Shown piece after piece: positions 1-64,000 of a stretch of DNA of 64,000 nucleotides. The translations under genes were made by a program, and so were the position numbers. The DNA is from Macrostomum hystrix. Taxonomy: Eukaryota > Animalia > Platyhelminthes. The notes beneath the pieces were generated by a model. That model did no database searches and had not been told where the DNA came from. It saw nothing but the letters and a program-made list of their open reading frames with translations. The DNA is taken from the NCBI GenBank assembly GCA_950097015.1, contig CATNEN010000007.1, positions 5,890,001-5,954,000 of the forward strand, given 5' to 3'. How positions within the stretch are numbered: position 1 is the first letter of the stretch; each line of letters begins with the position of its first letter.

Positions 1-3000
1 ACTTTCCGCCCGTGCTGCCCTACGTGGGCAATGCCCCTTGCTTGAGCCACGTGCTGATGCTGAAGCGCAACATCTGCTGCTTGAACCTGTCGATGCACTG
101 CAACCACTGCAGCCACCGTTGCGCCAAGGACTACAACTGGGCCAACAGGGGCATCATTGTTTGCGCCGACTTCGCCTCTAACGGCCTCTATAATTTCATC
201 CTGCCATTGCGAGCCCACTGGCTGGCCCGTTCCTCATTGAAGCCGATCGTTCTGCTGCTGGAGCGCCAGCCAGACCGCTACTTCCTGGAGGCCATTTCGC
301 ATTTTCCTTTGGTCTACTGGATGATCGGATCTATTGAAAAGTGAGCGCTTCTGATGATCTTAGAATGACCTTGAGAGATGCTTTACAACGACAGAATTAT
401 AAAATTTTGAATAAGATCCTCATTCGAAATTCAAATGTTGGTAAGGTTAAAAATGATAAATATTTGTAATTTACAATTAATTTGCGTCTCTTACTACTTC
501 TAACCATCTGTCTAATCAGAATAACAACAGAACGCTCCGCATTATAGGGGTGGCTACTTTTGGCCGTTTGGTGTTTTCGAAGTGGGGCATTAGAAAAGAA
601 TTTTTGAACAAAAGAGCCACATGGTTGGCAACAAGCCGCATGCCCGTCTCAAGGAAACTAGTCGATACTATCAATCACATGAGTCAAGGGTCGGCAAACT
701 TCTTGGCTAGCGGGCCAAAAAGAGTACCTAAAAGACGACAGCGGGCCGCATTGACTGTAGAAATATAAGAGAAATATATCAGAGATAGGGGAGAGATGAG
801 ACACGGCAGAGATGAGACAGAGAAGATATGACGGGGAGATGAGACAAGGGAGAGTTGAGACACGGGAGAGATGAGACAAAGGAGAGATGAGACAAAGGAG
901 AGATGAAACAATGGAGAGATAAGGTACGGGAGAGACGAGACAATGACGAGATGAGACACGGGAGAGATGGAGACACGGGAGAGATGGAGACATGGGAGAG
1001 ATGGAGACATGGGAGAGATGGAGACATGGGAGAGATGGAGACACGGGAGAGATGAAACAATGGAGAGATGAGACAAAGGAGAGATGAGACAACGGAGAGA
1101 TGAAACAATGGAGAGATAAGGTACGGGAGAGACGAGACAATGATGAGATGAGACACGGGAGAGATGGAGACACGGGAGAGATGGAGACATGGGAGAGATG
1201 GAGACACGGGAGAGATGGAGACACGGGAGAGATGGAGACACGGGAGAGATGGAGACACGGGAGAGATGGAGACATGGGAGAGATGGAGACATGGGAGAGA
1301 TGGAGACACGGGAGAGATGGAGACACGGGAGAGATGGAGACACGGGAGAGATGGAGACACGGGAGAGATGGAGACATGGGAGAGATGAAACAATGGAGAG
1401 ATGAGACAAAGGAGAGATGAGACACGGGAGAGATGGAGACACGGGAGAGATGGAGACACGGGAGAGATGGAGACACGGGAGAGATGGAGACACGGGAGAG
1501 ATGGAGACATGGGAGAGATGGAGACACGGGAGAGATGGAGACACGGGAGAGACAAGACAATGGAGTGATAAGACACGGGAGAGACGAGACAATGGAGTGA
1601 TAAGACACGGGAGAGACGAGACAATGGAGTGATAAGACACGGGAGAGGTGACACACTGGGGAGTTGAGACAGGAGAAAGATGAAACAGTATACTATAGGT
1701 GTCGGAAGAGGCAACGGGCCGGATTCGGGAGCTCTGAGGGACGCATCTGGCCCGCGGGCCGGAGTTTGCCGACCCCTGACATGGGTCAATAATCCCCTTC
1801 CCATTGACTTTTGTTCTTTCCCAAATGACCCCAATGCTTTTATCCCAGTTCCGCTTTTATGAGACTACCATTCGGGAAGAAACTAATCCGCTATTGACTT
1901 CCTGACAGCGTGGACGACCTGCTGAACGCCGGGATCCTGTACTCGGACAGCGTGGTGATCGTCAACAAGGAGAGCAGCAACTCAGCCGAGGAGGACAGCC
2001 TGGCAGACTGCAACACCATCGTGGCCGTCCAGACCATCTTCAAGCTGTTTCCCAGCGCCAACATCATCACGGAGCTCAGCCAGAGCTCGAACATGCGCTT
2101 CACCCAGTTCAAGGCGGACGACAGCTTCCAGATGTCCATGTCCAAGGTGGAGAAGAAGGAGCGGGAGCGCGGCTCCAACCTGTCCTACATGTTCCGCTTG
2201 GGCTTCGCTGCGGGCACCGTGTTCTCGGCGTCCATGCTGGACACCTTGCTGTACCAAGCCTTCGTGAAGGACTACCTGATTGACTTCGTGCGCCTGCTGC
2301 TGGGCATCGACCAGGCCAGGGGATCAGGGCACCTGGCTTCCGTGAGTGCAGCTAATGCAACTTGGCTTATGTAGCTAATGCAACTTGGCTAATGTAGCTA
2401 ATGCAACTTGGCTAATTTAGCTAATGCAACTTGGCTAATGTAGCTAATGCAACCTGGCTAATGTAGCTAATGCAACTTGGCTAATTTAGCTAATGCAACT
2501 TGGCTAATTTAGCTAATGCAACCTGGCTAATGTAGCTAATGCAACCTGGCTAATGTAGCTAATGCAACTTGGCTAATTTAGCTAATGCAACCTGGCTAAT
2601 GTAGCTAATGCAACTTGGCTAATTTAGCTAATGCAACCTGGCTAATGTAGCTAATGCAACCTGGCTAATGTAGCTAATGCAAACTGGCTAATGTAGCTAA
2701 TGCAACCTGGCTGATGTAGCTAATGCAAACTGGCTAATGTAGCTAATGCAACCTGGCTAATGTAGCTAATGCAACCTGGCTAATGTAGCTAATGCAACCT
2801 GGCTAATGTAGCTAATGCAACCTGGCTAATGTAGCTAATGCAACCTGGCTAATGTAGCTAATGCAACCTGGCTAATGTAGCTAATGCAACCTGGCTAATG
2901 TAGCTAATGCAACCTGGCTAATGTAGCTAATGCAACTTGGCTGTTTCCAGATGGAGATAAGAACGGCCGACTTGTGGATTCGAACCTACGGCCGCCTGTA

Positions 3001-4382
3001 CCAGAAATTGTGCGCCAGCAGCTGTGACATTCCCATCGGCATCTACAAAACATTTGTGCGCTCGGCCGCGCCGAAGCCTGGGGCGAACGACTCAGAGGTG
3101 TGAAATCCTGCGGCATGTGTTAAATGATCATCTTGCCGGATTAGCAAACGGCTTAACTGTCGCGAAACACGATCTAATGAATTATCTAAATTTTGTCACT
3201 TTAAATAATTTAGCAGAGTACTACGAACTAGGTAAATTATGGGGCGAATCAATAGATTATCGGAAACTCAGTGGACTATCGGAAAATCAGTGGTACATCA
3301 GAAACTCAGTGGATTATCGGAAACTCAGTGGACTATCGGAAAATCAGTGGATTATAAAAAACTCTGTGGATTATCGAAAACTCGGTGGATTATCGGAAAA
3401 ACGATAAACAATTAAATTTTTTGTGGTTAGCAGGACTTTAGAGGATTGCTTCTCACCGGATTTTCGGTAGATTCGCAGAATTGCAGGAAAAAACGAATTT
3501 CAGGTTGTCATAGAAACACCAGACGCTGAGCAGCATCAGCTGGCGGAGGCTGCTGCTGCGGCCGAGGCCATGGAGCGGCGAGAGATCGCGCACATGGTGC
3601 GGTACCGCATGGACTACCTGAAGATGGGCCACAAGGACTACGACAGCTCCATGCTGCAGAAAAGGCCGGACAGCGTGTCCTACGTCATCATCAACCCGCC
3701 CTACGACCAGAAGCTGGAGCTGGGCGACATTGTGTGAGCAGCCGCTCTCTGATGGAGACCTTTCACAATGGAGTAGAATGGATTGCTAGTCTATCCCATT
3801 GACACTGGAGTAGGATGGATTGCTAGTCTATCCCATTGACACTGGAGTAGGATGGATTGCTAGCCTATACCATTGACAATCGAGTAGTATGGATTGCTAG
3901 TCTATACCATTGACAATCGTGTAGAATGGATTGCTAGTCTATACTATTGACAATCGTTTAGAATGGATTGCTAGTCTATACCATTGACAATCGAGTAGGA
4001 TGGATTGCTAGCCTATACCATTGACAATCGAGTAGACTGGATTGCTAGCCTATACCATTGACAATCGAGTAGACTGGATTGCTAGCCTATACCATTGTCT
4101 CAGGTCTGAATCGGTCCCGCAAATTTCAGCTTCCTCATCCGGCCTTCCTCCTTGTCGCCGGAGGCGAGCCCGCTGATCGGCCAGCGGCGCGGCTCCACCG
4201 ACTCGCGGGCGTCCTTCGCCTCGGCTGTGAACGCCTTCAGTTCGGCGTTCGGCGAGAAGCAGCAGACCACCCCGATTATTCACTCGGAGCCGGCATTCGC
4301 TGACAAGTCCAAGAGTGTCGGCGGTGGCGGTGGCGGAGGCAACAGTGACAACAACACTTTCTACCTAAGCAAGGGCGACTGA
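1..4382 (+). CDS. slo-2: Slo2/KCNT (Slack/Slick-type) potassium channel, 3' part (RCK2 region and C-terminus); 5' end lies outside the window
   Basis: GT-AG exons join in frame: <1-340, 1909-2341, 2951-3097, 3504-3733, 4130-4382 (TGA). KCNT-family motifs: [110 protein letters not shown]. Confidence 0.93.
685..1778. mobile_element. Non-autonomous hAT-like DNA transposon (MITE-like) in a KCNT intron, with an internal minisatellite
   Basis: Left end CAAGGGTCGGCAAACT (685) matches the reverse complement of the right end AGTTTGCCGACCCCTG (ends 1778) at 15/16 positions. Flanking 8-bp duplication ACATGAGT (677-684) / ACATGGGT (1779-1786). 8-bp TSDs and CAGGG termini are typical of hAT/Charlie elements. 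No transposase ORF. Confidence 0.8.
790..1650. repeat. Purine-rich minisatellite, ~17-bp core GGAGAGATGGAGACACG, with variant blocks
   Basis: Tandem units read directly; they generate the spurious repetitive ORFs at 658-1834. Confidence 0.95.
2350..2942. repeat. 23-bp intronic minisatellite GCTAATGCAACCTGGCTAATGTA (~25 copies)
   Basis: Fills almost all of KCNT intron 2342-2950. Confidence 0.95.
3255..3400. repeat. Degenerate ~19-20-bp tandem repeat (GGATTATCGGAAACTCAGT)
   Basis: About 7 imperfect copies in KCNT intron 3098-3503. Confidence 0.8.
3765..4097. repeat. ~37-38-bp intronic minisatellite (GGATTGCTAGTCTATACCATTGACAATCGAGTAGGAT)
   Basis: About 9 copies in the last KCNT intron, 3734-4129. 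Confidence 0.9.
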
Positions 4383-4532
4383 AATTTGACTGCGAGAACC
4401 GCAGTGATCTACCTGTCTATCAATTGATCTATCAAACCTAAAGGGGAAACCTTTGAATATTACTGTACTTTCTCTTGTTAACGTTTTACATTTGTGAAAG
4501 TTGTGCGATTTCGTTTAAAGACATTTTCTGTG

Positions 4533-5175
4533 CATGCTACTGGACCGCATCATTGTGTCTCTGTGCGATGCTACTGGACCGCATCATTGTGTGTCTGTGG
4601 GATGCTACTGGACCGCATCATTGTGTCTCTGTGCGATGCTACTGGACCGCATCATTGTGTCTCTGTGCGATGCTACTGGACCGCATCATTGTGTCTCTGT
4701 GCGATGCTACTGGACCGCATCATTGTGTCTCTGTGGGATGCTACTGGACCGCATCATTGTGTCTCTGTGCGATGCTACTGGACCGCATCATTGTGTCTCT
4801 GTGCGATGCTACTGGACCGCATCATTGTGTCGCTGTGCGATGCTACTGGACCGCATCATTGTGTCTCTGTGCGATGCTACTGGACCGCATCATTGTGTCT
4901 CTGTGGGATGCTACTGGACCGCATCATTGTGTCTCTGTGCGATGCTACTGGACCGCATCATTGTGTCTCTGTGCGATGCTACTGGACCGCATCATTGTGT
5001 CGCTGTGCGATGCTACTGGACCGCATCATTGTGTCTCTGTGCGATGCTACTGGACCGCATCATTGTGTCTCTGTGGGATGCTACTGGACCGCATCATTGT
5101 GTCTCTGTGCGATGCTACTGGACCGCATCATTGTGTCGCTGTGCGATGCTACTGGACCGCATCATTGTGTCTCTG
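4533..5175. repeat. 34-bp minisatellite GATGCTACTGGACCGCATCATTGTGTCTCTGTGC (~19 copies) just downstream of the KCNT stop
   Basis: Tandem units read directly; no unique spacers. Confidence 0.95.
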
Positions 5176-5627
5176 CATTAGATTTTTGTTCTGCCATCTC
5201 AAATATATCCCCTAACGTTTTTTGCTTTAATTTGACGTAATCTTTTGATATAAAATTATAAAATGCTTTTAAAGAAAAAACACTTTCCTGGTCTGAAGTG
5301 CTTCTCCGCCCGAAACAAATTGTGCTAGTCATTCTCCGTGAACCTTGCTAGTCTAGGTTTTTTATTAAATTCAATTTTAATGTTCTATAACTATTGCATT
5401 GTGCAGCACTATTGTATCCACCAACAGATTATCCTGCTAGAGGGGGCAACACTTTAAATTTTAGGCCATACTGCCTGATTATAATATTTTCAATAAATAT
5501 AAAACTTTCTTGCACACTCGCTTGAAACACGCAAAAGTACACAGCCAAGCGAAACATCGCCCTAATACCTGGGCCTCATGACTCTTGATCAACTGTTGTA
5601 GCTTTAGCTACAGCTATATGCAAGTAT

Positions 5628-7192
5628 GTAGCTGCAACCACAATACCCTGGCTGTAGCCGTAGCTGCAACCAACAATACCCTGGCTGTAGCCGTAGCTGC
5701 AACCAACAATACCCTGGCTGTAGCCGTAGCAGCAACCACAATACCCTGGCTGTAGCCGTAGCAGCAACCACAATACCCTGGCTGTAGCCGTAGCAGCAAC
5801 CACAATACCCTGGCTGTAGCCGTAGCTGCAACCAACAATACCCTGGCTGTAGCCGTAGCAGCAACCACAATACCCTGGCTGTAGCCGTAGCAGCAACCAA
5901 CAATACCCTGGCTGTAGCCGTAGCTGCAACCAACAATACCCTGGCTGTAGCCGTAGCTGCAACCAACAATACCCTGGCTGTAGCCGTAGCAGCAACCACA
6001 ATACCCTGGCTGTAGCCGTAGCAGCAACCACAATACCCTGGCTGTAGCCGTAGCAGCAACCACAATACCCTGGCTGTAGCTGTAGCAGCAACCACAATAC
6101 CCTGGCTGTAGCCGTAGCAGCAACCACAATACCCTGGCTGTAGCCGTAGCTGCAACCAACAATGCCCTGGCTGTAGCCGTAGCAGCAACCACAATACCCT
6201 GGCTGTAGCCGTAGCAGCAACCAACAATACCCTGGCTGTAGCCGTAGCTGCAACCAACAATACCCTGGCTGTAGCCGTAGCTGCAACCAACAATACCCTG
6301 GCTGTAGCCGTAGCAGCAACCACAATACCCTGGCTGTAGCCGTAGCAGCAACCACAATACCCTGGCTGTAGCCGTAGCAGCAACCACAATACCCTGGCTG
6401 TAGCCGTAGCAGCAACCACAATACCCTGGCTGTAGCCGTAGCAGCAACCACAATACCCTGGCTGTAGCCGTAGCAGCAACCACAATACCCTGGCTGTAGC
6501 GTAGCAGCAACCACAATACCCTGGCTGTAGCCGTAGCAGCAACCACAATACCCTGGCTGTAGCCGTAGCAGCAACCAACAATACCCTGGCTGTAGCCGTA
6601 GCAGCAACCACAATACCCTGGCTGTAGCCGTAGCAGCAACCACAATACCCTGGCTGTAGCGTAGCTGCAACCACAATACCCTGGCTGTAGCCGTAGCAGC
6701 AACCACAATACCCTGGCTGTAGCCGTAGCAGCAACCACAATACCCTGGCTGTAGCGTAGCAGCAACCACAATACCCTGGCTGTAGCCGTAGCAGCAACCA
6801 CAATACCCTGGCTGTAGCCGTAGCAGCAACCACAATACCCTGGCTGTAGCGTAGCAGCAACCACAATACCCTGGCTGTAGCCGTAGCAGCAACCACAATA
6901 CCCTGGCTGTAGCCGTAGCAGCAACCACAATACCCTGGCTGTAGCCGTAGCAGCAACCACAATACCCTGGCTGTAGCCGTAGCAGCAACCACAATACCCT
7001 GGCTGTAGCCGTAGCAGCAACCACAATACCCTGGCTGTAGCGTAGCAGCAACCACAATACCCTGGCTGTAGCCGTAGCAGCAACCACAATACCCTGGCTG
7101 TAGCGTAGCTGCAACCACAATACCCTGGCTGTAGCCGTAGCAGCAACCACAATACCCTGGCTGTAGCGTAGCTGCAACCACAATACCGTAGC
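5628..7192. repeat. 31-33-bp minisatellite GTAGCAGCAACCACAATACCCTGGCTGTAGCC (~49 copies)
   Basis: Tandem units with 1-bp indel variants, between the convergent KCNT and CABIT-like genes. Confidence 0.95.
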
Positions 7193-7614
7193 CATAACAA
7201 AACGCATCGTAACGAACCTTCAAAAAGTTTCTATCGTTAAACACGCACTTGTTTAGCCCGTGGGTGAAATCAATTGACAACATTTGCTTTGTCAATCAAT
7301 ACATGAATGTGTGTATTATACAATGTTTATAGTTGATTGTCAACACCAGTACAAATAAATGGAAAACAGTAACAAAATTAATAATAAAGAGAAGTTTGCA
7401 GGAAGCGCGGCTGTAAGCTATTGAATAGAATGGGTGAGAAACTCCGAGAGAGTTGCGAGTGGGTCAGCAGCGCTCACTGAATATAGATAAAGATGCGAAA
7501 CTCAAAATACGCTCTGTTTAGTTCAGTTAAAGCCGCCAATATCGCAACGCAGCAGAAAAACTCGCAGAAAGCAGAAGTCAGGCGAAAGACACTCAGCCAG
7601 GCACAATGCTCCCC

Positions 7615-9192
7615 TCAGAAGCGACCGGCGCCGCCTCCGCCGCTGGCGCCGATGCCGCGACTTCGTTGAACCAGGGGTGAAGCGACAGCCCTACGCAGCG
7701 GTAGAGGCGGCGGTGGCGGCGATGGGGGCGGAGGCGGCAGCGGCGACAGGAGCGACGGCAGCAGGGGACCGTGACTGTCGCGCGGTAACAGCTCCTGCGG
7801 CATTTGGCCGGTTCGGACGTAGCAGTAGATGTCTTCCACCTCATCCAGCAGCTCGTGGATGTTTGCGGCCGGCGGCGATACAGGAGTCAGCAGCTGCGGC
7901 GGCAGCGGCGGAGACACCGGATTGAGGGGCAATTGTGGCAGCGGCACTGTTGGCAGCGGAGGCGGCGCTGCGGATGTGTCGCCCAGCCGTTCGGTGAGGT
8001 GCCTCAGCGACCCTGCTGGATGACAGGCGCGCAGAAACTGCTCGGAGCGGGCCCAGTGCCGCTGCAGCTGCCGCCGGTGGCGCCGCAGGCTGGGCGGGCC
8101 AGCACGGAACGCGTGTCCGTCGTCCAGCATCTCGGGCGTCACCACCAGAAGCCGGTCCGGGTCGGACAGGCTGGCGAAGAACAGCAGGCGTCCGCTCGCC
8201 AAGCCGTTCAGTCGGAGGCCTCGGCGGCCGCCAGTGGGCAGCCAAGGCAGCGGCGGCCGGCCCGGCGGCACCGGCCGGACGCTCAGAGGAAGCCGGAGAC
8301 GGTCTAGCAAAGAGCGCAGCTGCTGCACCCCTGAGATGCCGTCTGGCCCGGCCACTGGACTGGCGCAGCAGCGGTCGGCGAGGCTCAGAAACACCGGCCG
8401 GCCACCTGAACGTCTGTCCTGGCACTTCAACAGAGCCAGCTGGCGGTACCCTCCTCGTTTTTTAATTGGATAGCGACCGCTCTCCACGAAGGTCAGCACT
8501 GTGCCGGCCCGGAGCAGGCCGCCCGGCTCAACCCAGTCCGTGCTGCTGCTGAGGCCACCGCTAGCGACGCCGCCGCCGCTGCTGCTGCCGCCGCCGCTAC
8601 CGCTGGCTCCGCTATCGGCGTCGCCGCCTCCGGCAACGCCGGGGCCGCAGCTTAGCCAGCATTTCTGGTCGCGCCTGAGGAAGAGCGCTTTCGGCGCCGC
8701 CTTCGCCACCTCCTTGACGCTGGTCCAGGGCGGGGCGGCATCGCCGCTCTCGTTCAGTAGCTCCAGCCAGGCCGGGTGCCGGTCCGTCAGGGCCAGCTGC
8801 ACGCCGCCCTCCAGCTGCTCCTTGGCGGCACCGCGGCCCAGCTTGGTCCACGCGCCCATCACCAGGCGGACATCCTGCACCGCCCGCAGCATCAGCGTCT
8901 CCTGGTTGCTGAGGCCGCACGGGCAGCGGTCGCGCTGGCAGCGAATGCTCACCAGAAGCCCACCCGCTCCAGCGCTTTGGGAGTCGGATGCCGCCTCTGC
9001 TGATCCCGCCGCCTCCAGCTCCGCGGCCGCCTCAAGCTCAGCATCGACTTCTGAGGCGGCCGCGGCGGCGATTTCCAGCAGCTGGGAGGCGCTGTCGGTT
9101 TCTCGTTGCCATGACAACGGGGGCTGTTCCGGCACCTGCCCCTTTGAGCCTCTGCCGCTGCCGGCCACCGGAGTTCCCTTTGTTGACGGCAT
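7615..9192 (-). CDS. CABIT-domain-like (GAREM/THEMIS/Serrano-type) adaptor protein with proline-rich C-terminus, 525 aa, single coding exon
   Basis: ATG-started GC-rich ORF. Segments resembling CABIT proteins: WLELLNESGDAAPPWTSVKEVAKAAPKALFLRRD, LLRAGTVLTFV, LLKCQD..VFLSL, LRSLLDRLRLPLSVRPV. Followed by poly-Pro tracts and EDIYCYV. Family call from recalled motifs. Confidence 0.65.
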   Translation of the reverse strand: MPSTKGTPVAGSGRGSKGQVPEQPPLSWQRETDSASQLLEIAAAAASEVDAELEAAAELEAAGSAEAASDSQSAGAGGLLVSIRCQRDRCPCGLSNQETLMLRAVQDVRLVMGAWTKLGRGAAKEQLEGGVQLALTDRHPAWLELLNESGDAAPPWTSVKEVAKAAPKALFLRRDQKCWLSCGPGVAGGGDADSGASGSGGGSSSGGGVASGGLSSSTDWVEPGGLLRAGTVLTFVESGRYPIKKRGGYRQLALLKCQDRRSGGRPVFLSLADRCCASPVAGPDGISGVQQLRSLLDRLRLPLSVRPVPPGRPPLPWLPTGGRRGLRLNGLASGRLLFFASLSDPDRLLVVTPEMLDDGHAFRAGPPSLRRHRRQLQRHWARSEQFLRACHPAGSLRHLTERLGDTSAAPPPLPTVPLPQLPLNPVSPPLPPQLLTPVSPPAANIHELLDEVEDIYCYVRTGQMPQELLPRDSHGPLLPSLLSPLPPPPPSPPPPPLPLRRAVASPLVQRSRGIGASGGGGAGRF

Positions 9193-10451
9193 TCGAAAGT
9201 CCGCCAGCGGATTGTCAGCGTGGACTGTTTCTGTCGGTGATCAACAAGAAGGGCTGCCTCATAAAACAGGCAATAAAACTGCAAAGGTCCGCGACTGGAA
9301 AAAAAACATCGGCAGCCGCCCCAGACTGGGAAGTTTCTAATCGCCCGGTGCGCACTGGGAGGGATAAAATATCCTCAGAGGCTGGAGGAGAGGTGGAATA
9401 TCAAGGGGTTCTGCTAGAATCCTCACTGCCTGTTCACAGGGAGTGACTGGAGGTCATGCGCCTCGGTGCAGCCAGCGAGGAGTGAACATTGGGAAGGGCG
9501 AGTGCATTTTCCTACAGCTGAAATGAACCAGCGAATCCCATTGGCTTTCGCCGATTCCGTTACTCCTATTGGTTATTGCACAGGCGCTGACTCATCCACC
9601 GCTACCGGCTTTGGCTCGGACCGCTTGGCAGAGGGGCAGAGAAAAACAAAACGATTCGACAGCGAATTCAAGTGTCGCAGCTGTACGCAGGCAAATGCGA
9701 GCGATGTGCATCGGTTTCTGGCTGGTGTAAACATCCCACGCTCCACTGGGCGCAGTTGCAGCAGTTCTTGGCGCACAAAAATGCCACAGCCGGTCGCTGG
9801 CACTGCAAGTGCGGGCTGGGGGGCAGCCAGACAGAAGCTCGAGGCAAAGCGAATCGTGGGGAAGGGGAGACGGTGGAGGCTTTTGCAATGCGGCCAGACC
9901 CTGTTGCCATCGTTGTTCAGGTAATTCCCATTGAACTGCATATTTTTCCCAAGCTAGGAGCTTGTCCTACCCCAAGCAGACAGCGGTGGGAGGGAGCAAA
10001 TTTCACCGTTGCTGTCACTGAAATGGCGAATGAGCAACTTGCATGGAAGCAGCTACAGGGGGCAGTGCACTCTATCAGTTCATGCGCAGGACTTTAGGGC
10101 TATGAATCTGCAATATTTCAAATTTTCTTTGTTCACCGTTCTATCAAAAACTATGGACTCTTGGGTACTGGTTGAAAAAATCCCTCACAGCGAATTTTCG
10201 GCACCTTTTCCAGGTCCCCCAATTATCTCTTGCAGAAATAATTCCACCATCCTTCAATCACCCGTTCCATTGCGCAAAATCGACGTGTTCACGGGTTCCG
10301 TTACACGCACTGGAAATGTTGATTGCGAAATTGCGCCAGTTGCGCTTGTCTAGGAATGGCGAATGGCTGCCGGGTTGACTTTTCTAGGAAACTAATGTAA
10401 TGACATTATTGGCGAGAGGGAATTCATCCATGATAGACCGGGGTTATGTGG

Positions 10452-11322
10452 AGACTGAAGGACTGGAGGGTGCGATGACTGAAGGACTGGATGATGCGGT
10501 GACTGAAGGACTGGATGATGCGGTGACTGAAGGACTGGATGATGCGGTGACTGAAGGACTGGATGATGCGGTGACTGAAGGACTGGATGATGCGGTGACT
10601 GAAGGACTGGGTGATGCGGTGACTGAAGGGCTGGGTGATGCGGTGACTGAAGGACTGGAGGATGCGGTGACTGAAGGACTTGAGGGTGCGGTGACTGAAG
10701 GACTGGAGGGTGTGGTGACTGAAGGACTGGAGGATGCGGTGACTGAAGGACTGGATGATGCGGTGACTGAAGGACTGGAGGGTGCGGTGACTGAAGGACT
10801 GGAGGGTGTGGTGACTGAAGGACTGGAGGATGCGGTGACTGAAGGACTGGAGGATGCGGTGACTGAAGGACTGGAGGGTGTGGTGACTGAAGGACTGGAG
10901 GATGCAGTGACTGAAGGACTGGAGGATGCGGTGACTGAAGGACTGGATGATGCGGTGACTGAAGGACTGGAGGGTGCGGTGACTGAAGGACTGGAGGGTG
11001 TGGTGACTGAAGGACTGGAGGATGCGGTGACTGAAGGACTGGATGATGCAGTGACTGAAGGACTGGATGATGCGGTGACTGAAGGACTGGGTGATGCGGT
11101 GACTGAAGGACTGGAGGGTGTGGTGACTGAAGGACTGGATGATGCGGTGACTGAAGGACTGGATGATGCGGTGACTGAAGGACTGGATAGTGTGGTGGCT
11201 GAAGGACTGGGTGATGCGGTGACTGAAGGACTGGATGGTGTGGTGGCTGAAGGACTGGGTGATGCGGTGACTGAAGGACTGGATGGTGTGGTGGCTGAAG
11301 GACTGGATGGTGTGGTGGCTGA
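10452..11322. repeat. 24-bp minisatellite GTGACTGAAGGACTGGATGATGCG (~36 copies)
   Basis: Tandem units; an in-frame (VTEGLDDA)n ORF is a by-product of the 24-bp period. Confidence 0.93.
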
Positions 11323-11869
11323 ATATGGATGGTGTCGTGACTTTTACTTTTATATCAGCAGTAGTTTTTATCTATATTACATTGGTTTGCAATAACGTTA
11401 AAAAGTAATTTATCCCAAAACATGTCCCCTACTCTGCCTTGCTCTTCCAATGCGCCTATTCCTTTGGTTGCCACCCGGTTCTCTCAAACATCGGCTGTCC
11501 GTTTCTCTCCCAGCATCTTCTTATCTATCCCTGTGGTACAGCCATGAGCGGGGTCTGCCCTGTCTTACCCGTGGTCTCTAATTGCATTGGGATTCTCTCC
11601 TCGGTCTGTTTATTTTCTGTCTCGGCGTCAAAGTGTTTCGCTCCATCTTTCCAGGCCATTGCGCGCCTGCGCCAAATCTCTGACAGGCTTTTCTCGCAGG
11701 TGATTTGCCAGTGGCTTCATCGCCAACGCGGGCGCCGAAGTTCTTATGCGCTCTAGAAGCTCTCAAGCCTGTAAATCTTTCCAGTTCTAGGGCGAAAACT
11801 GTCACTGGAAACTTGGAAACTGCTTTTACCACTTTGTAAGCTTTTTCTCGAGGGGTTGGTCAGTGATTT

Positions 11870-12268
11870 GTGAGAATTGGGAATCCATGATTAGGATCTA
11901 TTGGGAATCCATCATTGGAGAGAATTGGGAATCCATGATTAGGATCTATTGGGAATCCATCATTGGAGAGAATTGGGAATCCATGATTAGGATCTATTGG
12001 GAATCCATGATGAGGATCTATTGGGAATCCATCATTGGAGAGAATTGGGAATCCATCATTGGAGAGAATTGGGAATCCATGATTAGGATTTATTGGGAAT
12101 CCATCATTAGAGAGAATTGGGAATCCATGATTAGGATTTATTGGGAATCCATCATTAGAGAGAATTGGCAATACATGATTAGGATTTATTGGGAATCCAT
12201 CATTAGAGAGAATTGGCAATACATGATTAGAGAGAATTGGGAATCCAAGATTAGGGAGAATCTGGAAT
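11870..12268. repeat. Compound ~24-bp tandem repeat (GGGAATCCATGATTAGGATCTATT / GGGAATCCATCATTGGAGAGAATT)
   Basis: Two related units alternate. Confidence 0.9.
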
Positions 12269-13169
12269 CATTGGTTAAGTATAACACAAATTAATGTTAA
12301 AAATCACCTCAATATACGAATGAGAAACTTCCTAAATTTAGGAAAGTTTTAACTGTCCTACTTAAAGTAGCGAAGCGTAGTCCTATTGCTTTTAATTTTT
12401 CGTAGAATATGCTAAACTAATCAGTTTATTGACGTCGTAATCGACACGAAATTTCGCTCCGCGTGACTGACAGCTCGTCAGATCAAACAAGCAAGCAAAA
12501 TCCAAAAGCCATTTTATCTGAGAGAGAAAAATATAAAACGAGATAAAAATTTGCTGAGGACACCCAAACGGTTGCTAAGCCACCCCATCCTCCCTAGGAT
12601 AAAAAGGCTCCTGACGCCTTTGTGCCTCCGTTCTTGGGCGTGGCAGTCGGGGGTCCGCCCAGCAAGCCTGCTCTGCTGCTCACAATGGCCCTGTACTGTA
12701 TTTTTTCGTTAGCAAAAATTTGAAAAACAACCAGGAGGATTCTAGTTAGTCGGGAAAATCTTGGAGTTCTAAATTTAGAAAGACATTTGGTTGCTTTGCT
12801 TCGGTGCAAATGCGAATAAGACTAGTTTTTACACAAGAAAACACTCATTATTACTCATTGGGATACAAGCACAATAGCACCACTAAAACGGCTGTTCTTT
12901 ATTGCCGGGGTACAAAACAGTCAGTTTTGTCTATCAAGGGTTAGTACAGTACTGTGGTTGATAAACAATCTATTATCAGATGTCCAGCCAACGCACTCAA
13001 TAGTTGGTACGGCTTGTACTGAATCACTTTGAGGGTCTTCATACTCCCCGCCAATGATTTTAGCGAAATGTTGCTTAACTTGAGGAAAATATCAATACCT
13101 ATTGATTGAACTAATAAGCTTTTCAAAATGGCGAAAATCTTATTTGCAATCAGAATTTCCTATCTAGCC

Positions 13170-13560
13170 TACACTGGTCTGGATAATGGGTGTTTTGGCT
13201 GGGAGTTGTCTCTCCAGTTTCTAGATTCAGAGCTACGAGCCTACATGAAAAATCACACAAGCTCCCAGTCACTGCCTGTTCCTGCGTGGTCGACTCACTA
13301 CACTGGTCTGGGTAATGGGTGTTTTGGCTGGGAGTTGTCTCTCCAGTTTCTAGATTCAGAGCTACGAGCCTACATGACAAATCACACAAGCTCCCAGTCA
13401 CTGCCTGTTCCTGCGTGGTCGACTCACTACACTGGTCTGGGTAATGGGTGTTTTGGCTGGGAGTTGTCTCTCCAGTTTCTAGATTCAGAGCTACGAGCCT
13501 ACATGACAAATCACACAAGCTCCCAGTCACTGCCTGTTCCTGCGTGGTCGACTCACTACA
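13170..13560. repeat. 129-bp tandem repeat, 3 near-identical copies, immediately upstream of EF-hand gene 1
   Basis: Copies start near 13170, 13299 and 13428. Confidence 0.93.
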
Positions 13561-13730
13561 ATGGTCTCTTTCGCGTTTCTGTGAATGCCGAGCTCTGATT
13601 GGCTCAGCGCGTTTTCCAATTGGTTTTTAGCCGCGGGAGTAATGACTTGGAAGGGCAGCTGAGCCGTTTGCAACTGGGCGCATTGTGGGCAAAACTCTGT
13701 CGCAAAAACAAATAACTCCTAATTGAGACC

Positions 13731-15153
13731 ATGGCCTCAGACGAGGAATTGCTCATGGCGTTTAAGGCCATAGACAAGAGCAACACTGGCGTCATCAGCG
13801 CGGACGAGCTCAGAACCTACCTGTACCATAAGCGCTACAATGAGTTGTTTGTGCAGGTATACAGTCTCAACTAGGTTATAAAAATACTTCGTAAAATGTT
13901 TGATTGATCTCATTTCATCGATCTTATTTCTAGAAATATCTGCGACTCTTTGATCGCAACCATGACGGCAGGATCACACTGGAGGAGTACCGCAGCACGC
14001 TCAGCGAGATACCCAGGGCGCAGAGACAGTAAGTGCCATGAATTAGTTGCTTGCTGTCGGATTTCAGTTGCTTCTGGGCTTGAAAAGTTGAGAACATTAT
14101 GAAGGTCAGTTTGTATTATAGAGCTCTCTTACCAATCTCCATAGGATCTGTTGGTATTGTGGATCTCTCTTACCAATCTCCATAGGATCTGTTGGTATTG
14201 TGGATCTCTCTTACCAATCTCCATAGGATCTGTTGGTATTGTGGATCTCTCTTACCAATCTCCATAGGATCTGTTGGTATTGTGGATCTCTCTTACCAAT
14301 CTCCATAGGATCTGTTGGTATTGTGGATCTCTCTTAACAATCCCCATAGGATCTCTTGGTATTGTGGAGCTCTCTTACCAATCCCCATAGGATCTGTTGG
14401 TATTGTGGATCTCTCTTACCAATCTCCATAGGATCTGTTGGTATTGTGGAGCTCTCTTACCAATCCCCATAGGATCTGTTGGTATTGTGGATCTCTCTTA
14501 CCTATCCCCATAGGATCTGTTGGTATTGTGGATCTCTCTTACCAATCCCCATAGGAGATCTCTTGGTATTGTGGATCTCTCTTACCAATCCCCATAGGAT
14601 CTCTTGGTATTGTGGAGCTCTCTTACCAATCTCCATAGGATCTCTTGGTATTGTGGATCTCTCTTACCAATCCCCATAGGATCTCTTGGTATTGTGGATC
14701 TCTCTTACCAATCCCCATAGGATCTCTTGGTATTGTGGATCTCTCTTACCAATCCCCATAGGATCTGTTGGTATTGTGGATCTCTCTTACTAATCTCCAC
14801 AGTTTCTGGCTAGATACGGGCTACTGGTAGTCCACCGACGATAAATAGACAAGTAAATTTCTTGGTAGAATTAATAGTCGACACTCCATCAACGACCCCT
14901 CCCTCCCGTCGCCTACGGAGCCATTGTCTTCAGGTACAGCCAGTGGCGGCAGCTGTTTGAGAGCATCGACAAGGATGGCAACGGCTTCATCACAAAGCGG
15001 GAGCTGCAGACGGCGGTGCGCGAGATGGGAGCCGGCTCGCTGTTCCGCATGAACGACTTCGACCGATTTTTCGAACAGGGCGACTCCGACCACGACGGTC
15101 GCATGAACTATCGCGAGTTCCTGGAGTGGATGAACAAGTCTCAGGAGGCCTGA
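13731..15153 (+). CDS. Calmodulin-like 4-EF-hand calcium-binding protein, copy 1 (146 aa)
   Basis: Exons 13731-13856, 13934-14028, 14934-15153 join in frame with GT-AG sites. EF loops DKSNTGVISADE, DRNHDGRITLEE, DKDGNGFITKRE, DSDHDGRMNYRE. Confidence 0.92.
14120..14800. repeat. 41-bp intronic minisatellite GATCTCTCTTACCAATCTCCATAGGATCTGTTGGTATTGTG (~16 copies)
   Basis: In intron 2 of EF-hand copy 1. Confidence 0.95.
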
Positions 15154-16683
15154 TCTCGCGCTCGAGATTGAGGCTCCGGCCGTAGACAATAGATTCTGGG
15201 TTGAAAATTAGATGTAGTTTAAGTTAAGTGCAGCACCCATTCTGCAACCCTACCATATCACGCAGCACTTTACAACCTGTTTGTAATCAAAGCGACCGAA
15301 GCCCTATATGAAGTCTGGGTTCGAGACTCAAATAAATGTGTTTGTTGTTTAGAAGCAGCCCTCGATAGTGTGTTATTCCATGCTCTACGAGCTATGATCC
15401 CATTTGATTGTACAGCATTCGTTCCAATATCTGGCATCAGAAGGTTATAATCGTTTTTGGGAAGATATTGGGCACAAACTGCAAATATAAAAAAGCCGAG
15501 CAAGCTTATGAATGGAAAATGTCCCTGGTTTCGGAGCTCATTAAATTAGCCTTACAAAGTTTTTCTGTTCTTTAATTTTCACCATGTAACAATGTCGGCT
15601 ATCATTGTGGACTATTTAGGATTTATTAAATAGTTGATTTTTCATTTTTGAACCAATAAGGATTCGCTATTGAGGTTATGCAGTGCAATGTCAGCTGTCC
15701 TTGTCACCAGGGTCTCCGACAAGAATCATTGATTATCTTGACGATGCTGACTCGAACGGCTTTGAAATTTAGTTCATCCTATAGGGCGGGAAATTTTGAT
15801 CCATTCGCGTTCACAAAAAACGGTCATTCGGTTTGGGAGCCATTGTGAAGTAGGCAGCTTGTATGAGCTTGACACGCCTAAGCACACTGAGTGACTGTGT
15901 ATTTAGCAGCTGTTAAAAACTAACGGTGACAACAATCTTTGTTGTCTTCAATAAATCCGTCTTTCTTATGCGTCGCTCTAGAAGCTGCCGGAATGCCGTC
16001 GTCACCAGCGTCGCTTTCACGCCTAAAGTGCTTCACTGTGCACCTTTTGTCGGAGAAAGAGACGTCGGGAGTTCGAAGTTCAGCTCCAAAGCGAGACAGT
16101 TATAATTTTAACCATCATTGGCTGGGGTAAAAATTCGTGTGGCTGTGGCGGCGACACAGTCCATGGACTGAATTGCCTGCAGTATTCAGCCTTTAGAAGC
16201 ACCTGCCCACTTAGGTCTAGGTCTAGACTCAGGTGGGATAAAATAACAGGAGAAAAGTTTTCACACTCAACCTCGGATAAAGAGGCTAAGAAAATGAGTT
16301 TGTAAGAATGGAAGACTCAAATTAATTATTTTCGATCCACCGCCAGTGAGGCGATAACTAGCAGTGCTCAAAATGGTGAAAACAACATGTCGAGGTCGAT
16401 GCAGCTCCAGGTCCGGCTTTGAGCATCTCAGGCGAGAATTTTAGGCGTGCCCTTTGAGACGACTGCTCAAAAGAGTCTGGACCAGGCTGGCGGCCGGACC
16501 GGAAATTCGATCAGGTCAAAGGCGCTCCACCCCTGGGCCGCCGGGCCGCTATCGATCCCCGCGGCGCCCACTGGGAGGAGCCGGGCGCCACCCCGCCGGC
16601 CATAAATCCCCCTCACGGCAGGAAGGCAGTTCTCAGCTCTCCCTTAGTCTCAACTAGCAGCTGAAACTCGCACCAGACCAGGC

Positions 16684-17564
16684 ATGGCTACGGACGAAGA
16701 TCTGCTGATGGCGTTCAAAACCATAGACAAGTCCAAGTCCGGTGTCATCACAGCTGACGAGTTGAGGTCCTACATGTACAAGAAGCGCTACAATGAGCTG
16801 TTTGTCCAGGTAATTTTCCATTGAATCTTCAACCTAAGAAGAATAAATTGGCCTGTTAAATAATTTCCTATTATAACTTTCAGCGCTACCTCCGCCTCTT
16901 CGACCGCAACCGAGACGGCAAGATCACACTGGAGGAGTACCAGAACACGCTCAAGGAGATTCCCAAGGCGCAGAGAGAGTAAGTTTTGATGTGCTCACAT
17001 TGCTACTGCTCAGTAGTCAGCATGGAAAATAACTAAGATCGGAGTGGACAGGTCTAAGATCGGAGTGGACAAGTCTAAGATCGGAGTGGACAAGTCTAAG
17101 ATCGGAGTGGACAAGTCTAAGATCGGAGTGGACAAGTCTAAGATCGGAGTGGACAAGTCTAAGATCGGAGTGGACAAGTCTGAGATCGGAGTGGACAGGT
17201 CTGAGATCGGAGTGGACAAGTGTCAAGATCGAGTGGACAAGTGTGAAGAGCGAGTGGACAAGTCAGGGGGATGAAAGGGAGATCTGAGCTTGGCAAGTCA
17301 GCATCGCATGGCAAATGCTTCTTCCATTGATTGATGCCAACAAGGTACAGCCAGTGGCGCATTCTGTTTGAGAGCATCGACAAGGACGGCAACGGGCACA
17401 TCACCAAGAAGGAGCTACAGTCGGTGGTGCGCCAGATGGGCTCGAACACGCTGCTCAAGCTGGCCGAATTCGACCGTTTCTTTGAGCAGAGCGACTCGGA
17501 CCACAGCGGCAAAGTGAATTATCGGGAATTTCTTGAGTGGCTGGAGACCAGCCAGAATGCTTAG
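16684..17564 (+). CDS. Calmodulin-like 4-EF-hand calcium-binding protein, copy 2 (146 aa), tandem paralogue of copy 1
   Basis: Exons 16684-16809, 16884-16978, 17345-17564, with the same sizes as copy 1 (126/95/220 nt). EF loops DKSKSGVITADE, DRNRDGKITLEE, DKDGNGHITKKE, DSDHSGKVNYRE. TATA-like CATAAAT at ~16601. Confidence 0.92.
17033..17264. repeat. 21-bp intronic minisatellite CTAAGATCGGAGTGGACAAGT (~11 copies)
   Basis: In intron 2 of EF-hand copy 2. Confidence 0.93.
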
Positions 17565-17807
17565 CGGGCTGCTGTGACTCTGCCGACATGTTCAACCAGC
17601 TCTGCTATTAACCGGAATTAGTAACTTTTTTGCTCCCGCTCAGAAAATATTACAAAATCCCTTTTAGTAGGCCTATGACATTGTTAATGAAAATTATAAC
17701 AATATTGAAAGTACTTTTTCAATGGAATGGTTACGAAACACGTCTATCCGCTTATACTTGTGTGGCTGAAGATAAAGGGGCTTGGGAAGAAGTGATGGAT
17801 TTTAAGA

Positions 17808-18584
17808 TGTGTGGGATGGTTAGAGGTGTGGGATGGGTAGAGGTGTGGGATGGGTAAAGGTGTGGGATGGGTTGAGTTTGTGGGATGGGTAGAGGTGTGG
17901 GATGGGTAGAGGTGTGGGATGGGTAAAGGTGTGGGATGGGTAGAGATTTGGGATGGGTAGAGGTGTGGGATGGGTAGAGGTATGGGATGGGTAGAGATGT
18001 GGGATGGGTAGAGATGTGGGATGGGTAGAGGTGTGGGATGGGTAGAGATGTGGGATGGGTAGAGGTGTGGGATGGGTAGAGGTGTGGGATGGGTAGAGGT
18101 GTGGGATGGGTAGAGGTGTGGGATGGGTAGAGGTGTGGGATGGGTAGAGGTGTGGGATGGGTAGAGGTGTGGGATGGGTAGAGGTGTGGGATGGGTAGAG
18201 ATGTGGGATGGGTAGAGGTGTGGGATGGGTAGAGGTGTGGGATGGGTAGAGGTGTGGGATGGGTAGAGGTGTGGGATGGGTAGAGGTGTGGGATGGGTAG
18301 AGGTGTGGGATGGGTAGAGGTGTGGGATGGGTAGAGGTGTGGGATGGGTAGAGGTGTGGGATGGGTAGAGGTGTGGGATGGGTAGAGGTGTGGGATGGGT
18401 AGAGGTGTGGGATGGGTAGAGGTGTGGGATGGGTAGAGGTGTGGGATGGGTAGAGGTGTGGGATGGGTAGAGGTGTGGGATGGGTAGAGGTGTGGGATGG
18501 GTAGAGGTGTGGGATGGGTAGAGGTGTGGGATGGGTAGAGGTGTGGGATGGGTAGAGGTGTGGGATGGGTAGAGATGTGGGATG
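17808..18584. repeat. 17-bp G-rich minisatellite GGGATGGGTAGAGGTGT (~45 copies)
   Basis: Tandem units, each with two GGG runs. Confidence 0.95.
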
Positions 18585-18908
18585 AAGCAGATAAAGGAAT
18601 AATTACCCCAAAAGCCCTCAGCTGCGTGTTCCTTTTGTCTGTCTCACCTTATCACAATGGAAGGAATGAAAGTGGAGCGCGTTGAAATTTTCTAGAAAAT
18701 CTTCGCTGCGATATTAAATTCCTCTCCATCGAAAGAGTGGGAGAATTCCGTGGCGTATCCTCGAGGGACTCAAAGCCTAGTGCAGGTTGGCTGGGTCACC
18801 AAGGGGTTTAAGCAGCGAACATTGGGAATCTTGCTAAGGAGATGCTGTGAGAAAGGTGCCTGCCAGCTTGCAGCTGTTTGGCAGCGTTGTCTTGCCACCT
18901 GACTGACC

Positions 18909-19199
18909 ATGGCGGACGCATCGGCAGCGGCAGCTGGGCTTCTGCTGGCGGCTGCCGCCCTGCTGCTGCTGCTGTTGTTGTTCGCAATATTCGGTCTTCG
19001 CCTGCTGGCTGACAGACGGAGTCGGAGGCAGCGGGAGCAGCGGCGGCAGCGGGAGCAGCGGCGGCAGTGGGAGCAGCGGCGGCAGCGGTGGCGACTGTTG
19101 GCAGAGACGACACCTGTGGAAGTCGCCTGGCACATCGCGGGCAGTCCGAATTCGGTCAGTTCAAGCCATACTCGCACTTCAACAACGAAAGAAAAATAA
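18909..19199 (+). CDS. Possible small single-pass membrane or secreted peptide (96 aa)
   Basis: ACCATGG start context, long hydrophobic stretch (GLLLAAAALLLLLLLFAIFGL), then basic RQREQR repeats. No recognised homologue; could be chance in CTG/CAG-rich DNA. Confidence 0.35.
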   Translation: MADASAAAAGLLLAAAALLLLLLLFAIFGLRLLADRRSRRQREQRRQREQRRQWEQRRQRWRLLAETTPVEVAWHIAGSPNSVSSSHTRTSTTKEK

Positions 19200-20685
19200 G
19201 TCTTGCTGGACTGCAAAATACGAGTATATTCCTTTTGAATTTCCAGGAACTGCCAAGTGATGAGATCTATGAGGTATTTGAGTCAGATGCGACCGGTAGC
19301 TCTCACTCGATGGATGAGGCTCAAATACTGACTGCGCAATGAATTGAATGCATTGGACGTAGCCAGTAGTTTAAATCCCACTACCAAGTTACTATAAGAA
19401 TCATAAAAAGCATATGGATATACGAGTATATGTTTTTTTACTTTAGCACTTGAAAATATCGGGTACCAGGATGCTTTCAGTGGCAAGGCTCACTGAGTGA
19501 CGTTTTGCTTCATTTTTCCCGCACCATTTTATCTGACTCAAAACACACGTAGCGGTCCGGCATGTTGATGTCGTTCAATTTTTGCGGCCTTGTGCACAAT
19601 GTCAGGGGGTTAGTGGCAGACCTGTTTATAGTATAGTAAGACCACGGAAGTGTTTCAAATACCCACAAATTTTCCTTTTTTATGCATCTCCCAATCGCCA
19701 TGAAAACCGAGAACGTGGCCTAGCTTTTTTCTTTCTATCCGATCAAACAACTTCCAGACACACAAAACATCGGCATCGTCGAGATATTAAACGATTCTCG
19801 TCGGGGCAAAAATCCCTCAACGTAGAATTTAAGCCCATGTGGGTCAACCCCTATAGCACAATGTAACATTGCTTTGACGATGAAAAATGTAGGTCAGATG
19901 TGCACCGTTGTGTGATAGCGCGCTTAACGTTTCAGAGTGCGTGTAGCAAATGCAGCTCTTCTACCCAGCTCCGCCTGTGCCAGCTCATCCTGTGTGACTG
20001 AAAGGCTTTCACAATATTCAACTAGGGCTATATTCAGGGCTTACTAGGAGAATAACCGGCCCGCCCGGCGGAAATTCAAGGTCGAATAAGTTAACCACAA
20101 TGTCGGGCCTGCAAGCTGCGCCAGAACATGTGACAGGCGACAGAACTCAAGCTCTATGTGGAAAGAAAACGGAGATCAGCCAAATAGAAATAAGAACAAG
20201 CACTTAAACGCGTGAATGACTTCTTTCAGTTCAGAGTGTTGGAGCGCAAGCATGGAGCAGTTTTTTAAACTGCCCCGGTTTTTCTGGCTAATTTTAGACA
20301 CAAAAAGTGTCTAAAAACCCTGGCAATTTCACCCTTTCCGTGGGAGGAGGGGTAAATTTCCTTGAATATGGAAATTAATTACCTTACCTTCAGGCAATTA
20401 CCTTAATTACCTAATTACCTAACTATGCTTAAAGTTCAACTCATTCCATGATTAAATTCTTGAAGCAAAATATATGTAGCACACTTTGTTTATTAAATTT
20501 GGATGCTTTATTTAGCTGCACAAATCAAGCTCTTAAAGAGGCCATTCGTTTTCTAACTGTTAGATTAGAAAAAGGTCAGTACCTCAACAGCCTCATGAGT
20601 GAGGATTTCTTCTAGGTACAGTGAACGAAAAACTGCTTGCGTTGCATGTTATATAAAGCAAATCGTAAGGTACGCACGCAAAATT

Positions 20686-21208
20686 GGAATGCAGCTGCAG
20701 CAGTGATAGCTGGAATGCAGCTGTTGCAGTGATAGCTGGAATGCAGCTGTTGCAGTGATAGCTGGAATGCAGCTGTTGCAGTGATAGCTGGAATGCAGCT
20801 GTTGCAGTGATAGCTGGAATGCAGCTGCAGCAGTGATAGCTGGAATGCAGCTGCAGCAGTGATAGCTGGAATGCAGCTGTTGCAGTGATAGCTGGAATGC
20901 AGCTGCAGCAGTGATAGCTGGAATGCAGCTGTTGCAGTGATAGCTGGAATGCAGCTGTTGCAGTGATAGCTGGAATGCAGCTGTTGCAGTGATAGCTGGA
21001 GTGCAGCTGCAGCAGTGATAGCTGGAATGCAGCTGCAGCAGTGATAGCTGGAATGCAGCTGTTGCAGTGATAGCTGGAATGCAGCTGTTGCAGTGATAGC
21101 TGGAATGCAGCTGTTGCAGTGATAGCTGGAGTGCAGCTGCAGCAGTGATAGCTGGAGTGCAGCTGCAGCAGTGATAGCTGGAATGCAGCTGCAGCAGTGA
21201 TAGCTGGA
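20686..21208. repeat. 26-bp minisatellite GATAGCTGGAATGCAGCTGTTGCAGT (~20 copies)
   Basis: Tandem units ~0.7 kb upstream of the giant WSC gene. Confidence 0.95.
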
Positions 21209-21903
21209 AACTGATGCAAAAATCTAAACTGCAAGTCCGGTTTAAATAAAATTAAAACGCATTTTCCCACAGATCACAAAAGCGGAATGCAAAACATTTT
21301 TCCAATATCAATCGAAGCACTAACTTGTATTTTTCCACTAAGTTTACATTGTGTTGACTAGCAATGGAAATTTCCTGGAAATCGCCAGCGAGTTAATGTT
21401 AGCTCCGAGAGTTTTCTCACCCGGTAGCGCTAATGGTGACGACTATGTCAACGAAACGCAGAAAATTGACATTGCATCCGCCTCTTACTAGGCAATTGCT
21501 GCTTAAAATTCCTTTTGCGACAAGTGCCCACGGTGAAATGAGGTCGATCGCGGACCAGGTGCTGAGCAGAAACTTCTGGTCTGGGGTGGCGCTAGCGCCC
21601 TCTCCAGACGAAAGATATCTTTACTGAAGACTCCCTGGGCATGAGCAGCAGCTGCGGAGCCCGTGCAAGGATCGGCGAGAGGAAGAGGAGGGCAGTAGCA
21701 GGAGGGGAGGCAGAGTGGATGATCGCATTATCAAGCCGCAACTGCCCGAATTTTCTGCTGACCAAAAATGCTGAGGCACCACGACGCAAAGTGGACGATT
21801 TTTGCAGATCGATGGCCAGGAAATGCGGATAAATATGACTGGCCTAGACTGGTTCAAAGCCGCGCCCCTCTGACTCGGAGGAGAATCTAGAAAGCAAATC
21901 GAC

Positions 21904-24900
21904 ATGTCACCGACCATGGCTCCGGCCGGTTGGTCTCTGCTCTTAGCTCTCTGGCTGAGCTGCGCTACAGCCGGTGAGTCTCTGTTAGTTGAAGCTTTAG
22001 AGTCCCCCGAGTGACTATTGAAGCATGCTGCGGCAGTGGAGCTCCTATGTCAAGTGTGCAAAATAAGTGGCTTCTGTTTTATTTGATAAATTCGGCAGCC
22101 TTGCACCACATCTAAGGCCAGATCTAAGACACTAAACCATTGTTCAATTGTTTTAAAGTAGAATTAAAATAAACCAGAGGCGGGCAGACTTCGACGTACT
22201 TTTACTCAAACTTTGAATATTGAGGCTGCTTTAAGAATCTCCCAAAATTAGCTCAGGATTTAATTTCAAGCAAGAGACAAACATTTACGTGCTCAAACTG
22301 CTCCTTGTAGCCCACAGCTTTGAGTACAAAGGATGCTTCGCTGACAGCAGGAACCGCGACCTGCCAAAACTGGCTCAATCGTCCACCAGCATGACTGTGG
22401 AGAGGTGCAGCGCACTGTGCAGCGCCTACAGCTACTTCGGTGTGCAGTACTCAAGGGAGTGCTGGTGCGGCAACTCGTTCGGCAAGCACGGCAAGAGGCC
22501 GAACTCCGAGTGCAACATGGCCTGCAGAGGCAACTCCAGGGAGAAGTGTGGCTCCAACTGGAGGAACAATGTCTATGCGACCCGGCGGTCGAGGTCTTGT
22601 GAGTCTATTTTAGTAAATATTCTCGTACATTGTAGTTAATAATGATGCATCGCACGGTTCGAATAGTGCCATGCCGGTCATCGATATAAGAGCTTTATTC
22701 AACTGAATTAATATTGAGCCTAACTTTAAACATGATCGTGACAAACTTTCTCGAATAGTTTTGCGAATTTACTAGAAAAATTGAGAGCGAACCGAAATGC
22801 CCGGGTTTGATGAAGTTTATGCACGAAATATTTACTCTGAGCTCGAAATCTCCAGCCTGTCCCGCAGGTCGGAAGACCCTGGTTGAGTCCCGGCACACCT
22901 GCAGCTGCAAGCCTATCGCCCCTGAGACGCGACTCGGTTCGCTGATTTTCCTCATCGACATCACCGGCAGCATGCGGAGCGTGATCGCGTCCGTCAGGAG
23001 GGACATTCAGAGCATTTTGTCCTCGAACAGGAGATTCAAAAACTACATTATCGCTTCGTTCGGCGATCCCTACAAAAAGAATCTTCGCAAGACAACCAGA
23101 GCGTCGGATGTTCACTCCTTCCTCCGCTCGCTCTCAGTTGGTGGAGGCGGTGACTGTCCTGAGTACTCGCTATCCGCAGCGCTGGATGCGGCCGCGGAGG
23201 CTGACTACAACTCCGTCATGCTGATTTTCACAGACGCTTCTGCGAAGGATAAGAAGACCAAACTAGATAGTGTCAGCGCTGTGGCGAGACGCAAGCGAAT
23301 CAGAGTGTTCACCATAGCCAGCGGCAGCATGTGCGGTGGCGCTCCGGAGTACAGCCAGCTTGCGCAATCGACGGACGGAGGTGTGTCGAACATCCGATCG
23401 TCGTCTTTTGGCCAGGTGCGTTTATTTCTTTCTCAAAGTGCGAGTACTATACATCATTTCTAGTCGCGAAATTGCTGTGCAAATGCAACAGCGATCGCAT
23501 TTGTGTGTTTTAAATGTCAAGAATTTAGTTGTCCAACATTTAAAATTCAAATGAACATGCCTTTGAACTCACCAACAGCTCAAGGAGTTCCTGAAACGAG
23601 CCGTGCGGGGCAGCATGAGTTTCAGTGCTTTGCCAAAAAATTCAGTAGGATACAGAAGCGCGTTGAGAGGATGTGAGTTTGAAAATTATTCCTCCTAAGC
23701 TTCATGCCTAGGTAGAAGTCTACGGACATTTTGACCATAAGGCATATTTAATGAATTTTACAAAAATATCTGACATGATTTCAGCTTGCCGGTGCAGATC
23801 AGTGAAGCTGTATCGCTGCCAGAAGTCAGCAAGAGGTGAGACTGCGGCATTTTCGCGCTTTTGTATGCCAGCAATTAGTTAATTTAGAACCACGAAAGAC
23901 CCAGTTGGTCCAGATGTACAGCCAAGGACACAGCCGCAGGTTTGGCAGGCGTTCAGTCCATGGACTATGGACCGTCGCATCAACCTTAATTTCTACCCGA
24001 GCTTGGTATTTTACGAGTACAGCAGGACTAACTGAAGCAATTGAAAATTAGGTGTCCTCGAGAAAGACCTAAGTTATGCTTTGAATGCAGATTTTAAAGC
24101 CAAATATTTACTAGCTTTGAAGCCAAAATGAGCGTTCAGTCCTTCATTAGTTTAAACTAGGAGTATGGACGCTTGCCTGGTTTTTGCCTGAAAAGTGATG
24201 AGAATGATGTATGCGAGTTTTCTGGTTGGCACTCAATGCCAAAAATCTAAAAATCAGAAAATCAAAGCAGGACAATAAAAGGACAAATAAATATATGTCC
24301 CGTTCCAGTCTGTCCTGCCGGAACAAAGCAAGTTTCAACATCCACGCACACATGCAACTGCAGACCAACGATAGCCGACCTCAGCTTTGGCTCTCTTATT
24401 TTCCTTATCGACACGACCGGCAGCATGGGCAGGGTAATAAAGTCGGTGAAGGACAACATCAATGGCATTCTGTCTGCAAACGTCAGGTTCAGAAACTACG
24501 TAGTCGCCTCGTTTGGAGACCCTTACGTGAAAAACGTGAAGAAAACGAAGAGTGCTGCAGAAATAAAGCGGTTCCTGGAATCGCTTAGGGCTAGAGGCGG
24601 AGGCGACTGTCCGGAGTATTCCATGTCAGGCGCGCTAGACGCAGCAGGTTTGGCCGACGACAACTCTGTCATGCTTTTGTTCACTGATGCTTCAGCGAAG
24701 GATAGGAAAAAGGAAAACCAGGTAGCTAAACTAGCAAAAAGAAAACGGATCCGGGTGTTCGTCATTGCAAGCGGCAGTATGTGCGGAGGCGCGCCAGAGT
24801 ACACACGACTGGCCAAAGCAACCAACGGAGAAGTTTCCAGCATTAGGTCATCCACCTTTTTGCATGTAAGTATTCAAATTGAAAAATAAGAGATTTATGT

Positions 24901-25359
24901 CCACAGCAACCAAAATAAAAAGCAATCATCCGAACCCACAGCTCATGGAATTCCTGAGAAGAGCAGTTCGAGGAAAACTGAGCTTCAGCGCGTTTCCAAA
25001 GACAGCGAGAGGACTACGAGACGCACTCAGAGGAAGTAAGCTAACCTTTTCTATATGCGATGACGATTTGTGACGGAAATACCAACACAACAGACATTAT
25101 AGCTCGTACATACGTTGTACTTAATAATTTTCAGAATGCCGCTGCCGCAAAGAAACACACTACGCCTGTACCAAAAGGAATCCAGGTAATATTAAGAGAA
25201 AACTATCAGTAAGGGAGAGTGGAGAACTAGCAATACAAGTACTAAAAATGAAGAACTAACCAGATTTAGTGATTATTGTGAGCGAACAAAATAAATTGTA
25301 AAGAAGTTTCAGTGGCTTACATTAGGTTTTCTGTTCGATTTAGCCCGAAGAGACACAGC

Positions 25360-25413
<54 letters not shown>

Positions 25414-27085
25414 CGCAGCAGTGATGAATGCTGCCTCAATATCCTCTTGGCACTGAAATTTGACGCAAAAATTCAAATTCTAACTCTGTTTCAGCTGCCG
25501 GAGTTAGTCACGTCGGCTGCTTCAAGGACAATGGAAACCGAGATCTGCCCGTAGTGTACACTGCCGGCTACCAGACATCAAAGGCATTCTGCTTCCGCTA
25601 CTGTCGCAGCCGAGGCTACAGGTACTTTGGCCTGCAGAACGGCAACCAGTGCACTTGTGGAAACACCGTCGGCCGGTACGGCAGAGCAGCGAGCAAGGAT
25701 TGTCGGTCTAAATGCTCGGGTGATAAGAGTACAATGTGCGGCGGCCCATGGAGGAACGATGTATTCACTACTGGACTGAAGCCCAAGAGTGTCAAGAGTA
25801 AGTAATGCCGCTAGTGAGCAGCTAAGAGCTCGAATTTGGTTTAGTGTGAATTTACTAGAGTCTGCTCTCTGCTTTCTGATTGAGCTTCGCTTTCTCAGTG
25901 TTGTCGTGTCTATGAAGACGCGTGTCACAATGCATGTAGGCTATAGCTGTGTGCTCAATAACCTTCCTTGGTCTTGTGAATTTTGCAGCACCGGGTCTGT
26001 CGCACATTGGCTGCTTCATTGATGGCGGAACTCGCGACCTGACGACGCTTGGTGGCAGGGGCAGCATGTCGGTCGGAAAGTGCTACAGACTGTGCAGAAG
26101 CAAGAAGTTCAAGTTCTTTGGAGTCCAGGCTGGAAACGAGTGCTGGTGCGGCAACCACTACGGACGGTATGGCCGACGCGACAAGCGCGAGTGCCGATCG
26201 CAGTGCAACGGAGACAAGACAACCTATTGCGGCGGCGGCTGGAGAAACGACGTGTACGCCACTGGACTGGAGGAGCACGCCGTCGGAGTGAGCTTCCTTG
26301 GCTGCTTCCGCGACAATGGTCATCGCGACTTGCCTGTTGTGCACAATGCCAACCACGAGACCACAAAGGCATACTGTCTGAACTTCTGCAAGGCTCGGGG
26401 CTACAGGTACTTTGGACTGCAGGCTGGATCCCAGTGCACGTGCGGCAACAAGTATGGCAACTTTGGTCGAGTGGCCGTAAAGGAGTGCAGCACACGATGC
26501 CGAGGCGACAACAGACGAACCTGCGGTGGCAGCTGGAGGAACGCAGTCTACTCGACTGGAATCGGCAGCAGGGCTGTTAAACGTGAGCTTTTGTTGCAGC
26601 AGGGTGAAACCAGTAGGGCGTTGCATTTTAGCGTTTAACTACAGAGAACTCCGTTTCTAGGAAGAAGAGTAATGTATAAAACCTCAATCTGACACCGAAT
26701 GACGCTTTTCAGTGGCTGGAGTGAAGCATCTCGGCTGCTATCTGGACAGGGGTGCAAGAGACCTCAGCAGTCGCGTCATCTCCGGATCCGTCACTGTGCC
26801 AAAGTGCTACAATGCGTGCAAGCGCCGCAACTACCGCTTCTTTGGCGTACAGGCAGGCAGCGAGTGCTGGTGCGGAAACCACTACGGCCGATACAGCATC
26901 CGGTCGAACCTCGAGTGCAGGTCACAGTGCAGAGGAGACAAGTCGACCTACTGTGGCGGCGCATGGAGAAACAATGTGTACACCACTGGCGTCGTGGTGG
27001 CCAGCAAAGGTGAGCGGTAGTTGCTGCCAGCTTACATTAGGTTTTCTGTTCGATTTAGCCCGAAGAGACACAGCAGCAGCAGCAG

Positions 27086-27138
<53 letters not shown>

Positions 27139-28809
27139 GCAGCAGTGATGAATGCTGCCTCAATATCCTCTTGGCACTGAAATTTGACGCAAAAATTCAA
27201 ATTCTAACTCTGTTTCAGCTGCCGGAGTTAGTCACGTCGGCTGCTTCAAGGACAATGGAAACCGAGATCTGCCCGTAGTGTACACTGCCGGCTACCAGAC
27301 ATCAAAGGCATTCTGCTTCCGCTACTGTCGCAGCCGAGGCTACAGGTACTTTGGCCTGCAGAACGGCAACCAGTGCACTTGTGGAAACACCGTCGGCCGG
27401 TACGGCAGAGCAGCGAGCAAGGATTGTCGGTCTAAATGCTCGGGTGATAAGAGTACAATGTGCGGCGGCCCATGGAGGAACGATGTATTCACTACTGGAC
27501 TGAAGCCCAAGAGTGTCAAGAGTAAGTAATGCCGCTAGTGAGCAGCTAAGAGCTCGAATTTGGTTTAGTGTGAATTTACTAGAGTCTGCTCTCTGCTTTC
27601 TGATTGAGCTTCGCTTTCTCAGTGTTGTCGTGTCTATGAAGACGCGTGTCACAATGCATGTAGGCTATAGCTGTGTGCTCAATAACCTTCCTTGGTCTTG
27701 TGAATTTTGCAGCACCGGGTCTGTCGCACATTGGCTGCTTCATTGATGGCGGAACTCGCGACCTGACGACGCTTGGTGGCAGGGGCAGCATGTCGGTCGG
27801 AAAGTGCTACAGACTGTGCAGAAGCAAGAAGTTCAAGTTCTTTGGAGTCCAGGCTGGAAACGAGTGCTGGTGCGGCAACCACTACGGACGGTATGGCCGA
27901 CGCGACAAGCGCGAGTGCCGATCGCAGTGCAACGGAGACAAGACAACCTATTGCGGCGGCGGCTGGAGAAACGACGTGTACGCCACTGGACTGGAGGAGC
28001 ACGCCGTCGGAGTGAGCTTCCTTGGCTGCTTCCGCGACAATGGTCATCGCGACTTGCCTGTTGTGCACAATGCCAACCACGAGACCACAAAGGCATACTG
28101 TCTGAACTTCTGCAAGGCTCGGGGCTACAGGTACTTTGGACTGCAGGCTGGATCCCAGTGCACGTGCGGCAACAAGTATGGCAACTTTGGTCGAGTGGCC
28201 GTAAAGGAGTGCAGCACACGATGCCGAGGCGACAACAGACGAACCTGCGGTGGCAGCTGGAGGAACGCAGTCTACTCGACTGGAATCGGCAGCAGGGCTG
28301 TTAAACGTGAGCTTTTGTTGCAGCAGGGTGAAACCAGTAGGGCGTTGCATTTTAGCGTTTAACTACAGAGAACTCCGTTTCTAGGAAGAAGAGTAATGTA
28401 TAAAACCTCAATCTGACACCGAATGACGCTTTTCAGTGGCCGGAGTGAAGCATCTCGGCTGCTATCTGGACAGGGGTGCAAGAGACCTCAGCAGTCGCGT
28501 CATCTCCGGATCCGTCACTGTGCCAAAGTGCTACAATGCGTGCAAGCGCCGCAACTACCGCTTCTTTGGCGTACAGGCAGGCAGCGAGTGCTGGTGCGGA
28601 AACCACTACGGCCGATACAGCATCCGGTCGAACCTCGAGTGCAGGTCACAGTGCAGAGGAGACAAGTCGACCTACTGTGGCGGCGCATGGAGAAACAATG
28701 TGTACACCACTGGCGTCGTGGTGGCCAGCAAAGGTGAGCGGTAGTTGCTGCCAGCTTACATTAGGTTTTCTGTTCGATTTAGCCCGAAGAGACACAGCAG
28801 CAGCAGCAG

Positions 28810-28889
<80 letters not shown>

Positions 28890-30560
28890 GCAGCAGTGAT
28901 GAATGCTGCCTCAATATCCTCTTGGCACTGAAATTTGACGCAAAAATTCAAATTCTAACTCTGTTTCAGCTGCCGGAGTTAGTCACGTCGGCTGCTTCAA
29001 GGACAATGGAAACCGAGATCTGCCCGTAGTGTACACTGCCGGCTACCAGACATCAAAGGCATTCTGCTTCCGCTACTGTCGCAGCCGAGGCTACAGGTAC
29101 TTTGGCCTGCAGAACGGCAACCAGTGCACTTGTGGAAACACCGTCGGCCGGTACGGCAGAGCAGCGAGCAAGGATTGTCGGTCTAAATGCTCGGGTGATA
29201 AGAGTACAATGTGCGGCGGCCCATGGAGGAACGATGTATTCACTACTGGACTGAAGCCCAAGAGTGTCAAGAGTAAGTAATGCCGCTAGTGAGCAGCTAA
29301 GAGCTCGAATTTGGTTTAGTGTGAATTTACTAGAGTCTGCTCTCTGCTTTCTGATTGAGCTTCGCTTTCTCAGTGTTGTTGTGTCTATGAAGACGCGTGT
29401 CACAATGCATGTAGGCTATAGCTGTGTGCTCAATAACCTTCCTTGGTCTTGTGAATTTTGCAGCACCGGGTCTGTCGCACATTGGCTGCTTCATTGATGG
29501 CGGAACTCGCGACCTGACGACGCTTGGTGGCAGGGGCAGCATGTCGGTCGGAAAGTGCTACAGACTGTGCAGAAGCAAGAAGTTCAAGTTCTTTGGAGTC
29601 CAGGCTGGAAACGAGTGCTGGTGCGGCAACCACTACGGACGGTATGGCCGACGCGACAAGCGCGAGTGCCGATCGCAGTGCAACGGAGACAAGACAACCT
29701 ATTGCGGCGGCGGCTGGAGAAACGACGTGTACGCCACTGGACTGGAGGAGCACGCCGTCGGAGTGAGCTTCCTTGGCTGCTTCCGCGACAATGGTCATCG
29801 CGACTTGCCTGTTGTGCACAATGCCAACCACGAGACCACAAAGGCATACTGTCTGAACTTCTGCAAGGCTCGGGGCTACAGGTACTTTGGACTGCAGGCT
29901 GGATCCCAGTGCACGTGCGGCAACAAGTATGGCAACTTTGGTCGAGTGGCCGTAAAGGAGTGCAGCACACGATGCCGAGGCGACAACAGACGAACCTGCG
30001 GTGGCAGCTGGAGGAACGCAGTCTACTCGACTGGAATCGGCAGCAGGGCTGTTAAACGTGAGCTTTTGTTGCAGCAGGGTGAAACCAGTAGGGCGTTGCA
30101 TTTTAGCGTTTAACTACAGAGAACTCCGTTTCTAGGAAGAAGAGTAATGTATAAAACCTCAATCTGACACCGAATGACGCTTTTCAGTGGCCGGAGTGAA
30201 GCATCTCGGCTGCTATCTGGACAGGGGTGCAAGAGACCTCAGCAGTCGCGTCATCTCCGGATCCGTCACTGTGCCAAAGTGCTACAATGCGTGCAAGCGC
30301 CGCAACTACCGCTTCTTTGGCGTACAGGCAGGCAGCGAGTGCTGGTGCGGAAACCACTACGGCCGATACAGCATCCGGTCGAACCTCGAGTGCAGGTCAC
30401 AGTGCAGAGGAGACAAGTCGACCTACTGTGGCGGCGCATGGAGAAACAATGTGTACACCACTGGCGTCGTGGTGGCCAGCAAAGGTGAGCGGTAGTTGCT
30501 GCCAGCTTACATTAGGTTTTCTGTTCGATTTAGCCCGAAGAGACACAGCAGCAGCAGCAG

Positions 30561-30594
<34 letters not shown>

Positions 30595-32266
30595 CGCAGC
30601 AGTGATGAATGCTGCCTCAATATCCTCTTGGCACTGAAATTTGACGCAAAAATTCAAATTCTAACTCTGTTTCAGCTGCCGGAGTTAGTCACGTCGGCTG
30701 CTTCAAGGACAATGGAAACCGAGATCTGCCCGTAGTGTACACTGCCGGCTACCAGACATCAAAGGCATTCTGCTTCCGCTACTGTCGCAGCCGAGGCTAC
30801 AGGTACTTTGGCCTGCAGAACGGCAACCAGTGCACTTGTGGAAACACCGTCGGCCGGTACGGCAGAGCAGCGAGCAAGGATTGTCGGTCTAAATGCTCGG
30901 GTGATAAGAGTACAATGTGCGGCGGCCCATGGAGGAACGATGTGTTCACTACTGGACTGAAGCCCAAGAGTGTCAAGAGTAAGTAATGCCGCTAGTGAGC
31001 AGCTAAGAGCTCGAATTTGGTTTAGTGTGAATTTACTAGAGTCTGCTCTCTGCTTTCTGATTGAGCTTCGCTTTCTCAGTGTTGTTGTGTCTATGAAGAC
31101 GCGTGTCACAATGCATGTAGGCTATAGCTGTGTGCTCAATAACCTTCCTTGGTCTTGTGAATTTTGCAGCACCGGGTCTGTCGCACATTGGCTGCTTCAT
31201 TGATGGCGGAACTCGCGACCTGACGACGCTTGGTGGCAGGGGCAGCATGTCGGTCGGAAAGTGCTACAGACTGTGCAGAAGCAAGAAGTTCAAGTTCTTT
31301 GGAGTCCAGGCTGGAAACGAGTGCTGGTGCGGCAACCACTACGGACGGTATGGCCGACGCGACAAGCGCGAGTGCCGATCGCAGTGCAACGGAGACAAGA
31401 CAACCTATTGCGGCGGCGGCTGGAGAAACGACGTGTACGCCACTGGACTGGAGGAGCACGCCGTCGGAGTGAGCTTCCTTGGCTGCTTCCGCGACAATGG
31501 TCATCGCGACTTGCCTGTTGTGCACAATGCCAACCACGAGACCACAAAGGCATACTGTCTGAACTTCTGCAAGGCTCGGGGCTACAGGTACTTTGGACTG
31601 CAGGCTGGATCCCAGTGCACGTGCGGCAACAAGTATGGCAACTTTGGTCGAGTGGCCGTAAAGGAGTGCAGCACACGATGCCGAGGCGACAACAGACGAA
31701 CCTGCGGTGGCAGCTGGAGGAACGCAGTCTACTCGACTGGAATCGGCAGCAGGGCTGTTAAACGTGAGCTTTTGTTGCAGCAGGGTGAAACCAGTAGGGC
31801 GTTGCATTTTAGCGTTTAACTACAGAGAACTCCGTTTCTAGGAAGAAGAGTAATGTATAAAACCTCAATCTGACACCGAATGACGCTTTTCAGTGGCCGG
31901 AGTGAAGCATCTCGGCTGCTATCTGGACAGGGGTGCAAGAGACCTCAGCAGTCGCGTCATCTCCGGATCCGTCACTGTGCCAAAGTGCTACAATGCGTGC
32001 AAGCGCCGCAACTACCGCTTCTTTGGCGTACAGGCAGGCAGCGAGTGCTGGTGCGGAAACCACTACGGCCGATACAGCATCCGGTCGAACCTCGAGTGCA
32101 GGTCACAGTGCAGAGGAGACAAGTCGACCTACTGTGGCGGCGCATGGAGAAACAATGTGTACACCACTGGCGTCGTGGTGGCCAGCAAAGGTGAGCGGTA
32201 GTTGCTGCCAGCTTACATTAGGTTTTCTGTTCGATTTAGCCCGAAGAGACACAGCAGCAGCAGCAG

Positions 32267-32346
<80 letters not shown>

Positions 32347-34017
32347 GCAGCAGTGATGAATGCTGCCTCAATATCCTCTTGGCACTGAAATTTGACGCAA
32401 AAATTCAAATTCTAACTCTGTTTCAGCTGCCGGAGTTAGTCACGTCGGCTGCTTCAAGGACAATGGAAACCGAGATCTGCCCGTAGTGTACACTGCCGGC
32501 TACCAGACATCAAAGGCATTCTGCTTCCGCTACTGTCGCAGCCGAGGCTACAGGTACTTTGGCCTGCAGAACGGCAACCAGTGCACTTGTGGAAACACCG
32601 TCGGCCGGTACGGCAGAGCAGCGAGCAAGGATTGTCGGTCTAAATGCTCGGGTGATAAGAGTACAATGTGCGGCGGCCCATGGAGGAACGATGTATTCAC
32701 TACTGGACTGAAGCCCAAGAGTGTCAAGAGTAAGTAATGCCGCTAGTGAGCAGCTAAGAGCTCGAATTTGGTTTAGTGTGAATTTACTAGAGTCTGCTCT
32801 CTGCTTTCTGATTGAGCTTCGCTTTCTCAGTGTTGTCGTGTCTATGAAGACGCGTGTCACAATGCATGTAGGCTATAGCTGTGTGCTCAATAACCTTCCT
32901 TGGTCTTGTGAATTTTGCAGCACCGGGTCTGTCGCACATTGGCTGCTTCATTGATGGCGGAACTCGCGACCTGACGACGCTTGGTGGCAGGGGCAGCATG
33001 TCGGTCGGAAAGTGCTACAGACTGTGCAGAAGCAAGAAGTTCAAGTTCTTTGGAGTCCAGGCTGGAAACGAGTGCTGGTGCGGCAACCACTACGGACGGT
33101 ATGGCCGACGCGACAAGCGCGAGTGCCGATCGCAGTGCAACGGAGACAAGACAACCTATTGCGGCGGCGGCTGGAGAAACGACGTGTACGCCACTGGACT
33201 GGAGGAGCACGCCGTCGGAGTGAGCTTCCTTGGCTGCTTCCGCGACAATGGTCATCGCGACTTGCCTGTTGTGCACAATGCCAACCACGAGACCACAAAG
33301 GCATACTGTCTGAACTTCTGCAAGGCTCGGGGCTACAGGTACTTTGGACTGCAGGCTGGATCCCAGTGCACGTGCGGCAACAAGTATGGCAACTTTGGTC
33401 GAGTGGCCGTAAAGGAGTGCAGCACACGATGCCGAGGCGACAACAGACGAACCTGCGGTGGCAGCTGGAGGAACGCAGTCTACTCGACTGGAATCGGCAG
33501 CAGGGCTGTTAAACGTGAGCTTTTGTTGCAGCAGGGTGAAACCAGTAGGGCGTTGCATTTTAGCGTTTAACTACAGAGAACTCCGTTTCTAGGAAGAAGA
33601 GTAATGTATAAAACCTCAATCTGACACCGAATGACGCTTTTCAGTGGCCGGAGTGAAGCATCTCGGCTGCTATCTGGACAGGGGTGCAAGAGACCTCAGC
33701 AGTCGCGTCATCTCCGGATCCGTCACTGTGCCAAAGTGCTACAATGCGTGCAAGCGCCGCAACTACCGCTTCTTTGGCGTACAGGCAGGCAGCGAGTGCT
33801 GGTGCGGAAACCACTACGGCCGATACAGCATCCGGTCGAACCTCGAGTGCAGGTCACAGTGCAGAGGAGACAAGTCGACCTACTGTGGCGGCGCATGGAG
33901 AAACAATGTGTACACCACTGGCGTCGTGGTGGCCAGCAAAGGTGAGCGGTAGTTGCTGCCAGCTTACATTAGGTTTTCTGTTCGATTTAGCCCGAAGAGA
34001 CACAGCAGCAGCAGCAG

Positions 34018-34051
<34 letters not shown>

Positions 34052-35723
34052 CGCAGCAGTGATGAATGCTGCCTCAATATCCTCTTGGCACTGAAATTTG
34101 ACGCAAAAATTCAAATTCTAACTCTGTTTCAGCTGCCGGAGTTAGTCACGTCGGCTGCTTCAAGGACAATGGAAACCGAGATCTGCCCGTAGTGTACACT
34201 GCCGGCTACCAGACATCAAAGGCATTCTGCTTCCGCTACTGTCGCAGCCGAGGCTACAGGTACTTTGGCCTGCAGAACGGCAACCAGTGCACTTGTGGAA
34301 ACACCGTCGGCCGGTACGGCAGAGCAGCGAGCAAGGATTGTCGGTCTAAATGCTCGGGTGATAAGAGTACAATGTGCGGCGGCCCATGGAGGAACGATGT
34401 ATTCACTACTGGACTGAAGCCCAAGAGTGTCAAGAGTAAGTAATGCCGCTAGTGAGCAGCTAAGAGCTCGAATTTGGTTTAGTGTGAATTTACTAGAGTC
34501 TGCTCTCTGCTTTCTGATTGAGCTTCGCTTTCTCAGTGTTGTCGTGTCTATGAAGACGCGTGTCACAATGCATGTAGGCTATAGCTGTGTGCTCAATAAC
34601 CTTCCTTGGTCTTGTGAATTTTGCAGCACCGGGTCTGTCGCACATTGGCTGCTTCATTGATGGCGGAACTCGCGACCTGACGACGCTTGGTGGCAGGGGC
34701 AGCATGTCGGTCGGAAAGTGCTACAGACTGTGCAGAAGCAAGAAGTTCAAGTTCTTTGGAGTCCAGGCTGGAAACGAGTGCTGGTGCGGCAACCACTACG
34801 GACGGTATGGCCGACGCGACAAGCGCGAGTGCCGATCGCAGTGCAACGGAGACAAGACAACCTATTGCGGCGGCGGCTGGAGAAACGACGTGTACGCCAC
34901 TGGACTGGAGGAGCACGCCGTCGGAGTGAGCTTCCTTGGCTGCTTCCGCGACAATGGTCATCGCGACTTGCCTGTTGTGCACAATGCCAACCACGAGACC
35001 ACAAAGGCATACTGTCTGAACTTCTGCAAGGCTCGGGGCTACAGGTACTTTGGACTGCAGGCTGGATCCCAGTGCACGTGCGGCAACAAGTATGGCAACT
35101 TTGGTCGAGTGGCCGTAAAGGAGTGCAGCACACGATGCCGAGGCGACAACAGACGAACCTGCGGTGGCAGCTGGAGGAACGCAGTCTACTCGACTGGAAT
35201 CGGCAGCAGGGCTGTTAAACGTGAGCTTTTGTTGCAGCAGGGTGAAACCAGTAGGGCGTTGCATTTTAGCGTTTAACTACAGAGAACTCCGTTTCTAGGA
35301 AGAAGAGTAATGTATAAAACCTCAATCTGACACCGAATGACGCTTTTCAGTGGCCGGAGTGAAGCATCTCGGCTGCTATCTGGACAGGGGTGCAAGAGAC
35401 CTCAGCAGTCGCGTCATCTCCGGATCCGTCACTGTGCCAAAGTGCTACAATGCGTGCAAGCGCCGCAACTACCGCTTCTTTGGCGTACAGGCAGGCAGCG
35501 AGTGCTGGTGCGGAAACCACTACGGCCGATACAGCATCCGGTCGAACCTCGAGTGCAGGTCACAGTGCAGAGGAGACAAGTCGACCTACTGTGGCGGCGC
35601 ATGGAGAAACAATGTGTACACCACTGGCGTCGTGGTGGCCAGCAAAGGTGAGCGGTAGTTGCTGCCAGCTTACATTAGGTTTTCTGTTCGATTTAGCCCG
35701 AAGAGACACAGCAGCAGCAGCAG

Positions 35724-35776
<53 letters not shown>

Positions 35777-37447
35777 GCAGCAGTGATGAATGCTGCCTCA
35801 ATATCCTCTTGGCACTGAAATTTGACGCAAAAATTCAAATTCTAACTCTGTTTCAGCTGCCGGAGTTAGTCACGTCGGCTGCTTCAAGGACAATGGAAAC
35901 CGAGATCTGCCCGTAGTGTACACTGCCGGCTACCAGACATCAAAGGCATTCTGCTTCCGCTACTGTCGCAGCCGAGGCTACAGGTACTTTGGCCTGCAGA
36001 ACGGCAACCAGTGCACTTGTGGAAACACCGTCGGCCGGTACGGCAGAGCAGCGAGCAAGGATTGTCGGTCTAAATGCTCGGGTGATAAGAGTACAATGTG
36101 CGGCGGCCCATGGAGGAACGATGTATTCACTACTGGACTGAAGCCCAAGAGTGTCAAGAGTAAGTAATGCCGCTAGTGAGCAGCTAAGAGCTCGAATTTG
36201 GTTTAGTGTGAATTTACTAGAGTCTGCTCTCTGCTTTCTGATTGAGCTTCGCTTTCTCAGTGTTGTTGTGTCTATGAAGACGCGTGTCACAATGCATGTA
36301 GGCTATAGCTGTGTGCTCAATAACCTTCCTTGGTCTTGTGAATTTTGCAGCACCGGGTCTGTCGCACATTGGCTGCTTCATTGATGGCGGAACTCGCGAC
36401 CTGACGACGCTTGGTGGCAGGGGCAGCATGTCGGTCGGAAAGTGCTACAGACTGTGCAGAAGCAAGAAGTTCAAGTTCTTTGGAGTCCAGGCTGGAAACG
36501 AGTGCTGGTGCGGCAACCACTACGGACGGTATGGCCGACGCGACAAGCGCGAGTGCCGATCGCAGTGCAACGGAGACAAGACAACCTATTGCGGCGGCGG
36601 CTGGAGAAACGACGTGTACGCCACTGGACTGGAGGAGCACGCCGTCGGAGTGAGCTTCCTTGGCTGCTTCCGCGACAATGGTCATCGCGACTTGCCTGTT
36701 GTGCACAATGCCAACCACGAGACCACAAAGGCATACTGTCTGAACTTCTGCAAGGCTCGGGGCTACAGGTACTTTGGACTGCAGGCTGGATCCCAGTGCA
36801 CGTGCGGCAACAAGTATGGCAACTTTGGTCGAGTGGCCGTAAAGGAGTGCAGCACACGATGCCGAGGCGACAACAGACGAACCTGCGGTGGCAGCTGGAG
36901 GAACGCAGTCTACTCGACTGGAATCGGCAGCAGGGCTGTTAAACGTGAGCTTTTGTTGCAGCAGGGTGAAACCAGTAGGGCGTTGCATTTTAGCGTTTAA
37001 CTACAGAGAACTCCGTTTCTAGGAAGAAGAGTAATGTATAAAACCTCAATCTGACACCGAATGACGCTTTTCAGTGGCTGGAGTGAAGCATCTCGGCTGC
37101 TATCTGGACAGGGGTGCAAGAGACCTCAGCAGTCGCGTCATCTCCGGATCCGTCACTGTGCCAAAGTGCTACAATGCGTGCAAGCGCCGCAACTACCGCT
37201 TCTTTGGCGTACAGGCAGGCAGCGAGTGCTGGTGCGGAAACCACTACGGCCGATACAGCATCCGGTCGAACCTCGAGTGCAGGTCACAGTGCAGAGGAGA
37301 CAAGTCGACCTACTGTGGCGGCGCATGGAGAAACAATGTGTACACCACTGGCGTCGTGGTGGCCAGCAAAGGTGAGCGGTAGTTGCTGCCAGCTTACATT
37401 AGGTTTTCTGTTCGATTTAGCCCGAAGAGACACAGCAGCAGCAGCAG

Positions 37448-37500
<53 letters not shown>

Positions 37501-39172
37501 GCAGCAGTGATGAATGCTGCCTCAATATCCTCTTGGCACTGAAATTTGACGCAAAAATTCAAATTCTAACTCTGTTTCAGCTGCCGGAGTTAGTCACGTC
37601 GGCTGCTTCAAGGACAATGGAAACCGAGATCTGCCCGTAGTGTACACTGCCGGCTACCAGACATCAAAGGCATTCTGCTTCCGCTACTGTCGCAGCCGAG
37701 GCTACAGGTACTTTGGCCTGCAGAACGGCAACCAGTGCACTTGTGGAAACACCGTCGGCCGGTACGGCAGAGCAGCGAGCAAGGATTGTCGGTCTAAATG
37801 CTCGGGTGATAAGAGTACAATGTGCGGCGGCCCATGGAGGAACGATGTATTCACTACTGGACTGAAGCCCAAGAGTGTCAAGAGTAAGTAATGCCGCTAG
37901 TGAGCAGCTAAGAGCTCGAATTTGGTTTAGTGTGAATTTACTAGAGTCTGCTCTCTGCTTTCTGATTGAGCTTCGCTTTCTCAGTGTTGTTGTGTCTATG
38001 AAGACGCGTGTCACAATGCATGTAGGCTATAGCTGTGTGCTCAATAACCTTCCTTGGTCTTGTGAATTTTGCAGCACCGGGTCTGTCGCACATTGGCTGC
38101 TTCATTGATGGCGGAACTCGCGACCTGACGACGCTTGGTGGCAGGGGCAGCATGTCGGTCGGAAAGTGCTACAGACTGTGCAGAAGCAAGAAGTTCAAGT
38201 TCTTTGGAGTCCAGGCTGGAAACGAGTGCTGGTGCGGCAACCACTACGGACGGTATGGCCGACGCGACAAGCGCGAGTGCCGATCGCAGTGCAACGGAGA
38301 CAAGACAACCTATTGCGGCGGCGGCTGGAGAAACGACGTGTACGCCACTGGACTGGAGGAGCACGCCGTCGGAGTGAGCTTCCTTGGCTGCTTCCGCGAC
38401 AATGGTCATCGCGACTTGCCTGTTGTGCACAATGCCAACCACGAGACCACAAAGGCATACTGTCTGAACTTCTGCAAGGCTCGGGGCTACAGGTACTTTG
38501 GACTGCAGGCTGGATCCCAGTGCACGTGCGGCAACAAGTATGGCAACTTTGGTCGAGTGGCCGTAAAGGAGTGCAGCACACGATGCCGAGGCGACAACAG
38601 ACGAACCTGCGGTGGCAGCTGGAGGAACGCAGTCTACTTGACTGGAATCGGCAGCAGGGCTGTTAAACGTGAGCTTTTGTTGCAGCAGGGTGAAACCAGT
38701 AGCGCGTTGCATTTTTAGCGTTTAACTACAGAGAACTCCGTTTCTAGGAAGAAGAGTAATGTATAAAACCTCAATCTGACACCGAATGACGCTTTTCAGT
38801 GGCTGGAGTGAAGCATCTCGGCTGCTATCTGGACAGGGGTGCAAGAGACCTCAGCAGTCGCGTCATCTCCGGATCCGTCACTGTGCCAAAGTGCTACAAT
38901 GCGTGCAAGCGCCGCAACTACCGCTTCTTTGGCGTACAGGCAGGCAGCGAGTGCTGGTGCGGAAACCACTACGGCCGATACAGCATCCGGTCGAACCTCG
39001 AGTGCAGGTCACAGTGCAGAGGAGACAAGTCGACCTACTGTGGCGGCGCATGGAGAAACAATGTGTACACCACTGGCGTCGTGGTGGCCAGCAAAGGTGA
39101 GCGGTAGTTGCTGCCAGCTTACATTAGGTTTTCTGTTCGATTTAGCCCGAAGAGACACAGCAGCAGCAGCAG

Positions 39173-39225
<53 letters not shown>

Positions 39226-40896
39226 GCAGCAGTGATGAATGCTGCCTCAATATCCTCTTGGCACTGAAATTTGACGCAAAAATTCAAATTCTAACTCTGT
39301 TTCAGCTGCCGGAGTTAGTCACGTCGGCTGCTTCAAGGACAATGGAAACCGAGATCTGCCCGTAGTGTACACTGCCGGCTACCAGACATCAAAGGCATTC
39401 TGCTTCCGCTACTGTCGCAGCCGAGGCTACAGGTACTTTGGCCTGCAGAACGGCAACCAGTGCACTTGTGGAAACACCGTCGGCCGGTACGGCAGAGCAG
39501 CGAGCAAGGATTGTCGGTCTAAATGCTCGGGTGATAAGAGTACAATGTGCGGCGGCCCATGGAGGAACGATGTATTCACTACTGGACTGAAGCCCAAGAG
39601 TGTCAAGAGTAAGTAATGCCGCTAGTGAGCAGCTAAGAGCTCGAATTTGGTTTAGTGTGAATTTACTAGAGTCTGCTCTCTGCTTTCTGATTGAGCTTCG
39701 CTTTCTCAGTGTTGTTGTGTCTATGAAGACGCGTGTCACAATGCATGTAGGCTATAGCTGTGTGCTCAATAACCTTCCTTGGTCTTGTGAATTTTGCAGC
39801 ACCGGGTCTGTCGCACATTGGCTGCTTCATTGATGGCGGAACTCGCGACCTGACGACGCTTGGTGGCAGGGGCAGCATGTCGGTCGGAAAGTGCTACAGA
39901 CTGTGCAGAAGCAAGAAGTTCAAGTTCTTTGGAGTCCAGGCTGGAAACGAGTGCTGGTGCGGCAACCACTACGGACGGTATGGCCGACGCGACAAGCGCG
40001 AGTGCCGATCGCAGTGCAACGGAGACAAGACAACCTATTGCGGCGGCGGCTGGAGAAACGACGTGTACGCCACTGGACTGGAGGAGCACGCCGTCGGAGT
40101 GAGCTTCCTTGGCTGCTTCCGCGACAATGGTCATCGCGACTTGCCTGTTGTGCACAATGCCAACCACGAGACCACAAAGGCATACTGTCTGAACTTCTGC
40201 AAGGCTCGGGGCTACAGGTACTTTGGACTGCAGGCTGGATCCCAGTGCACGTGCGGCAACAAGTATGGCAACTTTGGTCGAGTGGCCGTAAAGGAGTGCA
40301 GCACACGATGCCGAGGCGACAACAGACGAACCTGCGGTGGCAGCTGGAGGAACGCAGTCTACTCGACTGGAATCGGCAGCAGGGCTGTTAAACGTGAGCT
40401 TTTGTTGCAGCAGGGTGAAACCAGTAGGGCGTTGCATTTTAGCGTTTAACTACAGAGAACTCCGTTTCTAGGAAGAAGAGTAATGTATAAAACCTCAATC
40501 TGACACCGAATGACGCTTTTCAGTGGCCGGAGTGAAGCATCTCGGCTGCTATCTGGACAGGGGTGCAAGAGACCTCAGCAGTCGCGTCATCTCCGGATCC
40601 GTCACTGTGCCAAAGTGCTACAATGCGTGCAAGCGCCGCAACTACCGCTTCTTTGGCGTACAGGCAGGCAGCGAGTGCTGGTGCGGAAACCACTACGGCC
40701 GATACAGCATCCGGTCGAACCTCGAGTGCAGGTCACAGTGCAGAGGAGACAAGTCGACCTACTGTGGCGGCGCATGGAGAAACAATGTGTACACCACTGG
40801 CGTCGTGGTGGCCAGCAAAGGTGAGCGGTAGTTGCTGCCAGCTTACATTAGGTTTTCTGTTCGATTTAGCCCGAAGAGACACAGCAGCAGCAGCAG

Positions 40897-40949
<53 letters not shown>

Positions 40950-42620
40950 GCAGCAGTGATGAATGCTGCCTCAATATCCTCTTGGCACTGAAATTTGACG
41001 CAAAAATTCAAATTCTAACTCTGTTTCAGCTGCCGGAGTTAGTCACGTCGGCTGCTTCAAGGACAATGGAAACCGAGATCTGCCCGTAGTGTACACTGCC
41101 GGCTACCAGACATCAAAGGCATTCTGCTTCCGCTACTGTCGCAGCCGAGGCTACAGGTACTTTGGCCTGCAGAACGGCAACCAGTGCACTTGTGGAAACA
41201 CCGTCGGCCGGTACGGCAGAGCAGCGAGCAAGGATTGTCGGTCTAAATGCTCGGGTGATAAGAGTACAATGTGCGGCGGCCCATGGAGGAACGATGTATT
41301 CACTACTGGACTGAAGCCCAAGAGTGTCAAGAGTAAGTAATGCCGCTAGTGAGCAGCTAAGAGCTCGAATTTGGTTTAGTGTGAATTTACTAGAGTCTGC
41401 TCTCTGCTTTCTGATTGAGCTTCGCTTTCTCAGTGTTGTTGTGTCTATGAAGACGCGTGTCACAATGCATGTAGGCTATAGCTGTGTGCTCAATAACCTT
41501 CCTTGGTCTTGTGAATTTTGCAGCACCGGGTCTGTCGCACATTGGCTGCTTCATTGATGGCGGAACTCGCGACCTGACGACGCTTGGTGGCAGGGGCAGC
41601 ATGTCGGTCGGAAAGTGCTACAGACTGTGCAGAAGCAAGAAGTTCAAGTTCTTTGGAGTCCAGGCTGGAAACGAGTGCTGGTGCGGCAACCACTACGGAC
41701 GGTATGGCCGACGCGACAAGCGCGAGTGCCGATCGCAGTGCAACGGAGACAAGACAACCTATTGCGGCGGCGGCTGGAGAAACGACGTGTACGCCACTGG
41801 ACTGGAGGAGCACGCCGTCGGAGTGAGCTTCCTTGGCTGCTTCCGCGACAATGGTCATCGCGACTTGCCTGTTGTGCACAATGCCAACCACGAGACCACA
41901 AAGGCATACTGTCTGAACTTCTGCAAGGCTCGGGGCTACAGGTACTTTGGACTGCAGGCTGGATCCCAGTGCACGTGCGGCAACAAGTATGGCAACTTTG
42001 GTCGAGTGGCCGTAAAGGAGTGCAGCACACGATGCCGAGGCGACAACAGACGAACCTGCGGTGGCAGCTGGAGGAACGCAGTCTACTCGACTGGAATCGG
42101 CAGCAGGGCTGTTAAACGTGAGCTTTTGTTGCAGCAGGGTGAAACCAGTAGGGCGTTGCATTTTAGCGTTTAACTACAGAGAACTCCGTTTCTAGGAAGA
42201 AGAGTAATGTATAAAACCTCAATCTGACACCGAATGACGCTTTTCAGTGGCTGGAGTGAAGCATCTCGGCTGCTATCTGGACAGGGGTGCAAGAGACCTC
42301 AGCAGTCGCGTCATCTCCGGATCCGTCACTGTGCCAAAGTGCTACAATGCGTGCAAGCGCCGCAACTACCGCTTCTTTGGCGTACAGGCAGGCAGCGAGT
42401 GCTGGTGCGGAAACCACTACGGCCGATACAGCATCCGGTCGAACCTCGAGTGCAGGTCACAGTGCAGAGGAGACAAGTCGACCTACTGTGGCGGCGCATG
42501 GAGAAACAATGTGTACACCACTGGCGTCGTGGTGGCCAGCAAAGGTGAGCGGTAGTTGCTGCCAGCTTACATTAGGTTTTCTGTTCGATTTAGCCCGAAG
42601 AGACACAGCAGCAGCAGCAG

Positions 42621-42673
<53 letters not shown>

Positions 42674-45560
42674 GCAGCAGTGATGAATGCTGCCTCAATA
42701 TCCTCTTGGCACTGAAATTTGACGCAAAAATTCAAATTCTAACTCTGTTTCAGCTGCCGGAGTTAGTCACGTCGGCTGCTTCAAGGACAATGGAAACCGA
42801 GATCTGCCCGTAGTGTACACTGCCGGCTACCAGACATCAAAGGCATTCTGCTTCCGCTACTGTCGCAGCCGAGGCTACAGGTACTTTGGCCTGCAGAACG
42901 GCAACCAGTGCACTTGTGGAAACACCGTCGGCCGGTACGGCAGAGCAGCGAGCAAGGATTGTCGGTCTAAATGCTCGGGTGATAAGAGTACAATGTGCGG
43001 CGGCCCATGGAGGAACGATGTATTCACTACTGGACTGAAGCCCAAGAGTGTCAAGAGTAAGTAATGCCGCTAGTGAGCAGCTAAGAGCTCGAATTTGGTT
43101 TAGTGTGAATTTACTAGAGTCTGCTCTCTGCTTTCTGATTGAGCTTCGCTTTCTCAGTGTTGTTGTGTCTATGAAGACGCGTGTCACAATGCATGTAGGC
43201 TATAGCTGTGTGCTCAATAACCTTCCTTGGTCTTGTGAATTTTGCAGCACCGGGTCTGTCGCACATTGGCTGCTTCATTGATGGCGGAACTCGCGACCTG
43301 ACGACGCTTGGTGGCAGGGGCAGCATGTCGGTCGGAAAGTGCTACAGACTGTGCAGAAGCAAGAAGTTCAAGTTCTTTGGAGTCCAGGCTGGAAACGAGT
43401 GCTGGTGCGGCAACCACTACGGACGGTATGGCCGACGCGACAAGCGCGAGTGCCGATCGCAGTGCAACGGAGACAAGACAACCTATTGCGGCGGCGGCTG
43501 GAGAAACGACGTGTACGCCACTGGACTGGAGGAGCACGCCGTCGGAGTGAGCTTCCTTGGCTGCTTCCGCGACAATGGTCATCGCGACTTGCCTGTTGTG
43601 CACAATGCCAACCACGAGACCACAAAGGCATACTGTCTGAACTTCTGCAAGGCTCGGGGCTACAGGTACTTTGGACTGCAGGCTGGATCCCAGTGCACGT
43701 GCGGCAACAAGTATGGCAACTTTGGTCGAGTGGCCGTAAAGGAGTGCAGCACACGATGCCGAGGCGACAACAGACGAACCTGCGGTGGCAGCTGGAGGAA
43801 CGCAGTCTACTCGACTGGAATCGGCAGCAGGGCTGTTAAACGTGAGCTTTTGTTGCAGCAGGGTGAAACCAGTAGCGCGTTGCATTTTTAGCGTTTAACT
43901 ACAGAGAACTCCGTTTCTAGGAAGAAGAGTAATGTATAAAACCTCAATCTGACACCGAATGACGCTTTTCAGTGGCTGGAGTGAAGCATCTCGGCTGCTT
44001 TCTGGACAAGGCTGCGAGGGATCTGAGGAAGCGTGTTTTTTCTGGATCTATTACTACCCGAAAGTGCTACAACATGTGCAAGGTCCGAAAATATCGTTAC
44101 TTTGGGGTGCAGAATGGAAAGGAGTGCTGGTGCAGCAATCATTATGGCCGATACGGCATCCGATCGGGCCTAGAGTGCCGGACGCAGTGCAGCGGAGACA
44201 AGTCGAGCGATTGCGGGGGTCCGTGGAGGAACAGTATTTTCTCTACGGGCTACAACCCAGATGGTGAGAACTCATTTTAATGGTTGCGTCTATTTTGAGG
44301 CCGGAAATAATAAATTATTTTTTTGTTTCAGTTCCTATTTGTCCGTTTGGAACTGTGGCAAAAACTATTAAACGAAGAGCTTGTGGTTGCGCTCCGACAC
44401 CTGGACCGGAGATTCTCGGCTCTCTAGCTTTTGTTGTTGATACTACTGGTAGCATGGGATCCGTGTTCAAGTCAGTTCGGAACAGCATTTCTAAGATCCT
44501 ATCTGCAAACAGGCGATTCCAGAACTTTGTGGTTGCAAGCTACGGTGATCCGTACAAGCGCCATGTGACTCGATCGTCATCAGCTTCGAGTGTTCAGAGT
44601 TTCCTAGATAAAATTCGGATTGGCGGTGGTGGCGACTGTCCTGAGTTTGCTATTTCTGCTGTGATTGACGCAGCCGAAAAAGCTGATGAGGACTCGGTGC
44701 TGCTTCTGTTCACAGATGCCTCGGCGAAGGACCGCAGCTTGACCCCACGTGCAGCGACCTTGTTGAAGTCGAAGAGAATCCGCTTCATCGCCATTGGCAG
44801 CGGCCATTTGTGCGGTGGTGGCGCTGAATACGATCAGCTGGCCAGAGAGACCGGGGGACTCGTTGCGAAGTTGAGTCGCAGTGTTTCAGATAAGGTTAGT
44901 TATCAATGCCGCCGCAAAACAGTATCTGGGCAAAAAAAATATTTGCAAGTTATACTGGTTTTTTCTTTGTGACTTTAGGTCATGAAACTTATTGAACTGG
45001 CAGCTGGAGGCAAAATGAGTTTCCGAGCATTCCCGAAGACCACTAGCGATCTTGACAATGCATTGAGAGGAAGTGAGTTATTAATGTAATTTTTGCTTCA
45101 GAAAATAGATGTTCTTATTTAGTAGTTTGCTTAAATTTGTAATAACATTTCTAGAATGTCCCTGTCGAACGGTAAAGCGTCGTGTCTGCGTGAAGCCCCA
45201 TTCGGGTATGTTTGCTCGTAGTTTTGATTTTTCGATTCCATTTTTGCGATTGGTTGGCAGATGCACATTTCTTATTCGCTTTTAGCTACCTTGGGCTGCT
45301 TCCTGGACGATCCAGACCACCCGGACTTCTCGGTGGTGGCCGGTAGGGGCGAGAAGATGACGATCTGGAAGTGCAACGATCTCTGCAAGGCCAAGAAGTT
45401 TTCCTACTTCGGTCTGAAGAACGGCTCTCAGTGCAGCTGCGGCGACAACTACGGAAACAGTGGTGACGTGGACAAATCCAAGTGCAGCATGCCCTGCTCT
45501 GGCAATCGGGTGGAGAAGTGCGGCGGTCGCACAAGCAATAGTGTGTACAAGGTGGACTAA
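21904..45560 (+). CDS. Giant secreted WSC-repeat / hemicentin-type vWA protein (~5,290 aa; 46 WSC + 3 vWA modules)
   Basis: Signal-peptide exon 21904-21973 (MSPTMAPAGWSLLLALWLSCATA). WSC exon 22311-22598. vWA-1 exons 22856-23415, 23579-23672, 23785-23835. vWA-2 exons 24309-24865, 24942-25035, 25135-25185. Then 11 x [303-, 594-, 297-nt exons = 4 WSC], first unit 25495-25797, 25989-26582, 26713-27009, last exon 43973-44263. vWA-3 exons 44332-44894, 44979-45072, 45155-45205. Final WSC 45286-45560 (TAA). All junctions are GT-AG and phase-compatible; total 15,876 nt. WSC motif GCF.D...RDL..C...C...Y.YFG.Q.G.EC.CGN..C...C.G.....CGG.WRN.VY. vWA motifs D[TI]TGSM, GGGDCPE, FTDASAKD. Confidence 0.88.
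25316..43998 (+). repeat. Intragenic tandem array of ~1.72-kb units (3 exons + 3 introns), 11 copies, near-identical
   Basis: Unit spacings from the ORF track: 1724, 1751, 1706, 1751, 1706, 1724, 1724, 1725, 1724, 1724. Length differences come from an intronic (CAG/TAG)n tract and a 1-nt T indel. Confidence 0.97.
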
Positions 45561-45670
45561 TTCTCGTGCTCCATACTGTCGAAACTGCTGGTGGTGGGTT
45601 TGACTGCATCGAAATAATGGTCGACTTTGAAACTATCCAAACAATTCAAAATGTCTCATTTAAATCAGAA

Positions 45671-45676
45671 AATAAA
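45671..45676 (+). terminator. Probable polyadenylation signal of the WSC/vWA gene
   Basis: AATAAA ~110 nt after the stop codon, followed by T-rich sequence. Confidence 0.5.
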
Positions 45677-45823
45677 AATATAATTTTCTATTTAAAAGGG
45701 ATATAATTAGTTTCTATTTACCTATAGATTGTTTTCATGTTTTTTTCATTAAAAAAGCAAGATAATATTTTGTTTTAAGAGTCTAGGTCGCTGAATATAG
45801 GTTAGTTTACTGAATTCCAAGTC

Positions 45824-45875
45824 GTCAGTCAGTCAGTCAGTCAGTCAGTCAGTCAGTCAGTCAGTCAGTCAGTCA
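45824..45875. repeat. (GTCA)n microsatellite
   Basis: About 13 copies directly after the stop of the minus-strand receptor gene. Confidence 0.95.
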
Positions 45876-45880
45876 AATTA

Positions 45881-48800
45881 TTATCTCATCGGTCTGAGGG
45901 ATGCCGCGAACGCATGCGCGGTCTGCTCCGTTCGACGCCTGTCGCTTCGCTTCCGCAGCAGACGGCCGCAGGTGAACTCCACACCAGAAATAGCAAGCGC
46001 CAGACAACAGCCAACCAGATTGACCACTGTGATTCCGAGGCTGCTAGACAGGCCCAATGATTCTGTATTTACTGGCCACGGCTCTGGTGGCAGGCTGGCC
46101 AACAGACGGCCCAGAAAGCTGCTGTCGCTGCAGTCCGGTCGCTGAGAATTTGTCAGTTGAAGAAATCTAGGAAGAATGTTGCATTCAACTTAGTCTACAA
46201 CAGCCGAAAATAAAGGCACTAAAGCGAACATGTTTATGGCAATCCAATTTTAACTCACTGACTCGTTAGACTGGTTTGTGACGCCATTTTGATAATCTCG
46301 GTGTCAAAATAGCCTGCGTACTCACTGTCGCGCGGCATGATAAGCGCCGTCTTCAGCATGTAGAAGCTGCCAGAACTGGCCAAGCCGCAGTTTGTGTCTT
46401 GTAGGTTTGCATTCTGCAAACTGTCAGCTATGAGAGCGAAGGGTGCGGAGCTGTTAAGAATCAGGCCCACCGCTGTAGGGATTCCGTCCACGAGTCCATT
46501 TCTGAAGCGCTGCGTCATCAGGGCGTAGGCTTGCTGAGCGTGTACATTAACCGAGTCCCTCATTAGGCTCATAATGGCACCATTTTTCACCACGCAGAAC
46601 TCGTACTTATCGCTGCGCACCAGGTCCTCCAGCGAGTCTGGCTGCTTGTCCTCCGCTGCAAGTAGCCGAAATGAGGCACTGTTGGCCGCGTAGGCGAGCA
46701 GCAGGAAGATGGTGAAGAACCAGAAGCCGCTGATCGCAATTCGGCAGGAAATGCTGTCGGGCAGTAGGCTGGTGTTGCCCTGTAGCGCCTCTGCCAGGCT
46801 GAAGAAGATGCTGTCGTAGATGCTCAGCGTGGCCCTTGGCTCCGGCTCCGCTCGGTGCAGAGCCGACAGCACGACTGAGAAGCACAGCAGCAGGCCGAGA
46901 ACTCCCAGCCAGATTGTCATTTCCATAGGCTGTAGGAAACGGAATATCTCCTGGCTCATGTCTGTCACCTTCTTCTTGAGCAGAATCGATAGCGGCGCAG
47001 TGTGGATCACCTGGGAAAACCTCACTGCTAGTCTGCGGCTTGCTTGCATCGTGATCGGCGCGCATCCAAGGTGTGCCTTGCCTTGGCTCACGGTGCCCAT
47101 CAGGCCGCTCCACACTCCATTCACCAGTGTGCCGGAGGTTCCATCAGGCTGCAGCACGAATTCGTAGTTCGTGATCTGCAGTGGGTAATAAATTATTCAC
47201 AAGAGACTAACAGATACATTGCTATGTTGTGTCGCAAATTTCGACCGAGGCGAGATGAAATTATTGATTTTAGCTCGTAAATGAGGGAATTCAAAGCGAG
47301 ATATTATAATGCGATTTGGAGAGAAGGGTCGAAGGCGACAATATTTTGGTTAGTGGTTGAGCACAGGTAAACGTGCACAGGTAAGATTCTAGAGAAAATG
47401 TAAATATGTACTTGGGTTGGAATAAACCTAAAAGAAAAAATGAATAATAAACAATTGGTAATACATAATACTCGCAAAGCAGACCTGATAGTAGACGCTG
47501 AGTTCAGAAAGGCTGCCTTTAGTTACTTACCCCAAGCCTTGCCAGCAAGGTTTTGCAGATCCCAATGTACATCCCGGTGAGCTGCTCGCTCAGTGGAGCA
47601 TTCTTCGGCACACTCGTCTTGAAGCCAACGAACGGTGGAGTGATGAAGGTCACCACGCGAAACGGGTTGTACCGGAGCTCCTCCAGGGTTGCATTGGGTA
47701 GGCGGGGCTTGTCGGGCATTGAGATGATCTCAAGGCCTCCAACTGACCGCCACTTGCCGATCTGCGGGATAGATATGGACATATTTTTGTTCCTTCGATT
47801 ACTGCTTTGTGAAAGAGCACCGAGAGAAGTTAGAATTTCCACTCTGTATACCGGTTTAAAAAAGCAAAAAATTCGCTTCTCTTTACATTTTATCACTTTC
47901 GTATTAGTAGGCTAGCTGTGTTGTGTATGTGGCTTGCATGCCGCCTAGAGTGGCGCGTTTCGATTGGCTGGGGGGTTTACTGTCTGCCCCAAACCGGTCT
48001 AGGCCAGGGTGGGGGGTCAGCTGTTGACGTGGCAGTCTAAGAATATAACTGGCCTTGCATTAGACCTTTTCAAGCCTTGCTATCGTTTCAACCTTCTAAA
48101 CCACTATCGCTCCGTTCTTCCTTTGGCCACGCTACCCCAGCACAACAAGTTGAATAATTTGGCCTCAATTTATCTAAAATTAGATTTTTCATATTTTCCT
48201 GTGTATATGTAAACCTCTACGATAATTTTTTACGAATTACCTGCCGTCTGCGACTCTCAAGGCCTCTGTAGATCTGCAGCTCCCAATATACTCTTTGCAC
48301 GTGCCCGCCCGGTAGCAGAGCAAAGCGACCAGTGAAGCCGTTGATGTTGGTCGGAATTGGCGCTGTCTGAGAGGATTCAGTTGTAGAAAGAAAAATTTAA
48401 TTTTTATAACAATATGTTCCGTTTATTGCTACTCACGTCATTGCACAAGTAACGCTGTAGGTATATTTTCCAAATTGAAACCAAGTCGTTAATGAATACA
48501 TCGTCGTGAGTCAGTAGGTCCAGTTTAAGAGTGTCTCGCACTCTTCCGAATTCAATCGACGTAATATTAGTTGTATATGTGACCATTCTCGGATCAAAGT
48601 CCACGTTCGTCAGCCTCTGCAACATTCGGGTTTCAGAAGTGTAATTATTTTTTATGATTCACACTCGAGCTTGAAATGATACGTATGAATTGGCATTACC
48701 GCTCCATGAAAAATCCATCGATACTGGTACACAAACATGTTCAGCGAGAAGGCGACCACTTTCAAATAGTCAGCCTCTTTAGAACTTATCAGCGCAAAGA

Positions 48801-49688
48801 TGTTAACGATTCCGCGCTCTCGAATCGTCAATAGAGCATTCTCCAGTGTGCGCCTGTCGTACAGAAAGTACAAGACACCAAGGTCGAAGAAGGTAAATAA
48901 ATTGTTCATCTCGGTCACGTCATACGACCGATCGGCGATGACGGCTGCGCGCCTGTTTTGTGGATGCTTCGGGTAGAGACTTTCGTTGATCAGTTGCCGA
49001 GTGACACTGATCAGAGCGCTCTCCAGAATGCGCGGCGGCAAGGGCCCAATGTCATGTGTGAGGCCTCTCGGGTAGTCAGGCACTGAGGTATTGCGGCTGA
49101 GGTTTCCCAGCATGCTTGTAAGGCTGCTTCGCTTGACACCGATAAACAGGTAGTTTGAGTCCCGGATGTCCTGCTTAGCTGAATGAGGCGGGCTGTGGCA
49201 AATGCTTTTTGTACCAGCATTATTTACTGCACTATTTGTGCTGTTTCATTGCTCCACTCACCTAAGCCAATCTGGTCCAAGCTAAGAATGCCGCCTAAGG
49301 GGTAGGTCTTCAGACGGAAGTTGATACTGCTGATTCGGCTGCTGTTGGGACAGGAGCTAGCAGCTGAGGGCAGCAAGATGGTGTTGAACTGGCGCTGTAG
49401 CACAGCGTCAACATCAGCGGAGTCCCAAATGATTCCTGATCGAAGTTTTTTGTATTTGGGCTTGTCAAATAAAACTGAAAGGCGATCCCGAGTCAACCTA
49501 CTTGCAGAATACATAACTCGACAAATGTGGCAATACACGATCTGGCGATCTAATCACTTACCCACGCTGATGTTGTACTTTTGAGCCGTTGGAGCGACAG
49601 TTGTAGCTGCGTCAGCCGCGGAGCAAATCCGATTGAGAAAAACAGCGGAAAAGCTCGCAATAATGACAAAGACCACAACTGTAGACAT
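45881..49688 (-). CDS. Divergent ionotropic glutamate receptor / IR-like subunit A (signal peptide, ATD, S1, M1-M3, S2, M4)
   Basis: First exon 49562-49688 MSTVVVFVIIASFSAVFLNRICSA (signal peptide). Several ATD exons at 49.4-48.2 kb. S1: FRVVTFITPPFV and NGVWSGLMGTVSQGKAHLGCAPITMQASRRLAVRFS. M1: FRFLQPMEMTIWLGVLGLLLCFSVVL. M3: GFWFFTIFLLLAYAANSASF. S2: SLEDLV..FALIADS..C. M4: SLGLSSSLGITVVNLVGCCLALAISGVEF. Internal exon edges are approximate. Confidence 0.88.
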
Positions 49689-50163
49689 TGTCCTTCTTGA
49701 AGACTAAAGCAAAACTTTTCCTAACAAACACTAAAGAACACACATTGGAGTGAATCACATTTTCTTATTTAAAGTACATCAAGTTGATAGATTCGGCTGA
49801 CCTGACCATGACGGTGGGGCGGAGTGAAGATGGCGAAGCACTATGCTAACTCTGAGTGCACACAGGTATGGTGGGGCTCAGAAGATTTGGGGTTTGGAGC
49901 GAGTTTGTGCCCAATAGACAATAGCCGAGTGCACAGGACAGTTGGAGACAGGCTGCGAGACAGAAAGGCGGAGAGTAGCAAGCAGGGCACAATAATAGCA
50001 GATACTCCCGAGCACCAAATGCAGAAACAGCTCTATGTTCGAAGGCAGCACAAAAGGTAGGCTTCATTTATATTTCCACACTGCTCTCTGTTTGAGTCTC
50101 AGAGGCCAGCAGGCAACGCCCTGAGCAGATAGAAGCTTAGCTCCGGAGGACAAGTCGAGCCCG

Positions 50164-53100
50164 ATGCCAGCCAAGGCAATCGCACTGCTCTTCGTCGCAG
50201 CCGCCCTGTGGGGGGTCTGCGCCGAGTCTTCGTTTCACGTTGGTGAGCGAGCTTTTTTCCTGTTTTTTCCTGCTCGATAATTGCTACGAGAAGCATCTCT
50301 GCAAATCTGTTCTTCATGACCCCTCTGTTCAGGTGTCAGCGACCAGCAAGATGTTGTCGACGGCTTCGCAGCCATGAACAGCAGCTACCTGTACAGTTTG
50401 TTTGGCAACAACACAGTCACCTTCAAAGCTATCACTGTGCCCAATGGAAGGACTAGCACTGATATTTCGACCTGTAAGAATGGATTTTCCGACCCTTTTA
50501 AATTAAATGAATGATACGACTTCAATTTAAATTATGATATTTCGGCCTGTCTGTTTTATAAAAACCAACGGATATGTTACCTTCAATCAGTGCTCCTTCG
50601 GGGCCCTTGAGGGCCAACCTCAAAAGCACAGTAAAAGTGTACACTGCCTGACAACAATAAAGTCAGGTCAGATGTACACACATGTGTGAGCGTGGGCACT
50701 CTATGTGTACGGTATCTGTGTGCGTGTGTGCTTAGGAGTCAGCGAAGTGAGCAGATTTGCCTCGCCGCTGGCTGCAGGTCTGCAGTGTCGCCAAATTATG
50801 TGCCTGTCCAAGGCCATCCTGCAATTATTATTATTGTTATTCAGTGCTCATTCTCACCGCCGATGAATTGTTCAGTTGTCTCCAGCATCCGCAGCGAGTC
50901 GTTCAGCTTTATCATCGGCACTTTCGACGAGCTGCTTGCCTCGGCCTGTTCGTTCCTGACGATTCCGTTTTATTCGTTGAGCGAAAAGACGCTAGACCCG
51001 GAAATCACCACTCCCACTTATCTGAGGGGCAGCACCACTCTGCTGGCCAACACGCTGCTGGATGAGCTCATGCTGGCCTCTGTGAACCTGACCACCACTG
51101 TGGCGAAGCGCAGCTCCATTGTCATGCTGGTGGACAAGGTTGGAGCAAGTGAGTTGGCCATGCCAGTGTACCATAGCCCTTCTAATCCGCGAATGACTAA
51201 TGGGATTTCATGCTTCTAATGGCACATGAAACAGGACTGAATATCCTATTCGAGAGAAACATCACTCTGGAGTTCCGCATAACAGCTTTGAACGCCAGCA
51301 ATGCGACAGAAGTCAGGCAGCAGCTGTACGGCACCACCCAGTACGTCAGCGTGGATTCCACCGTCTATCTGATTGTGTCCAGCGAGCCAGGATTCGTAAA
51401 CAGCATTCTGAAGGAGGTGCGTCCAGTTTTCTTGTGATTTTTTACTTTTACCAGCTGAATGCAGCCCAGAGCTGTCTGTCGTCATTTCTTCCACTTTTCC
51501 AGGCCGTGTACTTGAGCATGCTGAAGAGCACAGCCTTCTGGATTATCCCTGAGCTGGTGAGGTCTTGACAGTTTGCAATGCAATTCTGTGTTTCCAATAC
51601 CCACTGCCTATTTCACAATAGCTCGCAAACCGAATGATCGATTCTCTTGAGAGTCCACCATCTGAATCGAAATTCTCCGCCCTTAACGATGAGCTAACTT
51701 TCAAAGCCGTCCGACGTCAGCATCGTCGAGATATCCAGCGATTCTTGTAGAAAACCCTGGTGACAGGGACAACTAGCATTGCTCTGTAGAAACATCTATA
51801 CCGAATCCATATTGATTCAATAATAAAACATCAACTATTTTATCGAACAGACGACACGGATACATGATGGAATTTTGTGAGCAGAAAATTTATGCCGATG
51901 GCTATATTGGTGACTTTTGCCACCAGACACCCCGACGAGAATCTTTGAATATACAGACGATTCCAGATTTTTTTCTGGAGGAGCATGAGTTCTGAATTTT
52001 CATGGCGATAGAATTTATGAGATACAGAAAAAAGAAAAATGGGTGCATTTGAAATACCCCAGTCGTTTTTAAAGTGTTAAAGATCTGCTCATCCGTCAAC
52101 AAACTGCAGTTTCTAAGCGATGCCGAGATTCTCCCCTTCTATGCCACTGGCGCCAACATCCTCACATTCCGTCTGCCAAACGGAGCCATCGGAAAGGAGT
52201 CCCAACTCAACATGTCCTTGGCGACAGACGTCATCTCGCACTATATCGCTAGCTTCTCACTGAATGCCACCAACACCACCATCATGCAGAAGATTTTTAT
52301 GGTAAACCTAAGGGCAGCTTCTTGGTCGTTGTCCCAACATTTTAGACGCTATCTAATGGATTTCATTTAGGATTGGAATGACTGAGTACAGGATGTCATT
52401 TATGATGAGAATCACTGAGTACAGGATGTCATTTATGATGAGAATCACTGAGTACAGGATGTCATTTAGGATGGGAATCACTGAGTACAGGATTTCATTT
52501 AGGATGGGAATCACTGAGTACAGGATGTCATTTAGGATGGGAATCACTGAGTACAGGACGTCATTTAGGATGGGAATCACTGAGTACAGGATGTCATTTA
52601 GGATGGGAATCACTGAGTACAGGATGTCATTTAGGATGGGAATCACTGAGTACAGGATGTCATTTAGGATGGGAATCACTGAGTACAGGATGTCATTTAG
52701 GATGGGAATCACTGAGTACAGGATGTCATTTAGGATGGGAATCACTGAGTACAGGATGTCATTTAGGGTAGGACATCGATTCGAATCAACCCTCAGACAA
52801 CAACGGCAGGCTCGGTATCGACGATGCACTTCAACGCGGATGACAGACGGCTGGACATGTTCTCCGCCAATCTAATGGGGGTGGAGTTAACGTCCCCCAG
52901 AAGCCTCACAAAGGTGAGAGATGCTCCAGAGAATGCGTGAATTCGGATTTATACAGCAAGCCCTGTCTGACTAGCAATTTCAAGGAATTCCTTTGTATCG
53001 CAGTTCGCCACGTGGAACCAGTCTGTGCCAAACAGCCTCGCCGTTTCGAGAACGAAGGCGAGCCTGCAGCTGCCAGTGCTACGGCTTGCTGGAGAGCTGG

Positions 53101-55819
53101 TAAGTTTCGATGCAGACCCTGGGTTTCATTTTTTAGATAAATGATTGCTAGAGCTGAACAACCTAGCGGTTTTTGCCTGCAGGTGAGGCCCTACCTGATG
53201 GAGGTGTCTGGCGGCTACTCGGGCTACAGCATCAGCGTTCTGGAGAAGATCAGCGCCAACCTATTCACCTACGATCTCACCAGCATCAAACTGGGTCCGA
53301 ACTACTTCGACCTGGTCCAGCGTGGAGTGCGTTCGTAGTTTTTACAGTGGCTCATTTTTCTTAGAAAAGTCTTTCTTCGTAAATATCTGCCTTTACAGAA
53401 GATGGTCAACCGTCAAAGTATAAAGTAAAATACAAATAAGTGAATTTTTGCTGGAATTTCAGGAGGCAGACATGACGCTTAACCTCGTGGAGCTGACGAC
53501 TGACCTGCTCAATGTAACTCGCGTCTCCTTCAGCGAGATTCCACTGATGAACAGCGGGGTCGCCGCAATGGGTAGGTCGGCTGTCAAGGAAGTGGACTTC
53601 CTCAGCCCCCTTTATCCGCTCACCTGGAACGTCTGGTTCGCCATCATCGCGGCGTTTATCCTACTGTCTGCTACGCTGTACCTCACTGACAAGATCAGCC
53701 CCAACGACTACAAGCGGCCGAAATTCAGCGTGGCCAAGGCGGCATTCTTTGTCTATTCCTCGTTCGTGATGTCCAAGCTGAAGTCCTCGGCGGTGAAGCC
53801 GAGCTCTCGCATCTTCATCCTAATACTGTGGTTCGCCTCGCTGATGTACTGCACAACCTACGGCACGAACTACTTCTTCCTGCTAATCCGCACCAACCCC
53901 AACCTGCCATTCACCTCAATGGAGCAGCTGTACAATATGAGGAACGATTACTACTGGATGATGGTGCGGAACAGCTCGGAGTACAGGCTGTTGAGCGCTC
54001 AGAACTCCAGCACCGTGTACAACAAGCTCGTCACGTCCTCGCCGGTGTTCGTCCCCAGCATCGCAGCCGCGGCCGGCATCGTGAAGAACTCGACGCTGCC
54101 GGGGCAGAAAAGGCCGATCTTCATCGGCGACGAGCTGGCGGTGAATTACTACGCAGCCAGCGACTGTGACCTGAAGTCGGCTGGCAAAAGCGAGCTCTCG
54201 CGCAGCTTTCATCTGGTGTTCAGCAGCTCCTTGGACCAGAAGCTTATAACAAACATCAATATCCGACTCCAGGAGCTCAGCGACCGCGGCGAGCTAGAGC
54301 AGATCAAAAACAAGTGAGCTTCAGCCAGGAAAGAAAAATTTTAAATCATAAACACTCCCTTCACGCATGCTACTCAAGAGGTACAAACCAACCTTACTCC
54401 TACCAGCCTCACTCCTACCAGCCTCACTCCTACCAGCCTCACTCCCATCAGCCTCACTCCCATCAGCCTCACTCCTATCAGCCTCACTCCTATCAGCCTC
54501 ACTCGTATCAGCCTCACTCCTATCAGCCTCACTCCCATCAGCCTCACCCCTACCAGCCTCACTCCTACCAGCCTCACCCCTACCAGCCTCACTCCTATCA
54601 GCCTCACTCCTATCAGCCTCACTCCTATCAGCCTCACTCCTATCAGCCTCACTCCTATCAGCCTCACTCCTACCAGCCTCACTCCTATCAGCCTCACTCC
54701 TACCAGCCTCACTCCTATCAGCCTCACTCCTATCAGCCTCACTCCTATCAGCCTCACTCCTATCAGCCTCACTCCTATCAGCCTCACTCCTACCAGCCTC
54801 ACTCCTATCAGCCTCACTCCTATCAGCCTCACTCCTATCAGCCTCACTCCTATCAGCCTCACTCCTACCAGCCTCACTCCTATCAGCCTCACTCCTACCA
54901 GCCTCACTCCTATCAGCCTCACTCCTATCAGCCTCACTCCTATCAGCCTCACTCCTATCAGCCTCACTCCTATCAGCCTCACTCCTATCAGCCTCACTCC
55001 TATCAGCCTCACTCCTATCAGCCTCACTCCTATCAGCCTCACTCCTACCAGCCTCACTCCTATCAGCCTCACTCCTACCAGCCTCACTCCTATCAGCCTC
55101 ACTCCTATCAGCCTCACTCCTATCAGCCTCACTCCTATCAGCCTCACTCCTATCAGCCTCACTCCTATCAGCCTCACTCCTATCAGCCTCACTCCTATCA
55201 GCCTCACTCCTATCAGCCTCACTCCTATCAGCCTCACTCCTATCAGCCTCACTCCTATCAGCCTCACTCCTATCAGCCTCACTCCTACCAGCCTCACTCC
55301 TATCAGCCTCACTCCTACCAGCCTCACTCCTATCAGCCTCACTCCTATCAGCCTCACTCCTATCAGCCTCACTCCTATCAGCCTCACTCCTACCAGCCTC
55401 ACTCCTATCAGCCTCACTCCTATCAGCCTCACTCCTATCAGCCTCACTCCTACCAGCCTCACTCCTACCAGCCTCACTCCTATCAGCCTCACTCCTATCA
55501 GCCTCACTCCTATTAACTACTCAGCTACTGGTCGGTGCTGCTCTGCTCCGCAAGTGAGAATCTCATCACCTACTCGGAGCTGACGGAGGTGACAATCGAT
55601 CAAGTTGCTGGCATCTTCATCGTTCTGGCAGCAGCCTTCGTGTTATCGTTCCTGGTGGTTGCACTAGAGTACGTTGCCTACATCATAGGGCTGCAGGTTC
55701 AGAGAACGGTGAGTCCATCACTTACCTGCAGGGGGCATCGACCCTGGAACAGTCGGGAGCCGTGTCGCGCAGGGGTTCCGGTGGTGCCGGCATCCGTCAG
55801 GAGAGTTCTCAAGGTATAG
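50164..55819 (+). CDS. Highly divergent ionotropic glutamate receptor / IR-like subunit B
   Basis: First exon from 50164 MPAKAIALLFVAAALWGVCA (signal peptide). ATD exons at 50.3-53.0 kb. S1: VRPYLM..YSGYSISVLEKI and EADMTL..VSFSEIPLMNSGV. M1: FLSPLYPLTWNVWFAIIAAF. M3: SSRIFILILWFASLMYCTTYGTNYFFLL. S2: PFTSMEQL..IFIGDE..DCDL..LSDRGELEQIKN. M4: TIDQVAGIFIVLAAAFVLSFLVVALEY. The 3' end is uncertain because of a possible donor near 55709. Confidence 0.85.
52370..52767. repeat. 33-bp intronic minisatellite GAATCACTGAGTACAGGATGTCATTTAGGATGG (~12 copies)
   Basis: In an ATD intron of receptor B. Confidence 0.95.
54395..55512. repeat. 15-bp intronic minisatellite CAGCCTCACTCCTAY (~75 copies)
   Basis: Between donor AA|GTGAG (~54314) and acceptor CTCAG|CTACTGG (~55525) of receptor B. 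Confidence 0.95.
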
Positions 55820-56255
55820 CGATGCTCACCTGGTAGCCCATCGGTAGCGGACGAGCAGGCATATATTGTCATGCCTGAAAACATCCAAGAGAGAGTTTTG
55901 GCCTATGTAAGTATGGCAGATAAAGTGTTCTGCGTACTGCACAATGGAGAGGTTCGGGATGAGGAATTTTACCTTTCCCTTGAAAAGGTGTCCATTTCTA
56001 ACGATAAATGAGTCTGTCTTGAGAACGCAATTTCGACTGCCCGATATTATCATTCGGTTGAGTTCAATGGTAAGGCCTTAAGCGAAACCTAGTTTTTTAA
56101 AGTTGATAACTTTTTGCTTCAAGCACACAAAAGTACCAAAGCATTTTCCATGAGTCTTGAGTGAAACTACCTGAGACTTTGAAGGTAGTTGCTTCTTGCT
56201 ACTGCTAAGTAGAGTACTGCGCGATCGCAGGGAAAAGAAAATTGATCTGGCATTT

Positions 56256-56928
56256 ATGACAGCTAGGCTGCAACATCACGCATTCCAGAGGGCCAACCCC
56301 AACTTGGAGTTCAATGCCAGCTACCGAGCTCTGGTGACCAGCATCATGCCGACTGGGGTGTACGTGAAGCTACACGGCGAGAGGGAGTTTATTCCCAACC
56401 ACATGCTGTCGCCAGATGCCTCAAAGGTGAGGCTAATTAGCCAATTTTATTCCTGATCCCAAGTTACCCCAGCGCCCAGTGGTTTAAGCTTCGAACACGT
56501 GACCTCTCAGCAATACAGCCTTTGGACTGCTGGCTGTACACTGCCTTTGGACAGCTGGCTGTACACTGCCTTTGGTCAGCTGGCTGTACACAGCCTTTGG
56601 TCAGCTGGCTGTACACTGCCTTTGGACTGCTGGCTGTACATAGCCTTTGGTCAGCTGGCTGTACACAGCCTTTGGACAGCTGTGCCACTGGCTGTGCCAC
56701 TGGCTGTGCCACTGGCTGTAACATGTGGCCTCACTATCTATTTAACATTCTATCCAGATAGGAATAGTTGAGCATAGCAACAAAGCCGTCAAAGCCTAGC
56801 CCCGACATTTTCACTCGCAGGGCATGACGGCCTCGGACCTGCAGATCTCCTACGGCTCCTTCATTGAAATCATCTACCTGGGCAATGACCCGGTCGAGGG
56901 CTATCGCATCTTCCGCAGACGCGGCTGA
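56256..56928 (+). CDS. Small stand-alone S1 RNA-binding-domain protein resembling the C-terminal S1 domain of mitochondrial PNPase (PNPT1), ~92 aa
   Basis: Exons 56256-56426 and 56821-56928 join in phase 0: ...NLEFNASYRALVTSIMPTGVYVKLHGEREFIPNHMLSPDASK|GMTASDLQISYGSFIEIIYLGNDPVEGYRIFRRRG*. This parallels the recalled PNPT1 S1 pattern LEFG..Y.A.I..I...GV.VKL...I...Y.G.DP..G...R. Confidence 0.68.
56515..56720. repeat. 25-bp intronic minisatellite (CTTTGGTCAGCTGGCTGTACACAGC) followed by a 12-bp repeat
   Basis: In the intron of the S1-domain gene. Confidence 0.88.
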
Positions 56929-57325
56929 CATGTCAAAGGCGTGACAAACCGTGTATTTCCCAACAAAAATTCGACCCGCGCTAACAATGTACCCGTAGTT
57001 GGCTTGCTTATTCCGGAAGCGTATATTCGCTCGTGTCTACTCATTGCTTCACCCAAACCTTATTTTGTCTCGACTTAGAGATCAATTTTCAAATTTCAGT
57101 CGCATCAAAATATATTTGCCAGCCAATTTAGCGAATTCGAGTATTAAGCTTCGAGACTCCGAATAGAGGCATAATAGCCGCTAACAACAATGGACAAGTC
57201 AGTGGCCTCGTACTCAAGCGAGCACATAGGCACATATGTCTCTTTTCGTAATGAAAATAGGCGCAAAAATACAATGATAACAGAAAGCCACACGCCGACC
57301 ACAAAGTGGCTGAAAGGGGCAGGCG

Positions 57326-59088
57326 TCAAATCGCACGCTTCAAGGCATGGTCTCTGATCTGCTTCATGATGGATGCCTGGCTGGGTGTTCGCTGGGTGTC
57401 ACCAAAAGACGGTCGGTGTAGCGAGCCGCTTGTCCCTGTCCGCGCCTGCGCGGTCCCTGCAGAGTCCACAGCAGGACGTCCTGTAGCGGTTCTGGGCAGT
57501 AGGCTTCGGCAAGGATGACATGCCAGCAGGACAGAAGGACGCTGGGACAGAGAGTCAGTTGTCTCGCTGCCACGGCCGCGGTGGGCACCAAATGCGGCGC
57601 GAACCAGAGCCGCATGCGCCGCGTGGAGCTGCCCGTCGAGCGAGCAAGGTGGTCTCGACAACAGCTGGGACCTGCTGCCTTGAACAGCTGGGACCTGGTG
57701 CTGCCTGGAACAGCTGGGACCTGCGGCATGGAACAGCTGGGACCTGGTGCTGCCTGGAACAGCTGGGACCTGGTGCTGCCTGGGACCTGGTGCTGCCTGG
57801 AACAGCTGGGACCTGGTGCTGCCTGGAACAGCTGGGACCTGGTGCTGCCTGGAACAGCTGGGACCTGCTGCATGGAATATCTGGGACCTGCTGCCTGGAA
57901 CAGCTGGGACCTGGTGCTGCCTGGAACAGCTGGGACCTGGTGCTGCATGGAACAGCTGGGACCTGGTGCTGCCTGGAACAGCTGGGACCTGCTGCCTGGA
58001 ACAGCTGGGACCTGCTGCCTGGAACAGCTGGGACCTGGTGCTGCCTGGAACAGCTGGGACCTGGTGCTGCCTGGAACAGCTGGGACCTGCTGCCTGGAAC
58101 AGCTGGGACCTGCTGCCTGGAACAGCTGGGACCTGCTGCCTGGAACAGCTGGGACCTGGTGCTGCCTGGAACAGCTGGGACCTGCTGCCTGGAACAGCTG
58201 GGACCTGGTGCTGCCTGGAACAACTGGGACCTGCTGCCTGGAACAGCTGGGACCTGCTGCCTGGAACAGCTGGGACCTGCTGCCTGGAACAGCTGGGACC
58301 TGGTGCTGCCTAGAACAGCTGGGACCTGCTGCCTGGAACAGCTGGGACCTGGTGCTGCCTAGAACAGCTGGGACCTGCTGCCTGGAACAGCTGGGACCTG
58401 GTGCTGCCTGGAACAGCTGGGACCTGGTGCTGCCTGGAACAGCTGGGACCTGGTGCTGCATGGAACAGCTGGGACCTGGTGCTGCATGGAACAGCTGGGA
58501 CCTGGTGCTGCCTGGAACAACTGGGACCTGCTGCCTGGAACAGCTGGGACCTGCTGCCTGGAACAGCTGGGACCTGCTGCCTGGAACAGCTGGGACCTGG
58601 TGCTGCCTAGAACAGCTGGGACCTGCTGCCTGGAACAGCTGGGACCTGGTGCTGCCTGGAACAGCTGGGACCTGGTGCTGCCTGGAACAGCTGGGACCTG
58701 GTGCTGCATGGAACAGCTGGGACCTGGTGCTGCATGGAACAGCTGGGACCTGGTGCTGCCTGGAACAGCTGGGACCTGGTGCTGCGTGGAACAGCTGGGA
58801 CCTGGTGCTGCATGGAACAGCTGGGACCTGGTGCTGCATGGAACAGCTGGGACCTGGTGCTGCATGGAACAGCTGGGACCTGGTGCTGCATGGAACAGCT
58901 GGGACCTGGTGCTGCATGGAACAGCTGGGACCTGGTGCTGTCCGTCAGGGCTTCGGAGAGCAGCACCACCCAAACAGATCGAATGGCGTCGCTCACGTCC
59001 GCCACCAGCCCGCCGAGGGAGACGAACTGACGGCACTTCAGGAGCATCGTCTCGAGGCCATCGCTGTCGAATCTCGGCGGGGCTTGTC
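57326..59088 (-). CDS. Unidentified candidate gene segment interrupted by a minisatellite (spliced gene or pseudogene)
   Basis: Unique open frames on both sides of the repeat (..MLLKCRQFVSLGGLVADVSDAIRSVWVVLLSEALTDSTR and SQLLSRPPCSLDGQLHAAHAALVRAAF..KRAI*) are in the same frame. An acceptor-like CTTAACTGTTAG lies upstream. No recognised homologue. Confidence 0.35.
57660..58940. repeat. 23/26-bp minisatellite GGAACAGCTGGGACCT(GGT)GCTGCCT (~50 copies)
   Basis: Two length variants interspersed. Confidence 0.95.
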
Positions 59089-60018
59089 CTAACAGTTAAG
59101 CTTAATTAACTAGTACCAGCATTAGTTGAGGTAGAAAATTTAGTGATGTGGCGCCCGAACAGCTTACACAAGTGTCACTTCTATCTATGTACTATTCTAC
59201 AGACTTGGACTAAGGTTTTTGCCCACAGTCGGACGAATGTAATTAATTCGAGCTCTATCGAAGAAACACATCAGTTGAAGTAAATAATCAGATAATTTAT
59301 AATGCAGCCAGTGGTATGAGAGGACTTTACACAGCCTTGGGCTGACAGATTAGTCAATCAAAATATAAAAACAGTCTACAAGCCCAGCTTGCATTCCGCG
59401 CACGACTTGGCGCAGTTTTTTACGCAAACTCGACCTACAGTGGGACTGAGGCCGGAGTGGAACAACTGCTGCTGCTGCTGCTGCTGCTGCTGCAAACCTG
59501 TCTGCAGACCGGCTATTTGCACAGGATCTGTTACAGCTAGATCTGCTGCAACACCTTCAACTCCAGCCACTTGTTCTTCGAGAACAGGCCTCTCCAACAG
59601 ACACGGCGATACGACACGAATTGAGGAAGAGAGCAAGTCTAGAAGGGAATTGCAGCCAGGTGCACAGACTGCAGCAGCTGCCATCCACTCTCAGCAACAA
59701 CTTTACTCAGGTCGAAACCCTCTTAACTCTGGTGCCTGTTCTAAAATTATTTTTAGTGGCAGTCTTAGCTTTCGTCCTCTGGTTTTCACTTTTGCGCTAT
59801 TTGAAAAGCTGTCTTCAGCCATTGGTCAGGAGGTCTCTAGCCAATGGTAGTCTCCGTTTCTCCGACAGGCCGTTTTCCAGAACGAGAAAGTAGCGTGGGA
59901 CACGAGACAAACCGGCAGAGAAGTTCTCGCACGTTTCGCCTGATTGTCTCCCTGCTGTCTTCCAGTTTCTGGAGCTGTCGAATCTCTTCATTTGGCTAAG
60001 CGTCACTCGCAAACAGTG

Positions 60019-60276
60019 ATGGTGCCCTCTGTTGCCATGGCAACTCCGGGCCAGGCGATGACGCTGCTGCTGCCTCGCAATGATAGCAACGGGTCGACAG
60101 TGCCATCTGATGTCTGGATGTCCGGCGGGGACAACGTCACCTCGCTGGCATTTCAGGCGCGATACGGCTACGTGCACATCGTCCTGACCAGCTGCATCCT
60201 CGGACTCATCATTCTGTGCACCATCATTGGCAACGTATTCGTTGTGGCGGCCATCATCCTGGAGAAGAACTTGCAG
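60019..60276 (+). CDS. First coding exon of an aminergic GPCR, most like invertebrate 5-HT1-type serotonin receptors; remainder beyond the window
   Basis: N-terminus with N-glycosylation sequons (NDS, NGS, NVT), TM1 VLTSCILGLIILCTIIGNVFVVAAIILEKNLQ, then donor CAG|GTAGG. The start could be ATG 60019, 60037 or 60058. Confidence 0.85.
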
Positions 60277-63225
60277 GTAGGCATCATCTGCAAACTTTGA
60301 GTAAAAATAATCGATAGGCTCACATTCGTGAACACACTTCGTTTTGCCAGGTATTTGGCCGTTAGTATCGCAAAGCAAACACCTGTGATATTTTTAGTTC
60401 ATTTGCGATCGCGTGTCAAAACCTGTAGAGAAAGCATTCGAATTGCACAAGACCTTGCTAAAATACGTGCAAGCCACTTGACTGCGGGCCTTGCGGTTCA
60501 CTGCCTCGCTAGTCAGGCGACAATGTCAAACCCAGCACGACCCGGTTCCCAAGTTTTCTGCGCTGCGAAGTAGCATCGGGGTCGAATTCGCACCGAGCGG
60601 GGGTCCAAGGGCGGGGTCGGGTACACGGGCGAGGCACTCGCCCGGATCACTGCTTTGCTTAGATTTCACGAATCCGACCCGCCCACACGCGTGAGGGCAA
60701 ACAGTAAGCCGAGGGAGGGCAGGGAGTAGTCCTGAGAAAGGATCCCAAAGGTGTGCGTGGAGAAAGGTGACACCTCTCGATGCGGGAGCTTGCATGCCAT
60801 CGAGACAGCTCGAAAACTTGCGCTTGGTCCGCGCCGTGGAGCATCCCGACCTCCGGCCTCGACTTTCCCGTCGCTGGGGAAACTGAGCAATGTCTTGCGC
60901 CAGGCTGGCTCTTCCCGGGTGAGTCAGCCAGCCCACGATGCGCTAAGCTTAGTTTCTTGTGCACTTTTCCGTCATGGAAGAACGTCGGCAGCCTGGGAGT
61001 ACCGTTTCACTTTTTTTTGCCAACTGCTACTCAAAACAGCCTCGTGTAGACCACTCGTGAAGAATTGGGAAACCAAAGACGTTAAAGAGAGAGAGAGATT
61101 CAAACGCGGCAGTAAATTGGCTGTGGCTCGATGAATAATTAACTATCTAATCGGTATCCGCAATCCACTGCCAGCCACTCGTTCATTCTTCTGCCTGACT
61201 GACGCCTCACTTTTTAAACAGCAAAGCTTCCACCTCCGCCTCAGTCTGCGATCGCGCCACCCCCCCCCCTCAGCAAAGTTATTTATGTTTTTGAACAACT
61301 GGCAGCTTGCAGGCTGGGTGGGTGAGGACTGAAGCCTGTTTTGATAGAAAAACAGCTGAAGCAGCGCGAATGGCAGGGGCTTCAGTCAGGGCCAGCCACG
61401 AAGCCACATGTTTTATTGCCACTCGCTGGATAGCAGGAGACTCAATTTTGCAGTTGGTTTTAGAGGCCACCACGGTTTGATGCGGTAGGGACAAACTTAA
61501 GAAATACTAATTAGCAGCAAATGCACACGGGTGAGCTCAGGTGGGCGCCACAAGCTGTCGCATGGTAGGCAAGAGGCACTTTTCCTTGCTGATCCCGGGT
61601 GGCTGCCAGGACAAAAGGAAAGCTGCTCCTAGGGAACGGGCTGGCACGGAACTGGTGGTGGACTGCGTTTGGGAGGTCCTTTGCCTCATCGCTCAACTCC
61701 CAGAGGCCCGCACGCTACCAGCCTGCTAAGCCACAAAACAAAGAAAAGAAAGAAAAAGAGGAAGACATGAAAGTAGCCGTAAAATCTCTCGATATCTGAA
61801 CTCAATTGGGACCTGTGCCAAGCTGCCGGGCGGGAGGGCAGGAGGGCCGACGTCCCGTGCTGATCAAAACGGGCCCTGCCGCCCATTTGTGTGAATAGAG
61901 GTGGAAGCGAACGCTGGCCGGGCCTTTCACAGCTAGTCGATTTTCTTAAGCTCTGCCCGGGCCCGACTTGACTTCATTTTACGGCCAGATACGGACTAAG
62001 GACTTGCCGGCGCATGGCTTTGCCAGGTGCCCCAGGTTAATGGCCTTATTTACTTCGCGGGGCCGATGAAAATTCATGTTTCCAGCCGACTTCGCCCCGG
62101 ATCCCATGGGAGCACAGATGCTCACAAAGCCAAATCCTTATCGATGTTGGACTTAGAGCAGTTATGCAGCGTGATCAGCCTCGAAATATCTCAGCTCGGG
62201 CTCCCGACGCTTTTGTTTTTCCTCTGTCCGTCTCCGTGCCAGGTCATTAGCGCTGCAGTGCCCGCCACAATGGATATCTCTCAGTGGCTGAGAACGCCAT
62301 GGGCGAGATCATTAGCAGTTGCTGAGGACCGGGCGGGCCAGGAGCTCACAGTTAGGCTTTCAAAGGCCGCATTAAAGTGCGGCTTTATAAGGAACTCGGA
62401 GTTTCACAGGTTTATTTGACTTCTTAATCGTACTTCTTAGTTAGCGCCTAGGCTTTTCAAAATCACAATTTCTCAACAGCCTCGACTTGGGCTCTCAAAT
62501 ATATGCACGAGAATCATCGCTCACTCGACCCCGGCCTCCAGAGAAGAGGCTGAAAGTGGAGCCCCGCGGACTTCAAACTGGTCGAATCCTTCCCCGAAAT
62601 CCCTCCCGGAGGTCTGGGGGCGGGGGGGCACTCGGACTTGCCAAAATTTGCATTCAAGTCTCGGCCGCGCGCTGAACGAAACGTCAGGAATTAAGTGACC
62701 ACGGCTGCACTTCTTTCAGTAGCTGGTCCTCGCCTGTGCCGGCATAATCTTCCATCAATTCTGCTGCTCAACTTTTATTAATGCTCTGTCTCGAAAAATT
62801 GCTCTGGCATGCAGCTATTAGTTAGACTGAGCGAGCACCTGCGCATAATCACGAGCGGGCAGGCTGCTCAGTCGATGAGTGAGCTCAAAAAGTTGGCCAA
62901 GCGCCTAGAGATTAGACTACATCAGTCCTGACTGGCACGGAGGTCTCAGCGTTGCACAGATCTTCAAGTGGCTGGCTGTATGTCAAGCTGCAGCAGTACA
63001 GAACCAAGCAGTAGGGCCTAGTACCTGTCGTACAGTCTCATGAAGACTAATTCGACATCAAGCACCAATATAGAACAAAGACTTTTGTCTTTGTTTAGTC
63101 ATTAAAATTATATTATTTTAATTGTTCTCCATCTTTTGAATCGAATCAAGAATTATGCTAAGCATCCAAGTTAATTAAATATACATCTGGCCCAGTTGCG
63201 CATGCTCCCCCGCGCAAATCACTTC

Positions 63226-63292
63226 CCTTGGACTGGGATACGAACTCCCGACCTCTCAGTCAGAAGTTCGAAGCATAAAAATGTGAGCTATC
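63226..63292 (-). other. Degenerate tRNA-derived sequence (SINE head or tRNA pseudogene)
   Basis: Minus strand reads TAGCTCA...CTGAGAGGTCGGGAGTTCGTATCCC, with A-box-like and B-box-like motifs at tRNA spacing. No intact cloverleaf. Confidence 0.4.
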
Positions 63293-64000
63293 TATTTTAT
63301 AGTCTTAAAATTGCAGTCATGCACAGTACTGTACAGTACAGTAATGTACAACACCTTTAAGACGGCGTCTAATGCATAGTATGTTATACTCGTATATGAG
63401 CCTGCAGTAACTAATACAAGAGCACCTTTAGATAGGCTCGTCAAGGTTGCTTGTGCCTGACCGACCCGTGGCCCAGATGCTCAAGTCGATGGAGAAAAAG
63501 TGTAGAAGGACTCACATGAATTGAGCAGATAGACCAGTGTTTTTGATGCCGCGATGCCATGAGTCTGGTGGGAAATGGATTGATTACTAGGTGGTCGCAG
63601 GTGTACTCGCGATCGAATGCAATAAAAGAAGCCAAAGAAGCTACTCTCTGACAAAGAAGTGCTCGAGTGCTCCAAGGGCGGGAGAGAGAGAGAGAGAGTG
63701 AGCCGAAGACTCAGCGAAGCTATTGACGAATCGAGGCGCGGTGAGAAGGGACCGGGGTGTGGGCGGATGAGTCATCCAGTGGCATCGCCGACTTCGTCTC
63801 GCATCTCGCATCGTCAGGCAGCTGAGAGTCAATCACATTTAATTATTAAGCGATAGTAAATACGGAAGGCTGGCCGACACACCTGCTGTCCTTCGCGACC
63901 CTCTGTCCATCTTCTTGCTTAGGAAAACACTTGAATTCCACACGGAGCCGCCTCCCCGGAGATGATGGGGAAACAGAGCTGAGTTCTGGAGGAGTGGAAG

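Follow-up and report, generated by a model that had tools for sequence, protein, structure and literature searches.

We found that one gene on the + strand of Macrostomum hystrix DNA, at positions 21904-45560 of the 64,000-nucleotide stretch analyzed here (hereafter, the window), encodes a giant protein composed of WSC and vWA domains. The locus is a real, expressed single gene of a Macrostomum-type flatworm, with 49 exons, whose coding sequence totals 15,873 nt (5,291 codons or amino acids), and its reading frame, followed by phase exon by exon, was unbroken along the entire gene. The order of the protein parts is signal peptide, WSC, vWA, vWA, 44 WSC, vWA, and WSC. A preliminary description of this DNA had proposed a single spliced gene with this same order and about 5,290 aa. 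The count of 46 WSC and three vWA domains in 5,291 aa matched that proposal, and the single gene was borne out by the 5′ RNA junctions, the exon phases, and a collinear Macrostomum lignano orthologue at the 3′ end. The giant protein is probably a gland secretion, and by analogy with prostate transcripts of the same genus, its source would most plausibly be the prostate/seminal fluid. The complete reading, in which this 5′ to 3′ gene model is joined to a putative multivalent, polycationic, glycan-binding gland secretion with the prostate as the leading candidate, is proposed with moderate confidence.

The features of the locus are listed in Table 1. The start ATG has an in-frame stop directly upstream, and the signal peptide encoded by exon 1 is MSPTMAPAGWSLLLALWLSCATA, with A-T-A after the hydrophobic core. 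All the 5′ junctions were confirmed by spliced RNA contigs from two studies; among these, 21973>22311 was spliced across GT..AG, and one contig of 1,823 nt, present in three runs from the two studies, went from exon 1 to the first repeat exon and crossed eight GT..AG introns. The preliminary description had staked the model on splicing at 25185-25495, and the junction 25185>25495 was present in the RNA contigs. In the three runs that carried the 1,823-nt contig, three joints of the repeat exons were also found (B>C/D, C/D>A, and, as the cyclic one, A>B), and the RNA joint leading from 27007 back to 25493 corresponds to the A>B splice between successive units. At the other side of the array, an RNA contig with a loose end at 26755 ran on into the A′-specific sequence 44016-44045. 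The 3′ junctions are predicted from GT/AG sites, phase, and the collinear M. lignano orthologue. For the intron proposed earlier at 44263-44332, the sites were recovered and had the support of the orthologue; this intron is thus predicted rather than RNA-confirmed. In addition, the 94-nt and 51-nt exon sizes of vWA module 3 are those of modules 1 and 2. Similarity and profile searches were run per exon.

Table 1. Features of the giant WSC/vWA gene (positions in the window)
Feature	Position	Strand	Details and basis
Exon 1: short 5′ leader, ATG 21904, signal peptide, phase-1 donor	21874-21973	+	RNA contigs begin at 21874
Exon 2: WSC domain 1	22311-22598	+	Pfam WSC, 74 bits; RNA splices on both sides
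vWA module 1: exons 22856-23415 (Cys-knot lead-in and VWA_4), 23579-23672 (94 nt), 23785-23835 (51 nt, CRCR...C)	22856-23835	+	Pfam VWA_4, 108 bits (107.8); RNA junctions all GT..AG; frame check
vWA module 2: exons 24309-24865, 24942-25035 (94 nt), 25135-25185 (51 nt)	24309-25185	+	Pfam VWA_4, 123 bits (122.6); RNA junctions including 25185>25495
Array of 11 tandem units	25348-44000	+	About 1,724 bp each; spacings 1706-1751
Unit exon B: 303 nt, one WSC, phase 1-1	First 25495-25797; last 42754-43056	+	11 copies
Unit exon C/D: 594 nt, two WSC, phase 1-1	First 25989-26582; last 43248-43841	+	11 copies
Unit exon A: 297 nt, one WSC, phase 1-1	First 26713-27009; last 42248-42544	+	10 copies
Intronic (CAG)n tract in the A-B intron	27071-27145	+	One per unit, 19-34 repeats
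Terminal divergent A′ exon: WSC 45	43973-44263	+	68% aa identity to A; tail ...TGYNPD
vWA module 3: exons 44332-44894, 44979-45072 (94 nt), 45155-45205 (51 nt)	44332-45205	+	Pfam VWA_4, 101 bits (101.1); GT/AG sites and phases from sequence
Last exon: WSC 46, stop TAA 45558-45560	45286-45560	+	Pfam WSC, 70 bits
AATAAA, likely (predicted) polyadenylation signal	45671-45676	+	Sequence

The closest proteins to the giant protein were from M. lignano, with about 80% identity. Two of them, A0A1I8JDU5 (P0162) and PAA BOX15_Mlig000253g1 (P0164), are uncharacterized orthologues of the 3′ part of the gene that share with it the B-C-D-A unit, the terminal A′, a VWA_4 module, the peptides of the 94-nt and 51-nt exons, and a last WSC ending in ...VYKVD. 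Both were collinear with the 3′ end, with identities of 72% for A′, 76% for vWA3, 84% for the 94-nt exon, and 78% for the last WSC, and the tail TGYNP of A′ was also present in P0162. They differ from the M. hystrix protein in being more cationic (+14 to +16 per WSC) and in being fragmentary gene models of 821 and 1,174 aa, without the 5′ part. Moreover, the M. hystrix genome contains two paralogues, on contig C1 (8.447-8.503 Mb), with a V-(W)n-V-W order, where V is vWA and W is WSC, and the uncharacterized M. lignano protein PAA60592.1 (P0251; 4,054 aa) is organized as V-W6-W24-V-W. The C1 paralogues and PAA60592.1 have a common grammar, vWA-(WSC)n-vWA-terminal WSC, and vWA exons 55-60% identical to those of the giant gene. 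This order, in which each vWA is followed by linker exons of 94 and 51 nt, was found in the giant gene, the two C1 paralogues, and M. lignano P0251, P0160, P0162, P0163, and P0164. In contrast to the giant gene, the 14-26 WSC repeats of the paralogues are old and diverged, with 65-78% nt identity to its unit, and are not homogenized; in paralogue P1, the WSC charge is partly lower (+3 to +8).

A local HMM scan detected exactly 46 WSC and three vWA matches in the window, all on the + strand and inside 22313-45557. Each of the WSC exons scanned in the right frame matched Pfam PF01822 at 55.9-128 bits (gathering score, 27.8 bits), and the three vWA exons matched PF25106 (VWA_4; gathering score, 27 bits) at the scores given in Table 1; the Pfam scans of the exons returned WSC and VWA families only. 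Every WSC domain type, i.e., WSC1, A, A′, B, C, D, and WSC46, contains eight Cys. In the vWA modules, the motifs DxTGS, GGGDCPE, and FTDASAKD were invariant across 12 paralogous copies (residues D34, T36, G37, S38, G96-E102, and F124-D131). The AF2 model of vWA module 2 (pLDDT 80.7, pTM 0.76) showed alternating strands and helices, and a Foldseek search with it recovered, among others, the vWA domains of integrin beta8 (I-like), ITIH1, TFIIH p44, and CMG2, with E values from 2e-8 to 1e-6; as modeled, this module adopts the vWA alpha/beta fold. The sequence search of a vWA exon against the PDB gave no match up to E = 1, and the ESM Atlas search with vWA2 gave only generic VWA clusters, with scores <0.9. 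A homologous-protein search with the vWA3 exon by itself returned no protein under its length filter. After the Macrostomum proteins, the next-best vWA relatives were VWA7-named proteins and an Ig-rich insect protein (PF25106), with 30-38% identity. VWA7 and hemicentin have in common with the giant protein the vWA subtype (PF25106) and the motif set, but their companions (Ig array, EGF, and fibulin module; PF25107, PF23560, and PF23619) were absent from the exons of the giant gene in the Pfam scan and turned up in distant hits only.

Apart from the signal peptide, no 19-residue Kyte-Doolittle window reached a mean of 1.6, and the protein stops three residues past the cysteine-rich core of the last WSC, indicating that the protein lacks a tail of the transmembrane or GPI type. 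The net charge was +7 to +12 per WSC domain, with +9 for WSC domain 1, and WSC 46 was nearly neutral (+2). The giant protein as a whole has a net charge of about +523 over 5,250 counted residues, and in a comparison set of 175 WSC-rich proteins, the median charge was −0.8. The WSC domains of this protein are, therefore, unusually cationic. These results are in agreement with the preliminary description, which had reported a secreted protein without a transmembrane or GPI tail, Arg/Lys-rich WSC repeats, and vWA modules of the VWA7/hemicentin type.

The only solved relatives of the WSC exons detectable by sequence were Kremen1 (5FWS, E 1e-12) and fungal Wsc1 (7PZ2, E 9e-6). Both are membrane receptors with a single WSC, to which Kremen adds kringle and CUB domains, and Wsc1 a Ser/Thr-rich stalk and a transmembrane segment. 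An identity as a fungal Wsc cell-wall sensor was rejected for the giant protein, which contains no hydrophobic 19-mer outside the signal peptide and ends at its last WSC. Long WSC arrays in very large proteins were found in Styela clava (XP_077968393.1; 5,975 aa, about 55 WSC), Branchiostoma (XP_078580859.1; 5,602 aa, 38 WSC), and the diplonemid Diplonema (23 WSC), all of them uncharacterized and with 32-35% identity. The earlier statement that WSC domains usually occur in few copies has, thus, to be relaxed for the diplonemid, amphioxus, and Styela. In these other giants, the WSC charge is near-neutral or acidic (+2.2 in amphioxus and −4.6 in Diplonema), and an HMM built from the vWA exons of the giant gene, which covers only the family-specific vWA type, gave no match in the three of them. 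In the literature searched on WSC proteins in connection with flatworms, adhesion, or von Willebrand domains, this WSC/vWA giant architecture was not described, and no characterized protein with this architecture was found. The architecture had been described initially as unrecognized; this held for characterized proteins, but the two C1 paralogues and the public, uncharacterized M. lignano proteins are relatives of it. Since both domains are known and poly-WSC giants occur in other phyla, the giant protein is not a new kind of system.

Glycan binding by the WSC domains and metal binding by the vWA modules are assumed here from family knowledge; the WSC domain of Kremen takes part in protein binding. 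Under this assumption, the giant protein would be a beads-on-a-string, disulfide-stabilized, multivalent lectin-like polymer, whose many weak WSC sites and charge of about +520 may cross-link polyanionic glycans, such as those of mucus, the glycocalyx, or sulfated/acidic polysaccharides. The three vWA modules, with integrin-beta-like metal-site motifs, could provide cation-dependent points of protein attachment or self-assembly near both ends. The male prostate is the leading candidate because, of all annotated classes, WSC proteins are the commonest among the 76 M. lignano transcripts limited to the prostate, with about two dozen showing a WSC-type best hit (PMC5977470 Table S1). The prostate-gland transcript RNA815_80.4 of this species contains two WSC domains (PMC4490696), and a resemblance to WSCD2 has been described for Mlig-pro46 and several further seminal-fluid candidates (PMC6953679). 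Like the giant gene, these prostate-limited candidates encode secreted WSC proteins and belong to the same genus; however, they are not giants, as the transcripts are mostly about 1 kb, with about two WSC and no vWA reported. The best-BLAST-hit table of the prostate WSC transcripts names no von Willebrand or vWA protein. One prostate-limited transcript of M. lignano, RNA815_324.1, is 5.2 kb long. The peptides implied by the Mlig-pro46 primers were found in none of the 240 proteins compared, orthologues included.

The same protein could also be a nonreproductive secretion, with a polycationic, cohesive or cross-linking role in the epidermal mucus/rhabdite matrix or in material of the adhesive organ or the cement/shell glands, an origin that we regard as rather unlikely. 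It is suggested by a parallel with Mlig-ap1, a cohesive adhesive protein of M. lignano (5,407 aa) that is also giant, secreted, Cys-rich, extremely K/R-rich, and repetitive, and that is thought to act via charge interaction of its cationic repeats with anionic sugars (PMC6410801). In addition, WSC genes are numerous in the genome and need not all be prostatic, and the RNA runs of both studies carry no tissue information. However, the two published adhesive proteins of Macrostomum are built from other parts, with neither WSC nor vWA: unstructured KR-repeat regions, C-type lectin, vWD/C8/TIL, and EGF in Mlig-ap1, and vWD, TIL, LDLR, and TSP1 with 221/255-aa repeats in Mlig-ap2 (PMC6410801). This domain content, compared by its published description, is absent from the giant protein, and identity with Mlig-ap1 or Mlig-ap2 was, thus, ruled out; Mlig-ap1 is not homologous to the giant protein and may be a functional analogue of it. 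Moreover, no paper in the literature searched linked flatworm adhesion to WSC, and the published tissue assignments of Macrostomum WSC proteins are to the prostate only, in favor of the prostatic secretion.

Fungal WSC lectins reportedly bind beta-1,3-glucan, and a secreted, multivalent pattern-recognition lectin that nets microbes via polysaccharides such as beta-glucans would be an innate-immune agglutinin; high valency and positive charge suit anionic microbial surfaces, and the family members P0014 and P0160 carry F5/8-type-C (galactose-binding-like) lectin modules, but runaway homogenized expansion is at least equally typical of structural or reproductive secretions, and we consider this role improbable.

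The 44 central WSC domains are encoded by the 11 tandem units of the array, whose start lies in the CAG-bearing intron ahead of the first B exon and whose end falls inside the terminal A′ exon, after about 28 nt. The repeat unit is made of three phase-1 exons of 297, 303, and 594 nt, i.e., exactly the 398 aa that the preliminary description had given, and the C/D exon matched Pfam WSC in two stretches with 128 bits. The copies of B (11), C/D (11), and A (10) showed 0-1 mismatches each, and the 32 array exons were all open, with one distinct peptide for A, one for B, and two for C/D. When the ten complete units were compared with their introns, only six positions differed in about 1.72 kb, plus the length of the CAG tract. 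This tract is located between the donor at 27010 and the acceptor at 27218 and is skipped by the RNA contigs, and the unit lengths differ because the number of (CAG)n repeats varies. The four-domain unit is about 80% identical between M. lignano and M. hystrix, and its successive copies are identical within the M. lignano gene models (at offset 450), where the units were homogenized separately from those of M. hystrix. The domain types match by 78-82% between the two species, yet by 43-58% among types within one unit, and the identity of the terminal A′ to the internal A is 93% in M. lignano and 68% in M. hystrix. The near identity of units within a species, along with about 80% identity between species, indicates that the array evolves in concert, through either unequal crossing-over or gene conversion. 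Since the array exons are all phase 1-1, the gain, loss, or skipping of unit exons stays in frame.

This in-frame skipping is also compatible with several shorter products from the locus (by internal starts or exon skipping), or the giant size might partly be an assembly product, with another unit number in the true array; both are very unlikely. Units 99.7-100% identical over 19 kb are hard to assemble, and short-read contigs are too short to span the array. Furthermore, in the three runs, the ratio of contig depth between the repeat exons and the unique 5′ contig was 21-22, against 11 assembled units and a ratio of only about 3 in a related organism, and the unit number is, for this reason, uncertain. 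Nevertheless, single units can be told apart by their SNPs, and their CAG lengths follow an ordered pattern (1724, 1751, 1706, 1751, 1706, ...), which argues for a resolved long-read assembly. The RNA contigs linked the array with the unique 5′ part on one side and with A′ on the other, their ends did not pile up within the stretch of the gene compared, and the M. lignano models likewise hold several successive units.

A more specific version of the glycan-binding secretion, unlikely in our judgment, would have the WSC array as a bulk cross-linking polymer, with the WSC domain retuned from neutral glucan to polyanionic glycans and with a fast-evolving valency. The polymer would belong to a Macrostomum secretion and, in the case of most interest, to the ejaculate/seminal fluid. 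The in-frame, homogenized cassette could allow quick changes in unit number between individuals or species, and sexual conflict is one setting in which valency might evolve.

The genus Macrostomum serves as a model in research on sexual selection, bioadhesion, and regeneration, and to our knowledge, nobody has stated a role for the WSC proteins that dominate its annotated prostate-limited transcripts. This locus provides a complete model, RNA-supported at the 5′ side and predicted at the 3′ side, of the largest protein in a WSC/vWA family that is lineage-specific and is represented in public annotation by fragments only, and its array clearly exemplifies the concerted evolution of an entire exon-intron cassette. 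What is known of WSC biochemistry comes from a small number of fungal and vertebrate proteins. The defined 398-aa unit is expressible and suited to glycan arrays, and binding of anionic glycans by the polycationic WSC array, if true, would widen the range of WSC ligands.

The short open reading frames between 21 and 46.5 kb form a set that repeats every ~1.72 kb from 25.3 to 44 kb, and a repeat finder resolved this region into an array of 11 copies with 99-100% identity and start-to-start spacings of 1724, 1751, 1706, 1751, 1706, 1724, 1724, 1725, 1724, and 1724 bp. One unit was examined base by base and translated in three frames, and three exons, named A, B, and C/D, were found in it; these comprise 1,194 coding nt per unit, i.e., 398 aa or four WSC domains. 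All searches were run exon by exon, without the joined protein. B and C/D were each recovered 11 times and A 10 times, with 0-1 mismatches per copy and identical splice sites; all the copies were open in frame and encoded one distinct peptide for A, one for B, and two for C/D. The sole tandem-repeat rows within the array came from one (CAG)19-34 tract per unit, located in the A-B intron, and its variable length accounts for the differences in unit length. The G+C content was ~0.54 in the array versus ~0.47 in the flanks.

Around the array, the 5' side consists of eight exons with a frame that was continuous upon phase tracking, and the 3' side begins with A', a divergent A-like exon (see table below). 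All three vWA modules are built alike, from a vWA exon of 557-563 nt and two short exons downstream of it, the first of 94 nt and the second of 51 nt. The summed exon lengths were 15,873 nt, equal to 5,291 codons. A six-frame scan of the window with HMMs derived from the domains of this gene returned exactly 46 WSC and three vWA matches, all of them on the + strand and within the gene. The preliminary description had proposed a gene at 21904-45560 with this domain count and a 398-aa unit, and these values were correct; the two introns it had singled out, 25185/25495 and 44263/44332, were both recovered, the first confirmed by RNA and the second predicted from sequence. In the flanks, a 26-bp tandem repeat (8 copies, 96% match) lies at 21002-21209, ~700 bp upstream of the first exon and within a 225-aa minus-strand open reading frame (20593-21270), and an (AGTC)14 microsatellite lies at 45820-45875, ~260 bp past the stop codon and beyond an AATAAA at 45671. 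Strong GC-skew blocks were also observed outside the gene, at 1-2000 (+0.28), 10001-12000 (+0.29), 18001-20000 (+0.36), and 54001-56000 (-0.43).

Exons of the WSC/vWA gene (window positions) and related loci in the same genome (contig positions; V, vWA; W, WSC)
Feature	Position	Strand	Remark
Signal-peptide exon	21904-21973	+	refined from RNA joints
WSC1 exon	22311-22598	+	refined from RNA joints
vWA module 1	22856-23415, 23579-23672, 23785-23835	+	refined from RNA joints
vWA module 2	24309-24865, 24942-25035, 25135-25185	+	refined from RNA joints
Exon A, 297 nt	e.g. 26713-27009	+	canonical GT/AG, phase 1 in and out
Exon B, 303 nt	e.g. 27219-27521	+	canonical GT/AG, phase 1 in and out
Exon C/D, 594 nt	e.g. 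27713-28306	+	canonical GT/AG, phase 1 in and out
A' divergent exon	43973-44263	+	sequence prediction; 72% identity to P0164/P0162
vWA module 3	44332-44894, 44979-45072, 45155-45205	+	sequence prediction; to P0164/P0162, vWA exon 76% and 94-nt exon peptide 84% identity; CPCR...C peptide present in both
Last WSC exon	45286-45560, TAA 45558-45560	+	sequence prediction; 78% identity to P0164/P0162
Two paralogues	C1:8447770-8502463	-	WSC2-V-W-V-W2-V-(W)~26-V-W and W4-V-(W)14-V-W
VWA_4 exon cluster	C24:6560751-6565405		four nearly identical, in tandem
VWA_4 exon cluster	C39:4689575-4701226
VWA_4 exon cluster	C11:3451803-3453837
VWA_4 exon cluster	C37:3373543-3375741
VWA_4 exon cluster	C1:9986552-9995710
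VWA_4 exon cluster	C1:10596639-10598183

Part of the stretch 21800-27100 was contained in 15 public runs. One DNA-like run, probably the assembly's source, held 98% of its sampled words, and seven runs of the window's organism, from two studies, held 40-49%; the exonic share of the stretch, estimated from exon coordinates, was about half. RNA contigs from three runs of this organism (organism A) and one run of a relative (organism B) were then mapped to 21600-27060. A single contig of 1,823 nt in run X2 (1,804 nt in run X4) spanned exon 1 into the first repeat exon, covering 21874-21972, 22310-22598, 22856-23412, 23576-23672, 23785-23833, 24307-24865, 24942-25035, and 25135-25182 and continuing 31 nt from 25493 onwards. 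All the gaps skipped by it were GT..AG, including the splice from 25185 to 25495 that had been preset as a test. Other contigs joined 25797 to 25989 and 26582 to 26713, and one joint ran back from 27007 to 25493, which is the A-to-B splice of successive units folded onto the single mapped unit. Moreover, a loose end of X4 at 26755 continued into 44016-44045, a sequence unique in the window and inside A', indicating that the terminal divergent exon is also transcribed. These data are assembled contigs, not reads, and one-molecule continuity across all the units is beyond their reach. The contig word depth of the repeat relative to the unique 5' part was 21-22x in the three organism A runs and ~3x in organism B, with 11 units in the assembly. 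The higher ratio could be explained by 5' under-coverage of a 16-kb mRNA, unit-number variation, array collapse, or internal starts, and the gap between the two organisms may be a unit-number difference between close relatives; the organism B repeat exons differed from the window at 2 positions only. At 22432-22474, depth reached 3-4 times the level in adjacent exons, and RNA contigs of other genes matched ~40 nt of the WSC1 exon before diverging into unrelated sequence; a near-identical core segment is also present in other expressed WSC genes.

With the divergent part of A' set aside, the units differed at six positions in ~1.72 kb plus the CAG length; three of the six were exonic, one alone altered the peptide, and introns were as alike among units as exons. 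The last unit diverged from ~28 nt into A'. The SNPs and CAG lengths were ordered along the array, with units 2 and 4 long and units 3 and 5 short, and one C/T site read CCTTCCTTTTT across the units. Duplication of two-unit blocks would give such a pattern, which also argues that the units were resolved by the long-read assembly. The closest public proteins, with ~80% identity, were from Macrostomum lignano, which makes the window's organism a related macrostomid; in these M. lignano models the B-C-D-A unit recurs, successive units being identical in P0159 and P0161 (offset 450). Between species, domains paired by type (A-A 82%, B-B 80%, C-C 80%, D-D 78%, last WSC 79%), and the four WSC types inside one unit shared only 43-58% identity. 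The unit and array therefore predate the species split, and the copies are kept homogeneous in each lineage. The TGYNP tail of A' is orthologous and kept in both species; A' and A were 68% identical here, compared with 93% in M. lignano, and the homogenised zone therefore has a different edge in each species. The array is a textbook case of concerted evolution, by either unequal crossing-over or conversion; for M. lignano, the comparison draws on gene models from a fragmented assembly. At the 3' end, two M. lignano models, P0164 (BOX15_Mlig000253g1, 821 aa) and P0162 (A0A1I8JDU5, 1,174 aa), were collinear without a gap through A', the third vWA, the short exons, and the last WSC, and shared the C-terminus ...VYKVD with the predicted product; they match the predicted order and junction set. 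In P0159, P0161, and P0162, the second half of WSC C is also partially duplicated within each 450-aa unit, as a 52-aa segment that follows the A-type tail VVVASK and is absent from the last P0162 unit; this segment is either an extra exon of M. lignano or a gene-model artefact.

The genome (220 Mb, 42 contigs), in which the window occupies C7:5,890,001-5,954,000, was searched with one unit and the vWA2 exon as queries. Contig C1 holds a 55-kb cluster whose WSC exons showed 65-78% DNA identity and whose vWA exons showed 55-60% protein identity, and at least 30 further VWA_4 exons were found elsewhere. A scan of C1:8,444,001-8,510,000 revealed two paralogues with old, diverged WSC repeats, both finishing with the short terminal WSC type, as in the window's gene; four near-neutral WSC exons lie between them on the + strand (8472187-8474509). 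In M. lignano, PAA60592.1 (4,054 aa, partial) has the order W-V-W6-W24-V-W, and other relatives carry additional F5/8-type-C modules. M. lignano P0177 (1,272 aa) has four VWA_4-type vWA domains plus LCCL. When the vWA module was searched against proteins of 451-1,437 aa, PF25106 combined with WSC was found in Macrostomum proteins only, and the next vWA relatives, at 30-38% identity, were VWA7-like bacterial and fungal proteins, an Ig-rich insect protein, and amphibian uromodulin-like proteins. Long WSC arrays do occur in a 5,975-aa Styela clava protein (~55 WSC), a 5,602-aa amphioxus-hybrid protein (38 WSC), a Diplonema protein (23 WSC), and oyster 'fungistatic metabolite' proteins, but without this gene's vWA type. 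The domains themselves are known; their arrangement is an uncharacterised variant specific to this lineage.

The domains scored 56-128 bits for Pfam WSC (PF01822; cutoff 27.8) and 101-123 bits for VWA_4 (PF25106; cutoff 27), with weaker matches to VWA, VWA_2, and VWA_3. The WSC exons matched the WSC domains of Kremen1 (E 1e-12) and of a fungal Wsc1-type structure. Sequence search alone found no solved relative of the vWA exon. The AlphaFold2 model of vWA2 (pLDDT 80.7) showed the alternating strand/helix vWA fold, and its best Foldseek matches were integrin beta8 I-like, ITIH1, TFIIH p44, and anthrax-receptor vWA (E ~1e-8 to 1e-6). In an alignment of twelve vWA exons of this genome, DxTGS, GGGDCPE, FTDASAKD, and the three cysteines of the CPxG...CxC lead-in were invariant. 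Since a D-x-P-E-G-G-type loop helps to form metal sites in integrin beta I-like domains, the GGGDCPE loop is a reasonable sign of a putative integrin-beta-like cation site.

The N-terminus, MSPTMAPAGWSLLLALWLSCATA, followed by AH..., has the features of a classical signal peptide, and outside it no 19-residue window of the exon peptides reached a Kyte-Doolittle mean of 1.6; the predicted chain terminates directly after the last WSC. Each WSC contains 8 Cys, and only one NxS/T sequon was found among the distinct exon peptides. The net charge was +7 to +12 for array WSC domains (pI 9.2-9.7), +9 to +12 for vWA exons, and +2 to +6 for short linker exons, the last WSC alone being near neutral (+2). 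With copies summed, this amounted to ~+523 and 393 Cys over 5,250 counted residues. Mean charge per WSC domain had a median of -0.8 across the 175 WSC-rich proteins found; it was +2.2 in the amphioxus giant, -4.6 in the diplonemid giant, and +14 to +16 in the M. lignano orthologue. The cationic charge is thus unusual for WSC domains.

Collectively, the gene is expressed, conserved in the genus, and of a cassette design that preserves the reading frame, and its predicted product is secreted, very large, modular, disulfide-rich, and polycationic. The structural reading first proposed was right. The functional part of that proposal, a multivalent glycan cross-linker such as a gland secretion, is a plausible hypothesis. 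A string of 46 lectin-type domains would gain high avidity from weak sites, and the charge would point to anionic glycans as ligands, e.g., mucus, glycocalyx, or sulfated and acidic polysaccharides. Two vWA modules precede the array and one follows it, which places them near both ends; via the putative cation site, they could mediate attachment of the polymer to other proteins or its self-attachment. In the published literature, Macrostomum WSC proteins have been localised to the prostate only (PMC4490696, PMC6953679, PMC5977470), and a prostate or seminal-fluid secretion is therefore ranked as plausible ahead of other gland secretions. Knock-down of RNA815_80.4, which has two WSC domains, removes the prostate-gland antibody signal (PMC4490696); Mlig-pro46 and 'several other' seminal-fluid candidates are similar to WSCD2 (PMC6953679); and the best hits of about two dozen of 76 prostate-limited transcripts are of WSC type, under labels such as 'WSC domain-containing', 'fungistatic metabolite', and 'transmembrane receptor' (PMC5977470 Table S1). 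One of the prostate-limited transcripts, RNA815_324.1 (5.2 kb), matches an amphioxus protein with E 1e-122 over 659 aa (PMC5977470 Table S1), as a poly-WSC transcript would, and is a candidate of this kind. Mlig-ap1, a giant cationic cohesive protein interacting with anionic sugars (PMC6410801), is a functional analogue but not a relative. Nothing at the locus points to a toxin or a virus. The main interest of the gene lies in the reproductive and secretion biology of Macrostomum, and in offering a clean case of exon-cassette concerted evolution.
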